64,000 bases of DNA from Chiloscyllium plagiosum (lineage: Eukaryota). A model generated the notes under the pieces. That model did no database searches. It worked only from the letters and a program-made list of their open reading frames with translations, and had not been told where the DNA came from. The first letter of the stretch is position 1. Every line of letters begins with the position of its first letter. Below, piece after piece: positions 1 through 64,000 of this stretch. The stretch covers positions 1,943,246 through 2,007,245 of the forward strand of contig NC_057748.1 of the NCBI RefSeq assembly GCF_004010195.1, given 5' to 3'. The translations under genes were made by a program, and so were the position numbers.

Positions 1-260
1 GTTAGAGAGGGAGAAACACACTGAGTTAGAGAGAGAGGGAGACAGACAGAGTTAGAGAGAGACAGTTAGAGAGAGAGAGACAGAGACAGGGAGTTATAGA
101 GAGAGAGAGAGAGACAGAGAGAGATACAGAGTTAGAAAGAGAGACAGTTAGAGACAGACAGCGTTAGAGAGACAGAGTTACACAGAGTTAGAGAGAGAGG
201 GAGACAAAGCTAGAGAGAGTTGGCAAGTTGAGAGTTGGGGAGCCGAGATTTGGCGAGTGT
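1..260. repeat. GA-rich low-complexity repeat
   Basis: Degenerate (GA)n with GAGTTA interruptions. Confidence 0.8.
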
Positions 261-324
261 GTGAGAAAGTGAGCTCGAGAAAGGGGTGGGAATACACAAG
301 AAGCCATTTATCTACTTGAAACAT

Positions 325-330
325 TTTATT
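325..330 (-). terminator. Candidate SYNGR1 polyadenylation signal (AATAAA), implying a ~4 kb 3' UTR
   Basis: TTTATT on plus strand; on the minus strand it is followed by GT/pyrimidine-rich sequence. Use is not demonstrated. Confidence 0.5.
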
Positions 331-904
331 GAGAATCACAATTTTACAGATAAATAATTAATATCTGCTCAACATACCACAAACACAGGCTGCATTGTGT
401 GGAACACACAGCAGCAACAACAATATATAAAGACACAGGATTCCATGTTATACACAATTAATTCTATACACAATGCTACACACAGAGTTTGCAATAAGTT
501 AGTGGCTAGTGCAGTATGCTCTCTGGTGGAGGGAGAGTCCGGCATTGGACAAATGATGACAGATTGGGGCTGGTTCACACTTGTAACATCCCCTTTACCC
601 TCCATCTCCCCTGGGGTGATGTGGGTGGGATGAATCTGGCAAGCAGCAATGTGACAAGGGTAAGTTTAAGCCCATCAGATATTGCAGATGGGCAGAGTGT
701 CACATTGGGACAGGCCACACTCCCAACAGGGCTCAGCAAATTCCAACAATATCCCTCGACAGCATCCCAGCCCCACCTATCACTTTACATACCCCTGACG
801 GTCTGAGGTAACTGCTGCCAAGGGAGGGGGCCAATTGCCAGACTGATTATAAATGAATAAATAAACTAACATTTCTACAGTGCTCAGAATTCCTCAATTG
901 TCTT

Positions 905-1255
905 TACCACCTGTAATGTACTCTGCACTGCGGTCACTGCTATGTGGGAAATGTGGCAGTCAATTTGTGCAAAGCAAGATCCCATAAATTTCAAACGTGG
1001 TACTGACCAGACAATTTGATCTTGTGGTATCACTTCAGGGGAAATAAATACTGGACCGGGACACAAGGGAGATTGTCCCTGCTCTTCTCTGAACCAGAAG
1101 TCATGGGGATCTTTCACATCCAGCTGAGACCATCAATAGAGCCTCCCACTGGAAAGGCAGCACAGTTTATAGTGCAGCGCTCCCTCAGGACGGGCATCAG
1201 CAGCATTAGCCCAGATTCTGTGCTCTCATGGCCAGCTGGGACTCAGACCCACGGA
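905..1255 (-). mobile_element. Deu-domain SINE (SacSINE1/AmnSINE1-like), degenerate, in putative SYNGR1 3' UTR
   Basis: Reverse complement resembles the copy at 43270-43650 (GGATGTGAAAGATCCCCATG...GAAGAGCAGGG). Confidence 0.6.
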
Positions 1256-2286
1256 GCAACAGGAAAGTGCAGCATTCACCAGTCAGGTGCTGGCTTCAAA
1301 TGTCCTCCTGCACAAGACGAATCAAAACAGTGCAGAGGCCAGACTGAACCAGATCAGGTACATCACCAGGCTTTCACACGTGCTGTCCTGCAGTCTGCAA
1401 TCTCTCCCACTCTTTATCTCACTCTCAGCATCCCACGTCAGCTGGTGAGAGGGAGAGAGAGAGAGACTGAGACCATCAGGAATGGTACTGCCAACTTGGC
1501 CAATCCTGGGGGCAAAAGGATCAAGATCACTGAATGACCACTGGCCAATTGTCCACATGTCTCTTGTACGGTCACTGACTCTGTTCCATGCTATGGACTG
1601 TCAGCTTAAGTCTTAACACAGAAACTAAAGACATGGATCAGATGTTTTTGATATTTAATGTTGTTTTTGTGGTGTTATCTTTCATAGAAGAAAGTTTCTG
1701 GATGCCTTCACTTGGCAGCGTTACCTCGGAAAGCCTGGGCCTAGCCTGGTATCCATAGTAACACATAAAAAGGTATTTTGTTTTAAATACAACAATAAAA
1801 TACTATATGAAATACAGATTTATACACTTTTGTTTAACATTGTTAAGGATCTGTAGTTTAATTGCAGTTTCCCCTGTTCTGTACACAGAATACTAGGCAA
1901 TATGTAGAGTGAGGTTCAATAAGACAGTTCTGGTTGGGGACACAGCCTCTCAGAGAACGCACCAAGGATGTGGGGTTTGCTGACAGCTGCTGCTATTGAT
2001 GGTGGTGTTAACAGGGTGTAGGCTGTGGCACCTTGTCAATCACACAGAGACCTCCTGATGCCAATTAATAACCACCCAATGGCTATCTACCACCCTATTA
2101 ACTTTCTCACTGAGTACTGGCGGATCTACAGCCTCCTGCTCTGCACTCCACCTCAAAGCCACAAACAGCCTGGTCTGATTGCTGGGGCACAGCGGGATCT
2201 TTCTGCCCCTTTACTCCCAGCTCCAAAGGCAAGAGGTCAAAGGAATGCTGAGAGGTCACTCTCTCTGGCTGCAGAGCTCTATCCAT

Positions 2287-2688
2287 NNNNNNNNNNNNNN
2301 NNNNNNNNNNNNNNNNNNNNNNNNNNNNNNNNNNNNNNNNNNNNNNNNNNNNNNNNNNNNNNNNNNNNNNNNNNNNNNNNNNNNNNNNNNNNNNNNNNNN
2401 NNNNNNNNNNNNNNNNNNNNNNNNNNNNNNNNNNNNNNNNNNNNNNNNNNNNNNNNNNNNNNNNNNNNNNNNNNNNNNNNNNNNNNNNNNNNNNNNNNNN
2501 NNNNNNNNNNNNNNNNNNNNNNNNNNNNNNNNNNNNNNNNNNNNNNNNNNNNNNNNNNNNNNNNNNNNNNNNNNNNNNNNNNNNNNNNNNNNNNNNNNNN
2601 NNNNNNNNNNNNNNNNNNNNNNNNNNNNNNNNNNNNNNNNNNNNNNNNNNNNNNNNNNNNNNNNNNNNNNNNNNNNNNNNNNNNNNNN
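2287..2688. other. Assembly gap (others at 26268-26767, 30006-30492, 48212-48687, 55091-55690)
   Basis: Runs of N. Confidence 1.
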
Positions 2689-3260
2689 AGAGAGAGACCG
2701 AGACCGAGAGAGAGACCGAGAGAGAGACCGAGAGAGAGACCGAGAGAGAGACCGAGAGAGAGACCGAGAGAGAGACCGAGAGAGAGACCGAGAGAGAGAC
2801 CGAGAGAGAGACCGAGAGAGAGACCGAGAGAGAGACCGAGAGAGAGACCGAGAGAGAGACCGAGAGAGAGACCGAGAGAGAGACCGAGAGAGAGACCGAG
2901 AGAGAGACCGAGAGAGAGACCGAGAGAGAGACCGAGAGAGAGACCGAGAGAGAGACCGAGAGAGAGACCGAGAGAGAGACCGAGAGAGAGACCGAGAGAG
3001 AGACCGAGAGAGAGACCGAGAGAGAGACCGAGAGAGAGACCGAGAGAGAGACCGAGAGAGAGACCGAGAGAGAGACCGAGAGAGAGACCGAGAGAGAGAC
3101 CGAGAGAGAGACCGAGAGAGAGAGACCGAGAGAGAGACCGAGACCGAGGGAGAGACCGAAACCGAGACCGAGAGAGAGACCGAAACCGAGACCGAGACCG
3201 AGAGACAGAGAGACCGAGACCGAGACCGAGAGAGAGAGGGACCGAGAGAGAGACCGAGCA
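2689..3260. repeat. 12-bp tandem repeat (GAGAGAGAGACC)n abutting an assembly gap
   Basis: Directly visible; explains the ERET/RERP pseudo-ORFs. Confidence 0.95.
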
Positions 3261-4322
3261 CAAGATCGAGATGGACAGTAAGGGGCAGAGAGAGATAGGA
3301 CATGGTGGGGGAGGAAAACAAGCCAAAAGGCAAGGTACACACCACACCCAGGCACATGTTTGTATACACACACACACACCCACCCACCCACTCCCGCCCC
3401 CGGCACCCCCTCTCCCACAGGGCAATCCCTGCTTAGACTCAGTGCCATGACAAAAGTGAACTCTCTCTATCGAAATCTCAGGCTCCAGATCAAGTTGAGT
3501 CCATGTTTCCCCACCCCCCACACCATCGTGACTCCTTCCCCATGTTTTAAATAACTGGAGCAGGGCAAATGCTGTCTCTGATCATTTGTAAGGGCTTCTC
3601 AAGTGAACAGGAATCTCTTTGCTTTCCACCCCTCACCCGACACCCTCCCCTGGGAAAAAAAAGTTGCTTAGCTGGCTACTTTGTGCTTTTCAGTAAATGA
3701 GAATAGCTTTCCTTCACACCCGACTCTGTCCCCGTGGCCCCGGGAAACACCAGCTGAGGCAGCATCCTGAACAAGGGCCTGTTCCATACCTCGGCACCAG
3801 TGGGAGCAGGGGCCCACAGTCTCTCGTTCGCTCCAGTCCTTTCCCCCAGCCCCATGCCCTGTCGGTGCTGGTGCTGTGCACAGATCCCATTCCTGAGTGA
3901 GGGAGCTGGGAGGAGGGATAGTGAACTCACAGAGAGGAGATGGCATTGGTGGGCTCATCCGGGGAGTGGGCAAGTTTTCAGCAGCCAACTGTCTTCCAGA
4001 ATCAATAAATAAACCTTGAATTAAAATAAATATATATACATATATATACCATTCCTTCAAAAATTATCTGCATTTAAGTGAGCACGTCTTACAGAACAGA
4101 CTAGGCGACGTGGAAATATTTTATGTTCACTTTAAGCACCTGCAGGAGTTAGAATACGTATTTCAAACTCAAGGATATTAAACCCTGACCCAGTGATGAT
4201 AGACACTTGTGGTGTGTCAGCGTTTTCTCTCACTTAAACCAAGGGTTGCCCAGTAAAATGTGTAAAGGTTGCGTGTGAGGGATTCGCATTCTCGTGTCAC
4301 TCACTCCTGGCCTTCGTTTTCC

Positions 4323-4538
4323 TCAGTAATCCTGCGTCTGATATCCCTCTGAGGTGCTCGTGTAGGATCCTGTCGACAGTGGTTGCTGGTAAGAGCCTGG
4401 CGCTTCCATCTCGTCCCCGGAGAGGTACGGGCCGTAAGGGGCAGAGGTGTCCTGGCTCGGGTCTGTGTACTCCTGGGAGAAAAGAGCAGAGTCGGCTCCC
4501 AGGCGGTACCGCTGGTATCCCAGGAATGCCTGAGCAGC
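4323..4538 (-). CDS. SYNGR1: Synaptogyrin-1 last coding exon (AAQAFLGYQRYRLGADSALFSQEYTDPSQD...EGYQTQDY*)
   Basis: TTGAAAG acceptor; 216 nt to TGA at 4323-4325; GADSALFSQ.Y.DPSQD matches the long SYNGR1a C-terminus. The four exons sum to 705 nt = 234 aa + stop. Confidence 0.93.
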   Translation of the reverse strand, partial: AAQAFLGYQRYRLGADSALFSQEYTDPSQDTSAPYGPYLSGDEMEAPGSYQQPLSTGSYTSTSEGYQTQDY

Positions 4539-4639
4539 CTTTCAACGGAGCAAGGGCAGACAGGAGGCACAGACAAAGAGAGAGAGAGAGAGAGAAAGAG
4601 ATGGAGCAGAGAGCGAGAGATGGAGCAGAGAGAGAGCGA

Positions 4640-5210
4640 GCGAGAGGGGTGGAGCAGAGCGCGAGAGGGGTGGAGCAGAGCGCGAGAGGGGTGGAGCAGA
4701 GCGCGAGAGGGGTGGAGCAGAGCGCGAGAGGGGTGGAGCAGAGCGCGAGAGGGGTGGAGCAGAGCGCGAGAGGGGTGGAGCAGAGCGCGAGAGGGGTGGA
4801 GCAGAGCGCGAGAGGGGTGGAGCAGAGCGCGAGAGGGGTGGAGCAGAGCGCGAGAGGGGTGGAGCAGAGCGCGAGAGGGGTGGAGCAGAGCGCGAGAGGG
4901 GTGGAGCAGAGCGCGAGAGGGGTGGAGCAGAGCGCGAGAGGGGTGGAGCAGAGCGCGAGAGGGGTGGAGCAGAGCGCGAGAGGGGTGGAGCAGAGCGCGA
5001 GAGGGGTGGAGCAGAGCGCGAGAGGGGTGGAGCAGAGCGCGAGAGGGGTGGAGCAGAGCGCGAGAGGGGTGGAGCAGAGCGCGAGAGGGGTGGAGCAGAG
5101 CGCGAGAGGGGTGGAGCAGAGCGCGAGAGGGGTGGAGCAGAGCGCGAGAGGGGTGGAGCAGAGCGCGAGAGGGGTGGAGCAGAGCGCGAGAGGGGTGGAG
5201 CAGAGCGCGA
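4640..5210. repeat. 21-bp minisatellite (GCGAGAGGGGTGGAGCAGAGC), ~27 perfect copies, SYNGR1 intron 3
   Basis: Directly visible; 27 ARGVEQS units in the ORF track. Confidence 0.95.
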
Positions 5211-5604
5211 GAGAGAGAGAGACAGAGTGAGAGAGAGAGGGGGGGGCAGAGATGGCATGGGGTTGGGGGGAAAGGAATGAGAGAGGAGGGAGTAGCCGGG
5301 CCATAGTAAAACAGACATCGAGAGGTGGGACAGTAAAAAGGACACTGCAGTTAGTGATGTTAGCATGCAGAATGTTAATGACCTTCAGAAAGCAAAGCAC
5401 ATTATGAGATCTGTGGTTAACACATTAGAAAGCAGTTTTAAAGGTCTTTGATATGAGCAATGCGACAAATCCAAGCAGTTAATTGTTTTGCATCTGCAGA
5501 TACACGTCAGTGATAGGGAGACATGGAATACTGAAATATTCTCAGCTCATGTCCATACTAACTCAGCTGTGGAGATTAACCTAACCAGCTAGAACCTTTT
5601 ATAA

Positions 5605-5785
5605 AACAGAACTGCAGATACTGGAAATCTGAAACAAAGTACTGGAGAAACTCAGCAGATCTGGCAACATCTGTGGCAGCACTTCAGTTCTGAGGAAGGG
5701 TCACTGCACCCGAAATGTTAACTCTGACTTCTGTCCACAGATGCTGCCATACCTGCTGAGTTTCTCCAGCACTTTGTGCTTTTGT
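5605..5785. mobile_element. Short fold-back Penelope-derived element with hammerhead core
   Basis: Inverted arms 5637-5676 / 5735-5774 enclose CTGAGGA-AGGGT..ACCC-GAAATGTT. Confidence 0.7.
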
Positions 5786-6764
5786 AGCAAGATCGTTTGT
5801 CAGGCTTTAAATTAATCCTAAAACTGATATAACTTTCAGGACGACACATGACACTTGCTGGGCTATGGGGAGTAGAAAATGTTAGAATCCCACTGGACTG
5901 ATACACCCTACAGGCTCAAGTGAAGCTTATTTGCTGGAAGTGCAAATATCCAAAGCAGACAGTGAAGAAGATAAATAAATCAAACACGATCATCTGCTCT
6001 TAGGATCACAATTTGCAAAATTAGCGAGTTAATGCAAGCAAGGGCAAGGGAGAGAGAGACAGCAGTGGTCAGGTGAAGCAGAGGCACAGCGAAACTTTGG
6101 AGGCCAAGGCAGATGAGAGAGAGACAGAGAGAGAGGGTGAGTCTGAGGGTTATGACTATGAGCTAAGTCTGGGGCTTCTCAGATTACTTGATACTAAAAC
6201 ATCCTGAATCTCAATCAGCAAACTGCTACAGGTACAGAATGAGTTAAGGAGTAAGGTAGGGGTATGGGACAACTTACAAAGCTACACCTGCTTATCCCCA
6301 CAGGCAATAAAATCAAATTTGCTTTCTCCCTCAAAAATGAGATTAGTCACCACAATCACGAGTTATAGCAGCATGAGAGAAAACCACTCAGGCAAGCAGG
6401 GATAGTCTAGCAGCTCACAGTGTTCAAACTGCTGTACTTCAGAGTCTGGGTGTTTGGAAGCAGAGAAGGATGCTGTAGTTAAGCAAGAGGAGGGGTTTGC
6501 TGGGGTGGGAACAATTTATTGTATTCCTCAGTGAAGGTGATGCCTTTTAATCGATCCATAGCAAAGAGAACCAAATAACCCTGCAAAAGGAAGGTGCAGG
6601 AATTGGAATTGGAATTAAAACATATGAGGATTGGAGGATGAGAAGTGGTCAGGAGCTGAAAATAGCAAGCTGTCACTAACAGCATCTCTATGCTCTGTTC
6701 TCCAGACCACTCATTAGAAATTAATGGGGGTATAAAACATAATAATCTGAAAGAAATGGTGAAT

Positions 6765-6992
6765 CTCCCTCTATACTGTTCCCCTCAAAAACTACCAGGA
6801 CAGGGACAGCATGGGATTACATACAGAGTAAAGTTCCCTCTCCTCTTTTAAATTCTCAGTGAGTTTCTCTCTACATTGCCCCCCTCAAATTCTCCAGGAC
6901 AGTGACAGCATGGGGTTAGATACAGAGTAAAGCCCCCTCTACACTGTCCCGCTCAAACACTTCCAGGACAGGGACAGCACGGATTAGATAGT
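6765..6992. repeat. Degenerate ~70-bp tandem repeat, 3 copies
   Basis: Repeated CTCTACACTGTCCCC.TCAAA...CCAGGACAGGGACAGCA.GG..TTAGATACAGAGTAAAG. Confidence 0.75.
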
Positions 6993-7439
6993 CAAGCTCT
7001 GTGCACCATTCCCACACTGACCATGATTCCTTGATGCTCCGTTGGGTAACTCAGTCCCAAATGTTGGAGTGCCAACCGTTAATTGTTCAAGGGCTCTAAT
7101 GTGCTGCCATTTTGGAATGTTGCTCATTGGATTTAATGATGTACCTGAAACACTGCATCCTGCAAGTTTTTGAATCAGGTGCCAGAAAGCAGGATTCAAC
7201 CGGGCAGCTAATTTACTCAGCCAGTACACACAGGAGGCTGAATGGCCACCTTCTGTGCTGTAAACTTTCTCTGGTTCTACGAAATTCCCTTGGAGCCCAG
7301 ACAGGGGTCAGTTTTCTCCACTGCACTTTTCTGAATGGAATTTGAATGCATTGGCCTAGAATTTGGTCCAAAGCCTTGAAAGTGAATGGACAAGAGAAGA
7401 TGATCAACACTCTACTATCTCGATGTGACCCCAGGGGAA

Positions 7440-7757
7440 GGGTTGTAGAATCCAGAAAGTGCAGCAAGAGGCCATTCAGCCCAACCAATCTGTACCAATC
7501 CTCTAAAGAGTATTCCACCTCGACTCACCCCATCTCTGTAACCCTGCAGGGGTTTTTTATCATGGCTAACCCACTTAACCTGCACATACCTGGACACTGG
7601 GCAATTTTTAGCATGGCTTTGGACTGTGGGATGAAACCGGACCACCTAAAGGAAACCCCCACACAGACACAGGGAGAACGTGCAAACTCCACAAAGACAG
7701 TCGCCCGAGGGTGGTATCGAACCGGGGTCCCTGGTGCTGTATGGCACCTAGCCACTG
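7440..7757 (-). mobile_element. HE1-like tRNA-derived SINE (V-SINE)
   Basis: GTGGAGTTTGCACGTTCTCCCTGTGTCTG central domain plus A/B-box head on the minus strand. Confidence 0.8.
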
Positions 7758-7852
7758 TATAGTCCCTGTCGTTATGGGAGGAGGGGGTAGGTGTCGAACC
7801 CAGTGTACCAATGCCGTGCAGGGTGTAGAGGATCTAGAGTGAGACGACTTAC

Positions 7853-8001
7853 CCAGGTGAAGATTGAGAAGAAGGAGAAAGTGATAGCAGCTCGAGCAGC
7901 ATCAGCTCCTTCCTTTAACGGGTCGTCCTTCTCCAGATCCGTTACTTGCCACTGGTTGGTGAGGAAACAGAATCCCACAAACCATAGGAAGGACCAAAAC
8001 G
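7853..8001 (-). CDS. SYNGR1: Synaptogyrin-1 coding exon 3 (AFWSFLWFVGFCFLTNQW...AARAAITFSFFSIFTW)
   Basis: CTAACAG acceptor, 149 nt, TGG|GTAAGT donor; phase compatible with exons 2 and 4. Confidence 0.95.
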
Positions 8002-9135
8002 CTGTTAGAAGAAACAAACAAAGGAAACTGTGACTCTGCAGCAGAGGGAGGTGGGTCCTGAGGCACGAACAATCCAGAACACCATCCAAGCAGCATCATC
8101 GGTTCAGTGCAGAGCATAGACTGGAAGTGGGAGGGAGGGGAGAGAGACACTACATGTAAGGGTGCTGTCTCTGTGGGCAGCAGTAGCATGATGTGGTGGT
8201 GGGGGGATCGCAGGTACAACAGAGGGAGCGAGCAAGACAGCGTGGCACCGGGTGAGAGTGACAGATAGCTCACAAGCTACAGAGGGGAGAACATGACAAT
8301 AAGGGATTGAGCAAGAGAAGCACAAGAGGAAAGGACGAGTGACAGAGTGAGTGTGCGTGAGAGGGTGCAGGCACACGAGAGTGAGAGCAAAAGGGGAAAG
8401 GAAATTAGAGAAAGTGTGCACGTTTGTGAGATACAGAGTGTGAGCATAGATGTAAGAGAGGTACATAAATGGAGAGACAGAGGAAACGAGAGAGAAAGAG
8501 AGAGAGAGAGCGCGCGCGTGCTACATTTGGAGTCACAGCTAATACTTATCGAATTAAACTCTGCTATTCCCATAGGAGTTCTCTCTTTGGTGTAAAGACC
8601 ATTTTTAAAAATATTGTGAACGGTACGAAAATGGCTGTTTTAACACCAAGGATTATGGAAGGCATTTCTGAACATTTAAACAGTAAGTTTCTGAAATTCC
8701 TTCTAAGTTGTGTTTACCAGGGCTGGGCAAAAAACGAGATTCGGCTGACAGCAGGTTGCTGAGTGGTTTGTAGAATTGTGATGAGTTGTGGATGCCAAAG
8801 GCCATCAGCTGACGACTACCTGATTGGCCCTGGGGTAGATGAACAGCTTGTGGGTGTGAACAATAGCAGCAGCAGCCTTTGGATTGCTACAAGGGACAAC
8901 AATGTGTCTTCATCTCCAGTAAAACACCTAAAGTCTAAAGAATGCTACTTTATCTGCCCTCACCACTTGCTGTAAGCTGTGGCCTTTAACCAGTAATTTT
9001 ACAGCAAATGTATCAATTGTCTGTGCCTCCCCCTAAATGAAACAAAAAACAAACCTGGGGAGAAAGATTGGAAAATCCCAACAAACAACTCAGTGAACTC
9101 TGTGGAATGTGACCATTGAATCACTGCCCCAATAG

Positions 9136-9348
9136 AAACCAAAAGAACTGAGAATGCAGCAAATCAGAAACAAAAACAAGAATTGCTGGAAAAGCTCGGC
9201 AGGTCTGGCATCATCTGTGGTGAGAAATCAGAGTTAATGTTTTGGGTTGAGTTCGAAGGATGGATCACTGGACCCAAAACCCTAACTCTGATTTCTCTCC
9301 ACAGATGTTGTCAGACCTGCTGAGCTTTTCCAGCAATTTTTGTTTTTG
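9136..9348. mobile_element. Short fold-back Penelope-derived element, decayed hammerhead
   Basis: Inverted arms TTGCTGGAAAAGCTC.GCAGGTCTG / CAGACCTGCTGAGCTTTTCCAGCAA. Confidence 0.7.
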
Positions 9349-10125
9349 AATAGCTTCCTCGGCTTTTTATGTAGTGTATAAGTGCGCACGAAATGAGAAA
9401 TAGAAATTTTATAAACTTATATATGTGTGTGTGTGGGGGGGGTGAGAGTCAGAGGGGGAGAGAGAGAGACAGAGAGATTCATAAACTTATGTTAGTCTGC
9501 GTGCATGAGAGAGACAGTATATGGCTGAGAGTGAGTGTGTGTTTCTGTGTAAGAGAGAGACAGAATTTTAATATGTCTGCCTGTGCACACGTGCGACAGT
9601 ATGTGTGTGTATGTCAGTGCATGTGAGAGAGACAGCGAGGGGAGAGGGAGAATCAGGGAAAGAATGAAAGATAGAGTTTCAATATATGTACACCTGTGTC
9701 TGCACGTGTGAGTGTGCAAGACAAAGAGTGTGTTTTAATTAGTACAGTTATATCTACAGTTCCCAATTGTTTATCTGTGGTTAGAATTAATGGATTTCTA
9801 ACAAATACTTCTGGTAAAGTACAGAAACTTGGGTGTGACAGCGTGCACTGTGATAAAACCATTAAGCTGTGTAACAGCTCTGGAAGTAGCAGGGCTAGAT
9901 TTGCAGGGCAGTGACCCTGAATATTTTTAAGGTCAAGGTTGATCAATTCCGTGCCAAACAAGAATACAAGGTCATTTGTGGAGATGGGAATGTGGAATTC
10001 AAAACAATCAAAGCAGCCATGATCTTATCGAATGGTGCAATAGGAGCCAAATGCTCTCCTTTTCCTCCTACTTCATGGGGCAATGTGAATGAGGATCTAC
10101 TGCTCTCTGAGAGACAAACACTGAC

Positions 10126-10363
10126 CTGAAAATCCAATGTCTCCCAGAACCACCTTTTTGCGATCCTTTACGCTGCTGATCTGTGGAAAGTAAGCATCAA
10201 GGGCAAGGAAGGCCATGCAGCCGAGGAAGGCCAGCACACCGATAGTGATACCATAGTTACAGGCGTTGGGATTCCGGTTGAAGATGCAGTGCTGTTCCAC
10301 CTCCGTAGGTCGGTTCATGTAACCTTCATTGATAATTGATCCAAAGACAACAATCGAAAAGAG
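10126..10363 (-). CDS. SYNGR1: Synaptogyrin-1 coding exon 2 (LFSIVVFGSIINEGY...QISSVKDRKKVVLGDIGFS), MARVEL domain
   Basis: TCTGTAG acceptor, 238 nt, G|GTCAG donor; NRNPNAC and YFPQISSVKDRKK motifs fit SYNGR1. Confidence 0.95.
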
Positions 10364-10648
10364 CTACAGACACAGAGTGGGAGAGAAAAAGGAAGATAAA
10401 CTCCAGGTTGGGTGTTCCAGCTCAGCCTATTGTAGGCCAATTTAGGCCCCTAAACATCAAGCTGAATTGGTGTTATCGCCTACAGCAGTAACGTAATTTC
10501 ACAACATCATTCATCTATGCTTATTAACTAACTCTGAGCTACACAGTCTGAGAACGCAGCTTTAAACAAAATCCACTCCAATGTAACATCACATTCCTGG
10601 GCGTGCTGCCATGGCAACCTCATGGACCACCTACCCAGCTTGGTGCTT

Positions 10649-10832
10649 GACTGCCTAACCCCACAGAGAGAGAACTGGACAACTGGAACAATAGAGACAG
10701 TGAGCACAAGACAGAGAGTGAGAGATATAGAGTGTGTGAGTTAGACAGAGAACAAGAGAGGTTGCAAGGTCTTGTGCTCACTGTCTCTATTGTTCCAGTT
10801 GTCCAGTTCTCTCTCTGTGGGGTTAGGCAGTC
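10649..10832. repeat. Perfect 64-bp inverted repeat with a 56-nt spacer
   Basis: 10649-10712 is the exact reverse complement of 10769-10832. Confidence 0.95.
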
Positions 10833-11236
10833 CCTGAAGAGGGAGCCACTCCTCGAGTTCAGCAAGTAGATCATCACACTTTTATATTTTAATACTTATT
10901 TTGTTTTTATTAATTCATGAATTGTGGGCTTGATCAATACTGATTGCTAACACATAATTCCTCTTAAAGTGGTGGTGAGCTGCCATGTTGAACCATTGTA
11001 GTCCATATAGTGCTGGTTCATCACAGCACTGTCAGGGAGTTACAGTCTTGACGTGAAAAATCAAGGAACAGTGATACATTTTCAAATCAGGATGGTAAGT
11101 GGCTTGGAGGCGAACTTACAGATGGTGGTGTTCCTATGTATCTGCCATCCTTGTCTTTCTAGACAGCAGTGGTTGTGGATTTGGAAGTTGTTGTCTAAGG
11201 AGCCTTTATTAATTTCTGCAATGCATTTTATTGATG

Positions 11237-12151
11237 GTGTGGTTCTGTTCGCCGAGCTGGGAATTTGTGTTGCAGACGTTTCGTTCCCTGTCTAGGTGAC
11301 ATCCTCAGTGCTTGGGAGCCTCCTGTGAAGCGCTTCTGTGATGTTTCCTCTGGCATTTATAGCGGTTTGTACCTGCCGCTTCCGGTTGTCAGTTCCAGCT
11401 GTCCGTTGCAGTGGCTGGTATATTGGGTCCAGGTCGATGTGGCTTATTGATTGAATCTGTGGATGAGTGCCATGCCTCTAGGAATTCCCTGGTGTTCTCT
11501 GTTTGGCTTGTCCTATAAAAGTAGTGTTGTCCCAGTCGAATTCACGTTGCTTTCGTAGTTTAGGACTTGGTCTGTGTGTGTGGCTTTCCTGCACAAAACA
11601 CTACATAGGACAAACAGGAAGACAGCTAACGATCTGCATCCATGAACAACAACTTGCCATGAAACGACACGACCAGCTATCCTTAATAGCCACACACGCA
11701 GATGACAAGCAACATGATTTCGACTGGGACAACACTACTATTTTAGGACAAGCCAAACAGAGAACAGCCAGGGAATTCCTAGAGGCATGGCACTCATCCA
11801 CAGATTCAATCAAGACAGCTAACGATCCGCATCCATGAACACCAACTCACCACGAAACGACACGACCAGCTATCCTTAATAGCCACATGCAGATGACAAG
11901 CAAAATGAATTCGACTGGGACCACACTACTATTTTAGGACAAGCCAAACAGAGAACAGCCAGGGAATTCCTAGAGGCATGGCACTCATCCACAGATTCAA
12001 TCAATAAGCACATCGACCTGGACCCAATATACCAACCACTGCAGGATGTCACCTAGACAGGGAACGAAACGTCTGCAAAACAAATTCCCAGCTCGGTGAA
12101 CAGAACCACAACAACGAGCACCCGAGCTACAAATCTTCTCTCAAACTTTGA
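11237..12151 (+). mobile_element. Penelope-like element 3' portion (GIY-YIG remnant) with an inverted 5' segment and an internal tandem duplication
   Basis: HYIGQTGRQL...AREFLEAWHS; 11238-11305 is inverted relative to 12043-12110; flanking repeat GCATTTTATTGATG/GCATCTTATTGATG. Confidence 0.85.
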
Positions 12152-12829
12152 GCATCTTATTGATGAATAGAATTGACTAGGTTAGGATAGAATAGCCTTC
12201 ATTGTCACATGCACTTGAATGACTGCAGTGAAAAGATTGTATTTTGGCCTCTTGGTGCCATCTCAAGTACAGGGGACCTAGGTACAGATATTTTAAGTGT
12301 TGTTACAGAATTGAAATAGTGAAACAAATAAAGACTAACATGGGAATACAAAGTCTATAAACACTCCTGAATGTTTATAAATGTCTTTAAAGTACTCCAT
12401 GCCCGCTAGGCCTCAGAACACGAGGGCTTGCTGCCTCAACGTGCTGGTCTCCATCCAGGACTCATTCCCCTCAGCCAGCCTGGGCTCCCCCTACACCCAC
12501 TCAGGCTGTGGCTCAGCCAAAGGCACGTACTCTGTGTCCGGCTCCAGGACTCTGCCTGTGTGCACCACACTCCGGGACTCACCCCGCGCATGCTCTGCTC
12601 CCCCTGTCTGCAGCTGATCTCCTGCCCTGGGCTGGACTTGGATGCCGTTCTCCATTCCCTTCAGGTGAGATAAGTTAAAAATTGAGTGGGTGTGGGGGGG
12701 CAGAACTGCAGCAAGAGGGAGAAAAGAGAGAAGGAGCTTGTGAGCAGAGGAGCTCTGGGTGGTGTGTCTAACTCTGTCACCATGGTTACACGCTGCTGCT
12801 ACTACGAAGCGGTGATAGTAGAGAGAGTA

Positions 12830-13829
12830 AACATTTGTGGATGTGGTGCCAATCAAGCAGGCTGCTTAGACCTGGATGGCATCGAACTTCTTGTGTACTG
12901 TTAGAACTGCACTCATGCAGGCAAGTGAGCAATATTCCATCACACTTGTAGATAGTGGACAGGGGCTTTGGGGAGATATGGCGGAGTTATTTGCTGCAGA
13001 TTCCTAGCCTCTGACCTGGTCTTGTAGCCACTTAAAAAGGCTGGTTCAGTTCTGCTTCTGGTCAATGGTAACCCCAAGAATGTTGATAGTGGGGAATTTA
13101 GCAATGAATTCACCATTGAAAGGCAAGAGGTGATGGTTAGATTCTCTCTTCATAGAGACTATCATTGCCTGGTCACCACTTGCCTGGTGTGAATGTTAAT
13201 TGCCACTTCTCAGCCCAATTCTGAATATTATTCAGTTCTTACTACACTTGGACATGGACTGCTTCAGTAACTGAGGAGTTGTGAAATGATGCTGAACATT
13301 CCCAGTTTTGACTTATGAAGGAAAGGTCATTGATGAAGCAGCTGGAGGATGGTTAGGCCTAGTACACTATCCTGAGGAACTCCTGCAGAGATATCCTGGA
13401 GCTGAAATGACTGACATCCAATAACTCTCCAAAACAATCTCCATCCTCTTCCTCTGTGCCAGGTATGATTGCAACCAGCAGAGACTTGCCCCCTGCTCCC
13501 CGATTCCCATTGACTCCTGTTTTGCTAAGGCTCCTCAAAGCCACTATCAACCAAATGTGGACTTGATGTCAAGGGCAGTCACTCTTATCTCACCATTGCA
13601 ATTCTGCTCAACCAAGGTTGTAATGAGGTCAGGAGACATGTGGTCCTGGTGAACCCAAACTGGGTGTCACTGAGCAGGTTATTGCTGAGTTGGTGCTACT
13701 TGTTAGCACTGGTTGATGACACCTTCCTTTACTTGACTAATGACTGAGAGTAGATTGTGGTGGTAAATGGCCAGAATGGATTTTGCTGTACAGGACATTT
13801 CTCGACAATTATCCAAATTGTTAGGTAGA
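12830..13829 (-). mobile_element. Degenerate LINE (CR1/L2-group) RT 3' region; continues at ~15930-16075
   Basis: Reverse complement is similar to 31305-32030; remnant QGSVLG motif. Confidence 0.6.
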
Positions 13830-15928
13830 CTCATTTCGGGAACTCCGACCACAATGCCGTATTTCTTCTCCCGGCTTACAGGCAAAAGCTCAAGTGGAGA
13901 CTTCCCCTCGTGGATAAAGGTCCAGTGCTGGACGGTGGAAGCAGAGGATCAACTGTGGTGCTGTTTGGAATCGTCTATGTTCAAACAGTCCGCAGGTACC
14001 CAGGTTGGGTACACCACCACCACCATCACAGCCTTTATCAGTAAGTGTGTGGAGGGCTGCATACCGAGCAAGTCAATCCAGGTGTTCCCCAACAGGAGAC
14101 CCTCGATGAATCATACAGAACCTGCTACAAACTGTGTGAAGCCTTCAGATCAGAAGACCCACTCAAATATAAGGAATCTAAGTATGACCTTCACAGAGCC
14201 ATTAAGACAGCAAAGGACCAATACCGATCCAAACAGACACCCGGCGACTATGGCAAGGACTGAGTGACATCACAAGTTCAAAGAAGAGTCAGTGCAAGAT
14301 AGCTGACGATGACATATCCCTCCCAGACCGTCTCCCAGAACTTTGGCAGAGAGGTAGCACCTATTCCGACAGGTCCTGACAAACCTATCCTAACAGTCAC
14401 TGCATCAGAGGTCAGATCAGTTTTCCTTTGCATTAATCCAAAGAAAGTGATGGGAACAGACGGAGTACCAGGCCGTGCAGTCAGAGCATGTGCAGATTGA
14501 CTGGCAGAGGTCTTCCCGGGCATCTTCAACCTCTCCCTGCAGCAGGCCACTGTCCCTGCCTGTTTCAATAATGCCAACATTATCCCTGTGCCTAAGGCGG
14601 CTCATGCAGCATGTCTCAATGACTACCACCCAGTGGCCCTAACTTCAGTGGTAGGAAGTGCTTTGAAAGGTTGGTCATGGCATTAAACAAATCCAGCCTC
14701 CCCACCATCCCTGACCCACTTTAATTTACCTATTAGACCAACAGATCCACGTCAGGTGCCATATCACTTGCCCTTCACTCCTCCCTAGAACATGGTGACA
14801 CGAAGAACAGCTACATAAGAATCCTACTCATTGACTACAGTTCAGCCTTCAACACTATTATCCCCTTGAGACTGAATTCTAAACTTAGTGATCTCAGACT
14901 AAGCCCCACTCTCTGCAACTGGATCCTCAGTTTCCTGATCCACAGGCCACAATCAAAGACGACTGGGGACAATATTTCATCATCAACACTGGAGCCCCCT
15001 AAGAGTGCGTACTCAGCCCCCCTACTGTACTCACTGTATACCCATGACTGTGTCGCCAAATACCAGACTACTGCCATTTACAAGCTCGCTGATGACATCA
15101 CTATATTCGGTCGAATCTCACATGGCAACAAAACAGACTACAGACAGGAGGTGGAAGACCTGGAAAAATGGTGCACTGAGAACAACCTAGCTCCCAATGC
15201 CAGCAAAACCAAGGAACTCATTATTGACTTTCAGCAGAATGTTACTCATGCCCCCCCTACACATTAACAGCACAAAGGTGGAACGAGTGGAGAGCATCAA
15301 GCTCCTGAGAGTGGTCATCCACAACAAGCTTTCTTGGACTGTTCATGTGGACGCACTGGTTACAAAGGCCCAACAACGTCTCCTATTCCTCAGGCAGCTG
15401 AGGAAATTTGGCATGACAGCAAATAGCCTTGCCAACTTTTATAGGTGCGCCACTGAGAGCATTCTGTCTGGATGTCTCACTACCTGGTATGGTAACTGTA
15501 CCATTCAAGATCGGAGATGGTTACAGAGAGTGGTGTTAGGGCTGAGTTCAATCACAAAGGCCAACCTCCCATCTACAGAATCCATCTACCAGGCCCGCTG
15601 TCAGGGAAAGGCCGCCAGCATTTTCAAAGATCCATCCCATCCAAGCAATGCTTTTTTACAACCTCTACCATCAAGAAGGTACAGAAGTCTGAACACATGC
15701 ACCAGCCGGTTTCGCAACAGTTTCTACCCTACTGTTGTTAGAATACTGAATGGACTCACAAACCCTTAACATTCGCCTGTAGCTGTGTTTTAGTTTTTGC
15801 TGCTGTTACCATTATTTACTATCTATGCTACCTAACTCTGTGATCTGCTTGGATTGCTCACAAGACAAAGCTTTTCACTGTGCCTTAGTACACTTGACAA
15901 TAAATTCAATTCAATTTAATTCAATTCA
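13830..15928 (+). mobile_element. Rex1/Babar-like non-LTR retrotransposon, 5'-truncated, frameshifted RT
   Basis: [38 protein letters not shown]; 3' AATAAA(TTCAA)n tail; interrupts an older minus-strand LINE. Confidence 0.8.
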
Positions 15929-16771
15929 GATTCCAGTATTGTCACTGTACTGGGACAGCTGGGCTTAGGGCTCTGCAATTGCTGGAGCACAAGTCTTCAT
16001 TGCTATTGCTGCAATGTTGTCAAGGCCTGTAGCCTTTACAGTATCCAGTGCCTTCAGCTGTTTCTTGATAACACATTGTAAAGACCGGAGTTTTTTATTT
16101 TTCTGTATTACAAAATAAGGCTAGTTCAAAATCACTGCACTTTTTTAAAGCATGTTACCTGACACTCAATGTAAATACTGTTCACACAGCTGTTGATTCA
16201 ACAAGTGGGGGAAGCCTGATTACAGAGGAGCTGGAACCAGGGAGCGGTGTTTGAAGGGAGATTTGACTGGCCACAGGTAGCTGATTGATACTTGGTCACT
16301 AGTCCACAGACCAAGGACAAAGGCTTTTTGCCTGCCAACAACCATGTGATTGGCTCCCAGGTAGCCAAACAGCTTTGGGATAGGAATGTTTGGGGCAGAA
16401 GCTATCAGACCTTTGGGAAGGAAGGTGCTGTTTCTGCTCTGCAGTAAAAGAAAAGCATCTCAAATCTGAAAATAGCCAGTTTGTTTCCCCTTTCCAGTTG
16501 CTGTAAACTGTGATTTTTGTTTAATAAGTCAGAGACCTTTATAAGTCACCCTGTGCCTCCTGCAAAAACAGGCTAATAAGGAAGATAAAGAATCGGCATT
16601 CTGATCAGCAAACTCTGACAGGACTCACTGAACTGCTGCCCTCAGATCCCACCTCCCTCAATCTTTAACACCCATGTTGTTTGAGTGTCTTTCTGTATGT
16701 GAGCTAGAGGCAGAATTTTATAAGTGGGCTAGAGTTTTAACTAAAGTAGTTATATATTGACAGCACATAAC

Positions 16772-17478
16772 CAGGACAGAACCCCACTGGTCCTCACCTA
16801 CCACCCCACCAATCTCCATGTACAGCGCATCATCCGCCGTCATTTCCGCCACCTCCAAACGGACCCCACCACCAAGGATATATTTCCCTCCCCTCCCCTA
16901 TCAGCATTCCGTAAAGACCACTCCCTCCGTGACTCCCTCGTCAGATCCACACCCCCCACCAACCCAACCTCCACTCCCGGCACCCTCCCCTGCAACCGCA
17001 GGAGGTACAAGACTTGCGCCCACACCTCCCCCCTCACCTCCCTCCAAGGCCCCAAAGGAAACTTCCATATCCGCCACAGATTCACCTGCACCTCCACACA
17101 CATCATCTATTGCATCCTCTGCACCCGATGTGGCCTCCTCTATATTGGGGAGACAGGCCGCCTACTTGCGGAGCGATTCAGAGAGCACCTCTGGGCCACC
17201 CGGACGAACCAACCCAACCAACCTGTAGCACAGCATTTCAACTCCCCCTCCCACTCCACCGAGGATATGCAGGTCATTGGACTCACCCACCGCCAAACCA
17301 CAACAACGCGACGGTCGGAGGAGGAGCGTCTCATCTTCCGACTGGGAACCCTCCAACCACAGGGGATGAAGCTGGACAAACTTTCCTCATTCCTGAAGAA
17401 GGGCTTATGCCCGAAATGTCGATTTTCCTGTTCCCTGGATGCTGCCTGACCTGCTGCGCTTTTCCAGCGACACATTTT
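16772..17478 (+). mobile_element. Penelope-like element (Neptune-type), 5'-truncated, GIY-YIG endonuclease ORF
   Basis: Cys-rich linker then IIYCILC...LYIGETGR...RFREH; TSD CAGCACATAAC at 16761 and 17479. Confidence 0.9.
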
Positions 17479-17566
17479 CAGCACATAACTATCAACTTGC
17501 AGTTAACAACAATTACTATTTAGACAAATAAGTAGATGCTAAGTACAGAAACCTGGTTAATACCAG

Positions 17567-17866
17567 GGGCGGCATGTGGCTTACTGGTTAGCACAGAGTC
17601 CCAGGTTCAATTCCAGCCTCAGGCAACTGTCTATGTGGAGTTTACACATTATCCCAGTGTCTACATGAGTTTCCTCTGGGTGCTCCGGTTTCCTTCCACA
17701 GTCCAAAGGTGTGCAGATCAGGTGAATTGGCCATGCTAAAACTGCCCATAATGTTAGATGCACTAGTCAGAGGGAAATGGTCTGGGTGGGTTACTCTTCG
17801 GAGGGTCAGTGTGGACTTGTTGGGCCTAAGGGCCTGTTTCCACAATGTAGGGAATCTAATCTAATC
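17567..17866 (+). mobile_element. HE1-like SINE
   Basis: GGTTCAATTCC B box, V-domain, CR1-like 3' end with (ATCTA)n tail. Confidence 0.8.
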
Positions 17867-18804
17867 ATACATTGTCAACCTGGGTATAAAAAAGCAGGAA
17901 ATTTTTAAAAATCTTTTACATTTGTGAAGTCTCCAAGAGTAGCAAGCCTTGATTTCCAGAACACTACCCGATAAGGTATAACAACATAGAGTAAATCGAA
18001 TAGGCTGAATGCTGGGGTCTGTGATACTGGTGATCTCTGGACACATACATTCATACAGCACAGAAGCAGGCCCTTCGGTCCAACTCATCCATGCTGACCA
18101 AGTTTCCTAAACTGAACTAGTCTCATTTGCCTGCATTTGGCCCATATCTCTCTAACCCTTTCCTATCCATGTACCTGTCCAAATGAGTTTTAAATGTTGC
18201 AATTGAACCCATCTCTACCACTTCCTCTGGCAGATCATTGCATATACACACCTCTGTGTGTATGTGAAAACGTTGCATCCATCCACTTGGCACTTCCAGC
18301 TACAGATTGCTGCAAATACCTCAGTTGTTCTTTTTGTTTGCCCTGATGTGCTGGGCTCCTCCATCATGCAGGGTGGGGATATTTGTGGAGCCTCCTCCTC
18401 CAATGAGGTGTTTAATTGTCCACCAACATTCACGACTGAATATGGAAGGATCGTAGAGCTTAGATCATTTCACCATTTAAACTAAAGTACTGTATTTTAA
18501 CCTGCAAGGCACAGGTGTAATGTTTTTGAAGCACTCATGTACATAAACACAATCCTTCCAATATTGAGAAGCAGGAGGGAATCAACCAGTTTGATTCGAA
18601 GTAATTGCTTCTGATTCCCAGGATGCAGTAAAGCTTCCAAAGACCGACTGCATTTCGTAACTAAAAATACAGAGTTGCTGAAATGAAAATAGAAAGCATA
18701 TTTCAAAGCACTTTATAGGCATCAAGGTGTAGTTGCTAGAATAAAAGAAGCATGGCAAATTACTGCTTGTGCAGTGTGATAAATGTTACAGTACTTTGTT
18801 TTAA

Positions 18805-19015
18805 TGACGGTGGTTGAGGGATAAATATTGGAAACAGGACACCAGGGTTAAATCCCTCTTCAAATAAGGCCATGGGACTTTTTGCATCCAGTTATGAACA
18901 CAGACAGGATCTAAGTTTAAGACTATCAGAAAGACAGCTCTGCCAACAATGTAGGCTCTTCCTCAGGACTGCAGTGGCCGTTTTAATTTGGACTTTGCGC
19001 TGAGGCTCCTACAGT
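18805..19015 (-). mobile_element. Deu-domain SINE fragment
   Basis: GGTTGAGGGATAAATATTGG...GCCATGGGACTTTTTGCATCCA is the reverse complement of the Deu core. Confidence 0.6.
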
Positions 19016-20331
19016 TTGAAATTGAAAAACAGAAACTTCAAGCAGCCAACACAACAAACAGTGGGCTTGTCACATGAGGAGCACGGGAGAGGTCTCAATG
19101 CTGGCTCTTCATCTGCTCCATCCGAAGGGAGGAGGTTTCGGGTCCACGTGGTCCTCAGGCGGAACTTAAAAATACCGACTCTAATTCGCTGGACTGTGTG
19201 CTAACTTTGTTCTTCACAGGCCCTGCAGCAGCCAAGATGAAAGAGCCAGTAATTTGCCACAGTGTAGTGGGGCAGCAGGGTGAGGATTATTTGAGAAACT
19301 GTGACCACGTTACAGCAACACTTCGGCCATAAGGCTTCAGTTAAGATTGAAAAATAAGATCCTAGAGCCCAAAATAATGATCACTGTTATTGAACATCCT
19401 CCCAAAGATCAGTGACCTCTGGCGCCTAGTTTGACGAGGGCACAGGCCAGAGGAAACCACCACCAAATTGGGGGAATTGCCCATCAATCCCTGGAGTTTT
19501 CTTCTTAATTTCTGTTCTGCAGTGTTCAAGACAGCAGTTCCTCACCACCTGCACAAGGATAAATCAGGTCGACAGGCAAGAAGTATCAGCGTTGCCAGAG
19601 TTAGCCACATCACAAGATACAAAAGGTGCTACCCAGCGACTGCGGAAATTTAAGGACATGGAAGAGCATCAAGCAGGCAATCAACATGTTATCCAAGGAG
19701 AGAAGAACAGGCACTAAATGTCATCACGCTGTCTGCTCACCCATCTCTTGACGGTTTGTGGGCTTTTGCTGTACTCAGAGCAGTTGCCATATTTCTTTAT
19801 AAAACAGTGACAGAAAGACAAACTCAGTTCACTAGCCTCGAGTGCTTTGCATCACCCCATGCTTTCTGACCTACAACGGCATGCCTCAATTTTCAAATTC
19901 TTATCCTTTAAATCTTCATGGCCTTGCTTATCTCTTACCTTTGCCAGCCCCAGATCATCCTCAGTGTCATCTGCACACCTCTGTCTCCTGAGTATTCTCC
20001 ATACAGGAAAGAGCCACAGCTACTCTGACCTTGGACTCCATGAGGGTTGACTAGTTGGGGATCAGAGCACCAAATCAGAGAATCGATCTGATGCAGAACG
20101 TTCAACTCCAGAGCAAGTCCCAGTATCCCAGGAATCTAAAGCCTTCCCTCCTGCACTACTTTTTAGCAATGCATTCATCTGCCCTATTTCTACGCTTACT
20201 TGCACCAGTCACTGGGAATAACCTGGAAGTTAATATACACTTGAGGTCGAGCATGCTAATTTCCTACCTAACTCCTTAAATTCTGATTGCAGAACCTCAT
20301 CTCCCTACCAACCAAAGCCATTGGTGCCAAT

Positions 20332-20919
20332 TGTTATGGACTAGGCCAGACCACTCAAAACATTCTTAAGCAGGCAGCCCAGACTGTAGCTTTGCTATTT
20401 GTTTCGGTAAGTGTATAGTGAAAATTACTCAGAGTAGTTAGCTAGATTGACTACCAGGTATTAAAACTGATAATGAAACACAAAAAACTGAATAAAGAAT
20501 ATGTACAGAACTCAGTCTATCCAAACGACTTAATTATGCTGCTCCGAATATACACAACAGTCCCAATGAACAAAACCCTTACACACTGTCAAAATGAAAC
20601 AAAGGCTTACAAGTCCAAGTTAGAAGGGCAGAAGGAGAGAGAGTCCAGCAGCCTGTTTCCACACAGCTCTACAGCTGAACTTCCTAACTTAACCTCAGTT
20701 TCCATGACTGGCCACTCCCCTTTCATTACACAAGTTACTTCTAAACATAAAAGCTTTGGCCTAAAGTCTCATCTGTTTACATATAAACAAAGAGGCCTCT
20801 CAATGCCCTTTTATCTTTGTACCAAACCCAGCTGCTTTGGAGCCCGGAGTGTTTTACCACCCCTCTGAAAAAAAAATCAAGGACACAGTATCCTTGAGAA
20901 AAGGATCAGTTTTGTGACA
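20332..20919. mobile_element. Solo LTR (Gypsy-like), 588 bp
   Basis: Termini TGTTA...TGACA with 4-bp TSD CAAT at 20328-20331 and 20920-20923. Confidence 0.65.
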
Positions 20920-22161
20920 CAATGTGGACCATGACCTCTGGCTGTTCACCCTCCTCCAGAAGAATGGCATGCAGCTGCTCTGAGAGCTTCTTGACCATGG
21001 CACCAATGGGGCAATGTACTATCTGGACTCATGTCAATGACCACAGAAAGATAACAAGTGCATCCCTCATCACTATTGCTCCTCCTTTATTTTCCTCTCC
21101 TACTACATAGCAAAGCACATGTAATACACAAACGTGGCTCTGATTGCACTCCCTTGAGACATCAAAATCCTTACCAGCTTCCAAAACAGAAAAATGTGTC
21201 AGCAGCACACCAAGGGACCCCGGCACTATCTGCCTGGTGGTAGCTCATTCCCTTGCTGCTTCCAGGCACTTAAGCTGCAGTGAGAGTACCTCTCTGTATG
21301 TACCATCCCATACAACAATCAGCCTCAACAATATACCACAGTGACTCAGCCACTGCTCAAACTCAGAAACCCAGATCTTAAGTATCAGTGGTTGGTGAAA
21401 CTTCCAGCACATGTAGTTGTCTATGCCCAGGAACGTCCTGTACACAAAATGCAACTCCAACTCCAACTCGGCCGATTGTTACCCTCGATCATCAGTAAAA
21501 TGATGGCAGGAGTCATCAAAAGTGCTAGCACATTGCACTTGCATAACAATAGCCCGCTCACCCTGGTTTCAATTTGGGTTGCACCAAGGCCAGTCAGCTC
21601 CCAAACTTCATTACAGTCTTGGCTCAAAGATGGACATTGCTGAACTCCAGGTGAGAATAAGAGAGACACTACCCTTGACATCAAGGCTGTGTTCAACCAT
21701 ATGTGGCATCACAGGGCCCAAACAAAATTAGAGGCAATGGGAATCGGTTAAGGAAGGGCAATACAGGCTGGCTGAGCTCACATCCTATGAATGAATAGAA
21801 AAACCCCAGCTGGGGCCATGACCTCCCACATATTGCACATAGATATCAACATCCAGAGTAGCTGTTAACCCCATTCTGGCTGCGGTAAATTTATCTCCTT
21901 GTCATGATGCTGTGGGTGGAACCTGCCCTCAGGCAGAGAACTCAAGATGGAGATCTAGCTCAAATCCAGCTAAAAGCTCAAGAAGCAAGTGGACTTAAGA
22001 TTGAGTACTCTGGAAATAAGCTACAATTTTTCAAGCAAAATCTCCCTCCAAATGAATGAGACTAGATGGTGGTCTGCAAGTGGCACTCCCTCCAACTAAA
22101 TCCCATTGTTCTCTTTGCTTCTCTCTCCCCAGTAGCAATGTTTTACTAAGGAAGCTAATGT

Positions 22162-22282
22162 GGGCGGCACGGTGGCACAGTGGTTAGCACTGCTGCCTCG
22201 CAGCGCCAGAGACCCGGGTTCAATTCCCGCCTCAGGCGACTGATCCACACTGTAATGTAATGTAATGTAATGTAATCTAATC
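22162..22282 (+). mobile_element. Internally deleted HE1-like SINE (head joined to (TGTAA)n tail)
   Basis: Intact GGTGGCACAGTGG / GGTTCAATTCC head followed directly by TCCACAC(TGTAA)n. Confidence 0.8.
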
Positions 22283-24469
22283 CTCCAGGCGTCTAATCAG
22301 AAGGGAACAGAGAATCAACAAGAGCTTTAGTGATGCAGCAAACAGACTGCCCCGAAACCTGCCCTCCCTGACCTCTATTCCTCCCCTCTCTGAAATCTCC
22401 TTACGAGAAAAGTCTCTCAGTGTCAATCTCTCCCGTTGAACAGGGAATGGGCTGATTAAACCGGATATAGAAGGACAAAAGCCCCTTTCTCCTCTCAACT
22501 CAGTTGTGGTAATAAATGCCTGACATCAATCCATTAGCAAGGTTTCCCTTGTATAACGGAAGCACTGGTAGATCAGCCCATGCTTAACACTCCCAGATGT
22601 AAGAATAACCCTATCTTGGTCAATGAAGACTGAGTGGGCTTCAGTGGTGCAGAAATGGTGCTTGGTTTATACGTTTCGTTCAATATTACCCTTCTTTTGA
22701 TATCCCATCTACCACTTCCCTGTTTTCTATTAAATTTGTTGACCTATTTTGGCAATTACATGATTATTATATGCTTTTAACCTGATTACTTCATCTATAT
22801 ATGGATTTTGTGATGTAATTTACACTGCACTTCAGCCTTTGGACAGTGACATGATTCTTGAATTAAATACAATAAACATCAATACTATGGATCAAATGTT
22901 TAACCTGCAAAAAACACCCACAACCCAAGTGTCTCTGATCACCCCATACTAAAACAGGGGCTCAGGACAAACTCCCGCAATTTCAATCTGCATTACAACT
23001 GGTTTTTGCTACTCAGATGGAGATAAGGGGGACTGTTTTATCACAGCAAGGTATTGTTATCTAAAACATACTGCCTGAAAGGGAGGGAGAAGTTGATTCA
23101 ACAGGAACTTTCAAAAGGAATTTGGATAAATATTTGTAAAAGGAACTTTTTGTGGGTTTATTTTGAGGGTGGGAAGTTGTGGGGTAATTGCGAAACCCTC
23201 ATGTTTTCTCAAGTTTCCAAAGGGCCTCTTTTGTACTGTATCATCTGTTATGTCCCCAGCTAATGTTATTATTGACAAGTCAAATCCCAAAAAGGAATTT
23301 GACTTGATAGATATTTTTGGCCTTTACAATGTGGCCTTTTACTGAAACACAAACATGCAATGCTGCAGATGAAATTTTAACAGAAGTTTATCACGCAAAG
23401 GAAGGATAACCAGACTCAAATTATTCATGTATATATATAAGTCAAGCGATAGTGACTATATTCTGTCTCTTAGTGATGGTCACAGCCCGGCATTTTGTAT
23501 GGCATGCATGTTACTTGCCACTTGTCAGCCCTAGCCTGGATATTGTCTGGACCTTGTTGCATTTGGACATGTTTCAAATGTGTTTTTATTGAATTCAAAT
23601 TCCACCATCTACCATGGTGGGATTTGAACCTGGGTCCCCAGAACATTATCTGGGTCTCTGGATTAGGTCTCGTGGTGATACCACTAGGCCTTCACCTTCT
23701 CTTGAGAGAAAGGTCAGTGCTGCCTTCCACTGTAGGGATTCTGATATGATTGCAACCAAACGTGTTAACTCACTTTAAATTTGGGTGGATGTTATGACCT
23801 TTTTTAAATTGTTTTTTTCTCCCCCCTTGAACTTTGGTTATCATTTGGGTGAGGTTGGTTGCGCAAGGAGCAGGGTGAAAATGGCAGCACTGATGTACTG
23901 GTCACATCTTTGCCTGAAATGAGAAATCTGTCCCAAAAAGTCTTAAAGAGCAGCAAGGAGGTCTAGGTCCACCATCCACAATGTGAATCAGGTGCACCAT
24001 GACTGTCTTAACTCATGGGCTCTTCTTAAAACTGTCAAAATCACCAACACTACACCTTTTTTCCTTCACCTTCCTGGTATTTGGGTTATTGTTTGTCGCC
24101 TGAGGGAAGCAGGGATAGCAGCACCATCAGGACAAATGTAGTGACTAAGATACCAACTAAATGAAGTGTGCTACATTGGAAAGAAACGGCCTTTTATTTA
24201 GAGCTGTAAATATCCAGCACTTAAGTTGCATATGTAGTTTCAGAAAAGCTTGAAGCGAGAATCTTTTTGAAGGTATTATATATTGCTCATCCTAAATTGC
24301 TCTGTGGTAGTGGGCTGCTGGAGATCAAGAAATGGTAATATAATTTAAAGAATGCCAAGTTTCTCACCATGATTTTGAAGTGGTGTTTCCTTCTGTTTAC
24401 CCTAATCCTACCTTTAGGTTTAGTAAGTATTTTGAAGGGAGATTTGGTGAATTGACACAGTGCATCTGT

Positions 24470-24845
24470 TTTCCCTGGAGCGTTGGAGGCTAGGGGGTGA
24501 CCTTCGAGGTTTACAAAATTGAGGGGCATGGAAAGGGTAAATAGGCAAAGTCGTTTCCCAGGGATCAGGGAGTCCAGAACTAGAGGGCATAGGTTTGGGA
24601 TGAGAGGGGAAAAATATAAAAGACACCAACAGGGCAATCTTTTCACACAGGGTGGTACGTGTATGGAATGAGTTGCCAGAGGATGTGGTGGAGGCTGGTA
24701 CAATTGCAACATTTAAGAGGCATTTGGATGGGTATATAAATAGGAAGGGTTTGGAGGGATATGGGCCGGGTGCTGGCAGGTGGGACTAGATTGGGTTGGG
24801 ATATCTGGTCGGCATGGACAGGTTGGACCGAAGGGTCTGTCATCC
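24470..24845 (+). mobile_element. CR1 (HER1-like) LINE 3' end
   Basis: AGAACTAGAGGGCATAGGTTT...TGGAATGAG.TGCCAGAGGA..TGGTGGAGGCTGGTACAA. Confidence 0.8.
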
Positions 24846-26769
24846 CCAATGAGCATCGATGATGCAGACTACAAACAACCTGTTAGCATAACAAAGCTCC
24901 AAATGAATAACCGCCTTTTCATCAAAAGCAGACAAACAGCACAGCTCAGTTCAGAACGCCATAGACATGTGCCCATGTTGGCAATTTCCCACTGCCATCA
25001 CTGCTCACTGCAGGGTGTCCCACTAAACACACTGCCTTTACATACAATGGAACACACCCAGTATCCCTCCAGCCAGCCCAGCGGACCATAAGGAATTCTC
25101 ATTCACCCTCCAATAATCAGTGCTTCTACATCAGGGAAGAGAAACTTATCATGATTCAGCCACAAAGCATGTCGTATACAAAGGATGCTGAATACTGTCC
25201 ATGAACAATGGCCCTCTCAGGTATAAAGAACCTCAAAATCAAAATACCAGCATCAATCCTTCAAGTCCAGTGGCAAGAAAGGTAGTCCTCTCCCAAGCCC
25301 ACCTGCCCAGCACTTGAGGCACTGATCACTCAAAATCAGCCCCGCTGAATGGGACATGTCATGCCTGACACCAGACTCTGAAAACAATTGTTCGACTAGG
25401 AACGAGTGTGGCAAGAGACTCCCAGGAATACAGCGAAAATACCTTGGTGTCCTCAAAACCTGCAACCAGCTAAAATACCCGCGCCAACTCACTTCTGACC
25501 CTGTCTCGTCAACAACCAAATGAAGGAGTCAAGGAGTTGTTAAGTGGAAATCATGTCAAACTAATTTGCTGGAGCTTTCTGAAGAGTCGAAAAGTGTGGT
25601 GCTGGAAAAGCACAGACGGTCAGGCAGCAACCGAGGAGCTGGGCAGAAGCCCTTCATCACCTTTTTTGAAGAGACTGCAGAGTGAATGGATGAGGCTAAG
25701 GCTGTAGGTGTGGTGTACATGGACTTCCAAAAGGTGTTCAATTCCAGTGCGACTCAACAGACTTGAGGAAAGTGAGAGATCATGAAATAAAAGGGTTTGG
25801 AAGCAATGTAGGTAGAAGATCAGCTGAGGAATACAAAACAGAGTCATCGTACACAAGCAATTTATTGGCTGGAGAACAGTTAAGAATGGATTTCCCCAGG
25901 GTACAGTATTGGGATCCTTGCCTTTCTTGTAATATATTAATATCTGAATCTCAGTGAGCAGGAGATAATTTCAAAGTTTGATTTGATTTATTATTGTCAC
26001 GTGTACCAAGATAGAGTGAAAAGTATTGTTTTGTGTACTAACCAGACAAATCATACCTTACATAAGTACATCAGGCTAATAGAACAGAATGTAGAATGTA
26101 GTACTACAGCAATAGAGAAGGTGCAGAGAAAGATCAACTCTAACATGAGGGGCCCGTACATAAGTCTGATAACAGTGGGGAAGAAGCTGTTCCTAAGTTT
26201 GCGGACAATACAAATCTTGGAAAAAATGTAAACTAGGAAGAAGACAGTGTAAACCTTAAAAAGGACANNNNNNNNNNNNNNNNNNNNNNNNNNNNNNNNN
26301 NNNNNNNNNNNNNNNNNNNNNNNNNNNNNNNNNNNNNNNNNNNNNNNNNNNNNNNNNNNNNNNNNNNNNNNNNNNNNNNNNNNNNNNNNNNNNNNNNNNN
26401 NNNNNNNNNNNNNNNNNNNNNNNNNNNNNNNNNNNNNNNNNNNNNNNNNNNNNNNNNNNNNNNNNNNNNNNNNNNNNNNNNNNNNNNNNNNNNNNNNNNN
26501 NNNNNNNNNNNNNNNNNNNNNNNNNNNNNNNNNNNNNNNNNNNNNNNNNNNNNNNNNNNNNNNNNNNNNNNNNNNNNNNNNNNNNNNNNNNNNNNNNNNN
26601 NNNNNNNNNNNNNNNNNNNNNNNNNNNNNNNNNNNNNNNNNNNNNNNNNNNNNNNNNNNNNNNNNNNNNNNNNNNNNNNNNNNNNNNNNNNNNNNNNNNN
26701 NNNNNNNNNNNNNNNNNNNNNNNNNNNNNNNNNNNNNNNNNNNNNNNNNNNNNNNNNNNNNNNNNNNCC

Positions 26770-27012
26770 TCAGTGACCCCCCTCACCCAGCTGACGGCCC
26801 TCACGATGGTCTGAGGTTGTTTGATGAAGGTGACGGGGTCGAACGCTCCCCCCGCGCGCCCGGCTCCATAAGCTGCTGCAGCCTCCATCTTCCTGCAGCC
26901 TCTCCGCGCCCGCGCCCGCGAGCGCGCCCGCGCTACACCCGCTCGGGAGCGCGCCGCCGCCGCCGCCGCCGCCTCGGCCTCGGCCACCGCCGGGAGCGCG
27001 CGCCGCCAATGG
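26770..27012 (-). promoter_or_regulatory. CpG island / 5' UTR and proximal promoter of SYNGR1 with (CCG)n tract and CCAAT box
   Basis: Very GC/CpG-rich block around exon 1; GCC repeats ~26953-26973; CCAAT at ~27006 on the plus strand. Confidence 0.65.
26787..26888 (-). CDS. SYNGR1: Synaptogyrin-1 coding exon 1 (MEAAAAYGAGRAGGAFDPVTFIKQPQTIVRAVSW)
   Basis: ATG at 26888 in a GC/CpG-rich island; 102 nt ending W|GTGAGG donor; resembles the synaptogyrin N-terminus (human MEGGAYGAGKAGGAFDP). Confidence 0.93.
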
Positions 27013-28502
27013 AAGCTACAAAGTGCAAACCCTGGGCCAGGGGGTTTGGGGGGATTGGATCATTCCCAAACACAATTCAACAACAGGGAAGATGCACATC
27101 CAGGAAATGCAAGACGGCGATCCTTGTGCACAAATAAAAATGTTAATTGCAGTTTGTTTCCATCTTAAATTTAAAGTATAATGTCACCTAATCTTTAAAA
27201 TATGACTGTGCACATTAATTAATCCATTCTTAAAACTGTGATGTTCATGTGCGAGGTAATCTTTAATATTAACTTTCTACATAATCGAATTATTTGATTA
27301 ACTTATTTTTAAAATAAAGTTTTCACTGTTTTTGTATTAATTTTATTAAATAATGCTTTAATATATTTTTACGATATTAATGTTCATGTTGTTGATGCAA
27401 ATGCATAAACATTATTAACTATCAAATCTAGCAAGTAAGTTAAATGCCTATTAAATAATCATTCAAATATATTTTAAAAGTACCAACTGCATGAAATCGT
27501 CTCACAAACAACACAGGAAATATTAGTGCTCACACTATTCTTGCAAACATAGTGAAAATATTAATTTGGAAAACAACTAATCTTGCAGACACACTAAAAT
27601 ACAACTCTCCATTAAATAATAGTTTAAATGTATTTCAAAATTATTATGAAATCTGAATCTTGTAAATAAAATTAAAAGCATATAATATGATCATGTCTAA
27701 TCTGGTAACTGCATTACTTTGAATACAAAGTCATAGACTAAGTATTGAAACAAAACTCTTAAATAATCCAAACATATTTTTATAATAACATTCAAAAATC
27801 ACATATATCAAAGAGCTTCACGTTACACTCTAGATTGTTACAGATTTCATATATTTAAAATAAAATTATGCATTACAAGTAATTTTGTAACCATATTTAA
27901 GGTATAATTAATGAATTATGTAGTATAATGCTAAAAGGATAGTTTGTTTTAACTCTAACCATAAGATATATTACTCGTGTAATATTAATATATTACACGA
28001 GTGATGGGCAGAGAGAGAAAAATTGTCACAATTTGTCATTACATAAGCCCTCAACTGATCTTTCTTTTACTTCCTCTCATAAACCTTGGGGCATGATCCC
28101 CAAATATTCCATTGCGTGAGCCCTAACTGACATTCTTACTCTGTCAGATTGACTGTTGAATAGCTGCCTCTGCACATTAGTCGTTTTGTAGGTTCAATCC
28201 CTGATCTGCTAAAAATTGACCAGCGTGGCTCAGTTATTGAGCCCTGGGTTCAACATGAAGATGATTTGTCAGCATCATTTCTGGAAGCACGTGTGTATTG
28301 TGAACGTGCTGGCGATGGCAGATTCAGGTTTTCAATCTAATGCCTGCTAAATTTAGACAGCTGCCAATTTTCAGTCAACTGGGGCTAAATAATGGAACAT
28401 TAAACCAAAGCCCTTTGAGGCCTTGCAGCTGAGAGATGGCATGTCCATTATTGCCGAGTTTCCTCAATCCCAAAACAGTTGGTGAGACATGAGACTTAAA
28501 CA

Positions 28503-28638
28503 TCCATTCTGATGAAGGACTTATGCCTGAAACGTCGATTCTTCTGCTCCTCGGATGCTGCCTGACCTGCTGTGCTTTTCCAGCACCACACTCTCGACTC
28601 TGACTCTGCAGGATCTGCGGTCCTCACTTCCTCCTATA
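28503..28638 (+). mobile_element. Solo Penelope terminal repeat beginning with a hammerhead core
   Basis: CTGATGA AGG..CCT GAAACGTC at 28509-28536; TSD AGACTTAAACA at 28492 and 28639. Confidence 0.8.
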
Positions 28639-28744
28639 AGACTTAAACAGTAAGCTTTTCCTTGTAAATGGATTTTTCACAGAAGGCCGCATTACGAAGC
28701 ATTATTGTCCTAACCCTGTGTCCAATGATCTTTCTTTTTTTTAT

Positions 28745-29192
28745 CAATCAGTTTGAGCATGTTATTGCACATCTCTGGAGCAAGTGAGATTTGAACCCAG
28801 GCCTCCTGGCTCAGAGGTAAGGACATTGCCACTGCACCACAAAAGCCCCATGGGCATTCTTTTATCTACTAATCAACCTGTCCAGGGATAGTTTTACACA
28901 CCTCTGGAGTAAATGGGGACTTGACAGGGACTTCCTGGCCTAGAGTTAGGGACATTACCATTGCAGCACAAGAACCCTTGGACTACCTTAAATGTTTAAA
29001 AATTAAACCAATGTTTTCTAGTCACCCCATTCAGGGATGTTATTACACACCCTCCAGAGCAACTGGGATTTGAATCTGGGCCTCTTGGCTCAGAGGCAGG
29101 GGCACTACCACTACACCGCAAGAACCCCTGGGGTCTCCTTTATTTTATTTTCAAATTAATCTGTTCAGAGATGTTATGACACACCTCAGGAG
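28745..29192 (-). repeat. Tandem array (~140-bp period, 3 copies plus a partial) of tRNA-like SINE heads
   Basis: Minus strand TGGTGCAGTGG (A box)...GGTTCAAATC (B box) repeated. Confidence 0.65.
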
Positions 29193-29574
29193 TGGGGTGG
29201 GGGAGTGCTTTTATACTGATTGAAGAACTGATAGAAAAACATTGTGCCAAATTATACTCTGCAGAACCAATTTAGCACTTTGCAGCCCCTCAAAGGGGGC
29301 ACTGCGACAAAAGTCAAGTTCTGAAAGGAAATGTATAAAGTTAAATTAAAATTTGGTTGTAAGTGGGGGATGGGGAGGAGGTGGTGCGGGAGTGATGTTA
29401 CTCCACTCCTGCAGTGCCTACCAGTTGCAGAAGACTCTGAGGTTACCAGTGGAGACCGTGTGCTCCTTGTCCAAGGACACCTGGGCACAGAGTGGCTTTG
29501 GAAGAGAGGTAGGCAATCCCCACCATAGCTCACACCTTGTTAATGGTCTAGGAATAGGCAGACCCTCTGACTTG

Positions 29575-30734
29575 GTAAAAACAATGACTGCAGATGCTGG
29601 AAACCAGATTCTGGATTAGTGGTGCTGGAAGAGCACAGCAGTTCAGGCAGCATCCAAGGAGCTTCGAAATCGACATTTCGGGCAAAAGCCCTTCATCAGG
29701 AATAAAGGCAGTGAGCCTGGAGTGTGGAGAGATAAGCTAGAGGAGGGTGGGGGTAGGGAGAAAGTAGCATAGAGTACAATGGGTGAGTGGGGGAGGGGAT
29801 GAAGGTGATAGGTCAGGGAGGAGAGGGTGGAGTGGATAGGTGGAAAAGGAGATAGGCAGGACAAGTCATGGGGACAGTGCTGAGCTGGAAGTTTAGAACC
29901 GGGGTGAGGTGGGGGAAGGGGAAATGAGGAAACTGTTGAAGTCCACATTGATGCCCTGGGGTTGAAGTGTTCCGAGGCGGAAGATGAGGTGTTCTTCCTC
30001 CAGGCNNNNNNNNNNNNNNNNNNNNNNNNNNNNNNNNNNNNNNNNNNNNNNNNNNNNNNNNNNNNNNNNNNNNNNNNNNNNNNNNNNNNNNNNNNNNNNN
30101 NNNNNNNNNNNNNNNNNNNNNNNNNNNNNNNNNNNNNNNNNNNNNNNNNNNNNNNNNNNNNNNNNNNNNNNNNNNNNNNNNNNNNNNNNNNNNNNNNNNN
30201 NNNNNNNNNNNNNNNNNNNNNNNNNNNNNNNNNNNNNNNNNNNNNNNNNNNNNNNNNNNNNNNNNNNNNNNNNNNNNNNNNNNNNNNNNNNNNNNNNNNN
30301 NNNNNNNNNNNNNNNNNNNNNNNNNNNNNNNNNNNNNNNNNNNNNNNNNNNNNNNNNNNNNNNNNNNNNNNNNNNNNNNNNNNNNNNNNNNNNNNNNNNN
30401 NNNNNNNNNNNNNNNNNNNNNNNNNNNNNNNNNNNNNNNNNNNNNNNNNNNNNNNNNNNNNNNNNNNNNNNNNNNNNNNNNNNNNNNNNNNNAGCAGATC
30501 CGGCGGAGGCGGAGGAATTGGGAATACGGGATGGCGTTTTTGCAAGAGGTAGGGTGGGAAGAGATGTAATCCAGGTAGCTGTGGGAGTCGGTGGGTTTGT
30601 AAAAAATGTCAGTGTCAAGTCGGTTGTCATTAATGGAGATGGAGAGGTCCAGGAAGGGGAGGGAGGTATCAGAGATGTTCCAGGTAAATTTAAGGTCAGG
30701 GTGGAATGTGTTGGTGAAGTTGATGAATTGGTCA
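29575..30734 (-). mobile_element. Penelope-like element (Neptune-type), spans a gap
   Basis: EEEHLIFRLGTLQPQGIN C-terminus and RT-thumb sequence; TSD ACCCTCTGACTTG at 29562 and 30735. Confidence 0.88.
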
Positions 30735-31304
30735 ACCCTCTGACTTGCCCATCCCCTCCCCTCTGTGCACAGGATTTACGGAGGCCTAAGAGGGTGGGGT
30801 TGAAGTGCAAACAAAACATCAGAAGCAGCTTCCCCCCCCCCCCCCCTCCACCTCCTGCCCCCACCAACAAAATGGAACCTGGAGCCTCCCCCACCCAGTG
30901 TAAATGTGAAACATAGACCCCTCAAGGCCACAGAAAGCTCACGCAGCCTGGGAGTCCGTAAACATTCTGTTGCCTAACAGTTTTAGGGGATTGCTGTGTT
31001 CACTGCCCTCTGCATCACATCAGTGGTGGTATTCAGGAGATTTCCTACATGGGAAGTCCTCGGGACATGTGGCACCATCAAACAGCAAAGCTGAACACTA
31101 AGGTGCATTAGGACAACGGATAAGGCCAAGGGAGGGAGTGTGCACAGTAGCAGCCCAGACAGACACCCCCCCTGTGGGGCACATGGAAGAAATCTCCATA
31201 AAACTGCTCACACAGCCGGGCCTGGGTCTGTGAGGTTAAAGTGAAGTTTTGGCCGAGTGCAGGTAAAACTCATCTGGGATTGATGACAATAAGATCGTCT
31301 CTTA

Positions 31305-32030
31305 ATGGAGGCAAAGACCATCACCAATAATAGACAATCTATCCATAACCCATTGACTTTCAATGTGTTTCCCTCAGTGAATCCCCCACTATCAACATCC
31401 TGGGGGTTACCATTGACCAGAACCTCAACAGGATTTGCCACATAAACACAGAGGCTACAAAAGCAGGTCAAGGCTAGGAATCCTGCAGTGAGTAACTCAC
31501 TTCCTGACTACCAAAACCTCTCCAATATCTACAAAGTACAAGTCAGGAGTGTCATGGAATACTCCCCACTTGCCTGGATGAATACAGCTCCAACAACACT
31601 CAAGAAGCTTGACACCATCCCGAACAAAGCCCTTGATTGGCACCACATCCACAAACATCCACCCCCTCCACCATTTACACTCAGCAGCAGCAGTGTGTAC
31701 TATCTACAAGATGCACTGCAGAAATTCACCAAAGGTCCTCAGACAGCACCTTCCAAACCATCTAGAATGGCAGGGACAGCAGATACATGGGAACACCAAC
31801 TCCCTGCAAGCCACTCACTATCCTGACTTGAAACTATATCACCATTCCTTCAGCGTCATTGGGTCAAAATCCTGGAATTCCCTCAGGGCATTGTGGATCT
31901 ACTCACAGCACATGGACTGCAGCGGTTCAAGAAGGCAGCTCACCCCGACCTTCTCAAGGGCAACTAGGAACGGGCAATAAATGCCCACCCAGCCAGCAAC
32001 ACCCACATTCCATGAGTGAGTAAAAGGAAA
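31305..32030 (+). mobile_element. Degenerate LINE 3' end (CR1/L2-group)
   Basis: IYKVQVRSVMEYSPLAW RT C-terminal motif. Confidence 0.7.
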
Positions 32031-32239
32031 TCTGAGCCACATCGGGACCTGTGATTCCATCAGTGCCCAGTACTCACAGTTGCAAGGCTATGAAGGCTGG
32101 GAGCTGGGCAACAGTTGTCTGCTGGTGACATCCAACCCTGCCCCTGACCCGGTTACCCAAACCCTTTCATCTACCAGGCAGCTGAAACCATATTCAATTG
32201 ATTCTTTCATGGGATGTAGGTGATCTGCTGCTTTTTGGG

Positions 32240-32550
32240 AGGCACGTTGCCTCAGTGGTTAGCACTGCTGCCTCACAGCACCAGGGTCCCAGGTTCAATT
32301 CCAGCCTCAGGCAACTGTCTGTGTGGAGTTTGCACATTCTCCCTGTGTCTGTGTGGGTTTCCTCAGGGTGTTCCGGTTTCCTTCCACAGTTCAAAGATGT
32401 GCAGGTCAGGTCAATTGGCCATGGTAAATTGCCCATAGTGTTAGGTGCATTAGTCAGAGGGAAATGGGTCTGGGTGGGTTACTCTTCAGAGAGTCGGTGT
32501 GGACTGGTTGGGCCGAAGGGCCTGTTTCCAAACAGTAGGGAATCTAATTA
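32240..32550 (+). mobile_element. HE1-like SINE, full length
   Basis: Head, V-domain and 3' tail all present. Confidence 0.85.
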
Positions 32551-32943
32551 AATAAAATGTGAGCATTGCTGACAGATTTGTCTCCCATCCTTAATTGTCC
32601 TCAAGACTGGCTGGGACATTTTGGAGGGCAGTTAAGAGCTGACCACATTGCTGCAGGGTCTGGAGTCACACATAATCCGGACCAGGTGAAGACGACAGGT
32701 TTCCTTCCTTAAAGGGACATTAGTGAACCAAATGTGGTTTTACAACATCGCCATCAGTGAAACATTAAAACCCAGGTCCATTAATTCAATTTAAATTCCA
32801 CCAGCTGCAATGGTGGGATTTGAAACGAGTCCCCAGAGGTTTAACCTGGGCCTCTGGATTATTAAACACAGTGACAGTCCCATTACACAATCATGCCCCT
32901 CTAAAATTGAAAGATGTTTGTTGGAAAACCTTATCAAAGGATA

Positions 32944-33160
32944 GCGATTTTTGAGAAGATTTGTAGCTCAGGTTGATACTAAGTATGGAAGTTAGCTTGC
33001 AGAGGTGGAAGGTTTGTTTTCAGATATTTTGTCCTCATACTAAGTAACACCATCAGTATACACCAGCGCTTCACCAGAGACTCACTGATGATGTTACTTA
33101 AAACGGTGACGAAAAGTCTAAAAACAACCTTCAAGCTCAGCGAGCTAACATACATAATGG
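32944..33160. mobile_element. Fold-back Poseidon-type terminal-repeat pair with divergent hammerhead cores
   Basis: CTGATGATGTTAC...GTGACGAAAAGTC at 33085-33118 mirrored upstream; TSD TATCAAAGGATA at 32932 and 33161. Confidence 0.75.
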
Positions 33161-33960
33161 TATCAAAGGATATAGAGGAATGGTGGGTAAATGGGGATGG
33201 GACAGATGAGCCAATGTTTAATTGAATAGCGGAACAGATTTAAGAGACTGAGTAGTTTCTTGTTGTTTCTCAGCTTGACGTCCTTCACAGCCACATATCC
33301 TGGTAACACCGTCCCTTTGGCTATGGAGGGTGAGCACTTAGGTTGCGGTAATTAGTATGAACAGTGACAGAGAAAAAGCACCTGAGGAGCAGGGGTGAAC
33401 ACTGTAGTTAATTATCAGAAAATCATTCAGCCAGTACAGCTAATATAACCATCAATGGTCTTCAAATTGCCCTAAAGGGATGGAGATATTTTCATCTTTC
33501 AGTGTCAGACAGAACCATCAGGATAAACTGAAATAGATGTGAACTGACTGGTTTGATATTGAACTCTGATTGAAGTCACCTCTGAAGCCGGGGCACGGAC
33601 ATGGATATTATCCTTTAACCATCTGCAAAATACACCTTTTTAAAGGGGAGTAGAACTGCCTGTATTGTCACATACACTTGAGTGAGTGCAGTGAAAATGT
33701 TTGCAAAGTCGCCTCTCATCGCCACCATGGGTACAGGGTACCTGGGTACAGGTACTTCCCCATAGGTACAGATTTCAGCAGCCACTGAGCTGGGGCAGGG
33801 ATTGCACTCTTTGCCGCTTCATCTAGTTTCATATTTGAAGGGTCTGGATTGGAGCGGTCTGAGCATTATTGTCTTATTAGTGGATGAATCCTCAAATCAG
33901 AAAAGGAGAGCTCCCAGCACCAGCAGCCGATGAGCAGTGACACATGATGAATCTAAACTT

Positions 33961-34151
33961 GAAGATAGTGAGGACTGCAGATACTGGAAGTCAGAGTCGA
34001 TAAAACGTGGAGCTGGAAAGGCGCAGTAGGTCAGGCAACATCGGAGCAGCAGGTGCATCGACCCAAGGATCCTGACCCGAAATGTCGACTTTCCTGCTCC
34101 TCCGATGCTGCCTGACCTGCTGTGCCTTTCCAGCACCACATTTTATCGACT
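33961..34151. mobile_element. Fold-back Neptune-type terminal-repeat pair
   Basis: Inverted arms GTCGATAAAA..GCTGGAAAGGC / GCCTTTCCAGC..TTTTATCGAC; TSD ATGAAT(C/T)TAAACTT at 33947 and 34152. Confidence 0.8.
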
Positions 34152-34829
34152 ATGAATTTAAACTTTATACCTAGAGCCTTGGAGCACTCAGAAGTAGACA
34201 AAGAGGCTTGGACACAGCTTTACACTGGACAGTCTCTTTAGTGCAGCATTCATAATCTCATCTTGACGATGGAAGTGTCCCCTTAGTTGTCAATCATTTA
34301 TTGCATTTTACGTCAATCCATAACTGATCTGATCAAGTTTCCTCATTAATAAAATAGGAAGCAAGTGAAGGTTAAAATGGCCCACAATGAACAGGGAGCA
34401 TGGCTATGCTGGAATATTTCACGGAGAGAGGGTGCAATCTAATTAAAACAATGTGACCGCATAAACCAATATGAAAATGAAGATTTCGTTATACCAGTGG
34501 GAGTTGGACAGTCAGGTGTGTGTGTGTGCATGTGTGTGTGTGTGAAACCTTATGCAGCACTATGTCTTTACTAAAATTTGCTTGTTCTCCAACCAACTCC
34601 ATCTGAAAATGATCGCTCTTCCAATATTGCACATCAGCACCCCCTGAGCAGAAGTCCCAAGTGTTCTGGATCAATATTTATCCCTCAGTCAACATCGCTA
34701 AACATTAACAAAAACAGATTGTTTTGGAAATACCAGTCACTCCAGTAGCATCTGTGGAGAAAGGAACAGAGTTAACCATAAGACAAAGGGCAGAAGCAGG
34801 CCATTCAGCCCATCAGGTCCCATGCCCGT

Positions 34830-35192
34830 CAGGTTATAAAATCATGAGGGGCATGGATATGGTGAATAGGCAAGGTCTCTTGCCCAGGGTAGAGGAGTCC
34901 AAAAGTAGAGGGCATAGGTTTAAGGGGAGAGGGGAAATATTTTAAAGAGACCTAAAGGGCAAATGTTTCATGCAGAGGGTGGTGTGTGTATGGAATGAGC
35001 TGCCAGAGGAAGTGGTGGAGGCTGGTACAATTACAACATTTAAAAGGCATCTGGATAGGTACATGAATAGAAAGGGTTTAGAGGGATATGGGCCAAATGC
35101 TGGCAAATGGGACTAGATTAATTTAGGATATCTAATCAGCATGGAAGAGTTGAACCGAAGGGTCTGTTTCCGTACTGTACATCTCTGTGACT
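34830..35192 (+). mobile_element. CR1 (HER1-like) LINE 3' end
   Basis: Same signature as 24470-24845. Confidence 0.8.
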
Positions 35193-35354
35193 CCAGGACT
35201 CTAAGTCTGCTCTATTTTCAATGAGAATGTAGCTCATCTGATAATCCTCAACTTCACTTTCCTGCCTTTTACACAAACCTTGATTCCCCTTACTGGATAA
35301 GGCACTGATCTCCTCAGCCAAGAATTGGGGGTTTGAGTCCCATTTGGCGTGTAC

Positions 35355-35560
35355 CAGCTTGGTTGAGGTTGGTCTAGCTGAGTTGGCTGGACGGCTGATT
35401 TGTAATGCAGAGTGACATCAACAGCGTGGCTGGGGTAACCGTGAAGGATTCTTCTTCTCAATCTCCTCCACTCACCTGAGTGCAGTGACCCTCAGGTTAA
35501 ACCACACCAGTCATCTCTCTCTAATGAGAGAGCAGTCCCATAGTCTGGTAAGACTTTACT
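35355..35560 (+). mobile_element. Second tRNA-derived SINE family, inserted in a CR1 remnant
   Basis: TAGCTGAGTTGG A-box-like head; CCCTCAGGTTAAACCACACCAGTC 3' region; (ACTTT)n tail. Confidence 0.5.
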
Positions 35561-35801
35561 TTTACTTGATTAGAAATCTGTCTATATAGCCACCCAGACT
35601 GTACAGCCCCTCTGAGAGAAGAAATTCCTCCTCATCTCTGTTTTCAATGGGTGACCCCTTATTCTGAGATGATACCCTCTGGTCTTAAACTCTCAACAAT
35701 GGAAATCCACCTTCGCCCATCTGCCCTGTCAAAGCCCCCTTAAGAATCGTGGATGTTTCAATAAAGTCCCCTCTCATTCTTGATTGATTGATTTATTGTC
35801 A

Positions 35802-36070
35802 TGATGTGGAGGAGCCATTGTTGGACTGGGGTGGACAAAGTTAACAATCACACAACACCAGGTTATAGTCCAACAGGTTTATTTGGAGGCGCTAGCTTTT
35901 GGAGCGCTGCTCCTTCATCAGGTGGTTGTGCTGATGAAGGCGCGGCGGTCAGAAAGCTAGTGATGATGTCGCCTAGCCAGGGGATGAAACGTTTGCAACA
36001 AAAACTTCCAGCTCGGCGAACAGAACCACAGCAACGAGCACCCGAGCTACAAATCTTCGCACAAACTTTC
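35802..36070. mobile_element. Composite of two Penelope-type terminal-repeat families with three hammerhead cores
   Basis: Cores at 35891-35921 (-), 35931-35960 (+) and 35961-35996 (+). Confidence 0.7.
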
Positions 36071-37488
36071 AACATTAACTAGTTCAGCATTATTTGAAGT
36101 TAGAGAGACCATTCTTCAGTCTAATAGCAGCAGTGAAGAAGCTGTTCCTGAACCTGTTGGTGCATGTGTTCAAGCTTCTATGTCTTTTACCAGATTGCAG
36201 AGGTTGTCGGAGAGCGTTTCCAAGGTTGACAGGGTCTTTGATGATGTTGGCAGCCTTTCTGCAGCAATGGCTGTGTTATTGGAGTCCATGGTTGGGAGGT
36301 TGGCTTCCATGATGGTGTGGGCTGTTCTAAGCTCCGGTGGGTACAGGCCCAACCTACTCAACCTCTCCTCATCAGATAGTCCCTCCATACCTCAGATCAG
36401 CCTCATTAACCTTTTCTAGACTGTTTACTGTTTCAAAATAAAAATGGCTCTTCTTCAGAACTAAAACATGTCCCACTGAAACATCATCCAGTCATTATTG
36501 TGTTGTTTTGGTGAGCTTGCTGTGTGCAAATTGGTTGCTGAATTTTCCCAGATGAACATAGTGCCTTCATTTCAAAATTACTTTCATGATGAAAGGCACT
36601 ACAGAAATGCAAGATCTTGCTATAATTGTTTTCTAAACGTGTCTTCAGTGTCTTCTGGACAATGTTAAGTTTTCACAGTTAACAATTAATAAGAAGATCC
36701 AGTCAAGGAAACAATTTTTTCCCCAAGATAAGATTTCCATAAACAATCCCCGTGAACATTTGGCTATTTCTCTGCTTTAGTCGATTTCATATTTCCATTT
36801 GAAACCACCGCACTGATGACATCATTGGAAGAATTGTCTGGAAGCATTTCGAGAAGCTGTGAGAGTTACAATAAAAATCTGCAGAACTGACCATTAATCT
36901 GCACTGCTTCACCAATTATGTCATTCCAATGGTGTGAATCTTAATTTATGTGTCTTGCTTTATCACCTTGATGATTCCTGAATGCCAGTGCACCCCAGGA
37001 AAGGAATAGAGCTGTAATTCAAGAGTGAAATTGCCAAGGTTTCACATCCATCACTTCCCTGATTTTAATTCTTGGCACTACTGGAGCTGTGGGTGGATAT
37101 ATTAGCCTTAGACAGGGTGCAACACAGATATACCAGAGTCATACTGACATTTAGAGGGCTAATGTATGAGGACAGTTTGCACAGTGTTGTGTTCTGTGGA
37201 GTATAGAAAATTAAGAAGTGATCTAATCAAACTGTTTGCAATAATTAAAAGATGTGATAGGGCTGACAGAGAGGAACTATTCACTGTGGTTGGGAGGAGT
37301 CCTCAACCAGGGGACTGAGCCTCCTCATTCAGGGTGATGCCAGGATGTGTGTTTTCACAGAAAACATTCTGGAATTCCGAGCCCAGAAGTCACTGAGTGT
37401 GAGGGGTCAATTGGAAATTTCGAAACGTTGATCGGTAGATTTTTTTTTGCTGCACGTATGTATTTAGAATTCGTGTACCAAGGTGGAG

Positions 37489-37691
37489 GAAGTCACACGA
37501 TGCCAGGTTATAATCCAACAGGTTTATTTGAAATCACAAGCTTTCAGAGTGCTGACCCTTCGTCAGGTGAAGTGTGATGAAGGAGCAGCACTCTGAAAGC
37601 TTGTGATTTCAAATAAACCTGTTGGACTATAACCTGGTGTCATGTAACTTCTGACTTTGTCCACTCCAGCCCAACATCAGCACCTCCACAT
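37489..37691. mobile_element. Fold-back element with two divergent hammerhead cores (GAAAGCT type)
   Basis: ~75-bp inverted arms; TSD CAAGGTGGAG at 37479 and 37692. Confidence 0.8.
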
Positions 37692-39324
37692 CAAGGTGGA
37701 GAGATAAAGTTGAAGTATGTGACCGGCCATGTTTAACAGAAGGATGGAACAGAGTCAATGACTGTGCGATCATCTCCCTGCTCCTGGCTCAGGGGGCACT
37801 GCCTACCATGTTCTTACCATGAACTATGCTTCCTGTTTGATTGCCATCTTGTACATGGTCTCAGGGAGTCCATCTACAGCGAGACTCCAACTTCTAAGGA
37901 AAGTCTGGTGCCTGTTGTCCTCACCTGACAATGGGCCATGGGGAACGTATAGAGGCCAAAGGCTGAAATTTTCCATTTTGATACCAAAGTGTGGCTTTTA
38001 GCATCTGAATTGGGGTCATATCCACCAACGCCCAGAGTGAGTAGGTTCATTCCATTCACGTGTTGCTCAGCTCATTAGCTATGCAAGTGGGATGTTGCTC
38101 AGTTTTTGACAAATCATAGGTTGTGAGTGACAGGAGGGTCTCCCCATTGTGGGAAGGTCCTGGGTCAAAGGTTTTGTCACCGAGGTTAAAGACGAGCTGG
38201 ATGGCTCTGCAGGCCAGGAATTACAAAGGAGTCCATGGTGCCCACCAAAATACCAACCCATGAAGTCCAGGCTAGCTCCCGGGTTCACTGACACTGCTCT
38301 CTGGATGCAGTCACTGAGAGGGCGTCCATCCTGTTCCTTGGAGATGACACCAAGAGGTCTCACATCACACCCGTCCAGGCCGCAAGCAGATGGCAGAGTG
38401 GGTCAGTGCTGCCAATCCACATAAAAGTGGAGCAAGCTTTGTTTTATTCACCTGCGGGAATGGGCGTCGCTGACTGGGCCAGTATTTACTGCCCGTCCCT
38501 AGTTTCCTGATGAGAAGGCAGGGGTGAGCTACTTTCTTAAACCAATGCAGTCCACGTACTGTAGGTAGACCCAAAATGCCCTTAGGGAGGGTATTTCCTC
38601 CCTAAGGTGCCTCAAGAAGATGAATGGCCTCCTGAACCCTGCAAGGGGATGTGGCATCTTCTTCATACTCATAGGCATCACTCAGTCCCAACTCTGCCAC
38701 TGTGCAGGTATCTCAGAAACAGCCAAGGCCTGCAGTCCTCAGTTTCACACACATGTCGAACATTCGGGGCTCACAGCCATTTCATTCCACTCAAAGGGCT
38801 AAGCCTCACTGTCAACTGTACTTCCTACACCCTCAGAGGGGATGCCTCACCATCCCACTCAGTTATGTAAGCTCCCAGAGTTCTCCAGCATCAACATCAC
38901 CCACAATCCTCCTCTTTCTCTCATCTCAGGAGAAACCAATGCTCAGTGATGTTGAGAAGGCCAAGTCTGGGAGGGGGTGTGATGGCTGCTTTGGGACTAG
39001 GAGAGTCTTATATCCTTTGAGGACATCAAGCTGGGAGAGGGACTGAAGACTGGTGCAGGAATTGGTTAGCAATCTGTCCTTCTTGGTTGAGCACAAAGGC
39101 AAACATGTTGTTCTGCATCCAACTCTTCGAAATCGTCACTGATTCACAGAGGTGAAGAACGGTCTGTGAAACCAAAGGCACATGCAGGCCTCAGCCTGAG
39201 CTCCTGGGTGCCAGAACCCACTCAAGGGAGGAGGCCTGTCAGAGCTTGCAGGCGCGAGGTATTCACTTTGGCCAGAATGGAGACTGTCACATCAGCCGTG
39301 GGGGTTAGGGAGGGAATTGAACTC

Positions 39325-39705
39325 GAACCCTAATCCTCACCACTACTCTAACCATCACCCTGACCCTAACCCAACTCTATTCCTAACTCTAATCCTAACG
39401 CAACTCTAGCCCTAATCCTCACCTTAATCCTAACTCGAATCCTAACTCTAACCCTAACAATCACCTAACCTTCACCCTAACCCTAATCCTAAGCCTAACT
39501 TTAACTCAACCCTAACTCTAACCCTTACCCTGACTCTCACCCACAGCCTAAACCTAAACCTAATTCTAACCCACATTCTCACCCTATCCCTAAAACTAAT
39601 CCTCACCTAACCCTACCCTGACCCTAAACCCTAATCCTAACCCTAACTCTAACCTTGACCCTAAACCCTAACACTGACCCTGAACCCTAATCCTAACCCT
39701 GATCC
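39325..39705. repeat. Degenerate telomere-like (CCCTAA)n array
   Basis: Hexamer periodicity with CCCTAA/TCCTAA/CTCTAA/CCCTGA variants. Confidence 0.85.
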
Positions 39706-40894
39706 TATGGTAGATACTTGGATATAGATTGGATTTGGGCCACAATTTGAGGAGCATGTCACTGACACGTGTCTGCTCCAGGATGAAACACCAAAGATCT
39801 CTGACCCTCAGGGGTTTGCCAGAGACCAGCTCAGGCCCATTGCAGAAGTGTGGCTCCATCCTCAGCTGTCAGCAATGTAGTGAAGCTGCGGAGACAAGTG
39901 CAGCAACATCAGACATTCAGTAACCTGGACTGAAAGATGGAGTTCTCCCTCCTGTGGTGGCTCCAATGTGCTGCTTCCATGGAGAGGGGCAGTGGCTTCC
40001 TTGGAGACCCAAGTCCAGGAGAACAGTCAGTGGTCACCAGACCGGCCTACACTCTCTCACTGAGCCTCATTGACAAGATGGCACAAGCTGAGGCATCTCT
40101 ATCTCACTCCAGGTGCCCCTACTTCTGAGAAAGACAAGTTGCCGTTGGCGAGGAAGAGCCTTTTCCCAGGTCACTCCAGAAGACCCCTGTCCTTCTGGTT
40201 TCCGCTGCCATTGTCTCCAGCAGCTGAGGCCGAGAATGCACCTGAACCTGTACTGGAGACCGTCAGCTGGATGGACCACCCCTTCCCTCCCAACAGGAGA
40301 TGCAGTCCCAAGGGTGAACAGTCAGCAGACTTCCTCCACTGCAGCCACTGATATTGAATTGAATTGAATGAGCTTTATTGTCAGAGTTAGCTTTATTATC
40401 AGGCCTGCACCTATACACAACAGGAGGAAAAGGGGGGAGAAACACTCCTGAGGACATATTGGTGACAGGAGTGTTCAATTATTGTTCAATTTGCAAATAC
40501 ACATCCCATTGACCTGTCCTAATGTCTGTTGTAGTCTTCTTATCAAAGTAGGACAGGAGGAGATCCTGCAAAGTGAAAGTTTTGGAGGATTCTCAACCAA
40601 TCAAGGCATGCAAGGCATTTCAATCTCACACTGTGAAACCTCTCCCATAAGCAGCAGAGTGGGTGACCAGAGATGGCTTCACTGTCAGGGAGACACACAT
40701 TGAGATGTTGCGATCATACTCAAGGCACAACAGCTGAATCTCGGGGAGACTGATGGCTAAGGATGCCATCGACAGACTCTAGTAAACCCCTGCATTATAT
40801 ATGAAGACTTGGCATCACTATTTTCTACAGCCATGCCTCACCCAGACTCGAGGCCAAAGAGCAATGTTGACTGGTACACACTTGGTTAATGCAA

Positions 40895-41094
40895 AGTTAA
40901 AAATCACTCAACACCAGGTTACAGTCCAACAGGTGTATTTGGAATCACTTGCTTTCAGAGCGCAGCTTCGAACCACCTGGTGAAGGAGCAATGCTCCAAA
41001 AGCTAGTGCTTCCAAATAAACCTGTTGGACAATAACCTGGTGTTGTGTGATTTTTAATTTTGTACACCTCATTCCAACACCAGCTCCTCCAAAT
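40895..41094. mobile_element. Fold-back element, same family as 37489-37691
   Basis: Inverted arms ACACCAGGTTA.AGTCCAACAGGT / ACCTGTTGGAC.ATAACCTGGTGT; TSD CTTGGTTAATGCAA at 40881 and 41095. Confidence 0.8.
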
Positions 41095-41719
41095 CTTGGT
41101 TAATGCAATGAGTGTCTGATGCATCCTGTATCTCAATTGGGAAGGGTTTACTTGAGAAGGGAATTCCAGTGGGAGGGATAAATAATGAGATATTAATTCA
41201 TGTGTATAGGCATCCCGTCACTTGATGGTGAGGAAGTCACCTGGCCCTCCAATGAGGGAGACTTAACCTCAGTGGACACACATCAAGAACCACCATGTGT
41301 TGAGGCTTTACCTGTCCCCAGTGTTGCCAAGGTGGCTCTGGCCTCGTTACCTTGAAATTCTCCAAGTAGACAGGCCATTGAACCTTGTGGAAACCTCGTG
41401 CAGAAAAACACCTTTGAGCACAAGTCCATCAGGCAACGGTCAGCACTTACCATCCTCCAGGCCCTGCTGGGAAAGGAGAACATCGTTCTGACCGGATGGT
41501 TCCCTGAGCAGACTATCACAGTCATCTTACAGAGCTTTCCAGCAAGGACCAAGATGTGGCTTGGGTGGCAGCAAGAAAGGCCTTTCCCATTAGATCCTTC
41601 TTACCCTCTGGGGGACTCACCACCACCCCATGTTGCCCTTGAGGACGGCTGTGTTGGGGAAGACACTGTTGTGCATCTCCTCGCACAATGGGCTTTTGCA
41701 AGGAAGATCTGGAGAGAGA

Positions 41720-42061
41720 TTAGATTAGATTAGATTACTTACAGTGAGGAAACAGGCCTTTCGGCCCAACAAGTCCACACCGAACCGCAACACACCCAGA
41801 CCCATTCCCTATATTTTACCCCTTCACCTAATACTATGGGCAATTTAGCATGGCTAATTCACCTCACCTGCACATCTTTGGACTGTGGGAGGAAACCGGA
41901 GCACCCGGAGGAAACCCACGCAGACACGGGGAGAACGTGCAAACTCCACACAGTCGGTCACCTGAGGCGGGAATTGAACACGGGTCTCTGGCGCTGTGAG
42001 GTAACAGTACTAACCACTGTGCCACCGTGCTGCCCATTACCACTGTGCCACCATGCTGCCC
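41720..42061 (-). mobile_element. HE1-like SINE inserted in an L1/Tx1-like remnant; 5' end locally duplicated
   Basis: (TAGAT)n tail at 41720; CCACTGTGCCACC.TGCTGCCC occurs twice (~42015 and ~42040). Confidence 0.85.
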
Positions 42062-43269
42062 ATGATGCCATGGTTTTTATGAAAGTTCACCCTGAACCGC
42101 TCAGTGACACTGTGCTCCATGAGCTGTGCCTTGGGACAGACATCAACTGCACCTGGAGGACCATCCACTCCGGGGATGATGCTCTTTGTCTGCTTACAAC
42201 ATAATGGTCCTCCAGAGCCAGAAGTTATGCTCGACCAAGTATGACACGGGAAGGTTCTAAGGCCCAATGGGGAAAGGTTGCAGTCTAAGGTCTTTCACGC
42301 ATTGTACAGAGAGAAACTGTAGAACCGAGCAGGCCACATGCCTTACAAAGAATGTACATTGGGATTACGAGGACAGGAAACATATTCTACACAGATCTTT
42401 TTTTATGTCTACTTTACTTTCAGTAAATTTCAATTTTGAAATCTTTTGCCTTCAGGCTGTAAACCTGAAATGGAATGGACTTTGTAAATATTAAGTCTAT
42501 TATGAATTGAATTTATTTCACCATTCTGTTACGTTTGTCCAAATTTTACTGTAATTTTGTTAACAAATTTTATGAACAGAGTATATTTTTCAAAAAGAAA
42601 GAGCTGCCTAAGCTGAGATAGATTTTAAGGTTTCCCCAGTGCTTCCAGCTTTGTGAGTTAACAGTTTGGGGTTGGGTAAAATTTGGTTTAGCTGAAATGC
42701 AGGGTGAGCAGATTTTCAAAAACAAACTGGGAACAGACTGGAAAGGCAGGAAATGGGAAAGCAGGGGCTCTATGGTGATTGACATGTACAAGTAGCCAAT
42801 GGAGAAATCTGAGGGAGGGTTAGTTGAGATTATGAATTCATGTGATGATATCTGCCAGAATGCTCAAGCCAAAGATAGCCATGCTGCCCAAATCAATTTT
42901 TAAATGGTGTCATCAGCAATGGAGCTAAAAAGGTTCTGGTGATTTTCTTGGAGAAATCAAGGGAATGGATTATCAGATCAGCTGCCTACAACATAATGTG
43001 ATAGATACAGGAGGAAAAATAACAGTTCACACAACTTTCTCCACCTTGACCCATTTTGACAAAAAAGGAAATGGTGAAAATCAGGACATTACAGATAATT
43101 TTAGGAAATTATTAGGACACCAGTATATTTAATGAAAATGTATCCTGGTAAAACTGGCGTCGCTGATCACCCTATTAAAATGGTTTATGTAGTACTCTCC
43201 AGTCTGAAGTATGAATCTGGATTAGCTGTGCCAGTTCATGATACTGTGGATACCACTTTTGCCTCAAGA

Positions 43270-43650
43270 TACCAGGTTTGTGCCATTTCCAGGGTGTGAG
43301 CATAAAACTCAAGGCTGACACTCCAGTGCAGTACAGAGTGGCTGTTGACCTGCCAGAGGTGCTGACTTTCAGATAGGGCATTTAGGCTGAGGCATGCTGA
43401 CTTGGCTAGATGTAAAATGCCCATGGGCACTATTTTGAAGAAGAGTTGAGGAGTTATCCCCTGAGTCTTGGTTAATATTTATCTCTCAACCAACCAGCAG
43501 ATTATGTGATCATGCTCACTTTTTGTGGGATCATGCTGTGTACAAATTGGCATCTGTGTTCCCCACGTTATGACAATGACTACACTTCAAAAGTATTTAA
43601 CTGGCCATGAAGTGTTTTAAAGTTGTTGGTGGTTGTGAAAGGTGTTACAT
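43270..43650 (+). mobile_element. Deu-domain SINE ~400 bp upstream of the RPL3 TATA box
   Basis: GATGTAAAATGCCCATGGGCACTATTTTGAAGAAGAG...AATATTTATCTCTCAACCAAC resembles the Deu core as recalled. Confidence 0.65.
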
Positions 43651-44024
43651 AAATATATTTATGTTATGTATCATTGTAGTATTGCTTTATATAAATGGAT
43701 TTTTTGAGAAGGTGGGTGCTAAGAGGAAATGTACCCCTGAAGAGAAACAAAGTTGACAAAACAGCAATGTTAATTTAATCTGAAGGGTAAAGAACCATCT
43801 TTGCAAAACTAAATAGAAAAATAGTAAGACTTAAAAATAAGGCTTTGGTAAATAAAGTGTTAAAGGAAGTGACATAGTATTTAATTGTTGAACTGGAGAA
43901 TAAGTCAACAAAGAAAAATCGAAAAGTCGCATTTTTAAATGCATACAAAATAATTGTAAATTAAAGATAGCAATTTGTATTTTGCAATTAATTATAAAAA
44001 AGTAAAAGAGGATTGTCGTGGGCA

Positions 44025-44292
44025 GGAAGTGATGTGGAACCAGGGTATAAAAGGGAAGGCAGCAGTCTGATGCCCTCTTTCAGGTCACTTTGAGAAATGG
44101 TGAGTTTGTTGTTTTAATCTGGTCAATATCATAGCCATCCGAGCGCGTAGAGACTTAATGCAAACAAATACATGTAGAGATCATTTTTAACAACACAGCC
44201 GCTACTGTATTGATCGAATATTTTGAGGATGATGTTGAGGAAAGTGGTTAATCACGTTTTTATTCCTCTCCGATTGCCCATAAAATGGCGGC
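44025..44292 (+). promoter_or_regulatory. RPL3 promoter: ETS/GABP-type site, TATA box, polypyrimidine (TCT/5'TOP) initiator, downstream YY1 site
   Basis: GGAAGTG 44025-44031; TATAAAA 44046-44052; CCCTCTTTC 44073-44081 about 30 nt after TATA; AAAATGGCGGC 44282-44292 in intron 1. This is the classic ribosomal-protein promoter layout. Confidence 0.85.
44097..44099 (+). CDS. RPL3: RPL3 exon 1 coding part (ATG only)
   Basis: ATG directly followed by GTGAGT donor, just downstream of the TOP initiator. Confidence 0.9.
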
Positions 44293-44812
44293 GGCTGACT
44301 GTGGTTCTGGGGATGCAATCCGAGTTCAATCTGAGCGATCCTGCTGCCACAAGCCGCGATCACTGAATATATCGCTGTTTGTTCGGATAGTTTCAAGTTT
44401 GCGCGGTTATTTCCTAATTTTGTATTTTGATCAGATGCTCCCGATGGCGTTAGGATGGTGCGCTTAACCTGGCGACCACCAAATGGAGTCCTAGCTGCCA
44501 GAGCAATGGGTCAAACGCTGATCAAGGCGTGAATCCAAGGATACATACTCATTACAGGAGTACTATACTTCTAATGTTCATAATCCTAATTGTAGTCTAG
44601 TTTTGTAGCAGTATAGAAATTAAATGTGGAGGGTGATTGATGATTGATTAATAAAGGTCATTGCAATGTTGCATAAAGATTTGTCTCTGTTGTAGTGTCC
44701 TTTTCTTTTGTCTATAGAGCTGTTTCTGAGGAATGATCCTCTAGAAACAGGTTCCTCTTTTATCTTCAAGTTTGCAACCCCAGTTTGATCTGGGATGAAC
44801 CTCCCGTTCTGA

Positions 44813-45100
<288 letters not shown>

Positions 45101-45269
45101 TGATCGTTGAACTTTAGATCTGTACACGTCACACTCCTTGGAGTATGTGGTGCTAATTCCCGAAGCTATTATAGGCCAAGTTGGAGTTTGTGCAGTGAAG
45201 TTGTAGAATGTCAGTTTTGTACATTTTGAGTTTGCGATTAAACCGCTGCCCCCCTCCCCAAAGAGTATC

Positions 45270-45533
45270 ACACACCTCGAACCAACACCTGTAACCCCAT
45301 ATTTACTGTTAGGTCATCCACCTAGCATGTACGTCACTGAACACCATGGGCAGCGTAGCCTGGCAAATTCACCCTAACCTGCACATCTTTGGACTGTGGG
45401 AGGAAACGGGAGCACCTGGAGGAAACCCCACACAGACACTGGGAGAACGTGCAAACTCCACACAGACCCAAGGCTGGAATTGAATCGGGTCCCTGGTGCT
45501 ATGAGGCAACAGTGCAAACATTGAGCTACCATG
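45270..45533 (-). mobile_element. HE1-like SINE in RPL3 intron 2
   Basis: V-domain CCTGCACATCTTTGGACTGTGGGAGGAAAC on the plus strand. Confidence 0.8.
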
Positions 45534-46085
45534 CTTAATTTTTGTAAAGTTTCCCTTCTGGAACTGGTCCTCAAAAATGGACAGTAGCTGTTTGAAGGGT
45601 AGGTTAGCCTCCAGTGTCGCCTGGACGCACTGTGTTTGGCAGGAGCGTGAGAAAGAGGAGCATGTTGTTTGAGCCTCTTGCACCTGGTCTGCCATTCAGT
45701 GATTGTGGTCATAGCTACTCTTTTTGTCTGGCTGCCATAGCCTTCAATGCCCTTCTAATCAAAAATCTGCATATGGAGCTAAGCTGAGTAACGTTTGCAG
45801 GTAACTAGCTTTGCTTGAATTACAACTAACTAAAGCTTATGCCTTAAGTCTTGGCCGCACATTTGTTCAGACATTTTTATGAAAATCCATGATCTGAAAA
45901 GTTGTGAATTTCTTGTTTTTTTTTAATTGGTGTGTGTCCCCTGTGTCTCTCTTGAGCAGAATACCTGCAAGGCTTGCAGTTAGAGATACAAAACTATCTA
46001 ATGATGAAATGTGGTGCTCAGTTTTTGGGAGAAGCATGTGATGTTTCATAGCTCCAGCTTTATCCTTCTGCTAGCATGCAGAGTA

Positions 46086-46157
46086 ACTACACATGATGAT
46101 AAACTCGACGGGCGGTCATAATTTAACTTGCTGAATGTCGAGTAAGCTGACTGTAGT
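46086..46157 (+). ncRNA. SNORD43: Box C/D snoRNA, SNORD43 (U43) homologue, in RPL3 intron 2
   Basis: Terminal stem ACTACA/TGTAGT; box C ATGATGA 46093-46099; box D CTGA 46147-46150; guide CGACGGGCGGT is complementary to the conserved 18S ACCGCCCGUCG (human Cm1703 site). Confidence 0.88.
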
Positions 46158-46454
46158 GCAATTAAAAACTAGATACTTTGTCAAGATAATTGTTTCTCAA
46201 ATGATGTACTCAAACTAGCTTGCTAATTGCTTTTGTCCCCGCACCAAAACATGAAGCTGTGCAAATTGAAAGTCTCCCTATGGGTAGGCTTGGTCAATCT
46301 GTTCACATTTTAACCAACTCAGGTACCTAGTTAAACCAGCCATGCTGTGCTAATTGCATTATATTAAAGCAAACTGCTGGCACTACTCTGCTCTGACAGA
46401 ATTTGTCAAGAAATTCTTGATCTGTTTAGTCGTTTTTTGTCAGAACATTAATAA

Positions 46455-46643
<189 letters not shown>

Positions 46644-46724
46644 TAAATATGTCACACAATTCCTGAATCTTAAACCATTCATAAATATGATGCGGAAAGG
46701 TGTTAATCTGGATTGAATTGTCAG

Positions 46725-46895
46725 CGGCTCCGCTCGACTATGGCAACATGGGTCGATGAGCTCCAGGCTCTGATTGTTGGAGGAAAATGTCCTTTGATCC
46801 CAACAATGAGCCAACCTGCTTGGTGCTGATTCCTTCCGCTCACAATGTGTGATGAAGGGTTGCGCCAAATATTCTCTTGTCTCTCTATATAAAAG
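46725..46895 (+). other. Candidate alternative 3' splice-site (poison) extension of RPL3 exon 4 with in-frame PTC
   Basis: TGTCAG|CGGCTCC acceptor at 46724/46725 adds 171 nt in frame with TGA at 46771-46773; mammalian RPL3 is known to use partial intron-3 retention coupled to NMD. Confidence 0.6.
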
Positions 46896-47031
46896 GTACA
46901 AATCCAAGAAGAAGGCTTTCACCAAGTACTGCAAGAAATGGCAGGATGATGATGGCAAGAAGCAACTGGAGAAGGACTTCAACAGCATGAAGAAATACTG
47001 CCAGGTTATTCGCATCATTGCTCACACACAG
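46896..47031 (+). CDS. RPL3: RPL3 exon 4 ([15 protein letters not shown]...IIAHTQ)
   Basis: AAG acceptor, GTAGGC donor, 136 nt. Confidence 0.96.
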
Positions 47032-47222
47032 GTAGGCACCAGAGCTGAATGAATTTGAGAAAAGGTTTGGGTACAGAAGCTTGTATTTGCATAGGGTTTC
47101 TGGCTTGCTACCTTTTCTCTTTGCCACTAAATTACATTTGGGATACTCAAACGTGTTTTACAAGTTCTCGATAGTAAGACCACTTTTTTTTTTTGGAATC
47201 CCCATGTCATATCTTTTGGGGA

Positions 47223-47402
47223 GAAAGTGAGGAATGCAGATGCTGGAGATCAAAGTTGAAACTTTATTGCTGGAACAGCACAGCAGGTCAGGCAGCATCC
47301 AGGGAACAGGAGATTCGACGTTTCGGGCACAGGCCCTTCTTCAGGAATGAGAACTTTCAACTTTGATCTCCAGCATCTGCAGACCTCACTTTCTCCTCGA
47401 AG
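47223..47402 (-). mobile_element. Fold-back Neptune-type terminal repeat with intact-looking hammerhead, RPL3 intron 4
   Basis: Minus strand CCTGAAGAAGGGCCTGTGCCCGAAACGTCG; inverted arms TGCAGATGCTGGAGATCAAAGTTGAAA / TTTCAACTTTGATCTCCAGCATCTGCA; perfect TSD ATATCTTTTGGGGA at 47209 and 47403. Confidence 0.82.
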
Positions 47403-47743
47403 ATATCTTTTGGGGACCCAAGCCAAGACCATTGGATTCATGTCAGGTTTACTGAATGGTGCGGAGTTCTGCTTCAATCCTCTAATTCTGGATGGCTTGC
47501 ATATAGAACATTACAGCGCAGTTCAGGTCCATCGGCCCTTGATGGTTCCACAGGTCAGCAACAATCTGAAGTCCATCTAACCTACATTATTCCATTCTCA
47601 TCCAAATGCCTATCCAATGATCATTTAAATGCCCTTAAAATTGGCACGTCTACTGCTGTTGCAGGCAGTGCGTTCCACACCCCTTCTGAGCAAAGACACT
47701 ACCTGACATCTGTCCTATACCTATCACCCCTCAATTTAAAGCT

Positions 47744-48830
47744 AACACATTCCACCCTGACCTTAAATTTACCTGGACCATCTCTGACACCTCCCTCCAT
47801 CCCAGACCTCTCCATCTCCAGTAATGATGACCAACTTGATACTGACGCTTTTTACAAACCCACTGACTCCCACAGCTACCTGGATCACACCTCTTCCCAC
47901 CCCACCTCCTGCAAAAATGCCATTCTGTATTCCCAATGCCTCTGCTGTATCTGCTCCCAGGAAGACCAGTTCCACCACAGAACACACCAGATGGCCTCCT
48001 TCTTTAGAGACTACAATTTCCCTTCCCATGTGGTTAAAGATGCCCTCCAACGCATCTCGTCTACATCCTGCCCCTCCAACCGTAACAAGGACAGAACGCC
48101 CCTGGTGCTCACCTTCCACCCAAATTCACAAACCAAATCATCCGCCGACATTTCTGCCACCTCCAAACGGACCCCACCACCAGGGATATATTTCCCTCCC
48201 CACCCCTTTCCNNNNNNNNNNNNNNNNNNNNNNNNNNNNNNNNNNNNNNNNNNNNNNNNNNNNNNNNNNNNNNNNNNNNNNNNNNNNNNNNNNNNNNNNN
48301 NNNNNNNNNNNNNNNNNNNNNNNNNNNNNNNNNNNNNNNNNNNNNNNNNNNNNNNNNNNNNNNNNNNNNNNNNNNNNNNNNNNNNNNNNNNNNNNNNNNN
48401 NNNNNNNNNNNNNNNNNNNNNNNNNNNNNNNNNNNNNNNNNNNNNNNNNNNNNNNNNNNNNNNNNNNNNNNNNNNNNNNNNNNNNNNNNNNNNNNNNNNN
48501 NNNNNNNNNNNNNNNNNNNNNNNNNNNNNNNNNNNNNNNNNNNNNNNNNNNNNNNNNNNNNNNNNNNNNNNNNNNNNNNNNNNNNNNNNNNNNNNNNNNN
48601 NNNNNNNNNNNNNNNNNNNNNNNNNNNNNNNNNNNNNNNNNNNNNNNNNNNNNNNNNNNNNNNNNNNNNNNNNNNNNNNNNNNNNNNTTCACCTGTTGTA
48701 CTCTTTACTTTCTCCCCACCCCCACCCTTCAGACTCTCTGCCTGTATTCCTGATGAAGGGTTTTTGCCCGAATCGTCGATTTTACTGTTCCTCGGATGCT
48801 GCCTGAACTGCTGTGCTCTACAGTCATTAC
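47744..48830 (+). mobile_element. Penelope-like element nested in a CR1 remnant, RPL3 intron 4
   Basis: Homologous to 29575-30734 and 16772-17478 (NKDRTPLVLTFHP). Confidence 0.85.
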
Positions 48831-49216
48831 TTTTGCCTCATGGTTCCAAAACTCAATCCCTCTACCAATAAAAGCTAACACACCGTATGCCACCTTAAGA
48901 ACCCTATCAACCAGGGTGGCAACTTTTGAAGGATCTATGATGATAAATGGTTAAGCTGCTTCACAGGAGAATAATCTCCTGTAAATGTACTTGACACCAA
49001 GTCATGGAAATACTAGGATGAATGGAGGTGATTTTTGCCTGAATTTTAGGCAAGCAGAAGGCTTGCTGGTAATTGTGGAGCAACTTGAATTGAATAACGA
49101 AAATACAGTCAAAGATTGAGATGAGGATTGGAGCCTTTGAGTCCTAAAGAGATGCATTCCACTAAAGTTGAATCTTGTTCTAATTTGTTCATTTTGGGAA
49201 TATTTTCTCTCTACAG

Positions 49217-49403
49217 ATGCGCCTGCTTCCCTTGCGTCAGAAGAAGTCCCACATCATGGAGATCCAGTTGAATGGGGGGACCATTGCAGAGAAGGTTGAT
49301 TGGGCAAGAGAGAAACTGGAACAGCAGGTTGCTGTTAATCTGGTGTTTGGTCAGGATGAGATGATCGATGTCATTGGTGTCACCAAAGGCCATGGCTTCA
49401 AAG
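49217..49403 (+). CDS. RPL3: RPL3 exon 5 ([10 protein letters not shown]...GVTKGHGFK)
   Basis: CAG/GTATGG boundaries, 187 nt. Confidence 0.97.
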
Positions 49404-49535
49404 GTATGGAAATTGTGAATTTGCTGATGAGTGCGGTGGGTCTCAAACAATTTGTAAATTTGGATTTTTGTTTATATGCATTGGTAATATTGGACTTGTA
49501 GTACAGCTTTGGTTGACCACAGTCACATGAAGCAT

Positions 49536-49620
49536 CCTGTGATGATTTGACATGGATTATATGTTGGTAACAGCATCTGACTCTGATGAGGAGCCATTCC
49601 ATGCTGCCTTCCTTCTGAGG
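49536..49620 (+). ncRNA. SNORD83: Box C/D snoRNA, SNORD83 (U83) family, in RPL3 intron 5
   Basis: Box C GTGATGA 49539-49545; D' CTGA 49577; C' TGATGA 49584; D CTGA 49615. The 3' part CCATTCC..CTGCCTTCCTTCTGA matches the recalled U83 signature; guide TGCTGCCTTCCTT is complementary to 18S AAGGAAGGCAGCA. Confidence 0.88.
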
Positions 49621-49675
49621 TCGTCTTCATTTCAGGGATTAATGAAGAATTGTCAGCATCTTGGGTGTTCATTAA

Positions 49676-49870
<195 letters not shown>

Positions 49871-50069
49871 TAAAGGTGTGGTCTGAAATGGCTGAGGGTC
49901 TTACCTGAGATGTAAATGTTGCTGCCAAAGTATGAACATAGCTGTCCAGGACTTGACACGGTCACTGTCTGAAAAGTCAGTGGATACACTGTCACACTTC
50001 GGCTACATTGGGTCAGAATGGCAGGTGCCTTTCTCTAAAGGATGCTAGTTGGGCCATCAGTCCAATGGA

Positions 50070-51350
50070 GTCATAAAGACACAGCACAGAAACAGATCCT
50101 TCAGTCCAACCAGTCTGTGCCGAACATAATTCCAATCTAAACTAGTTCCATCTGCCTGCTCCTGGCCCACATCTCAGAACCTTTCCTATTCAGGTACTTA
50201 TTTAAATGTCTTTTAAACATTGTACTCACACCCACCACTCCCTGAGGAAATTCATTCCACACACGAACCATCTTCTTATATTTAAAAATAAAAGCCCCTT
50301 GTGTCTTTAAATCTCCCTCCTCTCTCCTTTAAAAACATGCCCCCATTTTCAAATGCAAATTGCTTCATGCTCAAGATATTGAGCAGAATTGGGCCATTTT
50401 GCCCATTTGAGACTGCTCCACCATTCAGTCATGGCTGATATGTTCTTCAATCCCATTCCTGCCTTCTCCTATAACCTTGATCCCCTTACTAATAAATAAC
50501 TTGTCTCTGTCTTTAAGACATTAAATGACTGCTGCAGAGGCCTTTTGGAGCCCATGAGCTCCACAGATTAATCATCCTGTGCCTGAATAAATTCTCTGTA
50601 GAGTCATCTTTTTACTTGAGGTTATGCCCATGGGTCCTAATCTCTCCTAGTGGAAACACTCCACATTCGCTCTATGCAGGCATCAGTGTTCTGTTAGTTT
50701 AAATCAAGTTTCCCATCATCTTCATAAACTCCCAAGTACAAACCCAGATTCTCAACTGTTTCATATGACAAGCCCTTCATTCCTAAGATCATTCTTGTAA
50801 ACCTCCTGTTGTCCCATTCCAAGGCCAGCAAATCCTTTAAATATGGGGCCCAAAACTACTCAACATTTCAAATGCAGTCTGACCAGAGCCTTGTACAATC
50901 TCAATAGTACATCCCTACTCTTGTATTCCAGTCCTCTCGATGAATGATAACATTGCTTTTGCCTTCCTAACTGCCAGCTGAACCTGCATGTTAAACTAAA
51001 GAATCCTGAACTATGCTCCAATTCCCTTTGTGCTTCAGATTTCCAAAGCTTTTCCCGGTTTAGAAAATAGTCTGTGCCTCCTAATTTTCCATGATTTTAT
51101 TTAATTCTTCCCCAATGCTACATGTCCCTCTACCTATCTTTGTATCATCTGCAAACTTGGCAGCATGCCCTTAGTTCCTTTGTCCAGGTTGTTAATATAT
51201 AATGTGAATAATTATAATCCCAACACTCTGCTCCCTGTGGAGCTATAACCATCACATTCTGAAAAAGGCACCTTTTATCCCCACTCTTGTGTGCTGCCTT
51301 CCAGTCAGCCAATCCTCTAGCCATACCTTGCCACTAATGCCATGGGCTCA
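50070..51350 (-). mobile_element. Several degenerate CR1 fragments in RPL3 intron 6
   Basis: CR1 3'-end and RT (FADDT reverse complement ATCATCTGCAAA) remnants. Confidence 0.65.
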
Positions 51351-51643
51351 GTTGTCCATGAAGGCATAAGGATTGCAGGTTAATAGTCCCAGTTTCAGCA
51401 CTACTGTTATGTCCAGCCCAATTGATTGTTGACCACACCTTTGGCATTAACCAGAACCAAAGCTGGTGTTCTCCACTTTATCTGCTTTAATAAAAAATAT
51501 CATTTTTATGATAATGACTTCTCTATCCTTTATTAGTTAAATATATTCTCAAGGATAGATATCATTGCACCTTGTCTCAGAATGCACTGTTACCAGGTTT
51601 TCCTGAAAAATATGTACTTAAACTGAATTCTGTACCTCCCTAG

Positions 51644-51745
51644 ATCTACAGGATTGGATCAGGTTACCAAACCAAGGATGGTAAGCTGGTGAAGAACAAC
51701 GCTGCTACAGAGTACGACCTGACAGACAAGAGCATCAACCCACTA
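51644..51745 (+). CDS. RPL3: RPL3 exon 7 (IYRIGSGY...DKSINPL)
   Basis: TAG/GTAAGC boundaries, 102 nt. Confidence 0.96.
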
Positions 51746-51837
51746 GTAAGCTTTTTGGCGAGCTGTGAAGGACATTCCACATTGTGGCTCACTTCTTGGG
51801 ATTCTTCTGTTAACTGCTGTTCTCAATCTCTCAACAG

Positions 51838-51933
51838 GGAGGATTTCCTCACTATGGTGAAGTGACAAATGATTTTGTAATGGTGAAGGGCTGTGTTGTT
51901 GGTACCAAGAAACGTGTGCTTACACTGCGCAAG
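51838..51933 (+). CDS. RPL3: RPL3 exon 8 ([13 protein letters not shown]...VLTLRK)
   Basis: CAG/GTAACT boundaries, 96 nt. Confidence 0.96.
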
Positions 51934-52129
51934 GTAACTACTTGTCTGTCTTGATATGACTACATAGTCATTTTCAGTCATCTTCCCTGTTGGTGAAAGT
52001 GTGTAGCTACCCTTGAGCATTTAAGTTTCCTAGAGATGGCAATACACATAGCATTTGATGATGCAATAAGAAATGGGGAGCAGGAGTACACTGCATAATC
52101 TGTCACTGACAAAAGCTAATATTTAGATT

Positions 52130-52698
52130 TAAGACCATAAGACATAGGAGCAGAAGTAAGGCCATTCGGCCCATCGAGCCCACTACGCCATTCAATCATG
52201 GCTGATGGGCATTTCAACTCCACTTACCCGCATTCTCTCCGTAGCTCTTAATTCCTTGTGACATCAAGAATTAATTTCTGTCTTGAAGAAGTTTAGTGTC
52301 CTGGCCTCCACTGCACTCTGTGGCAATGAATTCCACAGGCCCACCACTCCCTCAATCATGGCTGATGGGCATTTCAACTCCACTTACCCGCATTCTCTCC
52401 GTAGCTCTTAATTCCTTGTGACATCAAGAATTTATTAATTTCTGTCTTGAAGAAGTTTAGTGTCCTGGCCTCCACTGCACTCTGCGGCAATGAATTCCAC
52501 AGGCCCACCACTCCCTGGCTGAAGAAATGTCACAACAGTGCTTTTATATTCCAATGTTGTCAATTTATAATTGACAACATTGCATTCGCTTTCTTAATCA
52601 CGGACTCAACCTGCATGTTTACCTTTACAGAATCCTCAACTAGCACTCCCAGATCCCTCTGTACTTTGGCTTTACGAATTTTCTCACCGTTTAGAAAT
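52130..52698 (-). mobile_element. CR1 3' fragment with a ~160-bp internal tandem duplication, RPL3 intron 8
   Basis: 52192-52351 is repeated at 52352-52515. Confidence 0.7.
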
Positions 52699-53110
52699 TT
52701 GACAGCACCTTCTTGCCCACTCCTGTATCATTTGGTTTTCAGAGACCAAAACTGTCTTGCCATTGAATATATTAAATGGTGCCTCCATGGGATGCTGAGT
52801 AAGTTGTGCAGATAAAAGCATCACAACTAGATCCATAGTTGTTTGTTCCTAGTTACATTGAAAGGTAATGGTGTCCACACCATGCAGTCTCTGCTAAAGA
52901 TGCTCTCTTCACTCTGTAGATGCTTGTTCCTGTGACAAAGGAATAGCTAATTCTATCCAACTCCCAGTGGCTTGCCAAGTGAGGTGCCATTCCTGTTTGT
53001 TGATGTGCAGACTGCCCACCTCTCTTCTCCGTCCATACACTATATACACTTTTTTTAGTTTAAAGCTGGTTGTGGTACAGAATATTGACAAGTTCTTTTC
53101 ATCCCTGCAG

Positions 53111-53230
53111 TCCCTGTTGGTGCAGACCAACCGCCGTGCTGTGGAGAAGATCGACCTGAAGTTTATTGATACCTCTTCCAAATTTGGTCATGGCCGCTTC
53201 CAGACCATTGAGGAGAAGAAGGCATTTATG
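53111..53230 (+). CDS. RPL3: RPL3 exon 9 (SLLVQT...[21 protein letters not shown])
   Basis: CAG/GTGAGT boundaries, 120 nt. Confidence 0.97.
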
Positions 53231-53420
53231 GTGAGTCATCAATTCACTCACTAGTGTCTTTTCCTGTGGTGGACCTTTCTTGTAGATTTGCAAATTGACT
53301 GACAGCTTCAGCTACAAGAATTGTCTTGTAGATGTGATGAGCACATAATCTTGTGGATTTTTAAAAAAATTGCCTCACCCAGCTCTACTTAACACTTTTT
53401 TTTGTCATTTTTGTTTTCAG

Positions 53421-53465
53421 GGACCACTGAAGAAGGATCGCATTGCCAAGGAAGAGGCTGCGTAA
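53421..53465 (+). CDS. RPL3: RPL3 exon 10 (GPLKKDRIAKEEAA*)
   Basis: Polypyrimidine-CAG acceptor, TAA stop; the ten exons total 1212 nt = 403 aa + stop. Confidence 0.96.
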   Translation, partial: GPLKKDRIAKEEAA

Positions 53466-53499
53466 ACCATGGGCCAATTATGACATTATTCCAGTGTTC

Positions 53500-53505
53500 A
53501 ATAAA
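53500..53505 (+). terminator. RPL3 polyadenylation signal AATAAA
   Basis: 35 nt after the stop codon, followed by GT/T-rich downstream sequence. Confidence 0.85.
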
Positions 53506-54359
53506 TACTTTTATTTAAAAAAAAATTGTTCTGTTTTCCTATAGTTTTGTAGTAATCAGGATGTGCTTTGGTTAAATTCTGCTACATTTGTATTAATGCT
53601 AGCATTAATACATCTTGCTCCCATTGCCGCAGAGATGATTGGACTTATAGCTAGAATGGGTGGGCTGTGTTGTAAAGAAAAGTTGGATTATCGGTGGGGT
53701 TTTGTAGAGTGAGGTGACTTGATATGAAACCATCCTGAGGTGCCTTGATGGAGTTGATGGGGAGAGGATGTCTTCTTGGTGGAAAGTCTAGAACGAGGCA
53801 TTGCCAGTTTAAAAGGGTGAGATAATACCGATTTGAGTTGCTCAAGTTCCTCTATACCTGGGATTGACAAAGTGAGCCTTTTTTTCTGGACTGATTTCAA
53901 ATGGCTTGGTATTATCTGACAAAGTATCCAGTGTACTCTTAGCAGATGTTTTTTTTTGGTGTTTCGTTCCTTTTGAAATAAAGGCAAATGTTTGCTTGGA
54001 CAACCCACTGGGATTGAGTATATGTCAATGTAGAGCCGAGGTCATAACGTTAGGATAATGAGGCAACTGATTTAAAACCGGAGAAAGGACTGATGAATCT
54101 GGATTTGGAACATTTTTGATGAGCTTTCCAGAATAAGCAGCTATGAAAAGGTATTCTCATAAATTGCTGGTGACTGGACTGGCAGTTCTAGATCTGGGGT
54201 TATCCAGTAGTTTTTTTGTTTCATACAATTCACGGTTTTTATATAATTTACATAAGTTTATATTTGGAAATATGAAGGAATAATAGCTCATCTGTATCCG
54301 TTATCAAAAGTATATATTTAAAAGGCAGCTTTAGAGCACACGGATGCGATAGCTCAGTT

Positions 54360-54700
54360 GGGGGGGGCGGGTTATGAATGGGCGATATTCCTTGATCGAC
54401 ATGCGGGACATTCAATCATATTGCTGTATGTTGTGATGGACAACGTATTGGCCAATTATCAGGTTACACTCCTTGACAGAATGGTGGGGATTCTGATGGG
54501 TGGAGTATTGGCCAATTAGAATCGGACGCACCCCCTTACAGCCACAGCCAATGGGAGGGTGTTGCTAGGGCGCAGTAACCAAGGAGTTCCTGACTAGCGG
54601 CTTGCGGCCTACCCGTAACTGAGGCCTGGACTAGGAGTAGTCAGGTTATTACCGATGGAGTGACGAGGCCCATGGGCTTCAGAACCGAGCGGGAGGAGTC
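54360..54700 (+). promoter_or_regulatory. IFT27 promoter / 5' UTR: GC box, several CCAAT boxes, RFX X-box-like site
   Basis: GGGGCGGG ~54364; ATTGGCCAAT twice (~54447, ~54507); AGCCAATG ~54546; GTTGCTAGGGCGC 54561-54573; CpG-rich. Confidence 0.7.
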
Positions 54701-54734
54701 ATGGTCAAACTGCGAGCCAAATGTGTGTTGGCCG
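54701..54734 (+). CDS. IFT27: Intraflagellar transport protein 27 (RABL4) exon 1 (MVKLRAKCVLA)
   Basis: GTCATGG Kozak context, 34 nt, G|GTGAGT donor; matches the recalled human N-terminus MVKLAAKCILAG. Confidence 0.9.
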
Positions 54735-54892
54735 GTGAGTAAACAGAACCAAGCGAGGACTTTAATTTATGGAGCGCCGACCCCGTCCCCCAGTCAGTCA
54801 GTGTTCAAGGGCAGCAGTGAAACAGCGAACACCAAAATCCCCGGCGCTGCCATCTGCAAATGATCAGGTTTTATTTTGTGTAATGTCTATTT

Positions 54893-55090
54893 TCCCTCAG
54901 CACTGACCCCTCCGACAGTGTGGCACTCCCTCAGCACTGACCCCTCCGACAGTGCGGCACTCCCTCAGCACTGACCCTCCGACAGTGCGGCACTCCCTCA
55001 GCACTGACCCTCCGACAGTGCGGCACTCCCTCAGTTACTACCCTCCGACAGTGCCCGCTCCCTCAGCACTGACCCTCCAACAGTGCCCAC
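54893..55090. repeat. 33-bp minisatellite (CACTCCCTCAGCACTGACCCTCCGACAGTGCGG)n running into a gap
   Basis: About 6 visible copies. Confidence 0.9.
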
Positions 55091-55920
55091 NNNNNNNNNN
55101 NNNNNNNNNNNNNNNNNNNNNNNNNNNNNNNNNNNNNNNNNNNNNNNNNNNNNNNNNNNNNNNNNNNNNNNNNNNNNNNNNNNNNNNNNNNNNNNNNNNN
55201 NNNNNNNNNNNNNNNNNNNNNNNNNNNNNNNNNNNNNNNNNNNNNNNNNNNNNNNNNNNNNNNNNNNNNNNNNNNNNNNNNNNNNNNNNNNNNNNNNNNN
55301 NNNNNNNNNNNNNNNNNNNNNNNNNNNNNNNNNNNNNNNNNNNNNNNNNNNNNNNNNNNNNNNNNNNNNNNNNNNNNNNNNNNNNNNNNNNNNNNNNNNN
55401 NNNNNNNNNNNNNNNNNNNNNNNNNNNNNNNNNNNNNNNNNNNNNNNNNNNNNNNNNNNNNNNNNNNNNNNNNNNNNNNNNNNNNNNNNNNNNNNNNNNN
55501 NNNNNNNNNNNNNNNNNNNNNNNNNNNNNNNNNNNNNNNNNNNNNNNNNNNNNNNNNNNNNNNNNNNNNNNNNNNNNNNNNNNNNNNNNNNNNNNNNNNN
55601 NNNNNNNNNNNNNNNNNNNNNNNNNNNNNNNNNNNNNNNNNNNNNNNNNNNNNNNNNNNNNNNNNNNNNNNNNNNNNNNNNNNNNNNNNNTTGCCCCTTA
55701 GGTCTCTTTTACATCTTTCCCCTCTCACCCTAAACCTATGCCCTCTAGTTCTGGACTCATCGACCCTAGGGAAAAGACTTTGCGTATTTACCCTATCCAT
55801 GCTCCTCATATTTTTGTAGACCTCTATAAGGTCACCCCTCAGCCTCCAATGCTCCACCCGAGCCTGTTCAGTCTCTCCCTGTAACTCAAATCCTCCAACC
55901 CTGGCAACATCCTTGTAAAT

Positions 55921-57060
55921 TTAGGGTGTAGGTTTGCTCGCTGAGCTGTAGGTTTGGTATCCAGACGTTTCATTACCTGGCAAGGTAACATCATCAGTGG
56001 CGACCTCCAAGTGAAGCGAAGCTGTTGTCTCCTGCTTTACTATTTATATGTTTGTCCTGGATGGGGGTTCCTGGGGTTTGTAGTGATGTCATTTTCCTGT
56101 TCGTTTTTGTGGGGGGTTGATAGATGGTATCTCGACCTATGTGTTTGTTTATGGCATTGTGCTTGGAGTGCCAGGCCTCTAGGAATTCTCTGGCATGTCG
56201 TTGCTTCGCCTGTCCCAGGATAGATATGTTGTCCCAGTCGAAATGGTGTTTTTTTTTCATCTGTGTGTAGGGCTACGAGGGAGAGAGGGTCGTGTCTTTT
56301 TTGTGGCTAGTTGGTGTTCATGTATCCTGGTGGCTAACTTACTTCCTGTTTGTCCTACGTAGTGTTTGTGGCAGTCCTTGCACGGAATTTGAAGATGACG
56401 TTGGTTTTGTCCATGGGTTGTACTGGGTCTTTTTAAGTTTGTTAGTTTTTTGTTTGAGAGTGTTGGTGGGTTTGTGTGCTACTAGGATTCCGAGGGCTCT
56501 TAGTAGTCTGGCTGTCATTTCTGAAACTTCTTTGATGTATGGTAAGGTGGTTAGGGTTTCTGGCTGTGTTACGTCTGCTTGTCGTGGTTTGTTCGAGGAA
56601 TCTGCGGACTGTATTTTTTTGAGTATCCGTTCTTCTTGAATACATTGTATAGGTGGTTCTCTGTTTTTCCATAGTTTGCCTGTGCTGCAGTGTGGGGTGG
56701 CTCGTTGGAATAGTGTTCTGATACGGCTTCGTTTTGTGTGTGTTGGGATGGTTGCTGGTGTAGTTAAGTATTTTGGTCAGTGTTTGTCAGTTTTCCTGTG
56801 TACGCAGGTTTGTAGTTCTCCGTTGTCCTTTCTTTCGACTGTGACGTCCAGGAATGTGAGTTTATTGTTGGTTTCTTTCTCCTCGGTGAACTTTATGCCT
56901 GTGAGGGTGTTGTTGATGATGTTAAGTGTCTCTTCTATCTTGTTTCGTTTTTGTGATGATAAGGGTGTCATCTACGTAGCGGACCCAAAAACAAAAAAAC
57001 TAACAAACCTACACCATAAACGTCAACCTGAGCTACAGACCTTCACAAACCTTGCAAAAA
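55921..57060 (-). mobile_element. Penelope-like element (Poseidon-type) inserted in CR1
   Basis: IKFTEEKETNNKLTFLDV (RT) and FDWDN..ILGQAKQRHAREFLEAWHS; TSD ATCCTTGTAAAT at 55909 and 57061. Confidence 0.88.
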
Positions 57061-57915
57061 ATCCTTGTAAATCTTTTCTGAACCCTTTCAAGTTTCACAA
57101 CATCTTTCCAATAGGAAGGAGACCAGAATTGCACGCAATATTTCAACAGTGGCCTAATCAATATCCTGTATAGCCGCAACATGACCTCCCAACTCCTGTA
57201 CTCCGTACTCTGACCAATAAAGGAAAGCATACTAAACGCCACCTTCACTATCCTATCTACCTGTGACTCCACTATAAAGGAGCTTCACTGTATAATCAAT
57301 TAGCTTTTCAATTATGTTGATTGTGAATGGGTGAAAGGTCAATAAAAGACCTCCAGTTTTTTTCACCCTCACTTGTCCCTTCAGCTCTTCTGAGCCCCGT
57401 TATCAAGACATGGATCTCTCCAGCTCCACTTCAAATAATGTCCTAAAACCTTCGATGTTGACCTTCAAAGCGAGGGGTTTCTAAACTCTAAATAATAAAT
57501 GAGTAACAGACACTGTTGTTGGTTATGTCATGTGATCTTCGTAGTTGCGGTTATGCTGACCTATGTCAACTCCAGCCTTGTTTGTTTGTGGGTAAAATGA
57601 TTATGGTAAGAGATTGAGTGTGCAAGTGTTTTTTGTTCCTAGAATGCCTTTTACTTTTCACCTCAACATTCCAAAAGCATCAGCATTTGCTAGCATTCTG
57701 GATAATCCTGAACCGGCACATTGGGTTCACCTTTCAAAGAACCTTCTGAGGGAGGTTTTTTACTCACTATCTAGCATCCCCCTGGAAAGTTCCTGTTGAC
57801 ATTTCCTGCCTTTGGGCCTCACGTTGTGAAGAGTGGGTGCCAACACAGTGAGATTGGCTGCTGACACCCACCTGTGGACTCAAACTGTGTGTCAGCCGCT
57901 TCAGCAATGCAAGTA

Positions 57916-58279
57916 CAGTAGTGCCTCGACTTACGAACTTAATCTGTTCCGGGACCCGGTTCACAAACCGAAAAGTTCGCGAACTGAATCAATTTTTCCC
58001 GTTGTTCGGATAGTGTAAGAATGCTTGGACGGCTGTTCACAGCGCACGTGCCAAAGACAAACTGAATGAGATCACGCGGGGCCCGAGAGCTTTTGCGTTC
58101 AACAAGCGCGTAGCAAAGCAGAACAATGAAACCACGTGGTCGCACACAGGCTTTTTGCGTTCTCACCTTCGTTCATACCTTGAATTTCATACGTATGTTG
58201 AAGCAAAATTTTACGTACAATCCTGTTCGTAAACCGATTTGTACGTGAATGGGGTCGTTCATATGTCGAGGCACTACTG
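57916..58279. mobile_element. Tc1/mariner (pogo/Tigger-like) MITE, 364 bp
   Basis: TIRs CAGTAGTGCCTCGAC(T/A)TA(C/T)GAAC (21/23 match) flanked by TA on both sides; no ORF. Confidence 0.9.
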
Positions 58280-58842
58280 TAGAAATGAAAATGTTACCTT
58301 GTGCTGTGCAGAAGAATTACATAAAATCTTGTAGCATGGATGCATTGGTCACTGCTATACTTTCATGACAACAAGTTTGTATTCCCTCACATGAAGGAAA
58401 ATTCGAAAGCTCAAATAGGGTGAAACTTGAACATAACAAGGTTGTTAAAAGAAATCTGCTGGATCAGTCTAGTGACACATCATATCACCAGCATATGTAT
58501 ACAGTTGGGTGTGTGTTGTGTTGCCTTTATGCTCCTTGCGTGCTCCTGTTCTGTTTTATTTCATCACCTCACTCACCTAGTCCATGCCATTATCATCTCG
58601 TCGGGTCCTCTAAGGATGTCTGAGATGAAAATCTGGCAACCAGTTAATGGTTATATTAATCAAGGGATAGTTACTTGACTGGGTGTGGGGAATAAATAAT
58701 CAGTTTTACTGGTGTTTGTGATGTGGAATTAGAAGTAAAACTGACTAGTAAAGTATATGACTGGATTCCGTCTAACCAGCATTTTAACCTCTGGCAAGTA
58801 ATTAACAGTCTAGATTGGGGGGGGGGGGATATTCCTCACTTA

Positions 58843-61800
58843 GTCATAGAGATGTACAGCACAGAAACAGATCCTTCAGTCCAACTCATCCATGTCGAAC
58901 AGGTATCCCCACCTAACCTAGTCCCACCTGCCAGCACCTGGCCCGTATCCCTCCAAACCCTTCCTATTCATATACCCATCCAAATACCTCTTAAATGTTG
59001 CAATTCTACTAGCCTCCACCACTTCATCTGGCCGCTCATTCCATACACGTACCACCCTCTGCATGAAACCGTTGCCCCTTAGGTCCCTTTTAAATCTTTC
59101 CCCTCTCACCCTAAACCTATGCCCTCTAGTTCTGGACTTGCACTTATCTAAATTAAACTCCATCTGCCACTCCTCAACCCACTGGCCTATCTGATCAAGA
59201 TCCCGTTGTAATCTGAGGTAACCTTCTTCGCTGTCCACTACACCTCCAATCCTGGTGTCATCTGCAAACTTACTAACTGTACCTGTAATGCTCACATCCA
59301 AATCATTTATGTAAATGACAAAAAGTAGTGGACCCAGCACTGATCCTTGTGGCACTCTACTGGTCATAGGCCTCCAGTCTGGAAAAACAACCCTCCACCA
59401 CCACCCTCTGTCTTCTACCTTTGAGCCAGTTCTGTATCTAAATGGCTAGTTCTCCCTGTATTCCGTGAGATCTAACCTTGCTAATCTGTCTCCCATGGGG
59501 AGCCTTGTCGAATGCCTTACTGAAGTCCATATAGATCATTCTACTGCTCTGCCCTCATCAATCCTCTTTGTTACTTCTTCAAAAAACTCAATCAAGTTTG
59601 TGAGACATGATTTTCCATGCACAAAGCCATGCTGACTATCCTTAATCAGTCCTTGCCTTTCCAAATACATGTACATCCTGTCCCTCAGGGTTCCCTCTAA
59701 AATCTTGCCCACCACTGATATCAGGCTCACTGGTCAATAGTTTCCTGGCTTTTCCTGACCACCTTTCTTAAATAATGGCACCACGTTAGCCAACCTCCAG
59801 TCTTCTGGAACCTCACCTGTGACTATCGATGATACAAATATCTCTGGGCCCAGCAATCACTTCTCTAGCTTCCCACAGAGTTCTAGGGTACACCTGATCA
59901 GGTCTTGGGGAGCACTTCCTCCTCTGTAATATGGACATTTTTCAAGATGTCACCATCTATTTCCCCACATTCTTTATCTTCCATGTTGTTCTCCACAGTA
60001 AACATTGATGCAAAATACTCATTTAATATCTCCACCCAACTCTGCGGCTCCACACAAAGGCTGCCTTGCTGATCTTTGAGGGGAGATTCGTGAGTGTGGT
60101 GCTGGAAAAGCACAGCGGGTCAGGCAGCATCTGAGGAGCAGGAGAGTCTACATTTTGGGCAAAAGCGTTTCATCAGGGATGAGGCTGTGAGCCAAGGGGG
60201 TGGTGAGATAAATGGGAGGGCAGCGGGGCTGGGGGGGTGAGTGTAGCTGACAGTGCGATAAGTAGATGGAGGTGGGGGTGTTAGGTGTTCGGTTGGAGAG
60301 GAGGATGGAGCGGATAGGTGGGAAGGAAGATGGACAGGTAATGAGGGCAGTGCCGAGTTAGAATGTTGGATCTGGGGTAAGGTAGAGGGAGGGAAATGAG
60401 GAAACTGGTGAAATCCACATTGATGCCATATGGTTGGAGGGTCCTCAGGCAGAAGATGAGGTGTTCTTCCTCCAGGCGTCGGGTGGTTAGGGAGTAGCGA
60501 TGGAGAAGGTCCCAGACCTGCATGTTCTTGGCAGAGTGGGAGGCGGAGTTGAAGTGTTCGGCTACGGGGCGATGGTGTTGTTTAGTGTTGGTGATGTCCT
60601 GGAGATGTTCTCTGAAGCGCTCTGCATGTAGTTGTCCTGTCTCCCCAGTGTAGAGGAGACTGCATCAGGAGCACCAGATACAGTAAATGACGTGTGGAAA
60701 TGCAGGTAAAACTCTGATGGATGTGGAAAGCTCCTTTGGGGCCTTAGATGGAGGTGAGGGGGGAGGTATGGGCACAGGTTTCGAGGGGAAGGTGCCGGGA
60801 GGGGAGGATGGGTTGGTGTGGGGCGTGGACATGACAAGGTAGTCGCGGAGGGAAAGGTCTTTACAGAAAGTGGATAGGGGTGGCGAGGGAAATATATCCC
60901 TAGTGGTAAGGTCCATTTGTAGGTGGTGGAAATGGCAGAGGATGATGCAATGTATACTGAGGTTGGGGATGGAAGGTGAGGACCAGGGGTTTTCTGTCCT
61001 TGTTGCAGTTGGAGGAGTGGGGTTTGAGGGCAGAGGTGTGGGAAGTGGATGAGCTGTGCTAGATGGCATCATTGACCATGTGGGAGGGGAAATTGTGGTC
61101 TTTAAAGAAGGAGGCCATCTGGTGTGTTCTGTGGTGGAACTGGTCCTCCTGGGAGCAGATACGGTGGAGGCAGAGGAATTGGGAATAAGGGATAGCATTT
61201 TTACAGGAGGCAGGGTGGGAGGAGGTGTAGTCCAGGTAGCTGTGGAAGATATTCGTGTTGAATCAGTCACCATTGATGGAGATGGAGAGGTCCAGGAAGG
61301 GGAGGAAGGTGTCAAAGATGATCCAGATGAATTTAAGGTTTGGGTGGAATGTGTTGGTGAAGTTGATAAACTGTTCAACCAACCTCCGCGTGGGAGTATG
61401 AGGTGGCGCTGATGCAGTGGGCCTTATTCTCTCCCTAATTACTCTTTTAGTCTTTAATGTATTTGTAAAAACCCTTTGGATTCTCCTTAACCCTAATTGT
61501 CAAAGTTATCTCATGTCCCCCTTTTCCCTCCTGATTTCCCTCTTAAGTATGCTCCTACTGCCTTTAAACTCTTCTATGGATTCACTCAATCTATCCTGTC
61601 TATTCCTGACAAATGCTTCCTCCTTTTTCTTAACAAAACTCTCAATTTCTCTAGTCATCCAGCATTCCCTATACCTACCAGCCTTTCCTTTCACCCTAAC
61701 AGGAACATACTGTCGCTGGACTGTCATTATCTCATTTCTGAAGGCTTCCCATTTTCCAGCCGTCCCTTTACCTGCAAACATCTGCTCCCTATCAGCTTTT

Positions 61801-62003
61801 GAAAGTTCTTGCCTAATATGGTCAAAATTTGTCTTCCTCCAATTTAGAATTTCAACTTTTAGATCCGGTCAATCCTATTCCATCACTATTTTAAATCTAA
61901 TAGAATTATGGTCGCTGGCCCCAAAATGCTCCCCCACTGACACCTCAGTCACCTGCCCTGCCTTAGTTCCCAAGAGTAGGTCAAGTTTTGCACCTTCTCT
62001 AGT
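58843..62003 (-). mobile_element. CR1 (HER1-like) LINE ORF2 remnant interrupted by a Penelope element
   Basis: [50 protein letters not shown]. Confidence 0.88.
60088..61380 (-). mobile_element. Penelope-like element (Neptune-type), degenerate, nested in CR1
   Basis: RRLEEEHLIFCLRTLQPYGINVDF; homologous to the other copies. Confidence 0.85.
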
Positions 62004-62654
62004 AAGTCCAACACATACTGACTCAGACCTTTTATGACTTAATTGCATATTGGCTATTTCAGTAACTTTAAAAGAAACATTTTTTTTTGGATGCGGTGTT
62101 TCTACAGGTTTGACAAATGTTGTATATATTTTTTGAGAAAGTAGTGGGTCCTAAACCACTGGTTGACAGTTAAGTAACAGCTGTGTAGATAGAAAGGCCA
62201 TTAAGAGTCAATCATGCTGAGCCTGGAGCCCTGGACTGAGTCAAAATGTTAGTGAGCTTTCCCTAAAGGGATACCAGTGAACCATTTTCGATTATTGAGA
62301 CCTGAAATAAGAACAGAAAATGCTGCGTGTAATCAGCGGGCCACACTGAATCTGTGGAGAGAAAAACAGAGTTAATGCTTCAGACTGAAGACTTTCATCA
62401 GAATTGGTGCTTGTGATGGACTTACTTCCACGACAACAAATTTATATTCTCTCATTTGTAAAGGAAAATTCAAAAGCTGAAATAGCTTTTGAACTCTCGT
62501 TCATAACCAGATTCTTAAAAGAAATCCTCTGGATCAGTCTCGTCACACAGCACATCACCAGTACGTGTATACAGTTGAATTTGTGCTGTGTTGTCTCTGT
62601 GCTTTTTGTTGTTTCTTTTTGAATGAGTTCTTGTTGTACCTTGTTGTTTTCCAG

Positions 62655-62734
62655 GTGACTCCACTGTTGGGAAGAGTGCACTGGTGCATGCGTTTCGCAG
62701 TGAAAGTGCTCACTTTCTGAAGAATTATACTCTG
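62655..62734 (+). CDS. IFT27: IFT27 exon 2 (GDSTVGKSALVHAFRSESAHFLKNYTL), P-loop; gene continues beyond the window
   Basis: TTTTCCAG acceptor, 80 nt, GTATGT donor, phase-compatible with exon 1; GxxxVGKS P-loop and AHF.K.YTL fit IFT27. Confidence 0.9.
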
Positions 62735-64000
62735 GTATGTCTAATCAGCAAAGATATAGCTTTGAAAGGAGGTAATGTCAGGTTTATAAGCTCTTGCAGA
62801 AGTACATATAGTAGTAAAAAGCAAGGTAAATGACAATGAACATCAGCCTTGATTAAAAGTGTCCACACTCTGATGATGGATTAAAATAATGGTACTCAAA
62901 ACAATAACTTGGATTTATAAAGTGTCTTTAACATAGTAAAATTTCCTCAAGGCGTGTCGGAACAGTTTTGGACACCATGTTACATCAGGATATATAAGCA
63001 AATGGTTGGTCAAAGAGGAGGCTTTAAGGGAGCAGTGAGAGGTGGGATGTTAGAGAAGAGTTAATGTCCAGACAGTTAAAGACTGACAGTAGACTGATTA
63101 AAAGCAGAGATGTGCAAGAAGTTTAGAATTGGAGGAGTGTAATGAATTCAGAAACTGGAGAAGGATACAGAGATGGGGAGAGGATGAAGCCTGGTGAGGT
63201 TTGAAAGCGAGGATGATAAATTTAGACTTGAGTCATTGGAGGACAGGCAGCCAATAATCAGAAAGTAAAGGAGCTGATGGATGAACACAACCTGGTACAT
63301 TTCATGTGAAATGATCAGAACATGAGTGGAGTAGTGGAGGGGCAGAAACGCCTTCTCATTCACCATCACAGCTCCCTCAAGCGATGACTGAGAATCAAGG
63401 AGCTTCATCTTTATTTGTGTCAATGTTGTAGTCAGAATCATCAAGGTATGATTGCTGAGATTGTGCCTTCTGTTTTAATTGAGAGTTTGCAAACATAATT
63501 AATATGGTTCATTTTTAAAAATTTTCCAAATGCTGGTTTTCAAAACCACCTGGAGGTATTGTAGTACATGCTATTTAGTGTGAGAATTATGACAAAAGAA
63601 AGAGCATAACTATCTTGGAAACAATTTTAATTTAAGACTTCTAATAAACTTGTTATCAAGGTTTAAGGGTTATATTTGGAGGATAGTCTGTATGAAGTTG
63701 GCTTGTGTGGAGAAGTTTTAAGTGTGATCTGATCGAAGTATTTAAAGTGATAAAGGGATTTGCTAGATGGGGAATAACTATTTCTTCACATGGGGGATCT
63801 CAGAACAAGGAGATGTAATCTTAAAATTCTTAAATCTTGAAACCTCGGTGTTGTGGGGTTGTCAGAATTAGATGACCAGCGAGATTTCAAGGACGCTTGT
63901 AGGTCTAGCAAGCAGGTCCTAATCCCCATGTGGGAGCCACTGGTTTGCAAAAGGGGGAAATAGGGACACCTATCTGTGGCTGTGTCAATCACCTCTCTTC

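Follow-up and report, generated by a model that had tools for sequence, protein, structure and literature searches.

The window, a 64,000-nucleotide stretch of the Chiloscyllium plagiosum genome, holds many insertions carrying hammerhead ribozyme cores of types A, B and C and of an A-related type D (Table 1; positions within elements are numbered with C3 of the hammerhead core as 0). All 17 hammerhead sites listed in an earlier note on this DNA, whose minus-strand coordinates lie 16-36 nt below C3, are family-related sequence and belong to the ends of Penelope-like elements (PLEs). The note described them as minimal type I cores, several decayed. Nine of the 17 are intact by a strict pattern (CTGAnGA, a stem of at least 3 pairs, GAAA) and seven are core-mutated. 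This pattern occurs at 10 sites in the window, compared with a mean of 0.93 and a maximum of 3 in 40 Markov shuffles of it; one such site outside the note's list, at 36458, looks like a chance match. The window is ordinary for this genome: 10 strict cores in 61.5 kb compared with 88 raw matches in 775 kb of sampled genome.

Table 1. PLE-derived insertions and hammerhead cores in the window (pLTR, pseudo-LTR; cores given by the position of C3).
Feature	Positions	Strand	Details
Type D (A-related) fold-back, older	5605..5785		arms 5634-5676 and 5735-5777; core 5690 (+); TSD not found
Type D fold-back, decayed core, outside the earlier note's list	9171..9348		TSD not found
Type B complex insertion	11234..12150		long minus arm, core 11308, short end; inverted/tandem ORF-end pieces inside; tail-bearing plus unit 12032-12150
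Type A ORF end with GIY-YIG joined to pLTR unit	16748..17482	+	core 17393, short end (+89)
Single type A unit, -5 to ~+128	28489..28649	+	unit 28503-28638; 14-nt TSD copies at 28489 and 28636
Long type A copy	29573..30772	-	RT piece, masked stretch, endonuclease end, 3' UTR, pLTR (core 29699), tail
Type B fold-back	32932..33172		tail arm minus, short arm plus, core 33085; 12-nt TSD
Type A fold-back	33947..34165		arms begin ~+25 and +17; 14-nt TSD, one mismatch
Composite	35798..36069		type C tail arm (-, core 35921), 31-nt type C arm (core 35931), type B unit 35961-36069; TSD not found
Type C fold-back	37477..37701		cores 37566 (-) and 37575 (decayed); TSD 10 exact nt, 12 with one mismatch
Type C fold-back	40881..41108		short arm +10..+85, tail arm -6..+121, decayed core 40980; 14-nt exact TSD
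Type A fold-back	47209..47416		whole minus unit (core 47344) and plus-strand piece +80..+125; 14-nt TSD
Long decayed type A copy	47744..48817	+	RT piece, masked stretch, UTR, mutated core 48750
Type B copy	55924..57052	-	RT-thumb and GIY-YIG remnants, core 55997; inverted tail piece 57004-57052 (+)
Long decayed type A copy	60098..61420	-	RT/endonuclease remnants, mutated core 60176
D-like unit, strongly decayed	62330..62405	-	core remnant 62401
Intact cores	5690, 17393, 28509, 33085, 35931	+	strict pattern
Intact cores	29699, 37566, 47344, 55997	-	strict pattern
Core with intact boxes, bulged stem II	11308	-	
Mutated cores	35921 (-), 35961, 37575, 40980, 48750, 60176 (-), 62401 (-)		

The cores have the features of PLE-type hammerheads: the core boxes, an extra base ahead of stem II, G10.1-C11.1 and a palindromic stem III, which is ACGT in A1-A3 and B1, AGCT in C, and CpG-decayed in the few copies of D, B2 and B3. 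Published minimal PLE hammerheads, in the passages describing them, likewise combine a type I core, this extra base, G10.1-C11.1, a palindromic stem III and a short stem I, and are mostly single motifs, with some opposite-strand pairs 100-700 bp apart. Stem I shows compensatory change, 87% of its first three positions pairing within a family and 36% across families (10 majority forms, by an anchored count used in place of one on a MAFFT alignment that was out of register). This covariation supports selection on the hammerhead in the parent elements. A fold-back transcript is predicted to trap the ribozyme within a long hairpin. An Rfam scan of the window matched no hammerhead model at E<=5, and we rejected a microRNA identity for the hairpins, their Rfam miRNA matches being far under gathering scores.

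All six pairs of direct repeats that the note proposed as bounding insertions are present as TSDs of 12-16 nt, at a matching tolerance of up to two mismatches. Five of these six insertions are fold-backs, the sixth (28503-28638) being a single unit. The note's description of mostly two inverted terminal repeats needs correction: the fold-backs consist of two whole head-to-head arms with a one-sided tail and no body between them. In one case (33961-34151), there is no CTGAnGA box because the arms begin at ~+25 and +17.

Every family examined has a longer parent, and those of types A, B and C bear ORFs. For type A, Pfam recognizes an RT (E 4.6e-6, locus L204) and, in the window copy at 16748..17482, a GIY-YIG domain (E 1.7e-4), both below gathering scores, the latter just so; type B remnants give E values of 3e-5 and 5e-7. 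The endonuclease region of the type C parent is 28% identical to that of type A (E 2e-19) with no Pfam match, and BLASTP of this parent against the type A RT frame returned nothing. The note's statement that type C has no coding partner in the window stands uncontradicted, and the partner is present elsewhere in the genome, as an RT and endonuclease upstream of the type C unit (L169, L172, L173). The type A pLTR occurs in partial tandem running into the ORF (L209, L217, L224, L225, L232 and 39 further copies), and in full type A parents the tail continues into the ORF. Open frames of 500-745 aa were considered as intact ORFs and set aside because they are mostly masked N; thus, no intact ORF was seen. 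A cysteine linker is visible in the A and C parents and was not seen in the broken B remnant. A Zn-finger-like linker between RT and endonuclease is given as a Neptune-clade feature in the relevant passage of PMC8557442, and types A and C may belong to that clade, unlike the Anolis Poseidon element as described in parts of PMC11167929, and type B may belong to the Penelope/Poseidon clade.

The insertions themselves show the traits of endonuclease-positive PLEs: an inverted 5'-truncated copy, a one-sided 30-40 nt tail and a TSD. Passages on Pen2a_Av and other such elements (PMC3846280; PMC8557442, including its Fig. 2 legend) likewise describe head-to-head inverted copies, a one-sided tail of ~35-40 nt, long TSDs, 5' truncation and partial tandems. 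Unlike in those passages, the commonest product here is an ORF-less minimum of 90-230 nt that shows an abrupt 5' wall together with an extra G.

Our genome sample comprised 108 stretches (1.10 Mb non-N) picked by position, the window included, and contained 253 insertions with 334 arms, which extrapolates to about 1 million arms and about 240,000 fold-backs genome-wide. Head-to-head pairs numbered 46 for type A, 24 for C and 5 for B, and no tail-to-tail pair was found in this sample. Most consist of one tail arm and one short arm (40 of 46 for A, 22 of 24 for C), with outer ends fixed at two sites: ~+88 and +124 in A, ~+85 and +121 in C, and ~+71 and +112 in B. These sites lie ~35 nt apart, a distance that is the known PLE "tail". 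The central junctions are distinct in 45 of 46 type A and 24 of 24 type C fold-backs. Subfamily sites agree between the two arms of one insertion more often than expected (215 of 244 compared with 134.6 for A; 187 of 249 compared with 138.3 for C), a concordance that could also come from later conversion. Two apparent patterns proved to be artefacts: a "tail-only" class of 42 type B arms came from LINE flank included in one reference, and an indel subfamily produced a type C peak at +29.

The 5' ends of the arms cluster at -9..0, just ahead of the hammerhead, with a type A mode at -4. Of arms at risk, 46 of 84 (A) and 23 of 30 (C) end in this interval; per base, ends are 5-8 times as frequent there as in +1..+29 and over 10 times as frequent as in -49..-20. 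An exact pattern for A1 ends at -4 has 4,987 matches genome-wide, and among the 100 of these listed, the base after the end, scored by eye, is G in 69, A in 18 and T in 13 (27% G expected, p 2e-18). Control ends at -3 (5,351 matches) gave 14 G, 46 C and 40 T among the matches listed, this control being itself skewed by microhomology. The G lacks a template in either arm at L047, L240, L252, L257 and L261, and on both arms of L065, and only about six cleanly untemplated cases were seen; the G at -5 doubles as the last TSD base in most single units and is also templated by the other arm in several fold-backs. Family D repeats the excess weakly (7 G in 12 such rows), and type C ends, which spread over -9..-3, show no clear G excess by eye.

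Of 39 copies that carry the downstream part, on the 5' side of the ORF, 32 have their ends at or inside -4, which is in line with the scheme proposed below. Against it, these copies do not cluster at -4: just 1 of the 39 ends there, and 7 of the 8 that reach -4 go past it. A further five partial tandems have ends between about -48 and -257, which implies that read-through templates exist. In a poly(A) single-cell RNA run, from a library unsuited to testing the start site, 94% of reads continue into other sequence with no pile-up of starts or ends. We also considered, and do not claim, a downstream promoter element resembling the one in Drosophila Penelope, the match being poor.

Ends at the predicted cleavage site, +28, are rare: 181 matches compared with the 4,987 at -4, or, after flank filters, roughly 450 compared with 6,300, a comparison good to an order of magnitude only as the patterns differ. 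None of the 100 listed among the 181 had a U6 3' end. Cleavage therefore apparently does not make the stubs, and we rejected cleavage-derived templates as their source. The cleavage-and-circle route proposed for minimal PLE hammerheads, as set out in the relevant passages, likewise does not fit ends that lie at -4 rather than at +28; sharks and insertion-end analysis fall outside the scope of those passages.

We think it probable that the short insertions are minimal landings of autonomous PLEs, in which one or both cut target ends primed copying on the first pseudo-LTR of a transcript, itself likely capped, and the copying ran to the transcript's 5' end. The endonuclease would make a staggered cut, giving the TSD, and reverse transcription would begin from each target 3' end at one or other of two internal sites. 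The copies would then stop at, or short of, the capped start, putatively the A of an initiator-like TCATTC in A and TCAGTT in D, with the extra G as a copy of the cap. The two copies would be joined by end joining or microhomology, extension of only one end would leave a single unit, and the hammerhead would be carried along uncleaved. Penelope has an internal promoter (PMC2377424), and full-length L1 5' ends show an extra G in the data presented in part of PMC11702581. Because they stop at the tail, the stubs would be dead ends without a downstream protein-binding region; the need for downstream RNA is extrapolated from the Poseidon-clade element of Anolis.

Several elements of this scheme have precedents. 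For Anolis Poseidon in vitro, passages of Frangieh et al. 2024 (PMC11167929) describe two adjacent internal RT start sites that define the tail, cutting and extension of both target strands, an uncleaved RNA substrate and a dispensable hammerhead cleavage; neither inverted repeats nor a 5' stop is derived in them. L1 twin priming, in the part of PMC11702581 that treats it, likewise extends both target ends on the RNA, joins them by end joining, keeps the TSD and leaves an extra G at complete 5' ends. There, the second primer anneals by microhomology beside the end of the first copy and the arms barely overlap, whereas here the two starts are fixed and the arms are copies of one and the same stretch. 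The fold-back layout and minimal hammerheads are already published; our literature search found no paper on cap-bounded stubs.

The earlier note left two alternatives, a recurrent minimal Penelope integration product, which the data favor, and independent ribozyme-SINE or retrozyme-like families. We regard it as unlikely that the short units are self-propagating non-autonomous families (ribozyme-SINEs or non-LTR retrozymes), with single units or fold-backs being transcribed and then copied again by Penelope proteins. Several points favor the idea: each single unit would keep an internal promoter at -4, short type A singles outnumber long ones (87 to 38), a haplotype with the stem II loop TCAT is found in 5 short and 0 long copies, and animal retrozymes are reported as PLE derivatives in the relevant part of bioRxiv 10.64898/2026.07.22.740005. 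Junctions, however, are unique in 69 of 70 sampled fold-backs, the outcome of the shared-or-per-locus comparison that the note had suggested, and the few that recur (-1/+9 in at least 5 loci, 0/+28 in many of the matches listed) fall on 2-3 nt microhomologies. In addition, of the five commonest haplotypes, four are shared by short and long copies, every family examined has its longer parent, the fold-back layout recurs at 3-6 kb around RT/endonuclease ORFs (L168, L169, L172, L173), and there are almost no tandem arrays (2 tandem calls, both type C, in the 253 insertions). Both outer ends of the fold-backs lie at fixed RT start sites, a pattern not expected of a unit whose copying begins at one end. 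Unique junctions, which the note took as refuting a non-autonomous family, are too strong a test alone, because a short non-autonomous RNA using the same machinery would also yield them. Non-LTR retrozymes as such, in the passages available (PMC7229834; bioRxiv 10.64898/2026.07.22.740005), share a type I hammerhead, non-coding sequence, long TSDs and PLE pLTR ancestry; they are tandem repeats giving circular RNA, whereas the units here are single or head-to-head with ends off the cleavage site. A retrozyme should have at least two complete hammerhead units in tandem, and the scarcity of tandem calls in the sample does not support this classification.

It is quite unlikely, in our judgment, that the same parents and double priming operate with a wall produced at the edge of stem I by structure or processing (an RT stop, exonuclease trimming or an endonuclease cut at ATT) instead of a capped start. 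The A and D wall does coincide with the last pair of stem I, at the 5' edge of that stem; type A reads ATT at -4..-2, a sequence favored by the Anolis enzyme in the part of PMC11167929 concerned; and full copies go past -4. Such a stop leaves the G excess at -5 and the untemplated G on both arms unexplained, and an enzyme copying 3' to 5' would first encounter stem I at its 3' strand (+28 to +31), a place without enrichment of ends.

Self-priming, in which the end of one copy snaps back as template for the second arm, was proposed for rotifer Penelope palindromes (in a passage of PMC3846280), would account for the arm concordance and fits the small palindromes at some junctions (L065), but it is very improbable: the short arm often extends further 5' than the tail arm (by more than 5 nt in 23 of 40 type A cases; also in 7 of 22 type C cases) and thus is not a snap-back copy of it, the short arm offers no template for the tail, and untemplated G occurs on either arm. 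A MITE or other DNA transposon was rejected because the ends are asymmetric, the lengths range from 103 nt to several kb and the TSDs are ~10-16 nt, as opposed to symmetric TIRs, a fixed length and a short fixed TSD.

Returning to minimal landings of autonomous PLEs, a more ambitious version is possible, if doubtful: twin priming may be built into Penelope insertion, with the hammerhead four bases from the mRNA cap and the stubs as strong-stop copies of the first pseudo-LTR. The ribozyme, needing a dimer or a protein to cut, might then be a self-decapping switch and not a circle maker: by removing the first 32 nt together with the cap, it would limit expression of the element itself.

The way in which PLEs form their inverted repeats and one-sided tail, and the role of their hammerheads, are stated as open in passages of PMC8557442 and PMC11167929. 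The roughly one million arms in this shark constitute a base-level record that predicts the transcription start, the two priming sites and the joining step, and these predictions are testable with the existing in vitro system and by 5'-end mapping. For annotation, such hairpins should be filed as retroelement stubs and not as MITEs, microRNA precursors or a new SINE. The ends of the stubs provide a testable clue to the insertion route of a poorly understood class of retroelements.

The insertions of the window are real. All 17 hammerhead sites listed in the earlier note can be assigned to the repeat families (types A, B and C, and the A-related type D), which are end units of Penelope-like elements (PLEs); nine of these cores fit a strict hammerhead pattern, stem II of another is bulged, and the core is mutated in the remaining seven. 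The strict pattern has 10 matches in the window, compared with a mean of 0.93 in 40 shuffles, and the Rfam hammerhead models gave no match there. Each of the six target site duplication (TSD) pairs that had been named was found; five flank fold-backs, in which the two arms lie head to head, and the sixth flanks a single unit.

Our sample of the 3.56 Gb genome comprised 107 stretches of 10 kb picked by position (7 adjoining the window) plus the window itself, 1.10 Mb of non-N sequence. After removal of 42 artefact arms it held 334 arms and 75 fold-backs, which extrapolates to about 1.1 million arms and 240,000 fold-backs per genome. By exact matching across the genome, individual young cores number at least 37,264 for A1 (a type A subtype), at least 2,399 for type C and at least 1,350 for type D.

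Arms were mapped onto natural long copies, with C3 of the core set as position 0. In types A, B and C the outer ends are bimodal, falling at two sites ~35-40 nt apart in the sample; the PLE tail has been linked to two reverse transcriptase (RT) start sites in vitro (PMC11167929). All two-arm inverted elements in the sample are head to head (75/75), and most pair one arm ending at the outer site (tail arm) with one ending at the inner site (short arm): 40/46 type A and 22/24 type C fold-backs. Central junctions are distinct in 45/46 and 24/24, respectively, and the recurrent junctions, seen at selected loci, coincide with 2-3 nt microhomologies. The two arms tend to match in subfamily, with sites concordant in 215/244 comparisons for type A (134.6 expected) and 187/249 for type C (138.3 expected). 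Median insertion size is ~190-205 nt, and the identical layout occurs at 3-6 kb with pieces of the ORF enclosed; one haplotype was seen in short copies only (5 short, 0 long), which counts against the mechanism proposed below. The element class, its layout and its ribozyme were already known, and the arrangement matches that published for PLEs (PMC3846280, PMC8557442).

Neighboring and unusual features (window positions unless a contig is given)
Feature	Position	Strand	Remarks
Coding exon starting MEAAAAYGAG	26782-26888	-	Resembles first exon of synaptogyrin-1; no Pfam match on its 33 aa
Exons with ribosomal protein L3-like motifs	44864, 44981, 49826, 53159	+	Putative assignment
Intronic snoRNA U83B	49541-49625		Rfam score over gathering threshold
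Type A stub; type A long copy	47209; 47744		Both between L3-like exons
Perfect 64-nt inverted repeat, 56-nt spacer	10649-10832		No hammerhead; unrelated to the three families
Long simple tandem repeats	2689-3200, 4600-5200, 54893-55086		Adjoin masked stretches
Chimera of two Penelope families	35798-36069		31-nt type C arm, short common sequence, then type B unit; made by template switching or by a subsequent deletion; lacks a recognizable TSD
Tandem array of ~47-nt units cut from type A pseudo-LTR	G000:C16:42817610-42818020		Unit starts near predicted cleavage site

Every family has a longer parent. The type A unit terminates a PLE ORF carrying RT, a cysteine linker and GIY-YIG. In five partial tandems the pseudo-LTR (pLTR) and tail continue into the ORF, with its first ATG ~35 nt beyond the tail. 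Type C had been left without a coding partner; walking upstream, we crossed a CA-rich UTR and reached an ORF end, whose protein is 28% identical to the type A endonuclease region (E 2e-19), and three sampled loci (L169, L172, L173) carry RT plus endonuclease upstream of the unit. The type B unit terminates an ORF remnant within the window itself, and about 20 of 100 listed type D cores, read by eye, have common upstream sequence, so this type has a longer parent as well. From the linker motif named in PMC8557442 rather than a tree, types A and C would belong to Neptune and type B to Penelope/Poseidon.

The 5′ ends of arms crowd just 5′ of the core, at the edge of hammerhead stem I. Of the arms that are still at risk and share 85% identity or more with a reference, 46/84 of type A and 23/30 of type C end within -9 to 0, and only 4/38 and 1/7 in the next ten bases. 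By eye, the first 100 matches of an exact A1 search comprise 44 ends at 0 to -3, 18 at -4, 5 at -5 and 2 at -6 to -8, with 31 running on. Position -4 is the A of an initiator-like TCATTC (TCAGTT in type D). A1 ends at -4 have 4,987 matches, and in the first 100 of these a G follows 69 times (27% expected), where the parent has C; after ends at -3 a G follows in 14/100. In five fold-backs neither arm could have templated this G, and a sixth carries it on both. For single units it is mostly also the last TSD base, the target often continuing with AT, so these cases are ambiguous; the pattern is that expected if a copied cap joins in microhomology. Complete L1 insertions are marked by an extra G, and the Drosophila Penelope promoter is internal (PMC11702581 and PMC2377424, respectively). 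Against a cap reading, the wall in type C is diffuse, with no clear G, and the wall also coincides with the edge of stem I.

Also against it, ends of the type A copies that carry the 5′ side of the ORF (n=39) crowd toward the same region without a pile-up at -4: 31 copies stop within the pLTR, one stops exactly at -4 and has the G, and 7 extend further. Five other partial tandems end at -48 to -257, so read-through templates exist. Four of the 39 (L327-L365) end at -15 to -21, possibly a second start site.

Common to the families are the core, an additional base ahead of stem II, a palindromic stem III and a stem I that pairs in 87% of cases within families versus 36% across them, all as described for minimal PLE hammerheads (PMC4209133). 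This argues that the parents were under selection. Stubs retain sequence 5′ of the predicted cleavage site, where the end-position profile has no peak and ends are rare (181 matches), in agreement with uncleaved RNA being the substrate for the Anolis element in vitro (PMC11167929). The first 100 of the 181 matches, which come from one subtype pattern, include no U6 3′ end joined at that site. Most fold-back RNAs are predicted to form long hairpins with the core buried.

A snap-back origin of the fold-backs does not fit because the short arm often extends further than the tail arm. We infer instead a cut target: priming of both its ends would give a fold-back with a one-sided tail, and priming of one end a single unit, with a copied cap as the probable 5′ limit. 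We found no paper on cap-bounded, twin-primed PLE stubs in a search whose scope lay outside subscription journals and repeat databases. Each transcript has a first pLTR ahead of the start of its ORF. If, as the Anolis element suggests, priming requires RNA past the start sites, the first pLTR would always be competent. Copying from it would yield only 90-130 nt, probably as dead-end stubs, which would account for the dominance of minimal products.
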